From contig NZ_JAJQXW010000001.1 in NCBI RefSeq assembly GCF_021246445.1, positions 434,001 through 498,000 of the forward strand: a stretch of DNA of 64,000 bases, read 5' to 3'. The translations under genes and the position numbers were made by a program. This document shows, in pieces, positions 1 through 64,000 of the stretch (positions are counted from its first letter, which is position 1; each line of letters begins with the position of its first letter). The notes beneath the pieces were generated by a model, which saw only the letters and a program-made list of their open reading frames with translations, did no database searches and was not told where the DNA came from. The DNA comes from Rhabdothermincola salaria (GTDB lineage Bacteria > Actinomycetota > Acidimicrobiia > Acidimicrobiales > Acidimicrobilacustridaceae).

Positions 1-822
1 GTGGCGGGCACCGAGGTCGCCGAGGTCAGCGTGTCCACCGTCGGCGCTTCCTGGGGCTCCGACATCACCAACGCCGCGGTGCGGGCCCTCTTCTTCTTCT
101 TCGCCGCCATCCTGATCTACCTGACGATCCGCCTCGAGTGGCGCATGGCGGTCGCCGCCCTGGTCGCGGTGGCCCACGACGTCCTCATCAGCGTGGGCGT
201 GTACTCGGTGTTCCAGTTCGACGTCACCCCCGGCACGGTGATCGCCTTCCTCACCATCCTCGGCTACTCGATCTACGACACGATCGTGGTGGACGACAAG
301 ATCAAGGAGAACGAGCGCCTCGTCGGTCTCAGCGGCCGGATGGACTACACCCAGATGGTCAGCCTCTCCATGAACCAGGTGCTGCTGCGCTCCATCAACA
401 CCACGATCACCTCGCTGCTGCCGGTCATCTCGCTGCTGGTGGTGGGTGGGGCGATCATGGGGGCTGTCACCCTCCAGGAGTTCGCGCTGGCGCTGTTCGT
501 CGGTCTCGCTGTCGGCGCCTACTCGTCGATCTTCGTGGCCGCCCCCGCGCTGGTGTGGCTCAAGGAGAAGGAACCGAAGAACCAGACCGTGCGCGAGCGG
601 CTGGCGGCGTCGGGTGGCGGGGTCTCCGGGGCCGACCCGGACGCTCGGGGCGTGGCCGCCGGCGTCCGCGGGGCCAAGGCCGTGTCCGCCGCCACGACCA
701 CCTCGACATCCTCCTCCTCGGCCGGCACGCCCTCCTCCTCCGCCGGCACCGGGCGTCCGAAGCCGCCGACGCCCAGCAGCGCCATCCCACCGCGGCCCCG
801 CAAGAAGACCAAGAAGCGCTGA
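1..822 (+). CDS. secF: Protein translocase subunit SecF, C-terminal part (5' truncated by window edge)
   Basis: TVGASWG, HDV, LTILGYSIYDTIVVDDKIKEN, RSINT, GAYSSIF motifs; multiple TM helices; upstream of apt-rel. Confidence 0.95.
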   Translation: MAGTEVAEVSVSTVGASWGSDITNAAVRALFFFFAAILIYLTIRLEWRMAVAALVAVAHDVLISVGVYSVFQFDVTPGTVIAFLTILGYSIYDTIVVDDKIKENERLVGLSGRMDYTQMVSLSMNQVLLRSINTTITSLLPVISLLVVGGAIMGAVTLQEFALALFVGLAVGAYSSIFVAAPALVWLKEKEPKNQTVRERLAASGGGVSGADPDARGVAAGVRGAKAVSAATTTSTSSSSAGTPSSSAGTGRPKPPTPSSAIPPRPRKKTKKR

Positions 823-922
823 GCCAGCCGTCACCGCCGGGCCGGGCTCGTGGGGCCACGCGGTACCGTGGGGGGATGATCGCGCCAGGTCGGCTTCGTC
901 GTCGGATCGGAAGCGACCGCCG

Positions 923-1483
923 GTGACCGACCCGGCGGCCATGGTCAGCGCGCTGGTGCGCGACATCCCCGACTGGCCGCGGCCCGGTGTGGTGTTCCGC
1001 GACATCACCCCGCTGTTGCACGACCCGGAGGCCTTCGGTGCCGTGGTCGACGCGCTCGTCGAGGTCGCCACCGTGCCCGGCCGGCCCGTCACCCGGGTGC
1101 TCGGCGTCGAGGCGCGTGGCTTCGTGTTCGGCGCACCGGTGGCCTACAAGCTCGGCGCCGGCTTCGTGCCCGTGCGCAAGGCCGGCAAGCTGCCCTGGGA
1201 GATCGAGCGTGAGGAGTACGTCCTCGAGTACGGGGTCGACCTCCTCGAGATCCACCGCGACGCCGTGCACCCCGGCGAGCAGGTCGTGATCGTCGATGAC
1301 GTCCTGGCCACCGGCGGCACGGCGGCCGCCACCATCCGCCTCGTCGAGAAGCTCGGCGGGGTGGTCGCGGGGCTGGCCTTCGTGATGGAGATCGAGGGGC
1401 TCGGTGGTCGCCAGGCCCTCGCCGGGCACGACATCGACGTGCTGGCCACCTTCCCGTCGGGCGCCGCTGGAGCGGAGGCCTAG
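923..1483 (+). CDS. apt: Adenine phosphoribosyltransferase
   Basis: DWPRPGVVFRDITPLL, EARGF, VRKAGKLP, LEYG, PRPP-binding VVIVDDVLATGGT; start GTG 923 (ATG 941 alternative). Confidence 0.95.
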   Translation: MTDPAAMVSALVRDIPDWPRPGVVFRDITPLLHDPEAFGAVVDALVEVATVPGRPVTRVLGVEARGFVFGAPVAYKLGAGFVPVRKAGKLPWEIEREEYVLEYGVDLLEIHRDAVHPGEQVVIVDDVLATGGTAAATIRLVEKLGGVVAGLAFVMEIEGLGGRQALAGHDIDVLATFPSGAAGAEA

Positions 1484-1488
1484 GGGCG

Positions 1489-3714
1489 ATGGCCACCGTG
1501 GACCGCGTGCTGCCGTGGCGTCGCCACAGCGCCCCGCCCATCGAGGAGCTGGCGCCGCTCATCTCCGCGTTCCGCACCAACCACCCCAAGGCGCCCATCG
1601 GCCTGATCACGCGGGCCTACGAGTACGGCAAGGACGCCCACGGCGAACAGACCCGCAAGAGCGGTGAGCCCTACATCACCCACCCGGTGGCGGTGGCCAA
1701 GATCTGCGCCGAGTTCGGTCTCGACGACGTCACCCTGGCCGCCGCCATCCTCCACGACGCCCTCGAGGACACCGGGGCCACCGTCGAGGACCTCGAGGCC
1801 AAGTTCGGGCCGGACGTGGTGCGCATCGTCGACGGCGTCACCAAGCTCGACCGCATCAAGTTCGACTCCAAGGAGGCCCAGCAGGCCGCCACGGTGCGCA
1901 AGATGCTGGTGGCCATGGCCAAGGACCTGCGGGTCCTGATCATCAAGCTGGCCGACCGCCTGCACAACATGCGCACCATCGCCGCCATGCCGGCCTGGAA
2001 GCAGGAGCGCACGGCCCAGGAGACCCTCGACATCTACGCCCCGCTGGCCCACCGCCTGGGCATGCAGGAGCTCAAGCAGCAGCTCGAGGACCTCTCGTTC
2101 GCCTCGCTGCACCCCAAGCGCTACGCCGAGATCGACCACATGGTGGCCACCCGCACCCCCGAGCGCGAGCTCTACCTGATGCAGGTGCTCGAGGACGTGA
2201 GCGGGCGGCTCCGGGAGCTGCGCATCACCGCCGAGGTCACCGGGCGCCCGAAGCACATGTGGAGCATCTACGAGAAGATGGTCGTGAAGGGGCGCGACTT
2301 CGACGACATCTTCGACCTGGTGGGCATCCGGGTCGTCGTCGAGACGGTGAAGGACTGCTACGCCGCGCTGGGCTCCATCCACGCCACGTGGAAGCCGGTG
2401 CAGGGGCGGTTCAAGGACTACATCGCCATGCCCAAGTTCAACCTCTACCAGTCGCTGCACACGACCGTGATCGGGCCTCAGGGCAAGCCCCTCGAGGTCC
2501 AGATCCGCACCCTCGAGATGCACCAGCGGGCCGAGTTCGGGGTGGCCGCGCACTGGAACTACAAGGACAACAACACCTCCACCGCCGACCTCACCTGGCT
2601 GAACCGCATCGTCGACTGGCAGTCCGAGACGTCGGATCCGGGCGAGTTCATGGCCAACCTGAAGACCGACCTCGAACAGGACGAGGTCTTCGTCTTCACG
2701 CCCAAGGGCAAGGTCATCACCCTGCCCAAGGGCGCCACCGCCGTCGACTTCGCCTACGCCATCCACACCGAGGTCGGTCACTCCTGCATCGGGGCCCGGG
2801 TCAACGGGCGGCTGATCCCGCTCGACTCCGAGCTCAACTCGGGCGACTCGGTGGAGATCTTCACGTCCAAGGTGCCCGGCGCCGGTCCCAGCCGCGACTG
2901 GCTGAAGTTCGTCGTCACCCATCGGGCGGCCAACAAGATCCGGGGTTGGTACTCCAAGGAGCGGCGCGACGACGCCATCGACGCCGGCACCGAGGACCTC
3001 ATCAAGGCCATGCGGCGCGAGGGCCTGCCGGTGCAGAAGATCCAGGCGTCCGACGCCCTCGACGAGGTCGCCGACCTGCTCAAGTACGTCGACCGCCAGT
3101 CGATGTACGCGGCCATCGGCGAGCACCACGTCTCGGCGGCGTCGGTGGCCGAACGGGTGCGACGTCACCTCCAGGACGTCGATCCCACCCGCGAGGAGCA
3201 ACTCCCCGTCACCGTGCGCGAGCCTCGCAAGCGGCGTCGCAACGGTGCGTCCAAGTCCGGGGTGCACGTCGAGGGCCTCGACGACGTCATGGTGCGCCTC
3301 TCCCGCTGCTGCACGCCGGTGCCGGGCGACGAGATCATGGGCTTCGTCACCCGGGGCCGAGGCGTGTCGGTCCACCGGGCCGATTGCGCCAACGCCGTGT
3401 CCCTCGCCGTGGGCCAGCGTGACCGCCTCATCGACGTCGAGTGGGACGACGCCACCAACTCGGTGTTCGTGGCCTCGCTCGAGGTCAAGGCGCTCGACCG
3501 CTCGAAGCTGCTGCGAGACGTCTCGGCGGCGCTGGCCGAGCACCACGTCAACATCGTGTCGTGCAACACCATCACCGGCACCGACCGCATCTCCAAGATG
3601 CGCTTCGACTTCGAGCTCGGCGACCCCTCCCACCTCGACTCGGTCATCTCGGCCATCAAGCGGATCGACGGCATCTACGACGCCTCCCGCGTGCTGCCCG
3701 GCAAGGGCGACTGA
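1489..3714 (+). CDS. rel: Bifunctional (p)ppGpp synthetase/hydrolase Rel
   Basis: HD hydrolase (ILHDALEDT, KLADRLHNMRT), synthetase RFKDYI and YQSLHT, TGS (FTPKG, DFAYAIHT), CC and ACT domains. Confidence 0.97.
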   Translation: MATVDRVLPWRRHSAPPIEELAPLISAFRTNHPKAPIGLITRAYEYGKDAHGEQTRKSGEPYITHPVAVAKICAEFGLDDVTLAAAILHDALEDTGATVEDLEAKFGPDVVRIVDGVTKLDRIKFDSKEAQQAATVRKMLVAMAKDLRVLIIKLADRLHNMRTIAAMPAWKQERTAQETLDIYAPLAHRLGMQELKQQLEDLSFASLHPKRYAEIDHMVATRTPERELYLMQVLEDVSGRLRELRITAEVTGRPKHMWSIYEKMVVKGRDFDDIFDLVGIRVVVETVKDCYAALGSIHATWKPVQGRFKDYIAMPKFNLYQSLHTTVIGPQGKPLEVQIRTLEMHQRAEFGVAAHWNYKDNNTSTADLTWLNRIVDWQSETSDPGEFMANLKTDLEQDEVFVFTPKGKVITLPKGATAVDFAYAIHTEVGHSCIGARVNGRLIPLDSELNSGDSVEIFTSKVPGAGPSRDWLKFVVTHRAANKIRGWYSKERRDDAIDAGTEDLIKAMRREGLPVQKIQASDALDEVADLLKYVDRQSMYAAIGEHHVSAASVAERVRRHLQDVDPTREEQLPVTVREPRKRRRNGASKSGVHVEGLDDVMVRLSRCCTPVPGDEIMGFVTRGRGVSVHRADCANAVSLAVGQRDRLIDVEWDDATNSVFVASLEVKALDRSKLLRDVSAALAEHHVNIVSCNTITGTDRISKMRFDFELGDPSHLDSVISAIKRIDGIYDASRVLPGKGD

Positions 3715-3882
3715 GCACCCAGCCCCGGCTCGGCGCCACCGGCACCGTCCTGGGCATCGTCTCGGCACATCGACCGCCGGTCTGGTGACCAGGGTCCCTG
3801 GTCGTGCCGGGCCGCGTGGGGCAGGATCGACCTGTGGTCGGACGGGTCCGGCCCGTGGCGGGCCGCGGACGAGGAGGCAGCC

Positions 3883-4431
3883 GTGACGCCGACAGAGAAC
3901 GACCTCACCGAGCGGGAGGTCGCCGACCTCCTCGAGGCCATCGACGACGAGTACAAGGCCCGGGCCACCTACCGGCAGGTGATCGCCGACTTCGGTGAGG
4001 TCCGCCCGTTCATGAACATCGTCGACGCGGAACAGCGCCACATCGACGCACTGGTGGTCCTCTTCGAGCGCTACGGGCTGGCCGTCCCCGACGACCCATG
4101 GCCCGGGCAGGTGCCGCGCTACGAGTCACTCGCCGAGGCCTGCCGGGCGGGCGTGGAGGCCGAGGTGGACAACGCGGCGCTCTACGACCGGGTGCTGCAG
4201 GGGACGCATCGAGACGAGGTGCTCGAGGTGTACCGCAATCTGCAGCGGGCCTCCCAGGACAACCACCTGCCGGCGTTCCAACGGTGCTCCGAGGGTCGAG
4301 GCGCGGGCGGAGGCCCAGGTGGTCGGGGCCGGGGGCCTGGTAGGGGAGGTCGTGGCGGAGGCGGTCCGGGCCGGGGTGCTGGCGGCCGTGGTCACGGTCC
4401 CGGTGGCCCTGGCAACGCCGGCCGGAGCTGA
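3883..4431 (+). CDS. Ferritin-like (DUF2202-type) protein with Gly/Arg-rich C-terminal tail
   Basis: DEYKARATY, AEQRH, AEVDN, ASQDNHLPAF diiron-like motifs; RBS GAGGAGG upstream. Confidence 0.75.
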   Translation: MTPTENDLTEREVADLLEAIDDEYKARATYRQVIADFGEVRPFMNIVDAEQRHIDALVVLFERYGLAVPDDPWPGQVPRYESLAEACRAGVEAEVDNAALYDRVLQGTHRDEVLEVYRNLQRASQDNHLPAFQRCSEGRGAGGGPGGRGRGPGRGGRGGGGPGRGAGGRGHGPGGPGNAGRS

Positions 4432-4488
4432 GGACCTCGTGCGGGTCGTCCCGCACCGGCACGCTTCCGGTCCCGGTGGGGGGCGACG

Positions 4489-5226
4489 GTGAGCACCCTC
4501 GCCTGGATCGTGGTGGCCGGGGTGGCCATGAGTTCGCTGGCCCTGGTCGGCGCGGTCACGTTGGTGTTGCCGCCGAGCACCCTCGATCGGATCCTGCTGC
4601 CGCTGGTGGGTCTGGCGGCCGGGTCCCTGCTGGGGGGCGCCTTCTTCCACATGCTCCCGGCGGCCGTCGACGCGCTCGGCAACGACCTGGCGGTCTATCT
4701 CTGGCTGGTGGGTGGCTTCGGGGTCTTCTTCGTCCTCGAGCAGTTCCTGCACTGGCACCACTGCCACCGCAGCGACCACACGGGGCACCAGCCGCTGGGC
4801 TACCTGATCCTGGTCGCCGACGGGCTCCACAACCTGATCGGTGGGCTGGCCGTGGGTGCGGCGTTCACCGTCGACATCAGCGTCGGCATCGTCGCCTGGC
4901 TGGCCGCCGCGGCCCACGAGGTGCCCCAGGAGCTCGGTGACTTCGGCGTGCTCGTCCACAGCGGCTGGCGCCGCAGCGCGGCACTGCTCTGGAACCTCGG
5001 GTCGGCCCTCACCTTCCTCCTCGGCGCCCTCCTCGCCTACGCCCTCGCCGGGAGGGTCGAGGTGGCATACCTCCTGCCGTTCGCCGCCGGGAACTTCGTC
5101 TACATCGCCGCCGCTGACCTGCTCCCCGAGCTGTCGTCGCATCCCCGCACCCGCGACAAGCTCGAGACCACGCTGGCCTTCGTGGCCGGCCTGAGCATCC
5201 TGCTGGCCGCCACCACCTTCGGGTAG
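4489..5226 (+). CDS. ZIP family divalent metal transporter
   Basis: Multiple TM helices, His-rich loop HWHHCH, DGLHN and HEVPQELGDFG motifs. Confidence 0.93.
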   Translation: MSTLAWIVVAGVAMSSLALVGAVTLVLPPSTLDRILLPLVGLAAGSLLGGAFFHMLPAAVDALGNDLAVYLWLVGGFGVFFVLEQFLHWHHCHRSDHTGHQPLGYLILVADGLHNLIGGLAVGAAFTVDISVGIVAWLAAAAHEVPQELGDFGVLVHSGWRRSAALLWNLGSALTFLLGALLAYALAGRVEVAYLLPFAAGNFVYIAAADLLPELSSHPRTRDKLETTLAFVAGLSILLAATTFG

Positions 5227-5320
5227 GCGTCGGCCCGCCTGATGCCGTCCTTCGCCCCTACCGGAGCGGGCGCGGCCTGGGAAGCTCCACTCGAGAGAGT
5301 TCGCGTCGCGAGGAGGCGCC

Positions 5321-6156
5321 ATGTGGACCGACACGCTGTCGCAGGTCCAGGGATGGTTGGCCAACACCGGGTTCGTCGAAGACCTGGTCGTGGTCGACGG
5401 AGTGCTCGTGGCGCGCCCGTCGGGCCGGCGGTTCGACCCCACCCACGACGTTGTCGTGGTCGACACGCACCGCTTCGAGGGGCAGTCCGATCCGGACGAC
5501 GAGGCCATCCTGTTCGCCCTCGCCACAGTCGACGGTGCGCCGCTCGGGACGCTCACCCTGCCCTACGGCGCCGCGGCCTCACCCGAGGAGGAGGACGTCA
5601 CCGCCGCCCTGCACCAGGCGCCCCCGTCGGCCGCCGAGCTGCGGGCCCACTGCGAGCACGACCACGCGGCCGCCATCTTCCCCGACCGGGCCGCGGCCGA
5701 GCGTGCCGTCGACGACCTTCGACGCCTCGGGTTCGGCAGCGAGCACCTCGGTGTCGCGGTGCACGGCACCGACCTGGTCGTCTTCGAGCACGACCAGGAG
5801 GCCGACATGGAGAGCGACGCCACGATCGGCGCCGAGGTCGGGGTGCCCGTGGGCTCGTCGCCGGCGTCGCGCTCGCCGCCCTGGTCGTGCCCGGCATCGG
5901 TGTGCTGGGCGTCGGCGGGTTGCTCGGCGTGGGGGTGGCCTCCGCGGTCGGCGGCGCCATGCTCGGTGGCTATCTGGGCATCGCCGCCGCGTCCGAGGAG
6001 CGCGACGAGCACGAGGCGCTCGAGCACCTGCCGTTGCAGCCCGGCGAGGTCATCGTGGCGGTGTGCAGCCACGGTCGACGTGACGACGTCGAGGCGGCGT
6101 TCGAACGTCACGGCGGCCGGGTGATCGCCCGCGGGATGCCGGCCATCGGCAGCTGA
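5321..6156 (+). pseudogene. Frameshifted two-domain protein (N-terminal HRFEGxSDPDD domain plus general-stress-17M-like membrane domain); 1-nt deletion near 5851-5853, either real or a sequencing error
   Basis: Frame of 5321 reads sensibly to AEVGVPVG; another frame continues LVAGVALAALVVPGIG...GEVIVAVCSH to the stop at 6156; switch falls in a G run. Confidence 0.7.
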
Positions 6157-6244
6157 GCAACCGAGCGTCGTCCGGGCACGGTCGCACGGGCTCCGGGCGA
6201 ACGGGTTCGTGGCGGTGCAGAGGGCGCCGGTAACCTCGGCCGCC

Positions 6245-7525
6245 GTGTCCGAACCGTCGTCCCGCCGTCCCGAGGCGTTCAAGGCCCCCGTCGGCACCCG
6301 CGACGTCCTCCCCCCGGAGTCCGGGCGGTGGCAGGCGCTGGTGGCCGCCTTCGCCCAGCACGTGGGCCGCGCCGGCTACGGGCTGGTGCAGAGCCCCATG
6401 TTCGAAGAGATCGGCGTGTTCTCCCGAGTGGGGGAGGGCACCGACGTCGTGCGCAAGGAGATGTACGACTTCCTCGACAAGGGCGACCGCCACCTGGCCT
6501 TGCGGCCCGAGGGCACCGCCTCGGTGGTGCGGGCCTTCGTGCAGCACCGGCCGGCCACCCCGTGGAAGGTCTGGTACGCCGCCCCGAGCTTCCGCTACGA
6601 ACGTCCCCAAGCCGGCCGGTACCGCCAGCACCACCAGCTCGGCGTGGAAGCGCTCGGCAGCGCCGACCCCGACCTCGACGTCGAGGTCATCGCTTTGCTG
6701 TGGGACTTCTACGCCTCGCTCGGGTTGCGCCAGGTGGAGCTGGTCCTCAACTCCATGGGCACCACCCAGGACCGCCGTCGCTACGTCGACGACCTGCGCA
6801 GCTGGTTGGTCGGGCGCATCGGTGAGCTCGACCCGGCCGACGCCGAGAAGGTCGAGGCCCACCCCATGCGGGTGCTCGACTCCAAGCGGCCGACCACCAT
6901 CGCGGCCATCGCTGACGCCCCCGCCATCACCGACCGCCTGAGCGACGACGCCGTCGCCCACTTCGACCGGGTGAAGGACGGGCTCACCGCGGTGGGCGTG
7001 CCGTTCCGGCTCGAACCACGTCTCGTGCGGGGCCTCGACTACTACACCCACACCACCTTCGAGTTCGTCAGCGGCGCCCTCGACGCGGCCCAGTCCACCA
7101 TCGGTGGCGGCGGTCGCTACGACGGCCTGGTCGAGAGCCTGGGCGGCCCTCCCACCGCGGGCATCGGGTTCGGATCGGGCATCGAACGGGTCCTGTTGAC
7201 CTGCGACGCCGAAGGCGTCTTCGCCGCCGGGCCGGCCCCGATCGACGTGTTCGTGGTCGACGCCGCCGGTGGCCGCCACGCCCGCGACCTCACCCTCGAG
7301 CTGCGGCGCGCCGGCCTGGCCGCCGATCGGGCCTTCGACGGCCGCTCGATGAAGTCGCAGATGAAGTCCGCTGATCGCAGCGGCGCCGTCCTGGTGGCCA
7401 TCGTCGGCGACGACGAGGCCGCCGCCGGCACGGTCACCGTGCGCCACATGGACGGCGACCGTTCGCAGACCAGCGTGGGCCGCGACGACCTCGTGGCCCA
7501 CGTGCGCGCCGCCGCCGGCCGCTGA
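6245..7525 (+). CDS. hisS: Histidine--tRNA ligase
   Basis: GTRD, KEMYDF, LRPEGTA, FRYERPQAGRYRQ, LVRGLDYY, GGGRYDGL; GTG 8 nt after TAACCT -10. Confidence 0.97.
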   Translation: MSEPSSRRPEAFKAPVGTRDVLPPESGRWQALVAAFAQHVGRAGYGLVQSPMFEEIGVFSRVGEGTDVVRKEMYDFLDKGDRHLALRPEGTASVVRAFVQHRPATPWKVWYAAPSFRYERPQAGRYRQHHQLGVEALGSADPDLDVEVIALLWDFYASLGLRQVELVLNSMGTTQDRRRYVDDLRSWLVGRIGELDPADAEKVEAHPMRVLDSKRPTTIAAIADAPAITDRLSDDAVAHFDRVKDGLTAVGVPFRLEPRLVRGLDYYTHTTFEFVSGALDAAQSTIGGGGRYDGLVESLGGPPTAGIGFGSGIERVLLTCDAEGVFAAGPAPIDVFVVDAAGGRHARDLTLELRRAGLAADRAFDGRSMKSQMKSADRSGAVLVAIVGDDEAAAGTVTVRHMDGDRSQTSVGRDDLVAHVRAAAGR

Positions 7526-7562
7526 CCACCCGCCCCCAGCCGAACACCCGAGGACATCTCCC

Positions 7563-9323
7563 GTGAGCGATCCCACCACCCTCCCGATGCGAACCGACTA
7601 CTGCGGCGCGCTCTCCCCGGCCCTCATCGGCCGCCAGGTGGCGCTGTGCGGGTGGGTGGCCCGGCGCCGTGAGCACGGTGAGCACCTGGCCTTCCTCGAC
7701 CTGCGCGACCACACCGGGCTGGTGCAGTGCGTGGTCGACGGGGCCGCCGAGCTGCGCTCGGAGTACGTGGTGCGCGTCGTCGGCACCGTGCGGGCCCGCC
7801 CGGAGGGCACCGAGAACCCCAACCTGCCGACCGGCGAGGTCGAGATCGGCGACTGCGAGGTCGAGGTCCTCAACACCGCCGAGCCGCCCCCGTTCCAGCT
7901 CGACGAGCGCGTCGAGGTCGACGAGATGGTGCGCCTCGCCCACCGCTACGTGGACCTGCGCACCGAGCGCATGCAGCGCAACCTGCGGGTGCGGGCCAAG
8001 GTCAACGGCGCCCTGCGCAGCGCCATGGACCGCCAGGGCTTCGTCGAGGTCGAGACCCCCATGCTCATCGCGTCGACCCCCGAGGGGGCCCGCGACTTCG
8101 TGGTGCCGAGCCGCTTGTCGCCCGGCCAGTTCTACGCCCTGCCCCAGAGCCCGCAGCTGTTCAAGCAGCTGTGCATGGTGGGCGGCGTGGACCGCTACTA
8201 CCAGATCGCCCGCTGCCTGCGCGACGAGGACCTGCGCGCCGACCGCCAGTTCGAGTTCATGCAGCTCGACGCCGAGGCCAGCTTCGTCTCCCAGGACGAG
8301 GTGCTCGAGTTCATCTCGGTGGCCATCTCGGCCGCCGTGGAGGCCGTCACCGGCGACACGGTGGCGGAGATCCCCCGGATGACGTGGCTCGAGGCCCAGG
8401 AGCGCTTCGGTTCGGACAAGCCCGACACCCGCTTCGGTCTGGAGCTCATGGAGCTCACCGAGGTGTTCGCCGACACCGGGTTCAACGCCTTCAAGGCCCC
8501 GTGCGTCAAGGGCATCCGGGTGCCCGGTGGCGGCGATGCCACCCGTTCACGCCTCGACGACCTCACCGACAAGGCCAAGCGCTGGGGGGCCAAGGGCCTG
8601 GTGTGGATGCGGGTCAAGGACGGCGGGCAGCTCGACTCGCCGGTGGCCAAGTTCCTCAGCGAGGCGGAGCTGGCCGCGCTGGTCGACACCACCGGCGCCG
8701 AGGCGGGCGACCTGTTGTTGCTGGTGGCCGACGAGCGGCCCGCGGTGCGCCACGTGCTGGGCCTGCTGCGCCTCGAACTGGGCCGGCCCCCCGTCACCGA
8801 GGGTGGCCTGCAGTTCCTGTGGGTGGTCGACTTCCCGCTGTTCGAGGCCGTGGGCGACGACGGCTCACCGATCCCGGCCCACCACCCGTTCACGATGCCC
8901 CACCCCGACGACGTCGGCCTGCTCGACAACGACGACGCCCAGGCGTTGCTCGACGTGCGCTCGCAGTCCTACGACCTGGTGCTCAACGGCTGGGAGCTGG
9001 GCTCGGGCAGCGTGCGAATCCACCGAGGCGACATCCAGGCGCGCATGTTCGGGCTGCTCGGGATCTCCGAGGAGGAGGCCCAGGCCAAGTTCGGGTTCCT
9101 CCTCGACGCCTTCCGCTTCGGGGCCCCGCCCCACGCGGGGTTCGCCTTCGGCATCGACCGTCTGGTGGCGCTGCTCGCCGGCGAGGAGAACATCCGCGAG
9201 GTCATCGCCTTCCCGAAGACGCAGTCGGGCACCGATCCCCTCACCCACGCCCCGACCCCGATCGACACCGGGCACCTCGAGGAGCTGGGTCTCCGTCTGC
9301 TCCCGGCCAAGAAGACCGACTGA
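7563..9323 (+). CDS. aspS: Aspartate--tRNA ligase
   Basis: FLDLRDHTG, TPEGARDF, LPQSPQLFKQ, RDEDLRADRQ, HHPFT, GAPPHAG, REVIAFPKT. Confidence 0.97.
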   Translation: MSDPTTLPMRTDYCGALSPALIGRQVALCGWVARRREHGEHLAFLDLRDHTGLVQCVVDGAAELRSEYVVRVVGTVRARPEGTENPNLPTGEVEIGDCEVEVLNTAEPPPFQLDERVEVDEMVRLAHRYVDLRTERMQRNLRVRAKVNGALRSAMDRQGFVEVETPMLIASTPEGARDFVVPSRLSPGQFYALPQSPQLFKQLCMVGGVDRYYQIARCLRDEDLRADRQFEFMQLDAEASFVSQDEVLEFISVAISAAVEAVTGDTVAEIPRMTWLEAQERFGSDKPDTRFGLELMELTEVFADTGFNAFKAPCVKGIRVPGGGDATRSRLDDLTDKAKRWGAKGLVWMRVKDGGQLDSPVAKFLSEAELAALVDTTGAEAGDLLLLVADERPAVRHVLGLLRLELGRPPVTEGGLQFLWVVDFPLFEAVGDDGSPIPAHHPFTMPHPDDVGLLDNDDAQALLDVRSQSYDLVLNGWELGSGSVRIHRGDIQARMFGLLGISEEEAQAKFGFLLDAFRFGAPPHAGFAFGIDRLVALLAGEENIREVIAFPKTQSGTDPLTHAPTPIDTGHLEELGLRLLPAKKTD

Positions 9324-9343
9324 GCGACCCGACGGTCCCGGGT

Positions 9344-10009
9344 TCAGGTGGTGGCCACGACCGTGACGGCGCTGCTGTCGTCGACCTGCACCACCAGCGT
9401 GACGGCAGTGTGGTCGCGCACGGCGCCCAGGCGGTGCTCGGCACCGTCGCCGACGACGGTCTGGTCGACCTCGTAGCCGAGGCGCTCGAGCTCGTCGGCC
9501 AGGCCGGCCACGACCGTGCGCAGCGTCGCATCGCGGGTGGTGAAGGTGACCTTGTGGCCCGCGGCGACCTCGGGATCGTCGCCGTCGACCAACGGGATCA
9601 GGTCGCCGGGCAGGTCGATGCCTCGCAGGGCGGCGGCCACCGTGGGGCGGCCGGTGGGGACGCCGGCCCCGGCCGCGCCTCCGTCCGGCGTCGGCCCAGC
9701 GGTCTCCGTAGCCGTCGCGTCGCCGGGGTTCGACGCCGCTTCGCGCTCGCCTTCGGGGGGACCCACCCCGGCCAAGGACTTCGGCAACCGGGGTTCGAGG
9801 GGACCGTCGGGCAGGGGAGGCAGCTCGCGGCGTCCGAGGCGCCCGGCGGCCTTGTCGCCCAGCCCCACGGCGCGGCCCTCGGCCGCCGCCGCCCGTGCGT
9901 CGCGCTCGGCCTTGGGGCCCTGGGTCATGCGTCGCCACAGGCGGTAGCCGTACACCGCCAGGGCCACCGCGAACCACAGCCAGAAGAGCACGACCAGGAC
10001 CTGCTGCAC
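9344..10009 (-). CDS. Hypothetical protein with N-terminal membrane anchor
   Basis: N-terminal TM (VLVVLFWLWFAVALAVYGY); GTG 6 nt after CAGCAT -10-like hexamer; fills the gap between aspS and the radical SAM gene. Confidence 0.7.
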   Translation of the reverse strand: MQQVLVVLFWLWFAVALAVYGYRLWRRMTQGPKAERDARAAAAEGRAVGLGDKAAGRLGRRELPPLPDGPLEPRLPKSLAGVGPPEGEREAASNPGDATATETAGPTPDGGAAGAGVPTGRPTVAAALRGIDLPGDLIPLVDGDDPEVAAGHKVTFTTRDATLRTVVAGLADELERLGYEVDQTVVGDGAEHRLGAVRDHTAVTLVVQVDDSSAVTVVATT

Positions 10010-10121
10010 GTCTCGATGCTGGCACAGGTTCCGCTCCGCGAGGAACGTCGAAGCCCCTGGTCGGCGGTCTCGCGGGCCCACGGTCGTGCCGCCGGTGGTC
10101 CAGCCGGTAGCATCGGCGCGA

Positions 10122-12098
10122 ATGAACGGTTTGTGGACCCAGCTGGAACCCCTGCTGGCCAAGGTCGCCAAACCCGCCCGCTACATCGGCCTCGAGGACG
10201 GTGCGCAGCGGCCCGACCACGACCCCCGCAAGGTCGCGTGGCTGCTCGCCTACCCCGACACCTATGAGATCGGCCTGCCCAACCAGGGCTTGCAGATCCT
10301 CTACGAACTGCTCAACGAGCATCCCGATGCGGTGGCGGAGCGCACCTACGCCCCGTGGGTCGACCTCGAGTCGGAGCTGCGCGCCCGCAACATGCCGCTG
10401 TTCTCCCTCGACACCCACCGGCGGGCCGGGGAGTTCGACGTCATCGGGTTCAATCTGTCGGCCGAGCTGACCTACACGAACCTGCTCAACATGGTCGACC
10501 TCGCCGGGGTGCCGGTGCGCACCGCCGACCGTCGCCCCGAGCACCCGCTCGTCGCCGCGGGCGGCCACTGCACCTACAACCCCGAGCCGATCGCCGACTT
10601 CCTCGATTTCGTGGTGCTCGGCGATGGCGAGGAGATCGTGGCCGAGATCACCGAGGTGATCCTCGACTGGAAGTCGTCCGGGCGCACCGAGGGCAGCCGC
10701 GAGGGGGTCCTGCGGGCCCTGGCCGGCATCACCGGGGTGTACGTGCCCTCGCTGTACGACGTCGCCTACGACGGCGAGCGCCTCGTGGCCGTCACCCCCC
10801 GGTACGCCGACGTCCCCGAGCTGGTCGAGAAGCGCACCCTTCCCGACCTGGCCGACTGGCCGTACCCCAAGAACCAGCTCGTGCCCCTCACCGAGGTGGT
10901 CCACGACCGGCTCAACGTCGAGGTGTTCCGCGGTTGCACCCGGGGCTGTCGGTTCTGCCAGGCGGGCATGATCACCCGGCCGGTGCGCGAGCGGCCGGCC
11001 GCCCAGGTGCGCGACATGGTCGAGCGCGGCCTGCGCCGCACCGGCTACGACGAGGTGGCGCTCACCTCGTTGTCCACCGCCGACTTCTCCGGCATCGAGG
11101 GCCTGGTGGGCGACATCGTGCAGTCCACCGAGGACGGGCCTCCCGTGTCGGTGTCGCTGCCCAGCCTCCGCGTCGACGCCTTCGGCGTGGGCATCGCCAC
11201 CCAGCTCCAGCGGGCCCGGCGCACGGGCCTCACCTTCGCTCCGGAGGCCGGCACCTGGCGCATGCGCCAGGTCATCAACAAGCTCATCCGCGAAGAAGAC
11301 CTCTACAGCGCCGTCGACGCCGCCTATGCCAACGGCTGGCGCCGCATGAAGCTGTACTTCCTCACCGGCCTGCCCACCGAGACCGACGAGGACACCCTCG
11401 GCATCGCCGAGCTGGCCCGCAACTGCGTCGAGCTGGGCAAGGCCCACACCAAGAGCCCGTCGGTCACGGTGTCGGTGGGCGGGTTCGTGCCCAAGCCGTT
11501 CACCCCGTTCCAGTGGTTCGGGCAGAACACCGTCGAGGAGCTGCGCCGCAAGGTCAACCTGCTGCGCGACGCCACCCGCAAGGCCCACGGCGTGCAGATG
11601 AAGTGGCACGACCCCAAGGCCACGCTGGTCGAGGGCATCATGAGCCGCGGCGATCGCCGGCTCGGGCCGGTCATCGAGGAGGTGTGGCGCCGCGGCGGCA
11701 CCTTCCAGGAATGGAGCGAGCGCTTCGACCTCGACCTGTGGGTCGAGGTCATGGCCGCCCACGGGCTGTCGCCCGACTGGTACGCCCACCGCCACCGCAC
11801 CGAAGACGAGGTCCTCCCGTGGGACCACCTCTCGGCGGGGTTGCACAAGGACTTCCTGTGGCAGGACTGGCGCGACAGCCTCGCCGAGGTCGGCCTGCCC
11901 GACTGCCGCTGGACGCCCTGCTACGACTGCGGGGCCTGCACCGGGTACTCCATCGAGCACATCGTGGCCTCGGCCACCCCGCCGGCCGGCGGCTCGCAGG
12001 GCACCGGCCAGGACCTCTCGTCGAGCTCGGTGCCGGTCGAGCTGCTGTCACGTCGGCCGGTCGTGGCCGGCACCGGCGGGGGAGCACCCCCGTCGTGA
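10122..12098 (+). CDS. TIGR03960-type B12-binding radical SAM protein
   Basis: YPDTYEIG, CxxxCxxC (CTRGCRFC), GLTFAPEAG, FVPKPFTPFQW, C-terminal CRWTPCYDCGAC. Confidence 0.92.
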   Translation: MNGLWTQLEPLLAKVAKPARYIGLEDGAQRPDHDPRKVAWLLAYPDTYEIGLPNQGLQILYELLNEHPDAVAERTYAPWVDLESELRARNMPLFSLDTHRRAGEFDVIGFNLSAELTYTNLLNMVDLAGVPVRTADRRPEHPLVAAGGHCTYNPEPIADFLDFVVLGDGEEIVAEITEVILDWKSSGRTEGSREGVLRALAGITGVYVPSLYDVAYDGERLVAVTPRYADVPELVEKRTLPDLADWPYPKNQLVPLTEVVHDRLNVEVFRGCTRGCRFCQAGMITRPVRERPAAQVRDMVERGLRRTGYDEVALTSLSTADFSGIEGLVGDIVQSTEDGPPVSVSLPSLRVDAFGVGIATQLQRARRTGLTFAPEAGTWRMRQVINKLIREEDLYSAVDAAYANGWRRMKLYFLTGLPTETDEDTLGIAELARNCVELGKAHTKSPSVTVSVGGFVPKPFTPFQWFGQNTVEELRRKVNLLRDATRKAHGVQMKWHDPKATLVEGIMSRGDRRLGPVIEEVWRRGGTFQEWSERFDLDLWVEVMAAHGLSPDWYAHRHRTEDEVLPWDHLSAGLHKDFLWQDWRDSLAEVGLPDCRWTPCYDCGACTGYSIEHIVASATPPAGGSQGTGQDLSSSSVPVELLSRRPVVAGTGGGAPPS

Positions 12099-12829
12099 GG
12101 ATCCGCGTCCGCTTCACCAAGCACGGCAAGGTGCGCTTCACCAGCCACCGCGACGTGGCCCGGCTCTGGGAGCGGGCGCTGCGCCGTGCCGAGCTGCCCG
12201 TCGCCACCTCCGAGGGCTTCACGCCCAGGCCCAAGCTGCACTTCGGCCTGGCGTTGTCCACCGGGCACCAGTCCGAGGGCGAGTACCTCGACATCGACCT
12301 GCTCGAGCCCGAGGCCCACGACGTCGACCTCGACGCCCTGCCGGCGCGGCTCTCACCGCTGCTCCCGCCGGGGCTCGAGGTCCAGGTGGCGGCCGTGGTC
12401 GACCGGGCCGACGACTCCCTGCAGAAGGCGGTGACCTCGTGCTCGTGGCGGATCGAGGTCCCCGACACCGAACCGGCGGTCCTGGCCGCCGCCACCAAGA
12501 CGCTGCTCGCCAAGGACGTGGTGCAGGTCACCCGCGAGCGCAAGGGCAAGCAGGTCACCGACGACCTGCGCCCGGGGATCCTCCACCTCTCGGTGGACGG
12601 TCCCACACCCCCCGACGCACCCGAAGCGGGGGCGGTGTTGGTGGCCCAGTTGGCCACCCACCCCCGTTCGGTCCGGCCCGCAGAGCTGCTGGCCGCCTAC
12701 GACCCACCCCTCGCCGAGGGGCGGGTCTGTCGCACTCACCAATGGATCACAGCCGACGGCGCGACGCGAGAGCCACTGCTCCCGCCCGGCGCGCCGTCGA
12801 CGGCGCAACCCACGGCGCGCGCCTCATGA
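12095..12829 (+). CDS. TIGR03936-type radical SAM-linked protein
   Basis: RVRFTKHGKVRFTSHRD, SEGFTPRPK; GTGA overlap with the upstream stop. Confidence 0.9.
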   Translation: MRIRVRFTKHGKVRFTSHRDVARLWERALRRAELPVATSEGFTPRPKLHFGLALSTGHQSEGEYLDIDLLEPEAHDVDLDALPARLSPLLPPGLEVQVAAVVDRADDSLQKAVTSCSWRIEVPDTEPAVLAAATKTLLAKDVVQVTRERKGKQVTDDLRPGILHLSVDGPTPPDAPEAGAVLVAQLATHPRSVRPAELLAAYDPPLAEGRVCRTHQWITADGATREPLLPPGAPSTAQPTARAS

Positions 12830-12844
12830 GAAGGGACTCACTCC

Positions 12845-15034
12845 ATGACCGACCCCACGGTCGACGACACCTCGGGCCGCCCGGCCCGCCCCGCGGCCAC
12901 CGCCGACGGGGCCTCCACGACGCCGGCTCCCGACCAGAGGTCTGAGCCCTCCGCGTCCGGGTCGAACCCCTCTCGCCAAGAGCGCGACACCGCCCCCCGG
13001 GGGCGGAGCGAGCAGGCCCCCTCGGCTGAGCGCGACACCTCGAGCTCGTCCGGCGACGCCACCACGAGCGGCTCTTCGGCCCCGGCCGGGGGACCGCGCC
13101 GGTCGGACCGCGCCGACACGTCCGACCGCTCGGCCAAGGGCGACAGCCCGGCCGGCGACGCCGACCGCGCCGCCGGATCGGGCGACGCCGCCGGCGGCGA
13201 GCGCTCGGGCGGGAGCGGCGACGGCAGCCCACGGCCGCGCCGCCGCCGTGGCTCGCGTGGCGGCCGCAGCCGCAGCCGCAGCAACGGGGCCAACCGTCCG
13301 GCCGACGGCGCCGACGCTGCGGGCGACAGCTCGGCCGCCGAGGGGGAGCGCACCCCTGAGCTCCCCGGTCGCCAGTCCGAGGGCCGTCCCAAGGACCCCG
13401 CCGCCGCCGAACGGGCGTTGGTCAAGCGCCCCCGCATCGGTGACACCCGTCCCGCTCCGGAGGCCGAGAACGACACGTCCGGTTCGGGCCGGGCGCCGGC
13501 CAAGGGCAAGGGCCGAGGCGACCAGGGCCCGTCGCGTGGCGACGGCGGCAGCGAGAGCGGCGGCAACGGATCGGGCGGATCGTCACGGTCCGGGTCGCGT
13601 CGGCGCCGCGGCGGACGGGGCAAGAGCAGCGGTGGTGGTGGCGGCGGGGGCGGCGGCCGTTCCGGCCCCTCGAACCAGCCGGTGGAAGCCATCGTCGGCG
13701 GTACGGGGCCCGAGCTCGACGAGGAGACCCTCGAGAAGCGCAAGGGCCGTGAGCGCAAGGGCCGCCCGGTCGGTCGCTACCTCATGACCGTCAGCGTGCG
13801 CCCCCAGGCCACCCAGATCGCCGTGCTCGAGGGGCGCAACCTCATCGAGCACTACGTCTCGCGTCCGGCCGACGACGTGGCCCAGATCCACGGCAACATC
13901 TACCTGGGCAAGGTCCAGAACGTGCTGCCGGGCATGGAAGCGGCCTTCGTCGACATCGCCACCCCCAAGAACGCCGTGCTCTACCGGGGCGACGTGCAGT
14001 ACGACGCCGAGGACATCGAGGAGGGCGGCAACGCCCGCATCGAGCAGATCCTCAAGCCCAAGCAGAACATCATCTGCCAGGTCACCAAGAACCCCATCGC
14101 CCACAAGGGCGCCCGCCTGACCCAGGAGGTCTCCCTCCCCGGCCGGTTCGTGGTCCTGATCCCCAACTCCAGCACCTACGGCATCTCCAAGCGCCTGGCC
14201 GACGACGAGCGCAAGCGCCTGCGGTCCATCCTCGACAAGGTGAAGCCGCCCCAGCACGGGGTGATCGTGCGCACCGCGGCCGAGGGCGTGACCGCCGAGG
14301 AGATCTCCGCCGACGTCACCCGGCTGCTGTCGCAGTGGGAGCGCATCGAGGCGCTCGCCGCCAAGGTGCAGTCCCCGGCGTTGCTGTACCGCGAGCCGGA
14401 CATGGCCGTGCGGGTCATCCGCGAGGAGTTCAACGACGAGTACCGGGGCATCGTCATCGACGACGAGCAGCTCTACACCGAGGTGCGCGACTACGTGGCC
14501 AGCATCTCTCCGGCGGTGGCCGACCGCGTGCAGTTCTACGACCCGAAGGTCGAGCCGCTGTCCATCTTCGAACGCCACCACGTCCACGAGCAGCTCCACA
14601 AGGCCCTCGATCGCAAGGTGTGGCTGCCGTCGGGTGGTTCGCTCATCATCGAGCACACCGAGGCCCTCACCGTCATCGACGTCAACACCGGCAAGAACGT
14701 CGGGTCGTCGAGCCTCGAGGAGACGGTCTTCAAGAACAACCTGGAGGCGGCCGTCGAGATCGCCAAGCAGCTGCGCCTGCGCGACATCGGCGGGATCATC
14801 GTCATCGACTTCATCGACATGGAGGTGCGGGCCAACCGCGACGAGGTCATCAAGGTGTTCCGCGATGCGCTCGCCCGCGACAAGACCCGCACCCAGGTGT
14901 TCGACATCTCCGAGCTGGGCCTGGTCGAGATGACCCGCAAGCGCATCGGTGAGGGCCTGCTCGAGTCGTTCTCGACCCAGTGCCCGGAGTGCGAGGGGCG
15001 GGGGCTGCAGATCGACCGCGCCCTGCTGGAATGA
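12845..15034 (+). CDS. rne: Ribonuclease E/G family with long disordered N-terminus
   Basis: GNIYLGKVQNVLPGMEAAFVD (S1), IDVNTG, RLRDIGGIIVIDFIDM, Zn-link CPECEG; about 300 aa Gly/Arg/Ser-rich N-terminus. Confidence 0.95.
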   Translation: MTDPTVDDTSGRPARPAATADGASTTPAPDQRSEPSASGSNPSRQERDTAPRGRSEQAPSAERDTSSSSGDATTSGSSAPAGGPRRSDRADTSDRSAKGDSPAGDADRAAGSGDAAGGERSGGSGDGSPRPRRRRGSRGGRSRSRSNGANRPADGADAAGDSSAAEGERTPELPGRQSEGRPKDPAAAERALVKRPRIGDTRPAPEAENDTSGSGRAPAKGKGRGDQGPSRGDGGSESGGNGSGGSSRSGSRRRRGGRGKSSGGGGGGGGGRSGPSNQPVEAIVGGTGPELDEETLEKRKGRERKGRPVGRYLMTVSVRPQATQIAVLEGRNLIEHYVSRPADDVAQIHGNIYLGKVQNVLPGMEAAFVDIATPKNAVLYRGDVQYDAEDIEEGGNARIEQILKPKQNIICQVTKNPIAHKGARLTQEVSLPGRFVVLIPNSSTYGISKRLADDERKRLRSILDKVKPPQHGVIVRTAAEGVTAEEISADVTRLLSQWERIEALAAKVQSPALLYREPDMAVRVIREEFNDEYRGIVIDDEQLYTEVRDYVASISPAVADRVQFYDPKVEPLSIFERHHVHEQLHKALDRKVWLPSGGSLIIEHTEALTVIDVNTGKNVGSSSLEETVFKNNLEAAVEIAKQLRLRDIGGIIVIDFIDMEVRANRDEVIKVFRDALARDKTRTQVFDISELGLVEMTRKRIGEGLLESFSTQCPECEGRGLQIDRALLE

Positions 15035-15086
15035 GCCGACCTGCGGGTTTGGTCCACCGGGTCCACCTCGCTAGGATGGCGCCCCT

Positions 15087-15392
15087 ATGTATGCCGTGAT
15101 CCAGAGTGGTGGCAAGCAATATCGCGTCGAGCAAGGTCAGCGCCTCGACGTCGAGCGTCTCGGTGATGCCGAGGAGGTCTCGCTGACCCCGGTGCTGCTG
15201 GTCGACGGTGATTCCGTGCTGGCCACCCCCGCCCAGCTGTCCGGTGCCAGCGTCACCGCTCGGGTGGTGGGCGAGGGCAAGGGCCCCAAGATCACCGGCT
15301 TCACCTACAAGAACAAGTCCAACCAGCGTCGCCGGTGGGGTCATCGCCAGCGCTACGCCACCATCGAGATCACCGACATCAAGAAGGGCTGA
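15087..15392 (+). CDS. rplU: 50S ribosomal protein L21
   Basis: [14 protein letters not shown]...GHRQ. Confidence 0.98.
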
Positions 15393-15396
15393 GCCG

Positions 15397-15648
15397 ATGT
15401 CAAAGACCAAGGGCGGCGGGTCAACCCGCAACGGCCGCGATTCAGAGTCCAAGCGCCTCGGCGTGAAGCGCTTCGACGGCCAGCTCGTCGAGGCCGGCAC
15501 CATCCTGGTGCGCCAGCGTGGCACCCGCATCCACCCCGGCGAGAACGTGGGCCGTGGCGGCGACGACACGCTGTTCGCCACCTCTCCCGGCACCGTGAAG
15601 TTCGGTTCGCGCAAGGGCCGCAAGCTCGTCGACATCCTGCCGAGCTGA
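15397..15648 (+). CDS. rpmA: 50S ribosomal protein L27
   Basis: [37 protein letters not shown]. Confidence 0.98.
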
Positions 15649-15678
15649 TCTGGCGGCGCTCGGCGCCGACACCACTGG

Positions 15679-15705
15679 CACGACCCCCTCTGGCAGGGGG
15701 TCGTG
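15679..15705. terminator. Hairpin between convergent rpmA and dgt
   Basis: cacgaccccct-ctggc-agggggtcgtg, 11-bp perfect stem; no U-tract. Confidence 0.65.
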
Positions 15706-15718
15706 GCGCGTTCGGGGG

Positions 15719-16885
15719 TCAGCGGCGGCCGGTGAGCCCCTGGGGGAGGTCGGCCTCGGGCCAGTCGAGGAGGGCCACCGCGGTGTCGCACGCGTAGCGG
15801 TCGGTCATGCCTGCCACCCAGGTCACCGCCGCCGTGAGCGCGGCGGCCGATCCCGGCTCTGCGTCGCGGGTGTCGGCCAGGAGCTCGGGGTGCTGCACGA
15901 AGTGCTCGACGAGCGCCTGGAGCACGGCGATGACGGCCCGGGCCTGGGCCATCGAGTCGGGGCGCAGGTAGATGCGCTCGTAGTTGAAGGTGCGGAAGGC
16001 GGCCAGGGCTTCGGCCATCGGCTCGGTCATGGCCACCCGTCCGGCGGCGGCGGTGCCCTCGACGACCCCGCCGATGAAGGCCCGCAGCCAGGAGCTGCGC
16101 CGGGGTCCGCACCGCTCGAGGACGATGGCGGGGAGGGCCTCGGTGCCGAGCAGGGCGGCCTTGGTGGCGTCCTCGAAGTCGTGGCACACGTAGGCGATGC
16201 GATCGGCCCAGCTCACCACCTCGCCCTCGGGGGTGGCGGGCGTGGGGCGGGACCATGAGTGGTTGCGGACCCCGTCGAGGGTCTCGGCGCACAGGTTGAG
16301 CGGGGCGAGCACGACGTCGGCCCCCCACGGGGCGTGGTCGAACCCGTCGGGGAGGTAGGGGTCGAAGGCGTCCTCGCTGGCGTGGCCGCCGGGACCGTGA
16401 CCGCAGTCGTGGCCGAGGGCGATGGCCTCGGTGAGGGCCACGTTGAGGCGCAGGGCCCGGGCGATGGCCGTGGCCACCTGGGCGACCTCGAGGGCGTGGG
16501 TCAGCCGGGTGCGCTGGTGGTCGTCGGGGAAGATGAACACCTGGGTCTTGCCGGCGAGGCGGCGGAACGCCGTGGCCTGGTGCAGGATGCGGTCGCGGTC
16601 GCGTTCGAAGCAGGTACGCAGCGGATCCGGGAGCTCGGCCTTCGCCCGGTGGCCGGCCCCCGCCGCCCGGGTGGCACCGGGGGCCATGAGCGTGTCCTCG
16701 AGGGCCTCGCGGTCCTGGCGGGCCATGGGGGGACCGGCATCGACGACCGCCCCGGGCTCGGTGTGGGCGGTGCGCACCTCGATGGGGGAGCTGGTGCGGG
16801 GGGAGAGGTGACGGCCTTCCATGGTGGCGGCCCAGGTGCGGGCGCGGTCGCTGAGGGCGGAGCCATCCGGAGCGGTCCAGGTCAT
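15719..16885 (-). CDS. dgt: HD-domain dNTP triphosphohydrolase (dGTPase family)
   Basis: FERDRDRILH, FRRLAGKTQVF, RTRLTHALEVAQ, GHDCGH, ADRIAY..HD, VAGMTDRY. Confidence 0.9.
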   Translation of the reverse strand: MTWTAPDGSALSDRARTWAATMEGRHLSPRTSSPIEVRTAHTEPGAVVDAGPPMARQDREALEDTLMAPGATRAAGAGHRAKAELPDPLRTCFERDRDRILHQATAFRRLAGKTQVFIFPDDHQRTRLTHALEVAQVATAIARALRLNVALTEAIALGHDCGHGPGGHASEDAFDPYLPDGFDHAPWGADVVLAPLNLCAETLDGVRNHSWSRPTPATPEGEVVSWADRIAYVCHDFEDATKAALLGTEALPAIVLERCGPRRSSWLRAFIGGVVEGTAAAGRVAMTEPMAEALAAFRTFNYERIYLRPDSMAQARAVIAVLQALVEHFVQHPELLADTRDAEPGSAAALTAAVTWVAGMTDRYACDTAVALLDWPEADLPQGLTGRR

Positions 16886-16891
16886 GGCTCC

Positions 16892-16913
16892 ATCATGACG
16901 TCACCCTGCGACA
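16892..16913 (-). promoter_or_regulatory. Putative PafBC (RecA-NDp)-type promoter of dgt
   Basis: Minus strand TGTCGC-N10-CATGAT, 6 nt before ATG; resembles TGTCGG-N10-TANNNT. Confidence 0.5.
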
Positions 16914-17016
16914 GTGCCGGCGACCGCGGGAGGTGGTCGGCCCGCCGCGTGGGGTCGGGGTGTCCGGTGCGGGCCTGAGTCGAAGGGCCCGTTCGGGGGC
17001 CGTGCCCTTCCCGTCG

Positions 17017-17031
17017 GCCACGCAGCGTGGT
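17017..17031. promoter_or_regulatory. BldD-box-like palindrome upstream of the Flp/Tad cassette
   Basis: gCCACGCAGCGTGGt; near-identical to the site upstream of the bldD homologue. Confidence 0.6.
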
Positions 17032-17040
17032 ACACCATTG

Positions 17041-17108
17041 TCGTCTCACCAGTTCCTGGACCGTTCGCGGTGAGACGAGGACGGCGACCCATTCGGGTCG
17101 CCGTCCTC
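17041..17108 (+). ncRNA. Candidate structured leader or small RNA (three-way junction plus 14-bp hairpin)
   Basis: tcgtctca/tgagacga enclosing ccag-ttc-ctgg and ccg-ttcg-cgg, followed by gaggacggcgaccc-attc-gggtcgccgtcctc; family not recognised. Confidence 0.4.
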
Positions 17109-17133
17109 CCTGGACATCTGAAGGGAACGCCGG

Positions 17134-17784
17134 ATGGAGCTGTCGTCGCGTCGCCGCGACCGGGGGGCCACCCTGGTCGAGTACGCCCTGATCCTCGCCC
17201 TCGTGGTGGTGGCTGCCGTCGCGTCCATCCAGTTCCTCACCAATCAGAGCGAGGCCGAGGTGGCCAACCAGGCCGATTGCGTGTCCACCCGGCCCCCTCC
17301 GCCGAGCTGCCAGGCCCGCGCGGTCACCACCACCACCACGACCATCCCGCCCGAGACCACCACCACGATCGCTCCCGAGACCACCACCACCGAATCCACG
17401 ACCACCACCACGTCCACGACAGCGCCGCCGTCGAGCACCACGAGCACGACCGCCCCTCCGGAGCAGTTCGACCTCACCCTGACCGGTTCGACAGAGAGCT
17501 TCTATCTCTGGTGGCGAGCCTTCGGCGCCATCTACGTCGTCGATGCTGATGGCGCGCCGGCCCGGGGTGTGACTGTCGTGCTCACCATCCAAGAGGCGGG
17601 CCAGTCGGGAGCTTCGACCGTCTCGTGTCAGACGTCGAACGCGGCTGGGGGTCCCAACGCAGGGCGTTGCTCGGTTGCGAGCCCCTGGATGTGGCGGTCG
17701 GATGTGCCATCGGTGGAGATCACGGTGATCACCGTCGACGGGCAACCCGTCACCCCGACCCAGCTCACGATCCCGCGCCCGTGA
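17134..17784 (+). CDS. Flp-type pilin with Thr-rich stalk and C-terminal beta-rich domain
   Basis: Class III signal RDRG|ATLVEYALIL (E5, Y6) plus hydrophobic helix; poly-Thr linker; two Cys pairs. Confidence 0.8.
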   Translation: MELSSRRRDRGATLVEYALILALVVVAAVASIQFLTNQSEAEVANQADCVSTRPPPPSCQARAVTTTTTTIPPETTTTIAPETTTTESTTTTTSTTAPPSSTTSTTAPPEQFDLTLTGSTESFYLWWRAFGAIYVVDADGAPARGVTVVLTIQEAGQSGASTVSCQTSNAAGGPNAGRCSVASPWMWRSDVPSVEITVITVDGQPVTPTQLTIPRP

Positions 17785-18413
17785 TGAACGACGTTCGGGC
17801 CCGAGGCGACCACGGAGTAGCCATCGTGGAGATGGCCCTGGTGTCGCCGATCTTGTTCACGTTGCTCCTCGCGGTCTTCGAGTACGGCCTCGTCTACCGG
17901 GACATCCTCACGGCGGCCGACGCCGCCAGCGACGGCGCTCGCGTCGGGTCGCAACAGGGCAACGACGTGCTCGTGACCGGCGCCACCGCCGACTACACGA
18001 TCGTCGATGCCGTCCGCATGGGCTTGGCCGGGCTGGACCCGGAATCGATCGAGCGGATCGTCGTCTACCAGGCGGGCCCGCCGAGCGACGGCAGCCCGTT
18101 GTCCCAGGTCCCGGCGGCATGCCGCACCGGAGGATCGAGCACCGCCGCCGACTGCAACGTGTACCTCCCCGCAACGGCCTTCGTCGCCATCCAGGACGGC
18201 GACGTCGAGTTCTTCGAGTGCGTCGATGCCGGCGACCCGGCGTGCGGCTGGGACCCGACCACGCGCGTCGACGGGCCGACCGTCGCCGACATCGAGTACC
18301 TCGGGGTCTACGTCGAGGTGCGCCATGACTACCTGACGGGGCTGTTCGGCTCCGCGTTCGACATCGAGCGGGCCAGCATCACCCGCATCGAGCCCGGGGA
18401 CCTGAGCGGATGA
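17784..18413 (+). CDS. TadE-like pseudopilin
   Basis: DHG|VAIVEMALVSPILF...AASDGARVG; TGATG coupling to the upstream gene; Cys-rich. Confidence 0.88.
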   Translation: MNDVRARGDHGVAIVEMALVSPILFTLLLAVFEYGLVYRDILTAADAASDGARVGSQQGNDVLVTGATADYTIVDAVRMGLAGLDPESIERIVVYQAGPPSDGSPLSQVPAACRTGGSSTAADCNVYLPATAFVAIQDGDVEFFECVDAGDPACGWDPTTRVDGPTVADIEYLGVYVEVRHDYLTGLFGSAFDIERASITRIEPGDLSG

Positions 18414-19027
18414 GGCCGACGACGCAGCACCGCGGGACGGGCGACGAGGGAGCGGTGCTCGTCGAGTTCGCTCTGGTCTTGCCCTTCCTCGTGCTGATCT
18501 TCCTCGGGGTCGTCGACTACGGCTCCGCGTTCAACGACGCCAACCGGGTCGACCGCGCCGTGCTGAGCGCAGGGCGCACGGTGTCGTCGGTCGCCGACGG
18601 TCGCCAGGCCGACTTCGCCACCGTCCAATCGCTGGCTTCGAGCCTCGAGACCAGCAGTCGCGTGAGCATCGAGAAGGTCATCATCTACGACTCGACCGCA
18701 GCCGATGGTGCGGTCCCCGCCAACTGCCTCAGCGTCTCGACGACGGGGTCCCCGCCCTTCGGCGTGAACGGTCGGTGCAACGTGTACACGGGTGCGCAGG
18801 TGGCCAGTGCCACCCAGGCCAGCTTCGCCGGAACCTCGAGCTGCACAGCGGGCAGCTGGGACCGCCGGTGGTGCCCCACGAGCCGCCAGCGCGACGTCAA
18901 CCCCGACCGGGTGGGCGTGTGGGTCCAGGTGAGCTACGCGCCGCTGACGGGTCTGCTGCCTGCGGGCGGCCTCACCGTCGAACGCAGCGCGATCTACCAA
19001 CTCGAGCCCACCGCCGCAGGGAGCTGA
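18410..19027 (+). CDS. TadE/TadF-like pseudopilin
   Basis: DEG|AVLVEFALVLPFL...AGR; ATGA overlap; four Cys. Confidence 0.88.
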   Translation: MRPTTQHRGTGDEGAVLVEFALVLPFLVLIFLGVVDYGSAFNDANRVDRAVLSAGRTVSSVADGRQADFATVQSLASSLETSSRVSIEKVIIYDSTAADGAVPANCLSVSTTGSPPFGVNGRCNVYTGAQVASATQASFAGTSSCTAGSWDRRWCPTSRQRDVNPDRVGVWVQVSYAPLTGLLPAGGLTVERSAIYQLEPTAAGS

Positions 19028-19031
19028 GAGC

Positions 19032-20642
19032 GTGCACCGAGTCGAGAACCGGAAGCGAGGGCGAGCGCAGCGCCCCCTCAGGGCTCAGGACGGGTTCATC
19101 CTCGTGCTCACCGCGCTGCTGTTGCTACCGCTGCTGGCCTTCACGGGGCTCGCCGTGGACCTCGGCTCGTGGCTGGGGCGAGCCGCACAGATCCAGAAGG
19201 CGGCGGATGCCGCCGCACTGGCCGGCGTGGCCTACCTGCCCGACACCGGCCGCGCCGACCGCGCGGCGCGGGAGGTGGCCACCGCCAACGGGTTCACCGA
19301 CGGCACCGATGGGATCTCCGTCTCGGTCACACCGGTCTCCGGGAACAGCGCTCAGCTCCGCGTGACCATCACCGACGCCGGCGCCGACCAGTACTTCACC
19401 GAGCCCTTCACCGGGGGTGCTGTCGACATCACTCGTGCGTCAACCGCCGAGTACATCAAGCCGGTGCCCATGGGCAGCCCCAAGAACTTCCTCGGCACCG
19501 GCGGTCTGCTCAGTGGGTCCAATCGTGAGAACTTCTTCTTGGCGGTGAGCGGGGGATGCTCTTCGAAGGAGCAGGGCGACCGCATCATGACCCAGACCGA
19601 CGCCAACTTCACCACGACGAACAACCCCCCTACGGGATCGAACGGGTGGAACCGGTGCACCGGTTCCACCACGATCGTCAACCAGAGCTACGACCCGAAC
19701 GGGTACTTCTACGCAGTCGAGTTCGCCCAGGACTACGCCGGTTCGGTGCGCCTCCAGGTCTACGACGCCCCCTACTGCACCAGCGGTGGGGCAGGGGACT
19801 CCACCGGCGCCTTCACCACGCGCTTCACGGTGAGGGACAACACCTCCTTCAACCCCTTGAACACCGGCGTCATCAACAGTCGCGTCTTCTCGCCTTCGGA
19901 TTGCGGCTCGTGGGGTGGGCGATGGGAGACCCTCCACACCCTCGTGAACCCGACGGCGGGCACCTACTTCATCCAGGTGCAGGGGCAATCGCAGGCCGAG
20001 GCCGGCAGCCAGGACCAGATGGGCTCCAACTCGTTTGGGCTCCGCGCCCTCGAGACCCGCTACGGAGGGTCGTTCCAGCCGTGCACGTCGGACCCGAGCC
20101 AGTCCGGTTCCCGAGTCGACTGCCCCAACGTCTACGGCGTGAACAACATGGGGATCCTGGCCGCGCTCGCTGGGACCACGCCGTCGTTCTACCTGGCCGA
20201 GATCGGCCCCGAGCACAACAACAAGACCATGGAGATCAGCTTGTGGGACCCGGGCGAGGGCTCGCTCGAACTCGAAGTCCTCGACCCGACCGGTGACCCC
20301 GCGACGTTCCGATGGGAAGTCCTCTGCCAGGACGGCAGCTCGGCGCCGTGCGCGGGCGAGATCGCACCCAACGGTGGCTACGGGCCTCAGGTGGACGACG
20401 AGCTCGACCTCGGGAACCCGTCGAGCGACTATCCCCAGCCCGGTCCGCACCGGGTGTCGACCTCCAAGTACAGCGATCGGCTCCTCAAGCTCACCATCGA
20501 GCTCCCCACCGACATCACCGCCGCCTATGGGGGGCTCACCTGGTGGAGGATCCGCTACACGGTGGGCAGCGCCCCCACCGACCGCACGACGTGGGCTGTC
20601 GCCGTGAAGGGCGACCCCGTGCGACTGATCCCCAACGACTGA
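19032..20642 (+). CDS. TadG-like pilus-associated adhesin
   Basis: QDG|FILV..., GLAVDLG, QKAADAAALAG (Tad N-terminal domain); large Cys/Gly/Thr-rich extracellular region; no obvious vWA MIDAS motif. Confidence 0.85.
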   Translation: MHRVENRKRGRAQRPLRAQDGFILVLTALLLLPLLAFTGLAVDLGSWLGRAAQIQKAADAAALAGVAYLPDTGRADRAAREVATANGFTDGTDGISVSVTPVSGNSAQLRVTITDAGADQYFTEPFTGGAVDITRASTAEYIKPVPMGSPKNFLGTGGLLSGSNRENFFLAVSGGCSSKEQGDRIMTQTDANFTTTNNPPTGSNGWNRCTGSTTIVNQSYDPNGYFYAVEFAQDYAGSVRLQVYDAPYCTSGGAGDSTGAFTTRFTVRDNTSFNPLNTGVINSRVFSPSDCGSWGGRWETLHTLVNPTAGTYFIQVQGQSQAEAGSQDQMGSNSFGLRALETRYGGSFQPCTSDPSQSGSRVDCPNVYGVNNMGILAALAGTTPSFYLAEIGPEHNNKTMEISLWDPGEGSLELEVLDPTGDPATFRWEVLCQDGSSAPCAGEIAPNGGYGPQVDDELDLGNPSSDYPQPGPHRVSTSKYSDRLLKLTIELPTDITAAYGGLTWWRIRYTVGSAPTDRTTWAVAVKGDPVRLIPND

Positions 20643-20710
20643 CCCGACGGCAGCGTCCGCCTGAGAACCTTCGTCGGAGCGGGGTCGGTGGCGCCGTAGG
20701 CTTGGCCGCC

Positions 20711-22003
20711 GTGTCCGGATTCGTCGACGAGTGCCAGATCCACGTGCGAGCAGGCGACGGCGGCGCGGGCGCGGTCGCCGTGCGACGCGAAGCCCACGTG
20801 GCCAAGGGCGGCCCCGACGGCGGCGACGGCGGCAAGGGCGGCGACGTCTGGTTGGTGGCCGACACCAACGTGGCCTCGTTGCTCGCCTTTCGCGATCACC
20901 CCCACCGGCGGGCTGGCAACGGCGCGCACGGGTCGGGCAAGAAGAAGCACGGCGCCGGCGGCGACGACACCATCGTGCACGTCCCCGAAGGGACCGTCGT
21001 GCTCGACCGCGACGGCACCGTGCTCGCCGACCTGGTGCACGCCGGCGACCGCTGGATGGCCGCCGCCGGCGGCCGGGGCGGCAAGGGCAACGCCCGCTTC
21101 CTGTCCAACAAGCGCCGCGCCCCCATGTTCGCCGAGCAGGGAGAGGAGGGCGAGGAGTTCTGGCTCAACCTCGAGCTCAAGCTCATGGCCGACGTCGCCC
21201 TCGTCGGCTTCCCCAACGTCGGCAAGTCCACCCTCATCTCGCGGGTGTCGGCCGCCAAGCCCCGCATCGCCGACTACCCCTTCACCACCCTCGAGCCCAA
21301 CCTCGGCGTGGTCCGCCTCGACGACGGCTTCGAGTACGTGGTGGCGGACATCCCGGGCCTCATCGAAGGGGCCAGCGAGGGCAAGGGCCTCGGCCACCGC
21401 TTCCTGCGCCACATCGAACGGGCCCGGGTGCTGGTGCTGCTCATCGACCTCGCCGGCGGCGACACCGGGACCACCTCCGCCGACCCCGCCGAGCAGATCG
21501 CCGTGCTCCTGCGCGAGCTCGAGCAGTACCAGCCTGATCTCGTCGACCGACCCCGCCTGCTCGTCGGGTCCCGCGCCGACCTGGTCCCCGAGGTCCTGCC
21601 CCTCGCCGAAGCCGGCGACGGCATGGTGACCGGCGACGGCGTCGCCCTCGACCTGTGCATCTCGGCGGTCACCGGTGCCGGGCTGGCCCACCTGCGGGGT
21701 CGCCTGGCCGACGCCGTGCGTGAGGTGCGGGCGGTCGTCCCCGAGAAGGAGGGGTTCGTCATCCACCGGCCCTTCGCCGAGGGCGTCGAGGTCGTGCGCG
21801 ACGACGACGGCAGCTTCCGGGTCCTCGGTCGCGAAGCCCAGCGGGCCGTGGCCCTGTCGGACCTCACCAACGACGAAGCCCTCGACTTCGCCCACGCCCG
21901 CCTCAAGAAGCTCGGTGTCGACCGGGCCCTCGCCCGCGCCGGTGCCCGCGAGGGCGACATCGTGCACATCGGTGGCCTGAGCTTCGAGTACGAGGACGAA
22001 TGA
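20711..22003 (+). CDS. obgE: GTPase ObgE
   Basis: FVDE, GGPDGGDGGKGG, GFPNVGKST, IADYPFTTLEPNLG, DIPGLIEGAS; C-terminal DUF1967-like domain. Confidence 0.97.
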   Translation: MSGFVDECQIHVRAGDGGAGAVAVRREAHVAKGGPDGGDGGKGGDVWLVADTNVASLLAFRDHPHRRAGNGAHGSGKKKHGAGGDDTIVHVPEGTVVLDRDGTVLADLVHAGDRWMAAAGGRGGKGNARFLSNKRRAPMFAEQGEEGEEFWLNLELKLMADVALVGFPNVGKSTLISRVSAAKPRIADYPFTTLEPNLGVVRLDDGFEYVVADIPGLIEGASEGKGLGHRFLRHIERARVLVLLIDLAGGDTGTTSADPAEQIAVLLRELEQYQPDLVDRPRLLVGSRADLVPEVLPLAEAGDGMVTGDGVALDLCISAVTGAGLAHLRGRLADAVREVRAVVPEKEGFVIHRPFAEGVEVVRDDDGSFRVLGREAQRAVALSDLTNDEALDFAHARLKKLGVDRALARAGAREGDIVHIGGLSFEYEDE

Positions 22004-22034
22004 CCACCGAGGCCCGGGCGGTGGGAGCGACCCC

Positions 22035-23129
22035 ATGATCGTGGTGGCCAAGATCGGCACCTCCTCGGTGACCGATGCCGAGGGCCACGTGAGCGTCGCC
22101 GCGGTGGCCAAGCTCTGCGGCGAGGTCGCCGCCCTGCGCGCCGCCGGCCACCAGGTTGTCGTGGTCACCTCCGGTGCCATCGGCGCCGGGCTCCCGGCCC
22201 TCGGCCTCGGCGGCCCCGCCCGCCCCCGCGACGCGGGCACCCTCCAGGCCGTCTCCGCCGTCGGCCAGAGCCGCCTCATGCGGGTCTACGACGAGGCCCT
22301 CGCCGGCCACGGGCTGGTGTCGGGCCAGGTGCTGCTCGCCCCGCTCGACTTCATGGAGCGCCGCCAGTACCTCCACGCCCGAGGCACCCTCCTGCGCCTC
22401 CTCGAGCTCGGCGTGGTGCCCGTGGTGAACGAGAACGACGCCATCGCCGACGACGAGATCCGCTTCGGTGACAACGACCGCCTCGCCGCCCTCGTCGCCC
22501 ACCTCGTCGACGCCGGGCTGCTGGTGCTGCTCACCGACACCCCCGGCCTGCTCTCCGCCGACCCCCGGCTCGACCCCTCCGCGTCGCTCATCGAAGAGAT
22601 CGTGGAGGTCGACCACGCCCTCGAGTCGCTCGCCGGCGGACCCGGCACGCCCGGGGGCAGCGGCGGCATGGCCTCCAAGATCGCCGCCGCCAAGATCGCC
22701 GCCTGGTCCGGGGTGCGTACCGTCATCGCTGCCGCCACCCGCGGCGACGTGCTGCGCGATGCCGCCGACGGCGTGCCCGGCGTGGGCACCGTCGTGGTGC
22801 CCCACACCCGCCGCCTCGCCGCCCGCAAGCTCTGGATCGCGTTCGCCGTCGGCTCCTCCGGCACCATCACCGTCGACGACGGGGCCCGTGCCGCTCTGTC
22901 ACGGGGCGGTGTGTCGCTCCTGCCCGCCGGCGTCACCGCCGTCACCGGTCGCTTCGACGCCGACGACGCCGTCGAGATCACCGACCCCTCCGGCCGGGTC
23001 TTCGCCAAGGGGCTCATCGCCGCCGATTCGGTCACCGCCGCCACCATGGTCGGCAAGCGCACCCGCGACCTCCCCCCGGGCGCCCCCGACGAGCTCATCC
23101 ACGCCGACGACCTCGTCATCCTGCCGTGA
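22035..23129 (+). CDS. proB: Glutamate 5-kinase with PUA domain
   Basis: VAKIGTSS, VTSGAI, VNENDAI, FGDNDRL, GSGGMASK. Confidence 0.96.
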   Translation: MIVVAKIGTSSVTDAEGHVSVAAVAKLCGEVAALRAAGHQVVVVTSGAIGAGLPALGLGGPARPRDAGTLQAVSAVGQSRLMRVYDEALAGHGLVSGQVLLAPLDFMERRQYLHARGTLLRLLELGVVPVVNENDAIADDEIRFGDNDRLAALVAHLVDAGLLVLLTDTPGLLSADPRLDPSASLIEEIVEVDHALESLAGGPGTPGGSGGMASKIAAAKIAAWSGVRTVIAAATRGDVLRDAADGVPGVGTVVVPHTRRLAARKLWIAFAVGSSGTITVDDGARAALSRGGVSLLPAGVTAVTGRFDADDAVEITDPSGRVFAKGLIAADSVTAATMVGKRTRDLPPGAPDELIHADDLVILP

Positions 23130-23143
23130 TCCTCTGCTCAGCT

Positions 23144-23298
23144 CGGCAAGCCTCGCTGAGCCGGCTTCGCCGAAACGCGTAGCTCCTCTGAGCCGCCTCG
23201 CTGCGCGTCGGCGTCTGTAGCCCCGGCAAGCCTCGCCGAGCCGGCTTCGCCGAAGCGCGTAGCTCCTCTGAGCCGCCTCGCTGCGCGTCGGCGTCTGT
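23144..23298. repeat. Tandem direct repeat, 2 x 75 bp with 80-bp period
   Basis: 23144-23218 and 23224-23298 differ at 2 positions. Confidence 0.92.
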
Positions 23299-23324
23299 GG
23301 ACTCTGCGAGACGAGGGTGGTGGA

Positions 23325-23568
23325 CGGTGGGTGGCCGTCGAGCGGACAGCCCGGCGCGCAGGCCGAGCGCAGTGCGGCCAGGCGGCCGCCGCCTGCGCTC
23401 ACCGAAGAGTTCGTCGACCGGGCTCGGGTCGGCGCAGCTGCCGCTGCGGAGCGAGGCGAGCACCGGGCGCCGGTCGGCGGACAGGACCCGCCGGACACCA
23501 CCCGGGCTGGCTGCGGAGCGAGGCGAGCACGGAGCGCCCGGCGGTGGACAGGACCCGCCGCTCGACGA
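23325..23568. repeat. REP/BIME-like structured element, copy A (3' module duplicated)
   Basis: Homologous to 28356-28532; 23510-23568 is identical to 28474-28532 over 59 bp. Confidence 0.88.
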
Positions 23569-23619
23569 GCGCTCGGCCGACGAGCGGTCAGCTGACGAGC
23601 AGTCAGCCGATGAGCGGGC
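23564..23619. repeat. Imperfect 15-bp tandem repeat (gacgagcNNtcRgcY), about 4 units
   Basis: Units start at 23564, 23579, 23594 and 23609. Confidence 0.7.
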
Positions 23620-24450
23620 TCAGGCGGGGGGCTGGTCCTGGGGAGCGGACTGCTGGCCGGGCAGCTCGGCCTGGAGCTTCTTGGCCTCCTCGAGCAGCGC
23701 GGCGGCCTCGTGGCCCCCGGGGCTGGCCACGGGCAGGCCCATCTGCTCGCGGAGCTGATCGAGGCGGGCGATGGCTTCGGTGTTCTGCGCCGCCTTCTCG
23801 ACCTCGAGCATGCGACCCTCGACACCCTGGTTGGTGAGCTCCTGGGCGCCCTTGGCCTTGGCGTAGCGCAGCTCGATCTTCTCGCGGACCTGCTCGAAGC
23901 TGGGCACGTCCTCGCCGACCGTCACCGACAGCGACTCCATGGCCGCGTTCATCTGCTCCTGCATCTTGGCCTGGTCGAGCTGGCCCAGCAGCTTCTGGCG
24001 CTCGGCCAGCTTCTCTTGCAGGGCGGCGGAGTTCTGCGAGACCGCGGCCTTGGCCTGCTCGGCCGCCTGGGAGGACTGCAGGACCAGGGTCTTGGAGTCC
24101 TCGACGTCGGCCTCGATGGCGATGAGGCGGTTGGCGAAGGCCTCGGCGGCGTGGGTGTACTCGACCGCCTTGTCCTGGTCGCCGGCCTTGTTGGCCTGGT
24201 CGGCCATGACCAACGCCTGGCGGGCGTTGGCGGTGAGCGTCTCGTACTCGCCCATCGTCCGGTTCAGGCGCATCTCGGCCTGCTTCTGGTTGGCGATGAC
24301 GTTGGCGGCCTGCTCCCGCAGGCGCCGATGTTGGTCCTGGGCGTCGCGGATCGCCTGTTCGAGCTGGACCTTGGGGTCGGCCCGCTCGTCGAGTGACGTG
24401 TCGGCCTTGGCCCCGAGGTACTTCCACCATCGCTTGAGCGCCTTGAACAT
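23620..24450 (-). CDS. pspA: PspA/IM30 family protein
   Basis: ADPKVQLEQAI, AANVIANQKQ, QLDQAKMQEQM, PSFEQVREKIE; ATG 7 nt after TAGCCT. Confidence 0.93.
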   Translation of the reverse strand: MFKALKRWWKYLGAKADTSLDERADPKVQLEQAIRDAQDQHRRLREQAANVIANQKQAEMRLNRTMGEYETLTANARQALVMADQANKAGDQDKAVEYTHAAEAFANRLIAIEADVEDSKTLVLQSSQAAEQAKAAVSQNSAALQEKLAERQKLLGQLDQAKMQEQMNAAMESLSVTVGEDVPSFEQVREKIELRYAKAKGAQELTNQGVEGRMLEVEKAAQNTEAIARLDQLREQMGLPVASPGGHEAAALLEEAKKLQAELPGQQSAPQDQPPA

Positions 24451-24591
24451 GCCCGGAAGGCTAACCGGCCTTCCGTCGCCTTTGGCGGCCGGGCCCGACA
24501 CCCGCTCGTGCAGGGTTCGTCGGGCTCCCCCGCGACGACGTGGTGCAACGTCGCCGGGGAGGGGGTTCGGCGTCGCCCAGCGCCGCAGAGG

Positions 24592-26214
24592 TCAGCCGGG
24601 GGGAGAGGTCGGGGGTGTCGGAGGCGACTGGTCGTCGGCGGGGGCCAGACGGCGACCGCGCAGGCGGTTGGTGACGGCCTGGAGCTCCTCGGCCCGCAGG
24701 GCCCACAGCACGAGCCCGTAGGCGAGCGTCCCGAGAGCCCCGGACGCGAGGCCGGCCACCACGCCGTGGCCGAGGACGGCCTGCACCGCCACGATGACGG
24801 CCACGAGGGCGGCCGTCGCCCCCACCAGGCGGGCGATCCCCACCAGGGTGCGCCGGTCGAACCACGGGCCGATCCGGCGTTGGAGGGCCACCAGGGCGAC
24901 CACGGCGAACACCGCATAGGCGACCGAGAACGACGCCGCCAGGCCCTCGACGCCGAAGGGCCCGACGAAGGCGATGGCCAGCACCACGTTGAGGGCGTTC
25001 TGGCCCAGGTTGATCCAGAAGGGGGTGCGGGTGTCGCGCAGGGCGTAGAAGCCCCGCATGGCGTAGAGGTAGGCGGCGAAGAAGGGCAGGCCGGCGGAGA
25101 AGGCGGCGAGCGTGCCGGCGATGGTGTCGCCCGACTCGGCGTCGAGCGCGCCACGCTCGAGGGCCACGGTCACGACGGGTCCGGCCAGCAGGGTGAGTCC
25201 CGCGGCGGCCGGCAACAACAGCACCAGCACGAGGCGGAGGCCGTAGGTGAAACGGGCTCGCAGTGCGGCCATCTCCCCGCGCACGGCGGCGCCGGCCATC
25301 TCGGGGGTGAAGGCCACCATGACCGACACCGCCCACAGGCCGTAGGGGAGCTGGAAGAACATGTAGGCGACGGTGTAGGCGGTGACCCCGTCGACCCCGT
25401 TGGCCAACACGATGACCGTGAAGAAGGCGACCTGGTTGGCGAGGACGTAGCCGAGCGTCCACGCCGAGAGCCGGACCACCTGGCGCACGGCCGGGTTGCG
25501 CAGCTCGAAGCGCCACCGCAGCTTGATGCCGGCGTGGCGCATGGCGGGCCACAGCACCACGGTCATGGCGACGATGCCGGCCGTGGTGCCCAGACCGAGC
25601 AGGAGCAGCAGCCCGGTGTCGTCGCGGACCTGATCGAAGGTGGGCTGGTCCCCGCCGGCGAAGCGGGGCAGCGCCAGGAACAGGCAGATGACCACGACGT
25701 TGTTGAGCACCGGGGCGAAGGCGGGCACCGCGAACGAGCGCCGGGCGTTCAACAAGGCGGTGCCGAGGGTGGTCAGCCCGTAGAAGAACATCTGGGGCAG
25801 GAACATCACCAGCAGCGGCACGGCCACCTCGGCCTGGCGCTCGGCGTCGGCGGGGTCGGTGGTGATGCTGTAGGCCCGGATGATCCACGGTGCCGCCACC
25901 ATGGCCAGCAGGGTCATGGCGGCGAGGACCACGGTGATCACCGTGGCCAGGGCGTCGATGCCGTCCTGGTCGTCGCGGTCCATGTGCTCGACCACGACCG
26001 GGACCAGGGTGGCGGCGAGGATGCCGCCGAGCACCAGGTCGTAGAGCATGTTGGGTGTGTTGTTGGCCAGGTTGAAGGCCTCGGCCAGCGCAGTGGTGCC
26101 CAGCGCGTAGACGATGACCGCAGTGCGGACCAGCCCGCTGATCCGGCTGAGGGCGGTGCCGACCGCGACCGTGGCCGATGACCGGAGCAGGCGGTTGCCG
26201 CTCGGCGCGGTCAC
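24592..26214 (-). CDS. murJ: MurJ/MviN lipid II flippase
   Basis: [40 protein letters not shown]; many TM helices. Confidence 0.93.
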
Positions 26215-26801
26215 CGTTCGGAGGTGCCCGGGGCCGGCGGCAGGGCCGGCAGCTCGGCGAGGCCGGCAGAGAGGTTGGTGAGCTCGGCGACGACGTCGGT
26301 CACGGCCGAGCCGATGAGGGCCAGCGAGTCGGTCTGCTGGGTGGCGCCCAGCTCGAGGGCGCGGGTCACGACCTCGTCGAGGCGGGCGTCGAGGTCGCCC
26401 AGCCGCGCCTCGGTGGACACCAGGCGCTGGTCGATGCGCTTGGCGATCTCGAGCTGTCGGCGGCGGGCCTCGGCGGCGGCCCCGTCGCTGCGCTCGAGCT
26501 CGGCCAGGATGTCGCCGAGGTCGATCGCCTCACGCGCGTCCGTGAGATCCTGGCCGGCCGACGCCACCTGCCAGGTCTGGTCGACGGCGGTGGCCACATC
26601 GCGGCCGACCACCTCGAGGCGGTCTCGCAGCGGTCCCTTGTCGAGCCGGCGGACGGCGGCGTGGTAACGATCCTCGGCGGCGACGGCGTCGTCGACGAAG
26701 GGGCGCCAGCGGGGGCCCAGGGCCCGGCTGCGCATCCTCCAGCGGGACCGGCGGGGGAGGAGGGCCGCGAGCCGGTTCCGCCATCGAGAGCGGCGCGTCA
26801 C
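26211..26801 (-). CDS. Hypothetical coiled-coil protein coupled to murJ
   Basis: Helical protein (WRPFVDDA...GPLRDRL...[15 protein letters not shown]); stop overlaps the murJ GTG; start uncertain. Confidence 0.7.
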
Positions 26802-26912
26802 GACCCCACCACGACGCGCCCGTCGTCTCGCGTCGGTCCTGGGTCGGCCATGGGCGACAACGTACCTGCACCGGCTCCGGGCCCCGTGGTGCCCGCCGGT
26901 AGCCTGACGACC

Positions 26913-28193
26913 GTGTCGACCGAAGCCTCCCTCTCCGCGTCCCCCGCCGCCGCCACTGCCGTCGCCGACCTGGCCCGTCGGGTGAAGGCCGCCTCCCGGG
27001 TGGTGGCCACCGCCTCCACCGAGGTCAAGGACGAGGCCCTCCGGCGGGCGGCGGACCTCCTGGTGGCCCGGTCCGGCGAGATCCTCGCCGCCAACGCCAC
27101 CGACGTGGCCCGGGCCGAGGCCGACGGGGTGTCCCCGACGGTCGTCGATCGCCTGCGCCTCACCGAGGCGCGCATCCAGGCCATGGCCGGCGGCCTGGCG
27201 CAGGTGGCCGCCCTGGCCGACCCGGTGGGCGAGGTGCTCGACGGTTGGGTGCGTCCCAACGGGCTGCGCATCCGCCGCGTCCGGGTGCCGCTGGGCGTGG
27301 TGGCCATCATCTACGAGAACCGACCCAACGTCACCTCCGACGCCGCGGGGCTCTGCCTCAAGTCCGGCAACGCCGCCTTCCTGCGCGGGTCGTCGGGGGC
27401 CATCTCGTCCAACACGGTGATCGCCGACGCCCTGCGCGACGCCGCGGCCGATGCCGGCCTCCCCGCCGACAGCGTCGTGCTCGTCACCGACACCAGCCGC
27501 GAGGCCGCGGTGGAGTTCATGCGCCAGCGGGGCTCCGTCGACTGCCTCATCCCCCGGGGTGGCCCGTCGCTCATCCAGTCGATCCTCGACAACGCCACGG
27601 TGCCGTTCGTGATCGACGGCGACGGCAATTGCCACGTCTACGTCGACGCCGATGCCGACCTCGACATGGCCCTCGACATCATCGTGAACGCCAAGACCCA
27701 GCGGCCGTCGGTGTGCAACGCGGCCGAGACGATGCTGGTGCACGCCGACGTGGCCGACGCCTTCCTGCCCCGGGCCGCCGCCGCCCTCCACGGGGTGGAG
27801 CTGCTGGGCGACGCGCAGGCCTGCGCTCGAATGCCCGGGGCGGTGCCGGCCGACGACGAGGCGTGGGCCACCGAGTTCCTCGATCTGCGCCTGGCCGTCA
27901 AGGTCGTCGACTCCCTCGACCACGCCGTGGAGCACATCTCGACCTACGGCTCGGGCCACAGCGAGGCCATCGTCACCCGCTCGCTGGCCGCCGCCGAGCG
28001 CTTCACCCACGAGGTCGACGCCGCCGCCGTGCTGGTGAACGCCTCCACCCGCTTCGTCGACGGCGAGGAGTTCGGCTTCGGCGCCGAGATCGGCATCTCC
28101 ACCCAGAAGCTCCACGCCCGCGGCCCCATGGGCCTCCGCGAGCTCACCTGCGTCAAGTACCTGGTCCACGGCACCGGCCAGACCCGCGCCTGA
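26913..28193 (+). CDS. proA: Gamma-glutamyl phosphate reductase
   Basis: [55 protein letters not shown]. Confidence 0.97.
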
Positions 28194-28264
28194 CGCCCCG
28201 CCCACCGGGAGGCCGAGCGCAGGGGCAGTCGCCCGGACCTGGGATGCGCGTCGGATGAGCACAG

Positions 28265-28532
28265 CGGTTGGTGGCCGTCGAGGGGACGGCCCGGCGCGCC
28301 GTGTGGCGCAACGGGTGGGCCGACGCCGTGTGGGATCCGCGTCGAGTGAGGAGAGCGGTGGGTGGCCGCCGTCGGGACAGCTCCGCGCGCAGGCCGAGCG
28401 CAGTGCGGCCCGGCGGCCGCCGCCTGCGGTCGCCGAAGCGTTCGGCGACCTTGCCCGGGTCGGCGAAGCCGCCGCTGCGGAGCGAGGCGAGCACGGAGCG
28501 CCCGGCGGTGGACAGGACCCGCCGCTCGACGA
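28265..28532. repeat. REP/BIME-like structured element, copy B (full unit 28356-28532 plus partial 5' module at 28265)
   Basis: Homology to 23325-23568; perfect hairpin ggtcgccgaa-gcg-ttcggcgacc. Confidence 0.88.
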
Positions 28533-28609
28533 ACGGTCACGGCCGCAACGGTGAGCAGGAGAAGAAGGGCCGCACCGCGTCGGCGGGGGCGGGGATAGGG
28601 TCGATCTTC

Positions 28610-29512
28610 ATGGATTACCGCTTCGAGTCGCCTGCTGCTGTCCGCTCGTCGCTCAAGGAGGTCGACTACCTCTCCGACGAGGGCATCGCCGGCGTGGTGT
28701 TCCTGGCCGACCGCCTGGGCAAGCCGGTGCTGGTCGAGGGCCCAGCCGGCACGGGCAAGACCCAGCTGGCCAAGTCGGTGGCCGAGGTCCTCGGGGCCCG
28801 GCTCATCCGGCTGCAGTGCTACGAAGGCCTCGACGAGTCCAAGGCCCTCTACGAGTGGAACTACAAGAAGCAGCTGCTGCGCATCCAGGCCGAGCGCAAC
28901 AACGAGTCGACCTGGGAGGACATCGAGGACGACATCTTCGGTGAGGACTTCCTGCTCACCCGACCGTTGCTGGAGGCCATCCGGGCCACCGACCCGGTGG
29001 TGCTGCTCATCGACGAGGTCGACCGGGTGGAGGTCGAGACCGAGGCCCTGCTGCTCGAGATCCTCTCCGACTACCAGGTCTCCATCCCTGAGCTGGGCAC
29101 GGTCGAGGCCACCCAGATCCCGATGGTGTTCCTCACCTCCAACAACACCCGGGAGCTCTCCGAGGCCCTCAAGCGCCGGTGCCTGTTCCTGCACATCGAC
29201 TACCCGGACATGGAGCGCGAGAAGGAGATCGTGCTCACCAAGATCCCCGACATCACCGAGCAGCTGGCCGACCAGGTGGCCCGCATCGTGCGGTCCATCC
29301 GCCAGCTCGAGCTGAAGAAGTCGCCGTCGGTGTCCGAGACGCTCGACTGGGCCCGCACCTTGCTGCTGCTGGGCGTGGACTCGGTGTCGGAGGCGGAGGC
29401 CACCGAGACCATCAACATCCTGCTCAAGTACCAGAGCGACATCGCCAAGGCGTCCAAGGAGCTGGCCGGCGACACCAGCGGGGCCCGCAAGCCGGGAGTG
29501 CCCCGCACGTGA
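28610..29512 (+). CDS. MoxR family AAA+ ATPase (CoxD-like)
   Basis: Walker A GPAGTGKT, RLQCYEGLD..KALYEWNY, Walker B LLIDEVD, TSNNTRELSEALKRRC. Confidence 0.93.
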   Translation: MDYRFESPAAVRSSLKEVDYLSDEGIAGVVFLADRLGKPVLVEGPAGTGKTQLAKSVAEVLGARLIRLQCYEGLDESKALYEWNYKKQLLRIQAERNNESTWEDIEDDIFGEDFLLTRPLLEAIRATDPVVLLIDEVDRVEVETEALLLEILSDYQVSIPELGTVEATQIPMVFLTSNNTRELSEALKRRCLFLHIDYPDMEREKEIVLTKIPDITEQLADQVARIVRSIRQLELKKSPSVSETLDWARTLLLLGVDSVSEAEATETINILLKYQSDIAKASKELAGDTSGARKPGVPRT

Positions 29513-31008
29513 CTCCGCCCACCGCCCCCGACACCGTCGCCGGCGGTGCCCCGGGTCAGGAGCCGTCGCCCCTGCTCGAGCTGCTCGAGGGCTTCATGGG
29601 CGAGCTCCGGGCGGCCGGGTTGCCGGTGAGCCTCACCGAGAACCTCGACGCCATGGAGGCGGTGCGCCACATCCCGCTCGAGGACCGCGACGCCTTCAAG
29701 TACGCGTTGGCCGCCACCCTGGTGAAGAACAACGCCCACTGGCGGGCCTTCGAGACCGTGTTCGAGGTCTACTTCTCGCTGCGGGGCAAGGAGTTCGCCC
29801 TGCGGTCCGACGACACCGCCGAGGGGCCCGATCCCGACGACGACGACACCGCGGGGGCCCTGTCCGACGGGGCCGGCGGCGCCGGGGGAGCGGGTGAGGG
29901 GCTCACCCCTGAAGAGCTCCAGGCCATGCTCTTCCAGGCCCTGAGCCACGGCGACGACCCGCTCATCCGGGCCCTCGCCCGCCAGGCCGTCAAGCGGTTC
30001 GCGGGCATGGAACCGGGGCGTCCGGTGGGCGGCACCTACTACCTGTACCGCACGCTGCGGAACCTCGATCTCGACGACACGCTCGAGAAGCTGATGGACC
30101 AGGCGCGTGACGACTCCCCGCAGCCCCTCACCCCCCTCGAGGAGCGCCTCGAGCGCGACGAGTACGAGAGCCGCATCGATCGCCTCAAGAAGGAGGTCGA
30201 GGCCGAGATCCGCCGGCGCCTGGTGGCCGACCGTGGCCCCGAGGCGATGGCGCGCACCCTGCGCAAACCGCTGCCCGAGGACGTCGACTTCATGCACGCC
30301 AGCCGGGAGGAGCTGACCAGCCTGCGCAAGGCGATCTACCCGCTGACCCGCAAGCTGGCCGTGCGCCTGGCCCGCAAGCGCCGCCACGGCCGCAAGGGAC
30401 CACTCGACTTCCGCAACACGGTGCGCCATTCGCTGAGCTACGGCGGCGTGCCCGCCGAGCCGAAGTTCCGCTACCCGCGCCCGTCCAAGCCGGAGATCTT
30501 CGTCGTCGCCGACATCTCCGGGTCGGTGGCCAGCTTCGCCCGCTTCACCTTGCACCTGGTGTACGCCATCGCCGGGCAGTTCTCGAAGGTGCGCTCGTTC
30601 GTGTTCATCGACGGCATCGACGAGGTCACCCGCTTCTTCGAAGGGGTCGACGACATCGGCGAGGCCGTGCACCGGGTCAACACCGAAGCCGACGTGGTGT
30701 GGGTCGACGGCCACAGCGACTACGGCCACGCCTTCGAGGTGTTCTGGAACAAGTGGGGGCGCGAGATCAGCCCCAAGACCACGGTGATCATCCTGGGCGA
30801 CGCCCGCAACAACTACCACGCCTCGCAGGCCTGGGTGCTCAAGGAGATCGAGAAGAAGGCCCGTCACGTCTACTGGCTGAACCCCGAGCCGGCCTCCTAC
30901 TGGGACACCGGCGACAGCATCGTGGGCGAGTACGGCGTGCACTGCGACGGGGTGTTCGAGTGCCGCAACCTGCGCCAGCTCGAACGCTTCGTCGAGCACC
31001 TGGCCTGA
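29509..31008 (+). CDS. CoxE-like vWA domain protein
   Basis: MIDAS DISGS, LDFRNTVR, ILGDARNNY, YWLNPE, CRNLRQL; GTGA overlap. Confidence 0.92.
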   Translation: MTPPTAPDTVAGGAPGQEPSPLLELLEGFMGELRAAGLPVSLTENLDAMEAVRHIPLEDRDAFKYALAATLVKNNAHWRAFETVFEVYFSLRGKEFALRSDDTAEGPDPDDDDTAGALSDGAGGAGGAGEGLTPEELQAMLFQALSHGDDPLIRALARQAVKRFAGMEPGRPVGGTYYLYRTLRNLDLDDTLEKLMDQARDDSPQPLTPLEERLERDEYESRIDRLKKEVEAEIRRRLVADRGPEAMARTLRKPLPEDVDFMHASREELTSLRKAIYPLTRKLAVRLARKRRHGRKGPLDFRNTVRHSLSYGGVPAEPKFRYPRPSKPEIFVVADISGSVASFARFTLHLVYAIAGQFSKVRSFVFIDGIDEVTRFFEGVDDIGEAVHRVNTEADVVWVDGHSDYGHAFEVFWNKWGREISPKTTVIILGDARNNYHASQAWVLKEIEKKARHVYWLNPEPASYWDTGDSIVGEYGVHCDGVFECRNLRQLERFVEHLA

Positions 31009-31019
31009 CCGCGACCTCG

Positions 31020-32204
31020 ATGTCCGACGCGAGCGATGTGACGGGTCGCGACGAGCTGCTGGTGCGCCTGCACGAGCTCGTCCCCGCTCTCGCGGCTCGC
31101 GCCGGTGAGGCCGAGACGTCGCGGCGCCTGCCCGAGGCCACGATCGACGACCTGCGCGCCACCGGCGTGTTCGCCGCGTTGGTGCCCCGGCGCTACGGCG
31201 GACTGGGCCACGACGTCTCGCTGGTGCCCGAGATCGGACGCGTCCTGGGTGCCGCTGATGTCTCCACCGGCTGGGTGGCCACCTTCTTGGTGATGCACAA
31301 CTGGTTGCTCGCCCAGTTCCCCGAGACCGTGTGCCGGGAGGTCTTCGCCGAGCGCGCCCACGCGCTGGCTCCCGCGGCACTGTCCCCGTCGGGTGCCGCC
31401 CAACGGGTCGAGGGTGGCCTGCGGGTGTCGGGCCGGTGGGGGTGGGGGAGCGGTGTGGCCCACGCCGACCGGATCCTCCTGACCGCGATCGTGGAGGGCT
31501 CCGCCCCGGACCTGCGCATGGTGCTGCTCTCGCCCGACGAGGTGACCGTCGAGGACGTCTGGCACACCGACGGACTCCGCGGCACGGGGAGCAACGACAT
31601 CGTCGTCGAGGGCGTGTTCGTCCCCGACGATCGCACGGTGTCGTTCTTCGACCTCGTCGAGGGCCGCGCTGCCGACCGCAGCGGTCACGACGAGCCGTCG
31701 CTGCGACGGCCCCTGGTCCCGATCCTGGCGCTCACTGCCGCCGCCCCGCTGGTCGGTGGCGGGTTCGGGGCGCTGGACGCGTTCACGGCCCGCCTCCGTG
31801 AGCGGGTGCTCGCCTACTCCCTGGGCGAACGTCAGCAGGACAAGCCCGCGGCCCAGATCCGCCTGGCGGTGGCCGAGGCCGATCTGCGGGCGGCGTCGTT
31901 GTTGATCGACGACGTGTCGGACCGCATCGCCGGCAGCTACGGAACCGGCGGTTCGCTCGACGCCGCCGAACGGTCGGCGCTGCGCATGGCCGCCGCCCAT
32001 GCCGTACACCTGGCCAAGGACGCGGTGAGGAGCCTGGCCGACGCCGCCGGGGGGTCGGCCCACTTCCTCGACCAGCCGATGCAGCGGTTCCTGCGTGATC
32101 TCACCATCGGCTCGAGCCATGCGGTGTTCGACCACGATCGGGCCGCCGAGACCAGGGGCCGGATCATGGCCGGATTCGAACCCGGCCCCACCGACATGGT
32201 CTGA
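31020..32204 (+). CDS. Flavin-dependent monooxygenase, acyl-CoA dehydrogenase fold (HsaA-like)
   Basis: VPRRYGG, STGWV, GRWGWGSGVAHAD, DVWHTDGLRGTGSND, QRFLRD. Confidence 0.85.
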   Translation: MSDASDVTGRDELLVRLHELVPALAARAGEAETSRRLPEATIDDLRATGVFAALVPRRYGGLGHDVSLVPEIGRVLGAADVSTGWVATFLVMHNWLLAQFPETVCREVFAERAHALAPAALSPSGAAQRVEGGLRVSGRWGWGSGVAHADRILLTAIVEGSAPDLRMVLLSPDEVTVEDVWHTDGLRGTGSNDIVVEGVFVPDDRTVSFFDLVEGRAADRSGHDEPSLRRPLVPILALTAAAPLVGGGFGALDAFTARLRERVLAYSLGERQQDKPAAQIRLAVAEADLRAASLLIDDVSDRIAGSYGTGGSLDAAERSALRMAAAHAVHLAKDAVRSLADAAGGSAHFLDQPMQRFLRDLTIGSSHAVFDHDRAAETRGRIMAGFEPGPTDMV

Positions 32205-32213
32205 GTCCGGCCC

Positions 32214-33161
32214 CTACCTCAAGCTGAGCAGGAGGTCGTCCCAGGGGGCGAAGAGCTGGGGGGCGTCGTGGGCCTCGCGGAGCAGCACGCCGAGGCGGCG
32301 GCAGGTGATGAGCAGCTCGCGGGCCTGGCGGCCCGGCCAGGGGCGGGGGAGCAGCTCGGGGGGCAGGAGCGGGTCGTGGTTGAAGCACTCCTGGAAGTCG
32401 ATGCCCATGGCCAGGCTCCCGGGGAGGAACTCGGCCTCGGTGAGGCGGCGCTTGTCCTTGCGCCACTGCTCGAGCATCGGCGGCACGCCCTGGTAGGTGG
32501 TCACGAAGCCCTCGTAGCGCCGGGCCAGCTCGTCGAGGGGCCAGAGCCTCGCCGCGATGGCCTTGGGGTCGGTGGCGCCGCCCACCTCGAGGTCGTCGGT
32601 GGAGGCGAGGGTCACGTGGTCGTCGACCTCGAGGTGGGCGACCGTGCGCCGCACGTCGTCCTCCCAGGCGTGAGGTGAGACGTAGAGGCCGTTGTGCACG
32701 GCCGCCCCACCGAGGTCGAGGAGGTGGTCGCGCAGGGCGTCGCGGGCGCTGCGCCGGGCCTCGGGCACGGCGAAGGCCACGAGGTGCCAGTTGCGGTCCC
32801 ACCCGCGTCCGGCCGCGTCCTGGGCGAAGGCCAGGCGGGTGCGCTCCATCGATGCGGCCATGGCCCGCAGCCCGGCCGACGTGGCCCGGAACGAGGCGTC
32901 GCGACCCTCGCCCTCGCGCTCGAACAGGCCCTCGGCGACCAGGCGGCGCAGGCAGGAGCGCACCTGCTCGACGCTCTGGCCCGACGCTTCGGCCACCGGG
33001 TGGATGTCGGCCGCGTGCAGGGTGCCGTCCTTGCGCACCATGCCCAGCACCAGCACCCGGGTGGGGATCTCGGTGTCGCTGCCGAACGGCGTGGGGCGGT
33101 GAGGCGGCTGCTCGCCGGACTCGTCGGACGCCTCGGTCCGGGGGCTGGTCGGAGTCGTCAC
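32214..33161 (-). CDS. PaaX family transcriptional regulator
   Basis: VRSCLRRLVAEG, WDRNWHLVAFAVPEARRSARDALR, WPLDEL, DPLLPPELLPRPWPG; start approximate. Confidence 0.88.
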   Translation of the reverse strand: MTTPTSPRTEASDESGEQPPHRPTPFGSDTEIPTRVLVLGMVRKDGTLHAADIHPVAEASGQSVEQVRSCLRRLVAEGLFEREGEGRDASFRATSAGLRAMAASMERTRLAFAQDAAGRGWDRNWHLVAFAVPEARRSARDALRDHLLDLGGAAVHNGLYVSPHAWEDDVRRTVAHLEVDDHVTLASTDDLEVGGATDPKAIAARLWPLDELARRYEGFVTTYQGVPPMLEQWRKDKRRLTEAEFLPGSLAMGIDFQECFNHDPLLPPELLPRPWPGRQARELLITCRRLGVLLREAHDAPQLFAPWDDLLLSLR

Positions 33162-33226
33162 GGCCGTAGTCAACCCCGACCGGCAGGGTTCCCGCAATCT
33201 GGTCGGATCCGAGGACGTCTGCCTGC

Positions 33227-33910
33227 TCACATGGTGTGCAGGCCGCACTCCGTCTTGGCTCGTCCGACCCAGCGGCCCGAGCGGGGGTCGTCGGGGTCGA
33301 GGGGCTTCTGGGTGCAGGGCTGGCACCCGATCGACGGGTACCCCTGGTGCAGCAGCGGGTTGACGATGACGTCGTGGTCGTCGATGTAGCCCTGCACGTC
33401 GAGGTCGCTCCAGGTGGCGATGGGGTTCACCTTGATGAGCCCCCGCAGGTCGCGCGCCACGATGGGGGCGCGCACCCGGCTGTCGGCCTCGGCCCGGCGC
33501 AGGCCGCTCATCCAGGCCGCCTTGCCGGCCAGGGCCCGGTCGAGCTGGCCGACCTTCACGGCCGAGCAGCAGTTCTCCGGGTCGGCCTGCCACAGCGGCT
33601 CGTTCTGGCGTTCGACGGTCATGATGCGCAGGTTCAGCCCGTAGCGTCGGCGTACCGCCTCGACGGTCTCGAGCGTCTCGGGGAAGTGGTAGCCGGTGTC
33701 GATGAACACGACCTCGATGGCCGGGTCGACCTTGACGGCGAGGTCGATGAGCACCCCGTCGGTCATCGACGCGGTGAGGGCGAGGTGGGGGGCGAAGTTC
33801 TCGACCGCCCACTCGATGACCTGGCTGGCCGACCAGGTCTCGAAGCGGTGGCTGAGCTCGGCGAGGTCGGCGTCGGAGAACCCCGGCGAGGACAGGTTGG
33901 TCAAGCTCAC
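33227..33910 (-). CDS. cysH: APS/PAPS reductase (Fe-S type APS reductase)
   Basis: FIDTGYHFPET, CC (ENCC), SGLRR, GYPSIGCQPCT, RSGRW, KTECGLH. Confidence 0.93.
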   Translation of the reverse strand: MSLTNLSSPGFSDADLAELSHRFETWSASQVIEWAVENFAPHLALTASMTDGVLIDLAVKVDPAIEVVFIDTGYHFPETLETVEAVRRRYGLNLRIMTVERQNEPLWQADPENCCSAVKVGQLDRALAGKAAWMSGLRRAEADSRVRAPIVARDLRGLIKVNPIATWSDLDVQGYIDDHDVIVNPLLHQGYPSIGCQPCTQKPLDPDDPRSGRWVGRAKTECGLHTM

Positions 33911-35676
33911 GTGGCGCACTCCGACGCACCCACCTCGGCCACGTAGGGGCCGGTCTCGTCGTAGTCGACGAAGAAGTCGGGGTTCTCCTCGGGCTTGGGG
34001 AAGTGGTCGAGGTCCTTCAGCTCGGCCGCCAGGGCCTTGGTGCCGCCGTTGCGGTCGATCCACTGGCGGAACGTCTCGCCCGCCTCGCGCTCGCCGGCGA
34101 AGCGGCGGACCACCCGCACGGTCGCCTCGGGCGCGGCCTTGGCCGGCACACGCAGGGCCTTCTCGCCGAAGTGGATCTGCTCGTCGCCGACGTAGCCGCC
34201 GAGCAGCATCTGGTAGCCGGGAGCGGACTTGCCGTGGGCCCGGCGCTCGGCGCCGTTGAAGCCGATGTCGGCGACGTGGTGCTGGCCGCACGAGTTGGTG
34301 CAGCCGGAGATGTTGATGCGCAGCCCGCCGACCTCGGCCAGCCCCTCGGCCTCGAGGGCCTGGGCGATCGCGTCGGCGAGGCCGCGGCTCTGGGTGACGG
34401 CGAGGTTGCAGGTGTCGGCCCCGGGGCAGGCCACGACGTCGCGGACCAGCTCGGCGCCAGGGGCGGCCATCCCGATGGCGTCGAGGCGGGCGTGGAGGGT
34501 CGGCAGCTGCCGGTCCGAGAGGCCGCGGAACACGAAGTTCTGCCGGTTGGTGATGCGGACCTCGGCGCCGAGCTCGCGCTGGACGGCGGCGAGGCCGCGG
34601 AACTGCTCGGAGGTGATGTCGCCGAGGTGGGCGTGGGCGTAGGCCGAGACGGTGCCGTTGGCGACGCCGCGCACGACGTTGGCGTCCTCCCACTGCTCGT
34701 AGGCGCCGGTGCGGCGCAACGAGACGGGGGTGCCGTGGCCCATCGGGGTGGCGGCGACGTCGGCGGCCACGCCTGCGGGGGCGTCGCCCGCCTTCTCGAC
34801 CTCGGTGGGGATGCCGCCGGGCCACGACGAGGAGGCCAGCAGCAGGTGACGGGATGCGAACACCCGCCGCTGCAGCTCCTCGAAGCCGAGCGTGTCGACC
34901 AGCCACTTCATGCGGGCCCGCAGCTTGTTGTCGCGGTTGCCGGTCTGGTCGAAGACCCGTAGGAGGGCCTCGATGGTGGGCAGCAGGTCCTCGCGGGCGG
35001 TGAAGGGCTCGAGGGCGAGGGCCGGGTGGGGGTTGGCGCCCAAGCCGCCGGCGACGTACACGCGGAAACCGGCTTCGACCCGACCGTCGTCGTGGGTCCG
35101 GGTCGTGGCGATGACGCCCACGTCGTTGAACATGGCCTGCCCGCAGTCGGTGCTGCACCCCGAGAAGTTGATCTTGAACTTGCGGGGGAGGCGCTGGGCG
35201 ATGGGGTTGCGCAGGAAGTGCTGGAAGGCGGCCTCGGCCCAGGGGGTGATGTCGAGCACCTCGAAGGGGCACGCTCCGGCCAGGTGGCAGCCCTGCACGT
35301 TGCGCACGGTGTCGCCGCAGGCCTCCCGAGTGGTCATGCCCACGGCCGCCAGGTCGCGCAGCACGTCGGGGATGCGTTCGAGCTGGACGTAGTGGAACTG
35401 CACGTTCTGGCGGGTGGTGAGGTGGCCCCAGCCCCGCGAGTAGCGATCGGCGATGTCGCCCATCCGGTCGAGCTGCTCGGCGGTGATCACCCCGCTGGGG
35501 GCCTTGACGCGCACCATCTGGTTGTGGCCGCCCTGGCGTTGGCCGTAGATGCCGTTGTTGAGGCGGAAGACACGGAAGACGTCCTCGGCGAGGTCTCCGT
35601 TGAGGTAGCGCTCCAGCTGGGCCTCGAACTTGGCGATGTCGGCTGCGGTTCCTGCGTCGATCGTGAGATCGCCCAT
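33907..35676 (-). CDS. Siroheme sulfite/nitrite reductase
   Basis: FRLNNGIYGQRQ, HLTTRQNVQ, LPRKFKI, Cx5C...Cx3C motifs; coupled to cysH; RBS AAGGA. Confidence 0.92.
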   Translation of the reverse strand: MGDLTIDAGTAADIAKFEAQLERYLNGDLAEDVFRVFRLNNGIYGQRQGGHNQMVRVKAPSGVITAEQLDRMGDIADRYSRGWGHLTTRQNVQFHYVQLERIPDVLRDLAAVGMTTREACGDTVRNVQGCHLAGACPFEVLDITPWAEAAFQHFLRNPIAQRLPRKFKINFSGCSTDCGQAMFNDVGVIATTRTHDDGRVEAGFRVYVAGGLGANPHPALALEPFTAREDLLPTIEALLRVFDQTGNRDNKLRARMKWLVDTLGFEELQRRVFASRHLLLASSSWPGGIPTEVEKAGDAPAGVAADVAATPMGHGTPVSLRRTGAYEQWEDANVVRGVANGTVSAYAHAHLGDITSEQFRGLAAVQRELGAEVRITNRQNFVFRGLSDRQLPTLHARLDAIGMAAPGAELVRDVVACPGADTCNLAVTQSRGLADAIAQALEAEGLAEVGGLRINISGCTNSCGQHHVADIGFNGAERRAHGKSAPGYQMLLGGYVGDEQIHFGEKALRVPAKAAPEATVRVVRRFAGEREAGETFRQWIDRNGGTKALAAELKDLDHFPKPEENPDFFVDYDETGPYVAEVGASECAT

Positions 35677-35708
35677 GTCGTCCTTCCCCGTCCCCCGCGG
35701 GAGACCTG

Positions 35709-35776
35709 AATCCTGACGTGCCAGGTCGGGAATGTACTCGGGTCGGGGCCAAAAGGCGACTGTTCCGATCGGAATT
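35709..35776. promoter_or_regulatory. Two Rrf2 (IscR/CymR)-like operator candidates
   Basis: AATCCTGAC-N7-GTCGGGAAT (35709-35733) and AAAGGCGAC-N7-ATCGGAATT (35752-35776); AT-rich for this genome. Confidence 0.5.
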
Positions 35777-35871
35777 TGCGAGAATACCCGGTGGGGTATG
35801 GCGCCTGGGTCCGACGGCCCCTTGGGTCGTTTCCCGCTCAAGGACGCCGCCGGGGTGGCCGACACGTCGGT

Positions 35872-37815
35872 GTGAGCACGTCCGCGAGCACCCCTGCGAT
35901 CTCCCCGCCGCCCGGCGTGCCGGTGCGCCCCGGGGAACGGGGCGTGGGCGTGCGCGCCCGTCAGGTCCTCGCCGTGCTGGCCCTGCTGCTCGGGGGTGCC
36001 TACCTGGTGTGGCGCGTCGGCTGGACCGGCGACGGCGCCCTGGTGTGGACCTTCTGGCTGCTGGTGGCGGCCGAGGCCTTCGGGTGGCTCAGCCTCGCCC
36101 TCTACGCCTTCATGGCCTGGAAGGTCCCCGAGACGGTGCGGCCGGCCATCGTCAGCCCCCGGACGGTGGACGTCTTCGTCACCACCTACGACGAGTCGGT
36201 GCCCGTGGTGCACGCCACCCTGGTCGGCTGCCGCGCCATCCGCCACCCCCACACCACCTGGCTCCTCGACGACGGACGCCGCCCCGAGATGGAGGCCCTC
36301 GCCGAGTCGATGGGGGCCCGCTACCTGACGCGGGCGGACAACGCCCACGCCAAGGCCGGCAACATCAACGCCGCGCTCACCCGCACCGAGGGCGACCTGA
36401 TCCTGACCCTCGACGCCGACCACGTGCCCTTCCCCGACATCCTCGACGCCACCGTCGGCTACTTCGAGGACGAGTCCGTCGCCCTGGTGCAGACCCCTCA
36501 CGACTTCGCCAACCGCGACTCGATGCAGCACACCCGCCCGGACCGCCACGAGCAGAGCCTCTTCTACGAGGTCATCGCGCCCGGCAAGGGACGTCACGGG
36601 GCCGCCTTCTGGTGTGGGTCGGCGACCGTCATCCGTCGAGCTGCCCTCGAAGAGGTCGGCGGAGTGCAGACCGAGACCGTCGCCGAGGACTTCCACACCA
36701 CCCTCGCCATGCACGCCGCCGGGTGGTCCACCCGTTACCACCACGAGACGCTGGTGCAGGGCCTGGCCCCCCACGACCTCGCCGGCTTCCTGTTGCAGCG
36801 CGACCGCTGGGCCCGAGGCAACCTCCGGGTCTTCCGCACCCGGGAGAACCCGGTCACGTGCCCCAACCTCACCGTGAAGCAGCGCCTCAGCTACACCGCC
36901 TCGCTGCTCAACTACTTCTCCGCCTACCAGCGCCTGGCCCTGCTGGTCGTCCTGATCGTCACCCTCGTCTCGGGCCGCTTGCCCCTGCACGCCGACCCCG
37001 TCGCCCTGCTGGCGCTGTGGCTGCCGTGGACGGTCGCCGCCTTCGCCAGCACCCTGGCGCTGGGGCGAGGACGCCTCGGGCCGCTCGACGCATCGCGCTA
37101 CGGGTTGTTGACCATGGCCATCTTCGCCCGCGCCGCCGGCGTGCTGTTCACCCGCAAGGTCGGCACCTTCAAGGTCACCCCCAAGGAGGGCACCGACGCC
37201 GGCGGCGTCGAGGTCCTGCGCGCCGCGAAGATGGTCGTGGCCTTCGCCGCCGTGCTGGCGGTGGCGGTGGTGGCCCGCGCCGTCGCCGCCGTCGGCTGGC
37301 TGGGCCTGCCGCCTCTCGTCGGGTTCGCCCTCTGGGTCACGCTGGCCCTCGGTGCCTACGAGCTGTGGGTCATGCTGTGGACGCTCGGTCCCCTCGTCCG
37401 CCGCCGCCAGCTGCGCCACGACTACCGCTACCCCGTGCAGCTGTCGGGCCGCGTCGACGGCGGACTGGTGCGGGTGCGCGACCTCAGCACCAAGGGCGCC
37501 GGGCTCGACGGCCTCGTCGACCGCCGGGTCGGCGACATCATCGAGCTGCGGCTGTGGTTGCCCGACAGCACCGGCACGGTCCGCGAGAACGTGCTGGTGG
37601 GCCTGGTGCGGTCGCGCCGCACGGTCGACGGCCACATGACCGGCGTCGGGGTCATGTTCGACGACCTCGATCGGGTGACCCGGGACCGGCTGGTCGAGTA
37701 CCTGGCGGTGGTGCGCGGCGCCGAGGTGGCTCGCCGGGGGTCGCCCGTGGAGGCGCCGGCGTCGCCGACGGGCGAGGCCTCGGCCGAACCCACGAGGTTT
37801 CCGCGGGCGGTCTGA
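35872..37815 (+). CDS. BcsA-like GT2 processive glycosyltransferase with C-terminal PilZ domain
   Basis: DDG, HAKAGNIN, DAD, VQTPH, FWCGS, AED, QRDRW, FKVTPK; PilZ RHDYR and DLSTKG. Confidence 0.9.
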   Translation: MSTSASTPAISPPPGVPVRPGERGVGVRARQVLAVLALLLGGAYLVWRVGWTGDGALVWTFWLLVAAEAFGWLSLALYAFMAWKVPETVRPAIVSPRTVDVFVTTYDESVPVVHATLVGCRAIRHPHTTWLLDDGRRPEMEALAESMGARYLTRADNAHAKAGNINAALTRTEGDLILTLDADHVPFPDILDATVGYFEDESVALVQTPHDFANRDSMQHTRPDRHEQSLFYEVIAPGKGRHGAAFWCGSATVIRRAALEEVGGVQTETVAEDFHTTLAMHAAGWSTRYHHETLVQGLAPHDLAGFLLQRDRWARGNLRVFRTRENPVTCPNLTVKQRLSYTASLLNYFSAYQRLALLVVLIVTLVSGRLPLHADPVALLALWLPWTVAAFASTLALGRGRLGPLDASRYGLLTMAIFARAAGVLFTRKVGTFKVTPKEGTDAGGVEVLRAAKMVVAFAAVLAVAVVARAVAAVGWLGLPPLVGFALWVTLALGAYELWVMLWTLGPLVRRRQLRHDYRYPVQLSGRVDGGLVRVRDLSTKGAGLDGLVDRRVGDIIELRLWLPDSTGTVRENVLVGLVRSRRTVDGHMTGVGVMFDDLDRVTRDRLVEYLAVVRGAEVARRGSPVEAPASPTGEASAEPTRFPRAV

Positions 37816-37851
37816 GCTGGGTCCGGCGTCCGCGGCCGACCCGGCAGGCGC

Positions 37852-39195
37852 TCAGCGCCGCAGCAGCTCCGACACCCGGAAGGCCAGATCGAGCGACTGG
37901 CGGGCGTTGAGCCGCGGATCGCACATGGTCTCGTAGCGGGTGCCGAGATCGGCGTCGAGGATCTCCTCGGCTCCGCCCAGGCACTCGGTGACGTCGTCAC
38001 CGGTGAGCTCGATGTGCACGCCGCCCGGCCAGGTGCCCACCTGCTCGTGGGCCCGGAAGAAGCCGGCGATCTCGGCCAGGACGGCATCGAAGTGGCGGGT
38101 CTTGCGGCCGCTCGGCGCGGTGAAGGTGTTGCCGTGCATGGGGTCGCAGGCCCAGGCCACGGGGTGGCCGGACTCCTGCACCGCCCGCAGCATGGGCGGC
38201 AGCGCCGTCTCGACGGTGTCGGCGCCCATGCGGCTGATGAGGGTGAGCCGCCCCGGGATCTTCTCGGGGTTGAGGGCCTCGCACAGCGCCACGACGTCGT
38301 CGGGGGTGGCGGAGGGGCCCACCTTGCAGCCGACGGGGTTGCGCACCCCCGAGAGGAAGTGGACGTGGGCGCCGTCGAGCTGACGGGTGCGCTCACCGAT
38401 CCAGAGCATGTGCGCCGAGCAGTCGTACCACTCGCCCGTGAGCGAGTCCTGGCGGGTGAGCGCCTCCTCGTAGCCCAGGATCAGAGCTTCGTGGCTGGTG
38501 GCGATGTCGGTGGTGTGCAGCTGCGGGGTGGCTTCGGTGTCGATGCCGCACGCGGCCATGAAGCGCAGGGCCCGTTCGATGCCGGCGGCCACCAGCTCGT
38601 AACGCTGGCCCTCGGCGCTCGAGGCCACGAACTCCTGGTTCCAGGCGTGCACCCTGGTGAGGTCGGCGAAGCCGCCCTTGGTGAAGGCCCGCAGCAGGTT
38701 GAGGGTGGACGCCGACTGGTTGTAGGCGGTGATGAGCCGCTCGGGGTCGGCCCCCCGCGCCGCGGCGCTGAAGGTGATGTCGTTGACCATGTGGCCCCGG
38801 AACGACGGCAGCTCGAGGCCCTCGACGGTCTCGGTGCCCGACGAGCGGGGTTTGGCGAACTGCCCGGCGATGCGGCCCACCTTCACCAGGGGGACCCCGG
38901 CGGAGTACGTGAGCACGACGGCCATCTGGAGGATGACCTTGAGCTTGTCGCGGATGGCGTCGGCGGAGAAGGCGTCGAAGGACTCGGCGCAGTCGCCGGC
39001 CTGGAGCAGGAAGGCCTCGCCGGCGGCCACCTTGGCCAGGTCGTCGGTGAGGCTCCGGGCCTCGCCGGCGAACACCAGCGGCGGCAGCGTCGACAGCGTC
39101 TTGACGACCGCGTCGAGCGCGGCCGGATCAGGCCAGTCGGGCTGCTGGACCGCCGGGAACTGGCGCCAGGACGAAGGGGACCACGTGGTGCTCAC
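37852..39195 (-). CDS. Class II DAHP synthase
   Basis: QQPDW, GDCAESF, GRIAGQFAKPRS, WIGERTRQ, CDPMHGNT, CDPRLN. Confidence 0.96.
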   Translation of the reverse strand: MSTTWSPSSWRQFPAVQQPDWPDPAALDAVVKTLSTLPPLVFAGEARSLTDDLAKVAAGEAFLLQAGDCAESFDAFSADAIRDKLKVILQMAVVLTYSAGVPLVKVGRIAGQFAKPRSSGTETVEGLELPSFRGHMVNDITFSAAARGADPERLITAYNQSASTLNLLRAFTKGGFADLTRVHAWNQEFVASSAEGQRYELVAAGIERALRFMAACGIDTEATPQLHTTDIATSHEALILGYEEALTRQDSLTGEWYDCSAHMLWIGERTRQLDGAHVHFLSGVRNPVGCKVGPSATPDDVVALCEALNPEKIPGRLTLISRMGADTVETALPPMLRAVQESGHPVAWACDPMHGNTFTAPSGRKTRHFDAVLAEIAGFFRAHEQVGTWPGGVHIELTGDDVTECLGGAEEILDADLGTRYETMCDPRLNARQSLDLAFRVSELLRR

Positions 39196-39259
39196 GGGTC
39201 AACGTTGCCGGACGGCGAGGCCGGGGCGCAAAGCCGTTTCCTCTGGCGAGGCCACCGGG

Positions 39260-40090
39260 TCAGGCGGCGTCGATGCGATCCGGGGCCTGGTCGCGCACGG
39301 CCGTGACGGCCCGCTTGACCAGGCGACGGGCGGCCTCGGCGGTGACGCCGAGCTCCTCGCCCACCTCGCGGTAGGAGCGCTTGCGCCCGTCGTTGAGGCC
39401 GAAGCGCTGCTCCACGGCGAAGCGCGCCCGGGCGTCGAGCACCGACAACAGGTCGGTGATCATCTGCTCTTCCTGGCGGTTCATCACGATCTGCTCGGGC
39501 CCCGGCAGGGCGTCGGGGAGCAGGTCGATGAGCTCGTTGGAATCGTCGTCGCCGATGGTGCGGTCGAGCGAGGTGGGGGTGGTCAGGCGGTGGAGGCGGG
39601 CGTGCTCGTCGTCGAGCTCGTCGCCGTCGCCGCTGACCTGGCGCAGCGCGGCGCGCAGGCTGGCCGAGCGGTCGCCCGGCAGGCGAACCAGGCTGGCCTT
39701 CTGGTCGAGGGCCCGGCCGATGGCCTGGCGGATCCAGAAGGTGGCGTAGGTGGAGAACTTGAAGCCCTTGCGCCAGTCGAACTTGTCGACGGCGTGCTCG
39801 AGGCCCAGGTTGCCCTCCTGGATGAGGTCGAGCAGCTCCATGCCCGGCGGGAGGGGGTAACGGCGCGCCACGCTGACGACCAGGCGCAGGTTGGCGCGGA
39901 TGAAGCGGTCCTTGGCGGCGGCGGCGGTGCGCACGGCTCGCTTGAGCTCGACGCCGGTCTCGCCCGCCTCGAGGAGGGCGGCCGCGTCACGTCCCTTTTC
40001 GATCACCTGGGACAGCTCTCGTTCCTCCTGGGCGGTGAGGAGGGGGACGAGGCCGATCTCGTTGAGGTACTGGCCGACGGAATCACTCAT
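39260..40090 (-). CDS. Group-2 (SigB/HrdD-like) sigma-70 factor
   Basis: YLNEIG..LLT..EE, ANLRLVVSVARRY, DLIQEGNLGL, KFDWRKGFKFSTYATFWIRQAI; no region 1.1. Confidence 0.9.
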   Translation of the reverse strand: MSDSVGQYLNEIGLVPLLTAQEERELSQVIEKGRDAAALLEAGETGVELKRAVRTAAAAKDRFIRANLRLVVSVARRYPLPPGMELLDLIQEGNLGLEHAVDKFDWRKGFKFSTYATFWIRQAIGRALDQKASLVRLPGDRSASLRAALRQVSGDGDELDDEHARLHRLTTPTSLDRTIGDDDSNELIDLLPDALPGPEQIVMNRQEEQMITDLLSVLDARARFAVEQRFGLNDGRKRSYREVGEELGVTAEAARRLVKRAVTAVRDQAPDRIDAA

Positions 40091-40197
40091 TGCTGCGCTG
40101 CTCCATCCGGGGTGGGGGAGAGACCCGTTCCCGGTAGCGTTGGGGGTGTTCGAGCTTCCCTCACGGCACATAAACCGGCGGGAAACTTCACAGGTGT

Positions 40198-40223
40198 AAC
40201 CACGGTGGGGGCCGGAAGATTCC
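40198..40223 (-). promoter_or_regulatory. SigR/SigH-type ECF promoter for the sigma factor gene
   Basis: Minus strand GGAAT-N18-GTT. Confidence 0.6.
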
Positions 40224-40232
40224 GGTTTCGGT

Positions 40233-40248
40233 GGTGACCCGCGTCACG
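40233..40248. promoter_or_regulatory. CRP/GlxR-like site
   Basis: gGTGA-cccgcg-TCACg, directly upstream of the ECF -35. Confidence 0.35.
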
Positions 40249-40348
40249 GGCGGGGCACGCTGGGGGTCGAACGCAACGGCGTGGCGGCGCTCGTGAAGGG
40301 GGGTCTGGGTGAACCTACCCCTCTCTACGGTCCCCGTAGACTTCCCGG

Positions 40349-40951
40349 ATGCCCCGCGACGCCGCCCGGGTGGGCCTGCTCGGGGGAACCTTCGATCCTC
40401 CCCACGTCGGCCACCTGGCCACCGGGGTCGAGGTCAGAGACGTCCTGGACCTCGACGCGGTGTGGCTGGTGGTGGCCAACGAGCCGTGGCAGAAGGTCGG
40501 GAGCCGTCCGATCACCCCGGCGGTGGATCGCCTGGCCATGGTGCAGGAGGCCACTCGTGACATCGTCGGCCTCGAGGCCTCGGGCGTCGAGATCGACCGG
40601 GGCGGGCCGTCGTACACGGTCGACACCCTGGTCGACCTTCGTCGTGCGCACCCCGAGGTCGAGTGGTTCGTCGTGCTCGGCGCCGATGCCGCCGCCGGCC
40701 TGCCGACCTGGGAGCGGGCCGGAGAGCTGGCCGACCTGGCCACCTTCGTGCTGGTCGACCGCCCCGGCCTGCCGAGCCCGGCGCCCCCTGCGGGGTGGCG
40801 GTTCGTGCACGTCTCGGTGCCCCGCCTCGACGTCTCGAGCTCGGAGCTGCGTGACCGGGTCCGCACCGGGCGCCCCCTCGACGTGCTGGTGCCGGCACCC
40901 GTGATCGCCTGCATCGAGGCCCGCCGCCTCTATGGTTGGGGGACGACATGA
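40349..40951 (+). CDS. nadD: Nicotinate-nucleotide adenylyltransferase
   Basis: GGTFDPPHVGH, PWQK, SYTVDTL, LGAD, VSSSELR. Confidence 0.95.
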   Translation: MPRDAARVGLLGGTFDPPHVGHLATGVEVRDVLDLDAVWLVVANEPWQKVGSRPITPAVDRLAMVQEATRDIVGLEASGVEIDRGGPSYTVDTLVDLRRAHPEVEWFVVLGADAAAGLPTWERAGELADLATFVLVDRPGLPSPAPPAGWRFVHVSVPRLDVSSSELRDRVRTGRPLDVLVPAPVIACIEARRLYGWGTT

Positions 40952-42291
40952 TCAGCTCGACGCACTCCCCGGCGACCGGAGCCGATGAAGGTTCGGCCGC
41001 CCGGAGCGGCGCAGGACCGGTCGACGACGGCCCCATCAGTCCCCGGTCCGAGGGGTCGAGACCCGGGCGTGCCCGGCGCCCCCGACACGCGGCCCCGACG
41101 TCGTCGCTGTTCTGGCGCTACGGCTTCCCCGGGCTCCTCGTCGTGTTGGTCCTCGCCATCCCGGTGCTGATCGTGATCGGCGCTCGGGTGGTGCTCGACA
41201 GCAGCGACGGGCGCCTGGTGAACCGCGTCACCGACCCCGCCGCCCCGGGATGGGAGGCCGTGCTCGACCCCACCCCGACCGAGCTCGTCCTCACCGTCGA
41301 CGCCGCCGGTGAGCTGGAATCGGTCGCGGTGCTGGTCCTCTCCGGCGAAGGCAGCGGGGCCGTGCTCCAGGTGCCCGCCGAGACCCTCGTCGACATGGGC
41401 CCCGACGTGGGTGAGGTGAGCCTCGCCTTCGGCTGGTTCGCCAACGGGGCCGACGGCGCTCGTGACATGACCGGGCGCCTCCTCGACCTGTCCTTCACCG
41501 ACACCCGGGTCCTGACCCCCGAGGACTGGGCCTCGGTCGTGGCTCCGGTCGCCCCCCTCACGGTCAACAGCCCCGACGCCGCCACCGGACCCGATGGGGT
41601 CGAGGTCTTCCCGCGAGGGTCCATCCAGCTCGAGGCGACCGAGGTGCCCGCGTACATGTCGGCCACGGGTCCGAGCGAGACCGACGTGGCCCGGCTGGTG
41701 CGAGTCGAGGCCCTCTGGCGCTCCTGGCTGAACGCGGTGGGCGTCGCCGGCATGGAGTCTGTACCCCAACCCCTCGACCAGGGCCTCGGGCTCTTCGTCG
41801 GGACGCTGGGCGCCGAGCAGGTGCGCTTCGTCACTCTCCCGGTGGCCGACGTGGGCGAGGAGGGCGTCGAGGTCTACCGGGCCGAGCCCGAGGACGTGGC
41901 GCGCGTCGTCGGCGAGCTGGTGCCCTTCCCGGAGGGGCCACCCGGCACCCGCCCCTCCGCCCGGGTGCTCGACGGCACCGGGCAGCTCGACCGCGGCGTG
42001 TCCGCCGCCATCGTGATCGGGGCGGCCGGCGGTCAGGTGCGGGTGATCGGCAACGCCGAGGACTTCGACATCGAGACCACCGAGATCGTGTACTACGACG
42101 ACAGCCAGCAGGCCGCCGCCGAGGCCGTCCGCGACGCCCTCGGTGTCGGTGAGGTCATCCGCAGCGAGCAGAAGAGCCCGGTCGACGTCACGGTGGTCCT
42201 CGGCGCCGACGCCCTCTCGGTGCCCGCCCTCGCCCCGGCACCGTCCACGGTGCCCGGCGTTCCCCTACCCGAGGAAGACCCCGGTGCCTGA
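40948..42291 (+). CDS. Membrane protein with LCP-like and LytR C-terminal domains
   Basis: One TM; C-terminal RVLDGTG...IGNA...T.I.YY...DVTVVLGAD; located between nadD and rsfS. Confidence 0.75.
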   Translation: MISSTHSPATGADEGSAARSGAGPVDDGPISPRSEGSRPGRARRPRHAAPTSSLFWRYGFPGLLVVLVLAIPVLIVIGARVVLDSSDGRLVNRVTDPAAPGWEAVLDPTPTELVLTVDAAGELESVAVLVLSGEGSGAVLQVPAETLVDMGPDVGEVSLAFGWFANGADGARDMTGRLLDLSFTDTRVLTPEDWASVVAPVAPLTVNSPDAATGPDGVEVFPRGSIQLEATEVPAYMSATGPSETDVARLVRVEALWRSWLNAVGVAGMESVPQPLDQGLGLFVGTLGAEQVRFVTLPVADVGEEGVEVYRAEPEDVARVVGELVPFPEGPPGTRPSARVLDGTGQLDRGVSAAIVIGAAGGQVRVIGNAEDFDIETTEIVYYDDSQQAAAEAVRDALGVGEVIRSEQKSPVDVTVVLGADALSVPALAPAPSTVPGVPLPEEDPGA

Positions 42292-42703
42292 CCCCAAGCG
42301 CTCCTCCGACGACGACGGCGCCCGCGCCGAGTCCGACTCCCTGCGGTGGGTGGCCCTCGCGGCCCGGGCCGCCGCATCCAAGACCGACGCCGCCAAGGCC
42401 GCCGAGTCGACGGTCGTGCTCGACGTGGGCGACGTGCTCGCCGTCACCGGCTGGTTCGTCATCGCCAGCGGTTCCAACACCCGGGCGGTGCGCACCATCG
42501 CCGAAGAGGTCGAGGAGCACATCACCGCCGAGGGCGGCCCCAAGCCGCTGCGGGTCGAGGGCCTCGACCAACGGCGGTGGGTGCTGCTCGACTACGGCGA
42601 CTTCGTGGTCCACGTGTTCCTCGACGAGGAGCGCGACTACTACGACCTCGAGCGGCTCTGGAGCGACGTGCCTCGGGTCGACTGGCAGGCGCTCGTCGCC
42701 TGA
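42284..42703 (+). CDS. rsfS: Ribosome silencing factor
   Basis: FVIASGSN, WVLLDYGDFVVHVF, RDYYDLERLW. Confidence 0.95.
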   Translation: MPDPKRSSDDDGARAESDSLRWVALAARAAASKTDAAKAAESTVVLDVGDVLAVTGWFVIASGSNTRAVRTIAEEVEEHITAEGGPKPLRVEGLDQRRWVLLDYGDFVVHVFLDEERDYYDLERLWSDVPRVDWQALVA

Positions 42704-42927
42704 GCTCCCACGAACGTTCCTGGACAGAGCACGAGCGTCGCCCGCCATGGGGGACAGGCGAGAGTGGCGGTCGGCGGGCTCGTGTTCGGGGAGGCCCTGA
42801 CCCGTCGGCGCCGGCGTCCGGTGGCTCGTTCCCGGCGGCCCGGTGGGCCGGTGACGACCGCCGACCCGTGGCCGGCGACCGTGCCGCCACCCGTACGGTC
42901 GGAGTGTGGCGAATCGACTCGACGGAG

Positions 42928-43000
42928 TGGAGCTAAGGAGAATCGAACTCCTGACCTCTTCCATGCCATGGAAGCGCTCTACCAACTGAGCTATAGCCCC
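42928..43000 (-). tRNA. tRNA-Ala (GGC); CCA not encoded
   Basis: GGGGCTATAGCTCAGTTGGTAGAGCG CTTCC-ATGGCAT-GGAAG...GTTCGATT...TAGCTCCA; G3-U70 pair. Confidence 0.97.
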
Positions 43001-43116
43001 GTAAGAGTCGCTGACTTTATCCGCCCCTCAACCGGGAGCAAAATCGCCCCGGGGGCGGTCTGACGGTCGGGCGTCACGCCAGGGCCCCGATGGGGCTCGC
43101 GTAGCATGTCGCCCCT

Positions 43117-45588
43117 ATGGCTGACGGCTACGACCCCCAGGCGATCGAGGCGAAGTGGCAGGCCTGGTGGGCCGAGCACGGCACCTACGAGGTGGACAAC
43201 GACGACCCCCGACCGCACTGGTACACGCTGTGCATGTACCCGTACCCCAGCGGGGCGGCGCACATGGGGCACGTGCGCAACTACACGTTCGGCGACCTCA
43301 TCGTGCGCTACCGCACCATGAAGGGCCACGCCGTGCTGTCGCCCATGGGCTTCGACAGCTTCGGGCTCCCGGCCGAGAACGCCGCCATCAAGACCGGTCG
43401 CCACCCTCGAGAGTTCACCGACGAGCGCATCGAGCAGCTGCGCAGCTCGATCATGCGCATCGGGGCGGTCTACGACTGGCGTCGGCTGGTGACCAGCCAC
43501 GATCCGGCCTACCAGCGCTGGACCCAGTGGATCTTCCTGCGGTTCCTGGAGGCCGGGCTGGCCTATCGCCGCAACGCCCCGGTGAACTGGTGCCCGGGCT
43601 GCCAGACGGTGTTGGCCAACGAGCAGGTGCTGGCCGACGGGACGTGCGAGCGGTCCGGGGACCTCGTCGACAAGCGCGACCTCGAGCAGTGGTTCTTCAA
43701 GATCACCGACTACGCCGACCAGCTGCTCGACGACATCGACGACCTCGACTGGCCCGAGCGGGTCAAGGTCATGCAGCGCAACTGGATCGGTCGCTCCGAG
43801 GGCGCCGAGTTCGAGATGGCGGTCACCGATGCCGACGGCGTGCCCCGCCCCGACGGGGCCACCGTGCGGGTGTTCACCACCCGTCCCGACACCAGCTTCG
43901 GCATGACCTACGCGGTGATGGCGCCCGAGCACCCGCTGGTGGACTCCATCGTCGCCGACGACCGGCGCGCCGACGTCGAGGCGTTCGTGGCCACCGCTCG
44001 CCAGGCCAGCGACGTCGAGCGCATGTCGTCGGAAGGCGCCCTCGACAAGCGGGGCATCTTCACCGGCGCCCACGTGCGCAACCCGTTCACCGGCCGGCCG
44101 GTGCCGCTCTACCTGGCCGACTACGTGCTCATGGGCTACGGCACCGGGGCCATCATGGCCGTGCCGGCCGAGGACCAACGGGACTGGGACTTCGCCACCG
44201 TGCACGGCCTGCCCATCGTGCGCACCATCCAGCCCCCCGACGGCTGGGAGGGCGAGGCCTACACCGGCGACGGGATCCACATCAACAGCGGCTTCCTCAA
44301 CGGCATGGGCAAGGACGAGTCCATCGCCGCCGCCATCACCTTCCTCGAAGGCGAAGGCATCGGCGAGGGCCGGGTCAACTACCGCCTCCGCGACTGGCTG
44401 GTCAGCCGGCAACGCTTCTGGGGTTGCCCGATCCCCATCATCTACTGCGACACCTGCGGCATCGTTCCCGTGCCCGACGACCAGCTCCCCGTGCTGGCTC
44501 CCGACGACGTGCAGTTCCTCCCCACCGGTGAGTCGCCGCTGCGCAGCAACGAGGGCTTCCTGCACACCACCTGTCCCACGTGCCAGGGCCCCGCCACCCG
44601 TGAGACCGACACCATGGACACGTTCGTCGACTCGTCGTGGTACTTCCTGCGCTTCACCGACCCGTGGAACACCGAGGCGCCGTTCGGCCTCGACGCGGCC
44701 GCATCGTGGATGCCCGTCGACCAGTACATCGGCGGGGTGGAGCACGCCATCTTGCACCTGATGTACGCCCGCTTCTTCACCAAGGCCCTCGCCGACCTCG
44801 GGGTCGCTCCCAAGGAGATGCGCGAGCCCTTCTCCCGCCTGTTCACCCAGGGCATGATCCGCCTCGGCGGCGACAAGATGTCCAAGTCCAAGGGCAACCT
44901 GGTCGCCCCCGAGGAGATCCTCGAGCGCGACGGGGCTGACGCCCTGCGCCTGGCTCACCTGTTCGTCGGCCCCCCGCAGGACGACGTCGACTGGGAGGGC
45001 GTGGGCATCGACGGGTGCGCCCGCTTCCTGCACCGCGTGTGGCGGCTGGCCGCGGGAGAAGCCGGCAACCCGGCGGTCGAGCGTCCGGCCACCGATGCCG
45101 ACGTGGCCATCGACCGGGCCGCCAACCGGTTGATCGCCAAGGTCGACGACGACTACGAGCGGTGGTCCTACAACACCGCGGTGGCGGCGTTCATGGAGTT
45201 CACCAACGAGCTCTACCGCTACGCCCAGGCGCCCGAGGGTCCACGCGTCCAGACGTTGGCCGCTGCGCTCGACACCCTGCTGTTGCTCATGGCGCCGATG
45301 GCCCCGCACCTGACCGCCGAGCTCTGGGAGCGACGCCACGGGGGGCACGTGCACGAAGAGCCCTGGCCCGAGGCCGACCCGGCCCTGCTGGTGGTGGACA
45401 CCGTCACCATGGTCGTGCAGGTCAACGGCAAGGTCCGAGACCGTCTCGAGGTGCCGTCCGGCATCGACGCCGCCGAGGCCGAGCGCCTCGCTCTGGGCAG
45501 CGACAAGGTGCAGGGGTTCCTGGGCGGGAAGCCGCCCCGCAAGGTGATCGCCCGCCCTCCCCAGCTGGTCAACCTCGTCGCCGGCTGA
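43117..45588 (+). CDS. leuS: Leucine--tRNA ligase
   Basis: [47 protein letters not shown]. Confidence 0.98.
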
Positions 45589-46443
45589 CTACTGGTCGCG
45601 GAGGAAGCGCTCGACCTCGGCGGCGAGGTCGTCGCCCGTGGGCAGGGGTCCGTCGCCGACGGAGTCGAGGGCGTCGAACTGGACTTCGAGCTGTTGCACC
45701 ATGCCCACGTGCTCCTCGCTGTTGGCCACCAGCGAGTCGAGGCGCTCGCGGGTGCCGGCGGCGTCGTCGCGCAACGACCCCATGGGGAAGCGCAGCCCGC
45801 CGATGGTCCACAGACCGTCGACGAGAGCCACCGCCCCCGCCGGGAACGGCATGGTGGCGGCGTAGTGGGGCACCTGGGCCCACAGGCCGACCGCCGGGAG
45901 ACCGACCTCGGAGCACTGCGTCTCGACGGCGGCGTGCACGCCCGCCGGGACGTCGATGCGACCGTGGGTGACGCCGACGCGGTGGGCCAGGTCGGGATCG
46001 GTGGAGGTCGAGACCAGCCGGGTGGGGCGGGTGTGGGGGACGGGGGCGGGGTAGGCGCCGAGACCGAGGACCATGCGGGTGTCGAACTCGAGGGCCAGGT
46101 CGACCACCGCGGTGGAGAAGGCCTGCCACCGGTGGTCGGGTTCGGCGCCGACGAGGAACAGCACGTCGTTGCCGTCGAGGTCCGAGGCCACCCGCAGCTC
46201 GATGGTCGGCCACGTGAGCCCGGTGTTGACGCCGTCGACCAGGTGCATGGTGGGACGGCGCGAGCGGTGGTCGAGGAGCCGGTCGGCGTCGAAGACGGCC
46301 ACCGTCTCGGTGTCGAGGTCCTCCATGACCGTGCCGAGCGCGTTGGTGGCGGCCAGACCGGCATCGATCCAGCCGTCGAGGCCGAGCACGAGGACGGGTT
46401 CGTCGAGGTCGGGTCGGCTGTGGAGTTCGAAGAGGTCGGTCAC
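45589..46443 (-). CDS. PAC2 family (proteasome assembly chaperone-like) protein
   Basis: GWIDAG, DHRSRRP, GAEPDHRW, VPHTRP, WAQVPHY, AEVERFL. Confidence 0.9.
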   Translation of the reverse strand: MTDLFELHSRPDLDEPVLVLGLDGWIDAGLAATNALGTVMEDLDTETVAVFDADRLLDHRSRRPTMHLVDGVNTGLTWPTIELRVASDLDGNDVLFLVGAEPDHRWQAFSTAVVDLALEFDTRMVLGLGAYPAPVPHTRPTRLVSTSTDPDLAHRVGVTHGRIDVPAGVHAAVETQCSEVGLPAVGLWAQVPHYAATMPFPAGAVALVDGLWTIGGLRFPMGSLRDDAAGTRERLDSLVANSEEHVGMVQQLEVQFDALDSVGDGPLPTGDDLAAEVERFLRDQ

Positions 46444-46537
46444 TGCGGTCCACCCTCCCACGTCCGGGGGCCCGGCGTCTCCCCGCCGGGAGGGCCGGTG
46501 GGGGTCACCTGGGGGTCACGTGGGGGCCATGTCGCGG

Positions 46538-47488
46538 TCACGTCGGGGTGGCATCGGCGGCGCCGAGGACGCGGATGCCGCTGTCGGAGGCGCTCAGGCC
46601 TCGCCCGGTGAGGGCACCGGCCAGCTCGGTGAAGCGTCCGGCCGTCCCGTCGGGCTCGGTGACGTCGATGACCACGTCGGTGGCGTCGCGACGCACCGTG
46701 AGGCGGGCGTCGTCGGCCATCCGGGTGGCGGCGGCCAGCAGCTCCTGGGTGCTGCGCAGCACGGCCAGAGCGGCAGCTCCCTCGAGCACCCGGTCGAGCT
46801 CCCAGTCGACGGCGACGTCGACGCCGGCCTCCTCGCGCAGGGCGGCGACGTCGACGTCGATCGCGGCGCGCAGGGGATCGCCCCCGTCGTCGAAGGTCTC
46901 CGCGGTGGGGTCGGCGCTCACGCTGGTGTGCCAGGTGCGCCGTGTGCGGGCCAGCTCCAGCGCCCACAGGGTGTCCGGCCCGGGGCCGCCGTCGAAGCCC
47001 TCGTCCGCCCCACTGCGCGCAGGCTCGCCACGGGCTGGGGTCTCGTCGCCGTCGACGACGTCGGTGAGGGTGGGGGCGTCGGCTCGTTCGAGCATCAGCT
47101 CGACGAGGCGGGCCTCGGCGACGCTGACGCGCTCCTCGGCTTCGCTGACCCGCTGCTCGGCGGTCTGGAGATCGTGGCCTGCCTCGGTGAGCTGCTCCTC
47201 GGCCTCGATGCGGGCGGCGTCGGCGGCCGCGGCGGTGGTCCGGGACTCGTCGAGCTCGGACCGCAGCCGCTCGAGGTCGCGGTGGGCCTCGTCGAGCTCG
47301 CCGCGGGCCGCGGCCAGGTCCGACTCGGCGGCCGTGCGGGCCGCGTCAGAGGCGCCCAGCTGCTCCTCGAGCTGCTCCACCGAGGCGCGAGCGGCGGTGA
47401 GGTCCTGGGCGGTGCGGTTGCCGCGGGCGGCCAGCCAGACGCAGGCGATCACGGCGAGGGCGAGGCAGACGGCGAGAACGGCGATCAC
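46538..47488 (-). CDS. Hypothetical membrane-anchored coiled-coil protein
   Basis: N-terminal TM, long heptad region, C-terminal alpha/beta domain; GTG 7 nt after TACTCT. Confidence 0.7.
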   Translation of the reverse strand: MIAVLAVCLALAVIACVWLAARGNRTAQDLTAARASVEQLEEQLGASDAARTAAESDLAAARGELDEAHRDLERLRSELDESRTTAAAADAARIEAEEQLTEAGHDLQTAEQRVSEAEERVSVAEARLVELMLERADAPTLTDVVDGDETPARGEPARSGADEGFDGGPGPDTLWALELARTRRTWHTSVSADPTAETFDDGGDPLRAAIDVDVAALREEAGVDVAVDWELDRVLEGAAALAVLRSTQELLAAATRMADDARLTVRRDATDVVIDVTEPDGTAGRFTELAGALTGRGLSASDSGIRVLGAADATPT

Positions 47489-47567
47489 GAGGCGCAGAGT
47501 AGTGAGGCCCGGAGCATTGCGAGACCACCCGGGTCGAGCTTCTCGACCCGCCGTCGAGCCGTCGGCC

Positions 47568-48608
47568 TCAGCCGAGGCCGTCGAGGGTGGCCTTGGCCGC
47601 CTCGGCCAGCGCCTCGACCTGCTGGCCGAACACGTCGAACTCACCGGCCTCGCCCCGGTCGCCCATGGCGCCGGCCGAGTAGCGGGCGTACACGCCCTGG
47701 AGGATGCAGGCCAGCTTCCAGTAGCCGAAGGCCGTGTAGTAGCCGACCATCGAGACGTCGCGCCCGGTGAGGGCGGCGTAGCGCTCGACCAGCTCGGCCT
47801 TGGTGACGAACCCCTCGACCGTGGTCGCCGCCGGGAGCCCCGAGAGTGTGGGCTCGCCGGGGTCGGCCCAGTACACGCAGAGCAGGCCGAGGTCGGCGAG
47901 GGGGTCGCCCAGGGTGCACAGCTCCCAGTCGAGGACGGCCACCACCGATCCGTCGGCGGCGAGCATGCAGTTGTCGAGGCGGTAGTCGCCGTGGACGATG
48001 GTGGCCGGCCCCTGGTCGGGGACAGCGCCGGCCAGGCGGGCGTGGACCTCGTCGACGACCGGGAGGTCACGGGTGCGTGAGCTCTCCCACTGGCCGTGCC
48101 AGCGCTTCAGCTGCCGTTCGAGGTAGGCCTCCTTGCGGCCCAGGTCGCCCAGGCCCACGGCGTCGACGTCGACGTCGTGGATGGCGGCCAGGACCTCCAC
48201 CAGCGACTCGCCGGCCCGCCGGCGCTGGTCGAGGTCGAGCAGCTCGGCCTCGGGGACGTCGCGCACGACGGTGCCGTCGACGAAGTCCATGACGTAGAAC
48301 GGGGCGCCGTTCACCTCGTCGTCGGCGCACAGACCGACCACGGGAGGCACCGGCACGTGCCCGGCCAGTGCCGAGATGATGCGGTGCTCGCGGCCCATGT
48401 CGTGGGCGGTGGCCAGCACCAGCCCGAGCGGCGGGCGGCGCAGCACCCACCGGCGCCCGGCGGTGTCGGTGACCCGGTAGGTCAGGTTCGAGTGACCTCC
48501 GGCGATGAGATCGAAGCGCAGCGGAGGGGCGATCTCGGGGACCCGGGCCGCCAGCCAGGCCGTCACGCGTTCGGCGTCGATGCCCTCGACGGGCGCGGTG
48601 TCGGTCAC
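47568..48608 (-). CDS. Phosphotransferase (APH/ACAD10-like) family protein
   Basis: GGHSNLTY, VLRRPP, AHDMGRE, HGDYRLDN, VLDWELCTLGDPLADL. Confidence 0.92.
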   Translation of the reverse strand: MTDTAPVEGIDAERVTAWLAARVPEIAPPLRFDLIAGGHSNLTYRVTDTAGRRWVLRRPPLGLVLATAHDMGREHRIISALAGHVPVPPVVGLCADDEVNGAPFYVMDFVDGTVVRDVPEAELLDLDQRRRAGESLVEVLAAIHDVDVDAVGLGDLGRKEAYLERQLKRWHGQWESSRTRDLPVVDEVHARLAGAVPDQGPATIVHGDYRLDNCMLAADGSVVAVLDWELCTLGDPLADLGLLCVYWADPGEPTLSGLPAATTVEGFVTKAELVERYAALTGRDVSMVGYYTAFGYWKLACILQGVYARYSAGAMGDRGEAGEFDVFGQQVEALAEAAKATLDGLG

Positions 48609-48721
48609 GGTTCCCTCTCGTTCCCCATCGTTCGGTCCGAGCCGTCACGCTACCGGTGCCGCCGTGGGCGCTCGGCCTGGCACCGCGCGGTCCCTCGACC
48701 CGCGATCCCTATCCTGGGCTC

Positions 48722-49435
48722 GTGACTGTCATCGATGTGACCGACGCGACCTTCCAGACCGAGGTCCTCGACCGTTCCCAGACCACCCCGGTGGTGGTCG
48801 ACCTCTGGGCCCCCTGGTGCGGGCCGTGCAAGACGCTCGGGCCGCTGCTCGAGAGCGTGGTGGGGGCGACCGAGGGGCGGGTCGTGCTGGCCAAGGTCAA
48901 CGTCGACGACAACCCGGCGACCTCGCAGGCCTTCCGGGTGCAGAGCATCCCTGCGGTCTACGCGGTGAGCGGCGGCCAGGTCGTCGACGGCTTCGTCGGC
49001 GCCCAGGGTCCCGACGAGGTGCAGGCGTTCGTCGACAAGCTCGGCGGGGGCGGCGAACCGAGCGAGATCGACCTGCTGCGTGAGGCCGGCGACGAGGCGT
49101 CCCTGCGCCAGGCGCTCGAGCTCGAGCCGGACAACCCCGACGTCATCGCCGACCTGGCCGAGCTGCTGGTGGGCGACGAGCGTCGCGACGAGGCGCTGGA
49201 GCTGTTGGCTCGGGTGCCCGAGACCCCCGCCATCCGTCGCGTCGCCGCCCTGGCTCGCAGCGGTGGCGACTTCGCGTCGGAGGCCGAGGTCGAGGCCAAG
49301 CTCGTCGAGCTGCTCGACCGGGTCAAGGACGACGACGCGGCCCGCCAGGAGTACGTCGACCTCCTCGAGCTGCTCGGGCCCGACGACCCCCGCACCGCGA
49401 CGTACCGCAAGAAGCTCACCACCCGTCTGTTCTGA
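48722..49435 (+). CDS. Thioredoxin-TPR chaperedoxin (YbbN/CnoX-like)
   Basis: WAPWCGPCK, VQSIP, C-terminal helical domain ending YRKKLTTRLF. Confidence 0.9.
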   Translation: MTVIDVTDATFQTEVLDRSQTTPVVVDLWAPWCGPCKTLGPLLESVVGATEGRVVLAKVNVDDNPATSQAFRVQSIPAVYAVSGGQVVDGFVGAQGPDEVQAFVDKLGGGGEPSEIDLLREAGDEASLRQALELEPDNPDVIADLAELLVGDERRDEALELLARVPETPAIRRVAALARSGGDFASEAEVEAKLVELLDRVKDDDAARQEYVDLLELLGPDDPRTATYRKKLTTRLF

Positions 49436-49653
49436 GCCGGTCGATCCCGGTCTCGGCCGCCGACCCGGTCCCGGTCCCGGGGCGTGGCCGGGCCACCCGG
49501 GGCCGGTCAGCCCCCCTTCCCCCTCGGCGTCGGGCGTTCTAGGCTCGGGGCGCCCTCCGGTCGGACCCGGTCGGGTGCCCAGCACGTCACTTCCCCCGAC
49601 GACGGCCCGATGGCGCGCACCAGCGCGACGTCACGGTTTCGTAGGGGTCTCGG

Positions 49654-50517
49654 GTGGCCGAACCAGGTGCCAGCGACACGGTCGACGAGCGCGCTCGGAT
49701 CGCCCTCGAGGCGCTGCGAGCGCACGAGCCCTCCGACCGCAGTCCGGTGGTCGCGCCCGACTACGAGCTCGAGGGCGTCGTCGTCGACCACGGCCTCCCG
49801 GCCTGGGTCGAGGACATCCACGGGCGGGTGGCGGCTCGCTGGCCGGTCCTCGACGAGCGTCCGGGGTGGACCGTGGGTCTGTTGGCCGTCGTCGGGGCGG
49901 TCCTGGTGGGAGTGGGGGCGTGGTGGCTGACCGGTGGCGGGTCGTCAGGAGGCGGGCCGCCTCCCACCTTGGCGTTCACCTCCACCAGCGCAGCGGCGGC
50001 AGCCGAGGAGACGCCCCCGGCCGGCTCGGGCTCGCCGTCCACCGCCCCCACGGCGCTGGTGGTGCACGCCGCCGGTGCCGTCCACCAGCCGGGTGTCCAC
50101 CGCCTCGAACCCGGGGCCCGGGTCGCCGACGTGGTGGCCGCCGCCGGCGGGGCCACCCCCGATGCCGACCTCGACCGGGTGAACCTGGCCGCGCCCGTCG
50201 CTGACGGCGAGCGGCTCTACGTCCCCCGTCTGGGTCAGCCCGATCCACCGCTGGTGGCCGGATCCGGTGGCGGTCCATCCGGCGGTTCCGCGTCGGGACC
50301 CGGTGCCTCCGAAGGCGGCACGGGGCCGATCGACGTCAACGCCGCCACCGTGGCCGAGCTCGACGCCTTGCCCGGCGTCGGGCCCGCCACCGCCGAGGCC
50401 ATCGTGGCCCACCGGGAGACCAACGGACCCTTCCGACGGGTCGAGGATCTCCTCGGGGTGCGAGGCATCGGTCCGTCCAAGCTCGACGGGCTGCGCGACC
50501 ACGTCGTGATCGGGTGA
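49654..50517 (+). CDS. comEA: ComEA family DNA-binding competence protein
   Basis: TM, SLBB (VHAAGAVHQPG, NLAAPVADG), HhH (INAAT-like, LPGVGP, VRGIGP); start uncertain. Confidence 0.92.
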   Translation: MAEPGASDTVDERARIALEALRAHEPSDRSPVVAPDYELEGVVVDHGLPAWVEDIHGRVAARWPVLDERPGWTVGLLAVVGAVLVGVGAWWLTGGGSSGGGPPPTLAFTSTSAAAAAEETPPAGSGSPSTAPTALVVHAAGAVHQPGVHRLEPGARVADVVAAAGGATPDADLDRVNLAAPVADGERLYVPRLGQPDPPLVAGSGGGPSGGSASGPGASEGGTGPIDVNAATVAELDALPGVGPATAEAIVAHRETNGPFRRVEDLLGVRGIGPSKLDGLRDHVVIG

Positions 50518-52427
50518 GCACCACCCCCGCGGTGGGACCGGACCCCGAGTGGGGCGGGGTGGCGGTGGCCCGTCGGGTGTGGTGGTGGTGGGCCCGCCAG
50601 GCTCGGGCCCGACAACTCGACGATCCGGCGGCGGTGGTGCTGGCCGGGTCGGCGGCGTTGGGGACGCTGGCCGCCGTTCCGGTCCCGGTGCCGGTGGCGG
50701 CGGTCCTGGCCGCGGCCGCGCTCGCCGCCCGACGCGTCCTGCTGGTGTGGTGTGCCGCCGCCCTGCTCACCTCGGCCCTGGCCGCGCAGGCCTGGGCGGG
50801 GCTGGCCGCCATCGAGGCCGGGCCCCACGACGGGATGGTGACCCTGGCCCGAGACCCGGAGGCGGTCGTGGGGGCCTGGCGGGTGGAGGTCGTCGCCGAC
50901 GGTCACCGCCTCGAGGCGTGGGCTCGCGGTGGGGCCGGCGCGGCGCTGAAGGACCGGGCCGCCGGCCAGCGGGTGCGGGTGCGTGGGCGCGTGGAGCCGG
51001 TGCAGGGTGTGCCCTGGTTGGCGGCTCGTCACGTGGCCGGGCGCCTGGTGATCGACGACGTGGGGGAGTGGGAGGACGGTGACCCGCTGTCCCGCCTGGC
51101 CAACGCGGTGCGCGCGCTGGTGCGTCGGGGTGCCGAGCGCCTGCCTCGCGAGCAGCGTGCGCTGCTGCTCGGATTCGTGCTCGGCGACGGTCGCGAGCAA
51201 CCGCCCGAGGTGGCCGACGACTTCGACGCCGCCGGTCTGCAGCACCTCCTCGTCGTGTCCGGCCAGAACGTGGCGTTCGTGCTCGCCGCCATCGGCCCGG
51301 GCCTGCGTCGACTCGGTCCGCGCGCCCGCCTGGTGGCCACCGTCGCCGTGCTGGTGGTGTTCGCCACCGTGACGCGCTTCGAGCCGTCGGTGCTGCGGGC
51401 CACGGCCATGGCCGCTCTGGCCGTGCTCGGGGCCAGCCTCGGTCGTCCCGCGTCGGGCGTGCGGGTCCTGGCCCTGGCCGGCACGGCGCTGTTGGTGGCC
51501 GACCCCTTCCTCATCCACTCGATCGCCTTCCGGCTCTCGGCCGCCGCCTCGGCCGGCATCTTGTTGCTCTCGGGGCCGCTGGCGCGCGCTGTCCCCGGTC
51601 CCCGGTTCGTCGTCGTGCCCCTCGCGGTGACCCTGGCGGCGCAGGCCGCCGTCGCCCCGGTGCTGGTGCCCATCTTCGGGCCCATGCCGGTGGCGGCCAT
51701 TCCCGCCAACCTCCTGGCCGGACCGGTGGCGGGGCTGGTGATGATGTGGGGGTGCAGTGCCGGGTTGGTGGCCGGGGTCGTCGGTGGACCGGTGGCCGGC
51801 CTGCTGCAGTGGCCCACCGGGCTGGGGATCGCCTGGGTGGCGGGCGTGGCCCGTTGGGGAGGGGCCCTGCCGCTCGGGCAGGTGGGGCTCCTCGGGGTCG
51901 TGGTGGCCGTCGCCGGCGGGGCCGGCCTCGGTCTGGCTCGCGCCCGGTCCCGGCCCGGGTGGGCGCTGGTGTGCGCTCTGGTCGTCGTGGCGGCCCTCCT
52001 CGCGCCCGCGGTGGGCGAGGTGAGGCGGGACCCTCGCCCGGGGGTCGCCGAGGTGTCCGGTGGCGTGGTCTGGCGCGGTGCCGCGGGCGAGGGCGCCGGC
52101 GGCCGCCGGGCCGTCGTGGTGGTGCTCGACGGTGACGCCTCGGCGGAGTACCTGCTCCGCGACCTGCGTGAGGCGGGCATCGGACGGGTCGACCTGGTGG
52201 TGTCCCGGTCCGGCGGCTCGCGTGCCGCGTCCACGCTCGCCGTGCTGGCCCGTCGGGTGTCGATCGATCAGGTGTGGGCCCCGTCGGGTCACGACATCGC
52301 CGGGGCCGTCGTCCCTCCCGTGGGCGTTTCGGCCGCCGGTGGGGTGCAGGTCGACGTGCGGGCCGTGACGCCGCGGCTCGAGGTGGATGTCGCCGTCCTC
52401 GGCGCCAGCCGACCCTCGGCTCGGTGA
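50514..52427 (+). CDS. comEC: ComEC/Rec2 DNA uptake channel
   Basis: GLQHLLVVSGQNV, EPSVLRA, FRLSAAA, PANLLA; GTGA overlap with comEA. Confidence 0.92.
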   Translation: MSTTPAVGPDPEWGGVAVARRVWWWWARQARARQLDDPAAVVLAGSAALGTLAAVPVPVPVAAVLAAAALAARRVLLVWCAAALLTSALAAQAWAGLAAIEAGPHDGMVTLARDPEAVVGAWRVEVVADGHRLEAWARGGAGAALKDRAAGQRVRVRGRVEPVQGVPWLAARHVAGRLVIDDVGEWEDGDPLSRLANAVRALVRRGAERLPREQRALLLGFVLGDGREQPPEVADDFDAAGLQHLLVVSGQNVAFVLAAIGPGLRRLGPRARLVATVAVLVVFATVTRFEPSVLRATAMAALAVLGASLGRPASGVRVLALAGTALLVADPFLIHSIAFRLSAAASAGILLLSGPLARAVPGPRFVVVPLAVTLAAQAAVAPVLVPIFGPMPVAAIPANLLAGPVAGLVMMWGCSAGLVAGVVGGPVAGLLQWPTGLGIAWVAGVARWGGALPLGQVGLLGVVVAVAGGAGLGLARARSRPGWALVCALVVVAALLAPAVGEVRRDPRPGVAEVSGGVVWRGAAGEGAGGRRAVVVVLDGDASAEYLLRDLREAGIGRVDLVVSRSGGSRAASTLAVLARRVSIDQVWAPSGHDIAGAVVPPVGVSAAGGVQVDVRAVTPRLEVDVAVLGASRPSAR

Positions 52428-52480
52428 GCCCTCGGTCCGACCGGTCGAGGCCATCGGGCCCCGCTGTAGGGTCGGTCCCC

Positions 52481-53311
52481 GTGTTCCTCGACCTCGGCAC
52501 CACGCGCTTCGACATCACCCACCGCGCCGTGGTCATGGGCATCTTGAACCGCACCCCGGACTCGTTCTACGACCAGGGCGCCTATTACGACTTCGACGCC
52601 TTCCTGCGCAAGGCCGAGCAGCTGGTCACCGACGGCGCCGACTTCCTCGACGTCGGCGGCGTGAAGGCCGGGCCCGGCGAGGAGGTCACCGAGGCCGAGG
52701 AGCTCGAGCGCGTCGTGCCGGCGGTCGAGGCCCTGCGGGCCCGATTCGATCTCCCGCTCTCGGTCGACACCTGGCGAGCGTCGGTGGCCGAGGCCTGCTT
52801 CGCGGCCGGCGCGGTGGTGGGCAACGACATCAGCGGGTTCGCCGACCCCGACTACCTCGCTGTCTGTGCGGCGGCCGGCGCCTCGGTCGTCGCCACCCAC
52901 ATCCGCCTGGCGCCCCGGGTGCCCGACCCGGACCCCCACTACGACGACCTCGTCGTCGACGTGTGCGACTTCCTGCGCGACCGGGCCCGGAGGGCCCGTG
53001 AGGCCGGCATACCGGCCGAGCGGATCATGGTCGACGCCGGCCTCGATCTCGGCAAGACCGAGGAGCAGTCCCTCATCTTGTTGCGCCGCTCCGACGCTCT
53101 GGCCGAGCTGGGCCACCCGGTCTTCCTGTCGGCGTCGAACAAGCGCTTCCTGTGGACCCTGCTCGGGGTCGAGCGCCACGAGGCCGGCGAGGGCACCATG
53201 GCCGCCCATGCGCTCGGCATCGCCCTCGGTTGTCGGGTGCTCCGGGCCCACGACGTCCGCGACGGCCGCCGGGTGGCCGACACCATGGCCGCCATCCTGG
53301 AGGCCGCGTGA
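52481..53311 (+). CDS. folP: Dihydropteroate synthase family protein (FolP2-like)
   Basis: GILNRTPDSFYD, DVGGVKAGPG, SVDT, NDISG, SNK, RAHDV. Confidence 0.88.
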   Translation: MFLDLGTTRFDITHRAVVMGILNRTPDSFYDQGAYYDFDAFLRKAEQLVTDGADFLDVGGVKAGPGEEVTEAEELERVVPAVEALRARFDLPLSVDTWRASVAEACFAAGAVVGNDISGFADPDYLAVCAAAGASVVATHIRLAPRVPDPDPHYDDLVVDVCDFLRDRARRAREAGIPAERIMVDAGLDLGKTEEQSLILLRRSDALAELGHPVFLSASNKRFLWTLLGVERHEAGEGTMAAHALGIALGCRVLRAHDVRDGRRVADTMAAILEAA

Positions 53312-53391
53312 CACCCCCCACGCCGGCCCCCGCGCCGCCCCCCACGCCACCGGCCACGCCGGCCCCCGCGCCGCCGGCCACTCCCGATCCG

Positions 53392-53439
53392 TTCTTGCAT
53401 GGTTTCGGCGCACTCCAGTGCGCCGAAACCATGCAAGAA
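53392..53439. repeat. Perfect 23-bp inverted repeat (2-nt spacer)
   Basis: ttcttgcatggtttcggcgcact-cc-agtgcgccgaaaccatgcaagaa. Confidence 0.95.
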
Positions 53440-53498
53440 GGCGTGTCGGGGGCTTCGGGGCGGTCGGGGGCGTCGCCGCGGGGGGCGGGGTCGCTGCG

Positions 53499-54545
53499 AT
53501 GAACGTCGATCTTTCGGCGCCGGTGTACCTGGTCAAGGGGGCCGACGAGGTGCTGCTGGGCGATGCCGTGGTCGACCTGGTGCGGGCCCTGGTGGGCGAC
53601 GGCGACCGGTCGCTGATGGTCGAGGAGCTCACCGCCGACGCCTACGACGGTGACGAGGGCATGGACATCGCCCCGCTGGTCGACGCCGCCCAGACCTCTC
53701 CCTTCCTCACCGAGCGCCGGGTCGTGGTCGCCCGCCATGCCGGGGTGTTCAGCACCAAGGACGCGGTGGCGCCGCTGGTCGGCTACCTCGCCGACCCGCT
53801 GCCCACCACGTCGCTGGTGCTGGTGTGGGAGAAGGACACGCGCCCCAACAAGCAGGGCCGCCTGGCCAACGTGCCCCGCAGCCTGAGCGACGCGGTCACC
53901 ACGGCCGGCGGCGTGGTGGTCGACACCGCGCCCGGCACCGGCAAGGCCCGCGCCTCGTGGGTCGACGAGCACCTGCGCGACGCGTCCGTCACCCTCGACA
54001 ACCCAGCCCGAGCGGCGCTGGTGACCCACCTCGGTGACGAGGCCAACCGTCTCCCCGGCCTGTTGTCGACGCTCGAGGGCGTCTTCGGGCCCGGTGCCCG
54101 GCTCGGGGTCGACCAGGTGATGCCGTACCTCGGCGAGGCCGGGGACGTGGCCCCCTGGGACCTCACCGACGCCATCGATGCCGGCGATGTCCCCAAGGCG
54201 CTCGACCAGCTGCACCGCATGCTGGCCGGGGGCGGCCGTCATCCGTTGCAGGTCATGGCCACGCTGACCAACCACGTGGTGCGCATGGTCCGCCTCGACG
54301 ACCCCACCATCCGGGGGGAGAAGGCGGCCGCCGAGGCCCTGGGCATCAAGGGCTCGACCTTCCCGGCCAAGAAGGCGCTCGCCGGGGCCCAGCGGCTCGG
54401 TTCGGAACGGCTGGCCGAGCTGGTGGGCCTGGTCGCCCAGGCCGACCTCGATCTGCACGGGGCCAAGGCGTGGCCGCCGGAGCTGGTGGTCGAGGTGCTG
54501 GTGGCCCGTCTGGCCGGCCGGAGCCGGGCCGCCACCCGCCGCTGA
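53499..54545 (+). CDS. holA: DNA polymerase III delta subunit
   Basis: VYLVKG, QTSPFLTERRVVV, WDLTDAI, ADLDLHG; conserved comEC-holA-rpsT synteny. Confidence 0.88.
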   Translation: MNVDLSAPVYLVKGADEVLLGDAVVDLVRALVGDGDRSLMVEELTADAYDGDEGMDIAPLVDAAQTSPFLTERRVVVARHAGVFSTKDAVAPLVGYLADPLPTTSLVLVWEKDTRPNKQGRLANVPRSLSDAVTTAGGVVVDTAPGTGKARASWVDEHLRDASVTLDNPARAALVTHLGDEANRLPGLLSTLEGVFGPGARLGVDQVMPYLGEAGDVAPWDLTDAIDAGDVPKALDQLHRMLAGGGRHPLQVMATLTNHVVRMVRLDDPTIRGEKAAAEALGIKGSTFPAKKALAGAQRLGSERLAELVGLVAQADLDLHGAKAWPPELVVEVLVARLAGRSRAATRR

Positions 54546-54627
54546 CCACACCGCCCAGAGCGCACCTCACCGCCCTGGCGCTGGTACGTCCCACCCGACC
54601 CGCCCGGACCCACCCGACCCCACGCGT

Positions 54628-54674
54628 ACCTGTCGGGTTTGGGCGCTACCTGTCCACGCCCAAACCTGACAGGT
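54628..54674. repeat. 18-bp inverted repeat (one G-U pair), related to 53392-53439; possible bidirectional terminator
   Basis: acctgtcgggtttgggcg-N11-cgcccaaacctgacaggt. Confidence 0.85.
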
Positions 54675-54828
54675 TGCCGTTCGGGTGAAGGCACGAGGGG
54701 GTCGTGGGTCGGAGGGGGTCGCGAGAGTCATGGACCCGAGGGCGAGGGGTGGCAGACGCGACACGACCGGAGCCTGGGCTCCGGTCGTTCGGTGATGCGG
54801 GTGCGGGCCGTCGGTGCGGCCCGTCGGC

Positions 54829-55110
54829 TCAGCTGGCCTCGGTGTCGGCCTCGGCGGCGGCCGCGGCGCGCTTCATGAGTCGGCTCTTGCGGCGAGCGGC
54901 CTGGTTCTTGTGGATGACGCCCTTGCTGGCCGCCTTGTCGATGCGCTTGATGGCCTCGTTGAGGGCGGCGGTCGCCTCCTCGCCACCTTCGGCGGCGGTG
55001 ACCTCGGCCCGCTTGGTGCGGGTCTTGAGCTCGGAGCGCACGGCCTTGTTGCGAAGGCGCCGCTTCTCGTTCTGCCGGTTGCGCTTGATCTGGCTCTTGA
55101 TGTTGGCCAC
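54829..55110 (-). CDS. rpsT: 30S ribosomal protein S20
   Basis: [21 protein letters not shown]...[22 protein letters not shown]. Confidence 0.98.
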
Positions 55111-55347
55111 GTGGAGACCTTCGTTCGTGCGAGATGGGGGGTCGTGCGAGAGGGGGAACGGGGTCCGGGCGCGCGGCGCCGGACACGAAGTGACGATGAT
55201 AGCGGGCGAGGGAGCAGGGATCACAACCGCGTCCGACGACCGCAGGGCCGCCGGCCCCTCGGCAGTAGGCTCGACACCGCCGCGCCGGCCACGACGTCGC
55301 CTCGTGGCTGCTCGCCCCCCGTCACGTTCAAGGATCGCCGGTTCCCG

Positions 55348-57132
55348 TTGCCCACGCTCGAACGCTTCCGCAACCTCTGCATCATCGCCCACATCGACCA
55401 CGGCAAGTCCACCCTGGCCGATCGGCTGCTCGAGCTGTGCGGTGCCGTCGACCCCCGTGACATGCGCGCCCAGTACCTCGACTCGATGGACATCGAGCGC
55501 GAGCGGGGCATCACCATCAAGTTGCAGAGCGTCCGCCTCGAGCACCGCGACCACACGATCCACCTCATCGACACGCCCGGCCACGTGGACTTCGGCTACG
55601 AGGTCAGCCGGTCGTTGGCCGCGTGCGAGGGGGCCATCCTCATCGTCGACGCCGCCCAGGGGATCGAGGCCCAGACCCTGGCGAACTGCTACCTGGCCAT
55701 CGAGCACGACCTCGAGATCGTGGCCTGCCTCAACAAGATCGACCTCCCCGCGGCCGAGCCCGATCGCTACGCCGCCGAGATCGAGAAAGTGCTCGGCATC
55801 CCCGCCGACGAGATCCTGCGCATCAGCGCCAAGACCGGCGAGGGGGTCGAGGACCTTCTCGACGCCGTCGTCGACCGCATCCCGCCGCCCGAGGGAGACC
55901 CGGAAGCGCCGCTGCAGGGGCTCATCTTCGACTCCCACTTCGACCAGTACCGGGGCGTGGTGTCGTCGGTGCGGGTGATGCAGGGCACCCTCGACACCGG
56001 CGCCAAGCTGCGCTTCGTGCAGGCGGGCGCCACCTACGAGGCCGACGAGGTCGGGGTGCGCACCCCGAACCCGACGCCGGTGAAGGCGCTCGGCGCCGGC
56101 GAGGTCGGCTACCTGATCGCCGGCATCAAGGACGTCGGCGAGGCCCGTTCCGGTGAGACCGTCACCACCGTGGCCCGGCCCGCCCCGGCGCTCGAGGGCT
56201 ACCTCGAACCCAAGCCCATGGTGTTCTGCGGGCTGTACCCCATCGACGGTGACGAGTTCACGTCGCTGCGCGAAGCCCTCGAGAAGCTCCGGCTCAACGA
56301 CTCCAGCTACACCTACCAGCCCGAGAGCTCCGGCGCGCTCGGCTTCGGGTTCCGCTGCGGCTTCCTCGGGCTGTTGCACATGGAGATCATCCGCGAGCGC
56401 CTCGAGCGGGAGTTCAACCTGTCGCTCATCGCCACCGCACCGTCGGTGCAGTACATCGTGCACAAGGACACCGGCGACACGATCACCATCGACAACCCGA
56501 GCGAGCTGCCGCCCGCCGGCGAGGTCGACCACATCGAGGAGCCCTTCCTCACGGTCACGATCCTCACGCCCACCACCTACACGGGTGCACTGATGGAGCT
56601 GTGCCAGAACCGCCGCGGCGAGCTCGACAAGATCGAGTACCTGTCGCCCGAGCGCATGGAGCTCGTCTACCGGCTGCCGCTCGCCGAGGTGGTCACCGAC
56701 TTCTTCGACCAGATGAAGAGCCGCACCCAGGGCTACGCCAGCCTCGACTACGAACCGGCCGGCTACCGCAGCTCGAACCTCGTGAAGGTCGACATCCTGC
56801 TCAACGCGGTGCCTGTCGACGCCTTCAGCATGATCGTGCACAAGGACAAGGCCTACGCCTACGGCCTGCGCATGACCGAGAAGCTCAAGGAGCTCATCCC
56901 CCGCCAGCTCTTCGACGTGCCCATCCAGGCCGCCATCGGCGGGCGCATCATCGCCCGCGAGACGGTGAAGGCCAAGCGCAAGGACGTGCTGGCCAAGTGC
57001 TACGGCGGCGACATCAGCCGCAAGCGCAAGCTGCTCGAGAAGCAGAAGGAGGGCAAGAAGAAGATGAAGAACATCGGACGCGTCGAGGTCCCCCAGGAGG
57101 CCTTCGTCTCCGCCCTCCGCCTGGAGGACTGA
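55348..57132 (+). CDS. lepA: Translation factor LepA (EF-4)
   Basis: [50 protein letters not shown] start approximate. Confidence 0.98.
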
Positions 57133-57303
57133 GCCACCAGAGGACGGGTCTTGCTCTGCCGGCTCGTCGAGATCCTCGGCCTGGTCGAGCCTCCTCTCGT
57201 CGCGGCGTCGTCTGTCACCCGGGTGGACAGCGTGCGCCTTGAGTCTGCACCCAGCGACGCTGTGCCTCTACATGAGCCCCGCGACGACCGATAGGGTTCA
57301 CCC

Positions 57304-57930
57304 ATGGTGCGGGGCTTGGCTCTCCTCGTGGTGTTGGCGCTCGCCGGCACCGCCTGCGGAAGCGAGGACGGCGCCACCGGCAGCTCCGGCGCCACCGACA
57401 CCACGGCGGCGACCAGCGATGCGTCGTCGGGCGGCGACACGGCCTCTGATGACACTGCCTCTGAGGACACGGGCTCTGACGGCACGGGCGGGTCGACCAC
57501 GAGCGAAGCCGGGACCGGCAGCGGCTCGGCCACGGTCACCCACGCAGGCTCCCAGTACGAGTTCGTGGTGATCCAGTGCGTGCGCGACGTGCCGTCGGCC
57601 ATCACCGACAGCGTCGTGGCGCTGCAAGCCGACGGTGTCACGGCGGGCACACCCGATGGCGTGGTCGCTGACCTCCTCGGGGTCATCGAGGAAGGCACCG
57701 ATGTGGCGGCTGCCCTCGCGCCCGCGCTGGCCCACGGCCCGGTGTTGAGCGTCACCCGGGTCGAAGGTGGAGGAGACCAGCTCGCGATCATCACGGAGTC
57801 GGAGCCCATCGTCACGACCGCAGATCCGACCGACCCCGCCCACCGTTTCCTGGACATCGACGGTGGCACCGTGAGCGGGACGGGGTCGACCGACCAAGGA
57901 GCGATGTCCCTTGACCTCACCTGTCCCTGA
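57304..57930 (+). CDS. Hypothetical lipoprotein with Ser/Thr/Asp-rich linker
   Basis: Signal peptide ending GTAC; DTASD-type 15-bp repeats at 57436-57480; two further Cys. Confidence 0.75.
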   Translation: MVRGLALLVVLALAGTACGSEDGATGSSGATDTTAATSDASSGGDTASDDTASEDTGSDGTGGSTTSEAGTGSGSATVTHAGSQYEFVVIQCVRDVPSAITDSVVALQADGVTAGTPDGVVADLLGVIEEGTDVAAALAPALAHGPVLSVTRVEGGGDQLAIITESEPIVTTADPTDPAHRFLDIDGGTVSGTGSTDQGAMSLDLTCP

Positions 57931-57934
57931 TGCC

Positions 57935-58774
57935 ATGAAGGCCGCCGCCGCGCTGGTGCTGGTCGCGGTGCTCAGCCCGTTGTTGCTGGGCTGCGGGAAC
58001 GGCGACGACGACACCGCCGGCGGCGGCGGCGACCCTGCGGTCCCGACGGCCGAGGACGCCGACGACTCCTCGACCGACCCGCCCACGGGCGACGACGCCG
58101 AGTCCGACGACGCCGAGTCCGACGACGCCGAGTCCGACGACGCCGCCGCCGAGGTGGTCGAGGAGCACTGGTTCAACGAGATCGACCAGTTCGATCGCCC
58201 TCGTGTGCGATGGACCGGGATCGTCGAGAACGTGGGATCGCAGCCGGTGGAGGTGTCCGTCGAGATCGAGGCGCTGGATGCCGATGGTGAGACGCTCGGC
58301 TCGGCCGACAGCCAGTTCCCCTGGCTCGTCGCTCCGGGCGAGCAGATGCCCTTCAGCCTCGCCATCGGTCGCCTCCCGACCGAGGCGACGTCCGTCGAGA
58401 GCGCCCTCTTGCTCGACGACCTCCCGGACTTCCGTGCCGAGCGGGTGGGCACCGCGACGTTCACCGGGGAGCTCGTCGACGTCGTCTTCGACGACGGCCG
58501 GGACTTCGTGGTCCGTGCCGACGTCGAGGTGGAGAACGTCGGAACGGTCGGGTGGGGTCCGGACTTCGCGCTCGCGGTCTACGCCGCCGACGGCACGCTC
58601 GTCAGCGGCGGTTGGGCGTCAGCGAACGCTGAGGTGCTCTGTCCGGGTGACACCACGGTCGTCGGGGGTGAGCTCACGATCAACCCTCCACCCGACTTCG
58701 ACCCGGCGAGTGCCGACGTCAGGGTTCACATGATCGACTTCGAGCTGGCCGAGTCGGTGACCGGCGACTGCTGA
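57935..58774 (+). CDS. Lipoprotein with two FxLYD-like beta domains
   Basis: Lipobox LLGC; (DDAES)3; repeated pattern VENVG...D/A-A-DG...PGE/PGD. Confidence 0.75.
   Translation: MKAAAALVLVAVLSPLLLGCGNGDDDTAGGGGDPAVPTAEDADDSSTDPPTGDDAESDDAESDDAESDDAAAEVVEEHWFNEIDQFDRPRVRWTGIVENVGSQPVEVSVEIEALDADGETLGSADSQFPWLVAPGEQMPFSLAIGRLPTEATSVESALLLDDLPDFRAERVGTATFTGELVDVVFDDGRDFVVRADVEVENVGTVGWGPDFALAVYAADGTLVSGGWASANAEVLCPGDTTVVGGELTINPPPDFDPASADVRVHMIDFELAESVTGDC
58091..58135 (+). repeat. Perfect coding tandem repeat (gacgacgccgagtcc) x3
   Basis: Direct reading of the sequence. Confidence 0.92.
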
Positions 58775-58909
58775 GACAAGCCGCCTCACTCCCGTCCCGG
58801 CCCAGACGCAGAAGGCCGACGATCTCGCAGGCGGCACCGTCCGGGCTCGACCAGAGGCCCACCGCGTCGGTCTGGCCCGTCGTCGCGACGCCGATGGGAT
58901 GCTCGCCGG

Positions 58910-58936
58910 CTAGCAGTCGCGGGGGTCGTCTGCTGG
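58910..58936. promoter_or_regulatory. Degenerate CIRCE operator upstream of hrcA
   Basis: CTAGCAGTC-N9-GTCTGCTGG versus TTAGCACTC-N9-GAGTGCTAA; TAGGAT -10 at 58954-58959. Confidence 0.65.
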
Positions 58937-59046
58937 CCGTGGGCCCGGCCCGGTAGGATCGGATGAAGATCGGCCCACCGGCCGTCACCACCTCGGCCCA
59001 CGGCCGGACCCACTCGTAGCCGCAGCACCCGATCAACGGACGTCCC

Positions 59047-60078
59047 ATGCTCGACGATCGCAAGGCCACCATCCTGCGGGCGGTGGTCACCGAGTACATC
59101 GAGACCGCACAACCAGTCGGCTCCGGCCACGTGGCCAAGGCGCCGGACGTCACCGTGTCCTCGGCCACGGTGCGCAACGACATGGCCGCCCTGGAGGCCG
59201 AGGGCTACCTCGACCAGCCCCACACCAGCGCGGGTCGCATCCCCACCGAGAAGGGCTACCGCTTCTTCGTCGATCACCTCGGCGGCCCCGGTCGCCTGGG
59301 TGCCACGGAGACCCAGCAGGTGCGCACCTTCTTCTCGCGCACCCACGGTGAGATCGAGCAGATGCTCTCCGACACGAGCCGCCTGCTGTCCCAGCTCACC
59401 CGCTACGCCGCCGTGGTGGTCGGCCCGCCCCACGAGGTGGCCACCATCAAGTCGGTGCAGCTGGTGTCGCTGACGGCCCGGGTCGTGCTGGTGGTGCTGG
59501 TGCTGTCCAATGGAGCGATCGAGAAGCACACGATCGAGCTCGACGACGACGTCGACGAGCTGGTGGTCAACGCCGCCGGGGTCCGGTTGGCGTCGATGGT
59601 CATCGGTCGGTCGCTGGCCGACGCCGCCTCGGTGGAGGTCGACGAGGACCTCACCCGCCCCGCCTCGTCGCCGGCCGGCGCCGACGGTGTCGGGTCTGTG
59701 GTCCGCGCCGCCATGGCGGCTCTGCGCGGCGAGCACCGCCACGACGACCAGGTCTACATCGGCGGCACCTCCGACATGGCCGCCGCGTTCGACGCCGTCG
59801 GCACGGTCAGCGAGATCCTGCGCATCCTCGAACAGCAGCTCGTGGTCGTGAGCCTCCTCGAGGACGTGCTCGATCGCGGCCTGTCCGTGGCCATCGGCAC
59901 CGAGACCGGCAACCAGGCCCTGGCCGACTGCTCCCTGGTCGTGGCCCCCTACGTGGTCGACGGCGAGGCCGCCGGCTCCATCGGGGTCCTCGGCCCCACC
60001 CGCATGCACTACTCACAGGCCCTCGCCGCCGTTGCCGTCGTGAGCAACCGGCTGGGCCGCCGTCTCAGCGAGGGCTGA
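59047..60078 (+). CDS. hrcA: Heat-inducible transcription repressor
   Basis: [44 protein letters not shown]. Confidence 0.97.
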
Positions 60079-60089
60079 CACCAACCTCC

Positions 60090-61196
60090 ATGGCTGACTA
60101 CTACGAGCTCCTCGGGGTCTCCCGCGACGCCACCGCCGACGACATCAAGCGGTCCTATCGTCGACTCGCCCGCGAGCACCATCCCGATGCCAACCCCGGC
60201 GACGTCGAGGCCGAGGCCCGCTTCAAGCAGGTGGCCGTGGCCTACGAGACCCTCTCCGACCCCGAGCGCCGCCGCCAGTACGACATGTTCGGCGAGGCCG
60301 GACCCGGGGCGCAGTCGCCCTTCGGCGGCGGCGGGCTGGGCGACATCTTCGACATGTTCTTCAACCAGGGCGGGTTCGGTGGTGGTGGCCAGACGGCCCC
60401 GAGCGGCCCGCCGCGGGGCAGCGACCTCGAAGCCGTGGTCGACCTCGAGTTCGCCGACGCCGTGTTCGGTGCCCAGGCACCCGTGTCGGTGCGTACGGCC
60501 ATGCCCTGCGACGACTGCGAGGCCACGGGGGCCGCGCCCGGCTCGCAGGCCCAGACCTGCGTCGAGTGCGCGGGCGTCGGCCAGGTGCGCCGGGTGCGCC
60601 AGTCGATCCTCGGGCAGATGGTCACGGCCGGCCCGTGTCCCCGGTGCAACGGGTTCGGCACGGTCGTGCCCACGCCGTGCCCCACCTGTCGGGGCGAAGG
60701 CCGCAGCATCGAGGAGCACACCTTCAACGTCGACGTCCCGGCGGGGGTCGACACCGGCGCCACGCTGCGCCTGCCCGGTCGGGGCGCCGTGGGTCCCCGC
60801 GGCGGGGCCGCCGGCGACCTCTACGTGCACGTGCGGGTCGCACCCGACGACCGCTTCGTGCGCCACGGCGACGACCTCCACCACGACCTGCACGTCGCCG
60901 CCACCCAGGCCGCGCTGGGCGCCGAGATCCCCCTCACCACGCTCGACGGCGACGAGGTCGTGGCGGTGGCCCCCGGGACCCAGACCGGCAAGGTGCACCG
61001 GCTGCGAGGCCAGGGCGTGCCCCACCTCCAGAGCCGCGGGCGAGGCGACCTGCTGGTCCAGATCGTGGTCGACACGCCCACCGAGCTCTCCGAGGAGGAG
61101 GCCGAGCTGCTGCGCCAGTTGGCCGAGCTCCGAGGCGAGGAGGTCGCCTCGCCGGAGTCAGGGCTGTTCTCGCGGCTCAAGTCGGCCTTCAAGTAG
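60090..61196 (+). CDS. dnaJ: Chaperone DnaJ
   Basis: J domain with HPD, G/F region, four CxxCxGxG-type repeats. Confidence 0.97.
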
Positions 61197-61198
61197 AG

Positions 61199-61915
61199 GT
61201 GCCCTCGTTGGCGGCGGGCGTCCCCGGGGGCACTGCGCCCCACGTTGGCGTCGACGACGTCGAGGTCCCGATCCTCGCTGGCGACGACCGGCACCACCTC
61301 GAGCGGGCCCTTCGGCTCCGCGCCGGCGATCGTGTCAGCGTCACCGACGGCGCCGGTCGGTGGCGGTGGTGCCGCTTCGGTCCCGAGCTGGTGCCCGACG
61401 GTCCCGTCGAGGCGGACCCGCCGCCGTCGCCGCCGATCACGGTGGCCTTCGCCCTGGTGAAGGGGGAGCGGCCCGAGCTGGTGGTGCAGAAGCTCACCGA
61501 GGTGGGCGTCGACCGCATCGTGCCGTTCTTCGCCGAACGGTCGGTGGTGCGCTGGGACGAGGCCAAGGCGGCCCGGCACCACGAGCGCCTCGTGCGCATC
61601 GCCCGGGAGGCGGCCATGCAGTGTCGCCGGACCTGGTGGCCCGAGGTGGTGGAGACGACCCGCTTCGAGGTCGTCGCCGCGCTTCCCGGGGCGGTCGCCG
61701 CCGAACGCCACGGCGCCGCCCCGTCACTCGAGCACCCCGTCGTGCTCATCGGTCCGGAAGGGGGCTGGTCCGACGAGGAACGCGGACGGCTGCCCGGTCT
61801 GGTCGGTCTCGGGCCCACGGTGCTGCGGGCCGAGACGGCGGCCATCGCCGCCGGGGTCGTCCTCTCGGCGCTGCGCTCGGCGGTCGTTCGACCGGTCTCG
61901 CCGCCGGACGCCTGA
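61199..61915 (+). CDS. rsmE: 16S rRNA m3U1498 methyltransferase
   Basis: QKLTEVGV, REAAMQCRR, IGPEGGW, LGPTVLRAETA. Confidence 0.93.
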   Translation: MPSLAAGVPGGTAPHVGVDDVEVPILAGDDRHHLERALRLRAGDRVSVTDGAGRWRWCRFGPELVPDGPVEADPPPSPPITVAFALVKGERPELVVQKLTEVGVDRIVPFFAERSVVRWDEAKAARHHERLVRIAREAAMQCRRTWWPEVVETTRFEVVAALPGAVAAERHGAAPSLEHPVVLIGPEGGWSDEERGRLPGLVGLGPTVLRAETAAIAAGVVLSALRSAVVRPVSPPDA

Positions 61916-61971
61916 CGTGCTCCGTCGGACCACGGCCACCGAGGGTCGTTGTCGTGGCGATGCCCCGGGAG

Positions 61972-61993
61972 TACGCTGACCACGCTGAGTGGC
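61972..61993 (+). promoter_or_regulatory. -10 element TACGCT followed by BldD-box-like palindrome (autoregulatory site candidate)
   Basis: TACGCT at 61972-61977; aCCACGCTGAGTGGc at 61979-61993. Confidence 0.6.
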
Positions 61994-62058
61994 GAAGCCG
62001 CCGGGCGGCCTCTCTGCCGCCGTCTCGCCTCGGCGCTCGTTTCCATGGAGGAACCCCG

Positions 62059-62580
62059 ATGACCGACACCGTGACCGGTGAGATGACCGAGACGTACAGC
62101 CGCAAGGTCGGCGACCGTCTACGGGCCATCCGACGCCAGAAGCGGCTGAGCCTCCAGGACGTGGAGGCGGCGTCGGACCTCGAGTTCAAGGCGTCGGTGC
62201 TGGGCGCGTACGAGCGCGGGGAGCGGGCCATCTCGGTCCCGCGCCTGCAGCGGCTGGCCCGCTTCTACAACGTCCCGGTCGATCAGCTGCTGCCCAACGA
62301 CGACGGCCCCGCCTTCGCCGAGGACGGGCCCGCGATGGGCATCATCGACGAGCGCTCCTTCACCATCGACCTGCGCCGCCTCGAGGACCTCACCGGCCCC
62401 GAGGCCGACATGTTGAACCGCTACCTGAGCATGATCCAGGTGCAACGCCAGGACTTCAACGGTCGGGTGCTCACCATCCGCAAGGACGACCTGCGAGCCA
62501 TCGCCTGCATCCTCGGCGTGGGCCCGAGTTCGGCCACCGAGCGTCTCGGCGACCTGGGACTCGGCCACGGCGTCTCCTGA
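62059..62580 (+). CDS. bldD: BldD-family XRE regulator with c-di-GMP-binding C-terminal domain
   Basis: LRAIRRQKRLSL, GAYERGERAISV.RL..LA.FYNVPV..LLP; IQVQ-RQD-FNGRVLTI-RKDD; RBS GGAGG. Confidence 0.88.
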   Translation: MTDTVTGEMTETYSRKVGDRLRAIRRQKRLSLQDVEAASDLEFKASVLGAYERGERAISVPRLQRLARFYNVPVDQLLPNDDGPAFAEDGPAMGIIDERSFTIDLRRLEDLTGPEADMLNRYLSMIQVQRQDFNGRVLTIRKDDLRAIACILGVGPSSATERLGDLGLGHGVS

Positions 62581-62584
62581 CCCG

Positions 62585-63682
62585 GTGACGTCGGCCCCCC
62601 TCGGGGCGCCCGCCCCGGCCTTCGGCGTCTACGTCCACATCCCGTTCTGCGCTCGTCGCTGCGACTACTGCGCGTTCGCCACCTGGACCGACCGCCACCA
62701 CCTGACTGACGCCTACCTCGGCGCCGTGCGCGCCGACATCGACGGTCACCGTCGCTCGGGGGCCATGGGCCCCGCCACCTCCGTGTTCGTCGGCGGTGGC
62801 ACCCCGTCGCTGGTGCCGGCGGCCGACCTCGTCGCCGTGCTGGCCGGCATCCCGCTGGCCCCGGGCGCCGAGGTCACCGTCGAGTGCAACCCCGACACCG
62901 TCGACGAGCACTCGCTGGCGACCTATCGGGCCGGCGGGGTGACCCGGCTCTCGTTCGGCGTGCAGTCGATGGTGCCCGAGGTGCTCGTCGCCCTCGGACG
63001 TTCCCACGACCCCGACAACGTCAGGCGCGCCGTGGACGCGGCGCGAGCCGTCGGGTTCGAGACGTTCAACCTCGATCTCATCTACGGCGGTGCGGGCGAG
63101 ACGCTGGCGCAGTGGCGCACCACCCTGGAGGCGGTGGTGGCCCTCGACCCGCCTCATGTGAGCGCCTACGCCTTGACCGTCGAGGCCGGTACCCCGTTGG
63201 CCGCCGACCCGGCCCGTCACCCCGACGACGACGATCAGGCCGACAAGTACCTCATGGCCGACGAGGTCCTGGGCGCCTCCGGGTTGGAGAACTACGAGAT
63301 CTCCAACTGGGCCCGTGCGGGGCACCGTTGCCGCCACAACGAGCTCTACTGGGCGCAGGGCGACTACCTGGGCGTTGGTTGTGCCGCCCACTCGCATCGG
63401 GGCGGGCGCCGGTGGTGGAACCTGCGCACCCCGGAGCGCTACATCGAGGCGGTGCAGGCCGGCGAGTCCACCGAGGCGGCCCACGAGGACCTCGACGACG
63501 ACCGCCGGCGCATCGAGGGGCTGCAGCTGTCGTTGCGCACCGGGGCCGGCGTGCCCGAAGCGGCGCTGGCCGCCGACGACCTGGCGGTGCTCGACGGGCT
63601 GGTCGAGCACCGCGCCGGTCGGATCCGGCTGACCGTCGAGGGTCGTCTCCTGGCCAACGAGGTGGCCGTCCGCCTGCGCTGA
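62585..63682 (+). CDS. hemW: Radical SAM heme chaperone HemW
   Basis: YVHIPFCARRCDYCAF, GGGTPS, ECNP, YEISNWA, HNELYW. Confidence 0.93.
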   Translation: MTSAPLGAPAPAFGVYVHIPFCARRCDYCAFATWTDRHHLTDAYLGAVRADIDGHRRSGAMGPATSVFVGGGTPSLVPAADLVAVLAGIPLAPGAEVTVECNPDTVDEHSLATYRAGGVTRLSFGVQSMVPEVLVALGRSHDPDNVRRAVDAARAVGFETFNLDLIYGGAGETLAQWRTTLEAVVALDPPHVSAYALTVEAGTPLAADPARHPDDDDQADKYLMADEVLGASGLENYEISNWARAGHRCRHNELYWAQGDYLGVGCAAHSHRGGRRWWNLRTPERYIEAVQAGESTEAAHEDLDDDRRRIEGLQLSLRTGAGVPEAALAADDLAVLDGLVEHRAGRIRLTVEGRLLANEVAVRLR

Positions 63683-63690
63683 CGGCATCG

Positions 63691-63999
63691 TCAACGGGTG
63701 GTCGTCGACGGGTCGGGCAGGTCGAACACCTGCCCCACCATCACCAGGTCGGGATCGGAGGGCACCACCAGCCGATCGCGGTTGGTCTCGACGAGGGCGG
63801 TGAGATAGGTCGCCACCTCCTGGTCGGCCGGTGGACGAGCGAGGTGGTCGGTGAGGACGGCCGTGGCCACGTGCCAGAGGTGTTCGCCGGGTTGGATCCG
63901 CCACGTGGCCTGGGGGTCCGTCGGCCGCGCGGGGGTCGCCTCGGGGTCTGCCGGGGTCGGGGCGGGTTCGGCGGGGGCTGGGTCCGTGGACGGCAGGTC
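63691..63999 (-). CDS. LysM-domain protein, C-terminal part (extends beyond window)
   Basis: Manual translation: Pro-rich linker, then WRIQPGEHLWHVA...N...DPDLVMVGQVFDLP and stop; absent from the ORF track. Confidence 0.8.
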   Translation of the reverse strand, partial: DLPSTDPAPAEPAPTPADPEATPARPTDPQATWRIQPGEHLWHVATAVLTDHLARPPADQEVATYLTALVETNRDRLVVPSDPDLVMVGQVFDLPDPSTTTR

Positions 64000-64000
64000 G

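Follow-up and report, generated by a model that had tools for sequence, protein, structure and literature searches.

Putative BldD operators at bldD promoters of Acidimicrobiales and a candidate BldD site between a dGTPase-like gene and a Tad pseudopilin cassette in Rhabdothermincola salaria

Introduction

In Streptomyces, the repressor BldD can bind DNA only once c-di-GMP has bridged two protomers into a dimer and, to our knowledge, BldD has been studied so far in sporulating actinomycetes only. What might a BldD homologue control in a non-sporulating member of the Acidimicrobiales? A 64,000-nt stretch of Rhabdothermincola salaria (NZ_JAJQXW010000001.1, positions 434,001-498,000 of the forward strand, GCF_021246445.1; hereafter the window) raises this question. 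A reading of these letters without database searches (the sequence-only reading) had proposed that BldD and c-di-GMP control Flp/Tad pili there, based on two 13-mers, CCACGCTGAGTGG at 61980-61992 upstream of a bldD homologue and the perfect palindrome CCACGCAGCGTGG at 17018-17030 upstream of a pilus cassette; both are present at these positions, and CCACGCAGCGTGG is indeed perfectly palindromic.

Results

A probable BldD orthologue with a bipartite c-di-GMP signature

The gene and its putative control region comprise the following features.

61936..61948, no strand assigned: putative BldD box 2, CCACCGAGGGTCG, abutting the -35 element without a gap
61949..61977, plus strand: predicted bldD promoter, read from the sequence (-35 TTGTCG at 61949-61954, 17-nt spacer, -10 TACGCT at 61972-61977)
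61980..61992, no strand assigned: putative BldD box 1, CCACGCTGAGTGG, 2 nt after the -10 element and spanning the likely transcription start
62059..62580, plus strand: bldD orthologue, 173 aa, with an XRE-type HTH domain, a BldD C-terminal domain and RQD-X8-RKDD

The N-terminal domain of the encoded protein matches Pfam HTH_3 (5.3e-11), with residues 9-79 aligning with the DNA-binding domain in PDB 2ewt/4ob4 (E 4e-17), and the C-terminal domain matches Pfam BldD-like_C (PF21179; 76.1 bits vs a cut-off of 27, 1.9e-21) and the C-terminal domain structures 2mc4, 4oaz, 4oay and 5khd (about 1e-11). By far the best family for the full-length protein is the NCBIfam BldD model NF050110, at 152.5 bits, a score that misses the model's cut-off of 250. 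The two-domain architecture is the same as that described for Streptomyces BldD-(c-di-GMP)4 (Tschowri et al. 2014, PMC4151990) and, as mapped by alignment, seven of eight nucleotide-contact residues are identical, the exception being S123, which is T in the window's protein. In agreement with the sequence-only reading, Pfam and alignment to PDB 2ewt/2mc4 place the bipartite c-di-GMP signature RxD-X8-RxxD in this protein as RQD-X8-RKDD; the signature is kept in 80/80 orthologues of our comparison sample, which consists of the bldD loci from 80 other Acidimicrobiales species, and rsmE lies immediately upstream of bldD in 74 of 77 of these relatives. These data support that the gene is a BldD orthologue carrying the bipartite motif and, judging from motif conservation, the protein would bind tetrameric c-di-GMP and dimerise on it. 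Signalling by c-di-GMP is also indicated in the order by the report of RsiG in three of four Acidimicrobiales species (PMC8325347). The same alignment to PDB 2ewt/2mc4 bears out that the HTH differs from that of Streptomyces (KASVLGAYERGER vs KAVVVGSYERGDR), with F/W, S/V, L/V, A/S and E/D differences in the DNA-binding helix; among the relatives, the recognition helix EFKASVLGAYERGER is unchanged in 79-80 of 80.

A putative operator conserved at bldD promoters across Acidimicrobiales

The published Streptomyces BldD box is NTNACNC(A/T)GNGTNAN (den Hengst et al. 2010, as quoted in PMC12879927 and PMC4282423; also given in PMC4151990). Within the 220 nt searched upstream of bldD, CAC-N5-GTG occurs in 48/80 relatives compared with a mean of 4.8 in random control pieces, and an unseeded enumeration returned this same pattern as the top inverted dyad (48 vs 3.4). 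With a scoring matrix built solely from the relatives' bldD upstream regions, the window being left out, sites of at least 12 bits were found in 54/80 of these regions vs 0.86% of 3835 control pieces; seven of the 80, among them the closest relative (6.5 bits), have no box of at least 8 bits, and none of the 80 has an operator of at least 17 bits. The order-wide consensus, YCACGSWSCGTGR, resembles the Streptomyces box in being a 13-bp dyad with an AC-N5-GT core and a central A/T, and the relatives' operators match that box in the central W and the AC/GT core. It differs from it in a strong C at position 2 and in an outer base that is Y/R (C/G in the window) rather than T/A. The sequence-only reading had seen a variant box in the symmetric outer T>C / A>G change; among the relatives this change is neither fixed nor a lineage-specific switch: their 160 half-sites carry C (73), T (69), A (16) or G (2) at the outer position, both forms are mixed within single operators (e.g. 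CCAC..GTAA, TCAC..GTGG), canonical TCAC-N5-GTAA boxes are present in Acidimicrobiales too, and the helix is invariant.

The boxes also hold fixed places on the promoter. A TTGNNN-N16-19-TANNNT layout is present in 67/81 bldD upstream regions and, relative to TTGNNN-N17/18-TANNNT promoters, a box lies shortly past the -10 element in 33/81 and at the -35 element, mostly with a gap of 0, in 32/81; the start codon is normally 40-200 nt away from the box. In the window, box 1 begins two bases past TACGCT, as had been read from the sequence, and ends 66 nt ahead of the bldD start codon (ATG at 62059). It scores 14.7 bits with the relatives-only matrix (rank 2 in the window) and box 2 scores 11.1 bits (rank 4), and, as in Streptomyces, the boxes on BldD's own promoter overlap core promoter elements. 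Because CAC-N5-GTG is present in 48 of the 80 relatives, compared with about four in controls, and because the boxes occupy fixed promoter positions, we consider autoregulation of bldD to be well supported, if predicted from sequence. These data likewise support that the palindrome past the -10 element is an operator-type element of bldD promoters that is conserved across Acidimicrobiales, which the sequence-only reading had put forward as a check on its proposal.

The best match in the window lies between dgt and a Tad-like cassette

The second 13-mer is located in a divergent intergenic region with the following surroundings.

15719..16885, minus strand: dGTP triphosphohydrolase-like HD gene (dgt), Pfam HD and HD_assoc, divergent from the flp-like gene
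16924..16936, no strand assigned: weak second box, CCGCGGGAGGTGG, 8.9 bits, its centre 94 bp from that of the main candidate operator
17018..17030, no strand assigned: candidate consensus BldD-type operator, CCACGCAGCGTGG
17041..17105, plus strand: a pair of stable hairpins in the flp-like leader, after the candidate operator and before the start codon
17134..17784, plus strand: flp-like gene, 216 aa, with a Flp-type leader, a G/ATLVEY motif, a Thr/Pro-rich linker and a C-terminal domain
17784..18413, plus strand: TadE-like pseudopilin 1, Pfam TadE 48.6 bits vs a cut-off of 22.9, start overlapping the flp-like stop by one base
18410..19027, plus strand: TadE-like pseudopilin 2, Pfam TadE 47.3 bits, 4-nt overlap with TadE-like pseudopilin 1
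19032..20642, plus strand: TadG-like protein, 536 aa, Pfam Tad (PF13400) 33.1 bits vs a cut-off of 22.3

The description of these genes as a Flp-TadE-TadE-TadG cassette holds for the two TadE-like proteins and the TadG-like protein, all above Pfam cut-offs; the Flp assignment is weaker, the flp-like protein reaching 20.3 bits with Pfam Flp_Fap, under the cut-off of 32.2, with the G/ATLVEY motif present. The TadG-like protein also has a weak match to the NCBIfam Rv3654c-family TadE-like model. The cassette resembles Flp/Tad (type IVc) loci in its prepilin-like G/xxxxEY N-terminus, two TadE-like pseudopilins and TadG-like protein, all in one tight operon. It differs from such loci in the length of the flp-like protein, with its linker and extra domain, and in that the window holds pilin/pseudopilin genes only: a Pfam scan of its 52 ORFs, with the rest of the genome lying outside the scan, found no TadA/CpaF ATPase, TadB/C, TadV, TadZ or prepilin peptidase. 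The product of dgt matches NCBIfam dGTPase models at 1.6e-83, under the equivalog cut-offs. Within the bldD loci of the 80 relatives, we found no tad, dgt or flp homologues, just weak GTPase matches to Obg.

The gap between the minus-strand dgt ATG (16885) and the flp-like ATG (17134) is 248 nt, and the palindrome lies 133 nt from the former and 104 nt from the latter. With the matrix built without the window, it scores 17.0 bits (rank 1), more than any other site in the window. Read on the opposite strand, it is identical to bldD box 1 at 12 of 13 positions; window-wide, 0.31 further 13-mers with at most one mismatch to the bldD site are expected, so that such a match is not rare. CCACNCWGNGTGG has exactly two matches in the window with 0.11 expected, in line with the roughly 0.1 chance matches that had been estimated by hand, and at least two occurred in 1/100 shuffles. 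The core ACNCWGNGT is found at two places only, dgt/flp and bldD, vs 8.0 expected. An exact match to YCACGSWSCGTGR occurs once in the window, at the dgt/flp site, and in 1.217 Mb of the relatives' DNA at two bldD promoters only. The canonical TNAC-N5-GTNA form gave no signal in the window, with one match (23593) vs 5.0 expected.

Could this site, nevertheless, be a GC-rich inverted repeat that arose by chance and has no regulatory role, with bldD being autoregulated all the same? The exact consensus turned up in 20/100 dinucleotide shuffles of the window, rough arithmetic gives about 45 perfect 6+1+6 palindromes in 64 kb at such GC, four CDS-internal sites of at least 16 bits exist in 1.2 Mb of the relatives' DNA, and the pattern was spotted post hoc by the sequence-only reading. 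Moreover, no recognisable promoter accompanies the site: in 16823-17140, both strands, there is neither a TAnnnT hexamer nor a TTG-N16-19-nAnnnT pair. However, the rank 1 comes from an independent matrix, and just 4% of 200 Markov-1 random windows reach 17.0 bits; the site falls in the intergenic 8.5% of the window (35 regions, 5,424 nt), in which no region other than dgt/flp and bldD exceeds 6.2 bits; and the consensus is absent from the relatives' real DNA outside bldD promoters, a background of 1,217,219 bases that has a single site of at least 17 bits, within a CDS. Altogether, the chance of such a site is 4-20% window-wide and about 0.3-2% if intergenic DNA alone is considered. Because none of the 80 bldD operators reaches 17 bits, a perfect site of this score is unusual even among true targets. 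On balance, we regard a chance origin as rather improbable, if still a serious contender.

Slightly less probable, in our view, is that the operator is real and serves dgt instead of the tad cassette. The site is palindromic, its distances to the two start codons both fall in the 40-200 nt range that is normal at bldD promoters, and the weak box at 16924-16936 lies nearer to dgt; this box is marginal, as 6.3% of random 220-nt pieces contain a site of at least 8 bits. Yet dgt is likewise without a placeable promoter, and it is on the plus strand, directly downstream of the site, that a structured leader (the fold of 17031-17140 has -54 kcal/mol, z = -3.5) and a four-gene operon begin. Because an operator placed between divergent genes can act on both of them, this alternative overlaps with the explanation that we favour. 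Finally, that the conserved palindrome belongs to another regulator and is conserved before bldD by coincidence is very improbable: the assignment of BldD boxes in Acidimicrobiales is sequence-based, and the window's outer bases depart from the Streptomyces consensus, but the motif has the same length and dyad spacing as the experimentally defined box and the same AC/GT core with a central W, its copies are placed on bldD's own promoter as those of a repressor would be, and Streptomyces BldD is known to target bldD (PMC4255298).

A working model for BldD in R. salaria

Our working hypothesis, to which we assign a probability of about 0.5 and which concerns one site in one genome, is that BldD-(c-di-GMP) autoregulates and also binds the dgt/flp site, repressing the pilus cassette and perhaps the divergent gene. 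Because the bldD promoter is flanked by two boxes, one directly at the -35 element and the other just past the -10 element, a BldD dimer formed at high c-di-GMP would block RNA polymerase and shut off its own transcription; this bracketing layout is common to most of Acidimicrobiales. At the dgt/flp gap, the same complex would repress the flp-like/tadE/tadE/tadG operon and possibly dgt; both the repression and the choice between the divergent units are what we infer. The sequence-only reading is, as a whole, partly supported; its suggestions of a competence role and of pili as the ancestral output of BldD find no support in these data.

Discussion

The candidate target in the window is a pilus cassette or a dGTPase-like gene, unlike the sporulation genes controlled by BldD in Streptomyces. 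A close parallel is RsiG-WhiG in Rubrobacter, where a regulator that depends on c-di-GMP and serves development in Streptomyces is likewise predicted to control pilus genes, the host being unicellular and deep-branching among actinobacteria (PMC8325347). As described there, RsiG-WhiG is a sigma/anti-sigma pair that acts on type IVa pil clusters via TAAA/GCCGATAA promoters, none of which is in the window, whereas our proposal for the window is a repressor of Tad-type pseudopilin genes. For WhiG-type promoters with at most two mismatches, there is no match anywhere in the window; with three mismatches there are 19, all outside the dgt/flp gap.

Chandra and Chater recorded a bldD orthologue in Acidimicrobium and, in their account, left open its role in simple non-sporulating relatives (PMC4255298). 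The order-wide consensus and the conserved autoregulatory promoter layout now provide handles on this role, together with one candidate target other than bldD itself, the Tad pseudopilin operon and/or the dGTPase-like gene. More speculatively, and we consider this doubtful, BldD-(c-di-GMP) might directly repress Tad-type pilus genes in Acidimicrobiia, its original job in early actinobacteria having been to place surface appendages and attachment under c-di-GMP control before it was rewired to sporulation in filamentous lineages; for RsiG-WhiG, with type IV pili in Rubrobacter, the same trajectory has already been proposed (PMC8325347). If control of the candidate target by BldD were confirmed, a c-di-GMP switch known from Streptomyces development would, for the second time after RsiG-WhiG in Rubrobacter, turn out to govern pili in an actinobacterium that is unicellular and deep-branching. 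Should the tad site fail, there would remain BldD autoregulation in one more class, as was to be expected.

Additional observations

Several other readings of the two regions were set aside. The palindromes were considered as hairpins or terminators, and neither terminator-like nor sigma-70-like sites were found in 16800-17200 or 61850-62100. A riboswitch or other known RNA in the flp-like leader was considered as well; a permissive Rfam scan of 16850-17200 gave sub-threshold noise only, and at the gathering threshold the whole window contains one Rfam match, a tRNA. As for the link to competence that had been raised as a possibility, no box upstream of comEA exceeds 3.5 bits. Elsewhere in the relatives, the genes beside rare intergenic boxes encode a phage integrase or belong to no family and are uninformative. 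Recent horizontal acquisition of the Tad cassette was rejected, its GC3 of 0.86-0.94 falling inside the window's range.

BldD and its probable operator upstream of bldD

ORFs were chosen by third-position GC, and 52 of them were run against Pfam. The product of 62059-62580 carries HTH_3 and BldD-like_C domains. Among solved structures, its N-terminal domain corresponds to the BldD DNA-binding domain (2ewt/4ob4, 4e-17) and its C-terminal domain to the c-di-GMP-bound domains 2mc4, 4oaz, 4oay, and 5khd. In the alignment to these structures, the window BldD has QRQDFNGRVLTIRKDD and the Streptomyces protein QRGDYNGKVLSIRQDD; therefore, RxD-X8-RxxD is retained. The best family for this product is the NCBI BldD equivalog model, which it matches over the full length at 152.5 bits, under the 250-bit cut-off. 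The domains, the structure matches, and the retained motif uphold the identification of BldD in the sequence-only reading, and the HTH difference given there is confirmed by alignment (window KASVLGAYERGER, Streptomyces KAVVVGSYERGDR). All of the nearest proteins and loci belong to Acidimicrobiales/Acidimicrobiia. A passage of Chandra and Chater already reports a convincing bldD orthologue in Acidimicrobium, concludes that bldD is an ancient gene, and speculates on its roles in simple actinomycetes (PMC4255298).

The gene order around bldD is hrcA-dnaJ-rsmE-bldD-hemW. Among relatives' loci with sufficient flank, rsmE adjoins bldD immediately upstream in 74 of 77, while hemW lies downstream in just 28 of 68. 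The bldD frame (60187-62580) is open for 797 codons upstream, across dnaJ and rsmE, as an artefact of high GC; bare ORF lists mislead here.

So that the operator model stayed independent of the palindrome near the pilin genes (tad site), we sampled bldD loci, taking 80 loci from 80 species (64-87% identity) of 488 confirmed relatives. Conservation of the motif upstream of bldD orthologues, a check proposed in the sequence-only reading, was evident: CAC-N5-GTG occurs within 220 nt upstream of bldD in 48/80 loci, compared with a mean of 4.8 (maximum 11) when pieces of equal size were drawn at random from these loci. When every trinucleotide inverted dyad with a gap of 0-12 was enumerated unseeded, CAC-N5-GTG also ranked first (48 versus 3.4), followed by ACG-N3-CGT and CCA-N7-TGG, both nested in it. 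The palindromic matrix, refined iteratively, has the consensus Y-C-A-C-G-S-W-S-C-G-T-G-R across relatives. Sites of at least 12 bits are present in 54/80 bldD upstream regions versus 0.86% of 3835 control pieces, and sites of at least 8 bits in 73/80 versus 6.3%. No box of at least 8 bits lies within 220 nt upstream of bldD in 7/80 loci (L001, L017, L019, L045, L051, L063, and L079), in which autoregulation may have been lost, the promoter may lie farther away, or the start codon may be misplaced. This set includes the nearest of the 80 (L001) and three Microthrixaceae (L017, L019, L045) sharing identical weak sites. BldD identity and autoregulation are well supported and widen a known system to include a new class.

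Both 13-mers of the sequence-only reading are present in the window where that reading places them. The boxes are arranged as follows.

Boxes read from the sequence
17018-17030: tad site, CCACGCAGCGTGG
61936-61948: second bldD box, immediately before TTGTCG
61980-61992: bldD site, CCACGCTGAGTGG, 2 bases past TACGCT

Of 81 bldD upstream regions (80 relatives and the window), 67 contain TTGNNN-N16-19-TANNNT. In 32 of the 81 a box adjoins the -35, usually without any gap; in 33 a box lies shortly past the -10, and in 16 within the spacer. The window promoter, with a spacer of 17 nt, has both a -35-abutting box and a post--10 box; these occupy the same promoter positions as in relatives, supporting TACGCT as the -10. 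BldD at boxes beside the -35 and -10 would repress through promoter occlusion, with which the positions of the window boxes fit.

In Tschowri et al., the box is defined by TNAC(N)5GTNA and the signature by RXD/RXXD, and the resolution of their own DNA complex is described as insufficient for base-contact assignment (PMC4151990); a longer consensus, NTNACNC(A/T)GNGTNAN, is quoted in a passage of PMC12879927. Acidimicrobiales boxes differ from the Streptomyces consensus in position 2, which is strongly C, and in G/C at positions 5/9. The sequence-only reading had also noted an outer T>C change beside the HTH difference. A T>C switch explained by the HTH change is unsupported within the order: the 160 half-sites in relatives comprise 73 with an outer C, 69 with T, 16 with A, and 2 with G, and BldD residues 42-56 (EFKASVLGAYERGER) are identical in 79-80 of 80 proteins. 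One recognition helix therefore takes either pyrimidine within the order. Canonical TCAC-N5-GTAA boxes occur among relatives (e.g. L020, L038, L054), and single operators mix outer bases (CCAC..GTAA in L049, TCAC..GTGG in L004). The outer-base variant is degeneracy, not a switch.

A BldD-type site upstream of pilin-like genes

The pattern of the sequence-only reading, CCACNCWGNGTGG, has two matches in the window, exactly the bldD and tad sites (expected 0.11), and at least two matches occurred in 1/100 dinucleotide shuffles of the window. Read on the opposite strand, the tad site shares 12/13 bases with the bldD site; with 0.31 13-mers at most one mismatch away expected per window, this pairwise likeness alone is not rare. 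The relatives-only matrix, from which the window was left out, ranked the tad site first in the window (17.0 bits), followed by the bldD site (14.7 bits), a site within aspS (12.4 bits), and the second bldD box (11.1 bits). Intergenic DNA (35 regions, 5,424 nt, 8.5% of the window) exceeds 6.2 bits only in dgt/flp and rsmE/bldD.

Occurrence of sites as good as the tad site
Markov-1 random windows scoring at least 17.0 bits: 4% of 200
Exact consensus YCACGSWSCGTGR in dinucleotide shuffles of the window: 20/100
Sites of at least 17 bits in 1,217,219 bases of relatives, bldD promoters excluded: 1, within CDS
Exact consensus YCACGSWSCGTGR in 80 relatives' loci: 2 matches, in the bldD promoters of L004 and L026

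The null models disagree on the chance of the tad site; scaled by the intergenic fraction, they give ~0.3-2% for an equally good intergenic site in the window. Against the site, no bldD operator among the 80 relatives reaches 17 bits. Moreover, relatives have 26 non-bldD sites of at least 13 bits, of which a crude gene caller places 21 in CDS and 5 intergenically; strong chance matches therefore occur. On balance, the tad site is probably a functional BldD-type operator.

BldD-box-like words are scarce outside operators: the published core ACNCWGNGT occurs in the window only at the bldD and tad sites (2 versus 8.0 expected). Across 1.2 Mb of relatives, the exact consensus is confined to two bldD promoters, against ~4 matches predicted from the window shuffle rate. 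Of the other patterns counted in the window, the strict Streptomyces pattern TNAC-N5-GTNA has 1 match versus 5.0 expected, and CCAC-N5-GTGG has 6 versus 3.2.

Candidate targets of the tad site

Genes flanking the tad site
15719-16885, minus strand: dgt, dGTPase-like HD gene
17134-17784, plus strand: flp-like ORF, 216 aa, G/ATLVEY motif, below the Pfam Flp_Fap cut-off
17134-20642, plus strand: whole cassette, the remainder being two TadE-like genes and one TadG-like gene

The gene order is rne, rplU, rpmA, dgt, cassette, obg-proB. rplU-rpmA and obg-proB are usually adjacent; here dgt and the cassette lie between them (15087-22003). Cassette GC3 (0.86-0.94) is inside the window's range, giving no compositional sign of recent acquisition. 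The four cassette genes overlap or abut each other and, within the window, comprise pilin-like components only: Pfam detected no Tad ATPase, platform, or peptidase genes, and no GGDEF/EAL genes, among the 52 ORFs. The flp-like protein is unusually long: its Flp-type leader and G/ATLVEY are succeeded by a Thr/Pro-rich linker and then by a ~100-aa C-terminal domain.

Distances from the tad site are 104 nt to the flp-like ATG and 133 nt to the ATG of the divergent dgt; neither strand has a recognisable housekeeping or WhiG-type promoter near it. A further box at 16924-16936, weak at 8.9 bits with the relatives-only matrix, is nearer dgt. Downstream of the tad site on the plus strand come a leader with two highly stable hairpins and then the four-gene operon. 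By inference we favour the tad operon, with or without dgt, as a target, and give the whole chain a probability of roughly 0.5. The leader hairpins (17041-17105; 9-bp and 12-bp stems; fold of 17031-17140 -54 kcal/mol, z = -3.5) match no Rfam family and may serve as an attenuator or as a 5' structure that stabilises the mRNA.

In full-text literature searches, neither a paper connecting BldD with Tad/Flp pili nor a description of a BldD regulon in Acidimicrobiia turned up. According to a passage of Schumacher et al. (PMC8325347), type IV pili in Rubrobacter are under RsiG-WhiG control, and RsiG is present in 3/4 Acidimicrobiales species. The BldD-pilus link is a good lead from a single genome.

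Competence genes and other loci

The comEA-comEC-folP-holA cluster lies at 49654-54545. No BldD-type box precedes comEA (best score 3.5 bits), and there is therefore no sign of direct BldD control; the competence and ancestral-role ideas of the sequence-only reading are speculation. Elsewhere, no Pfam or NCBIfam family matches a large ORF (35718-37815, ~630-700 aa), and two adjacent ORFs (57304-58774) have, as their sole match in these databases, one FxLYD domain between them.
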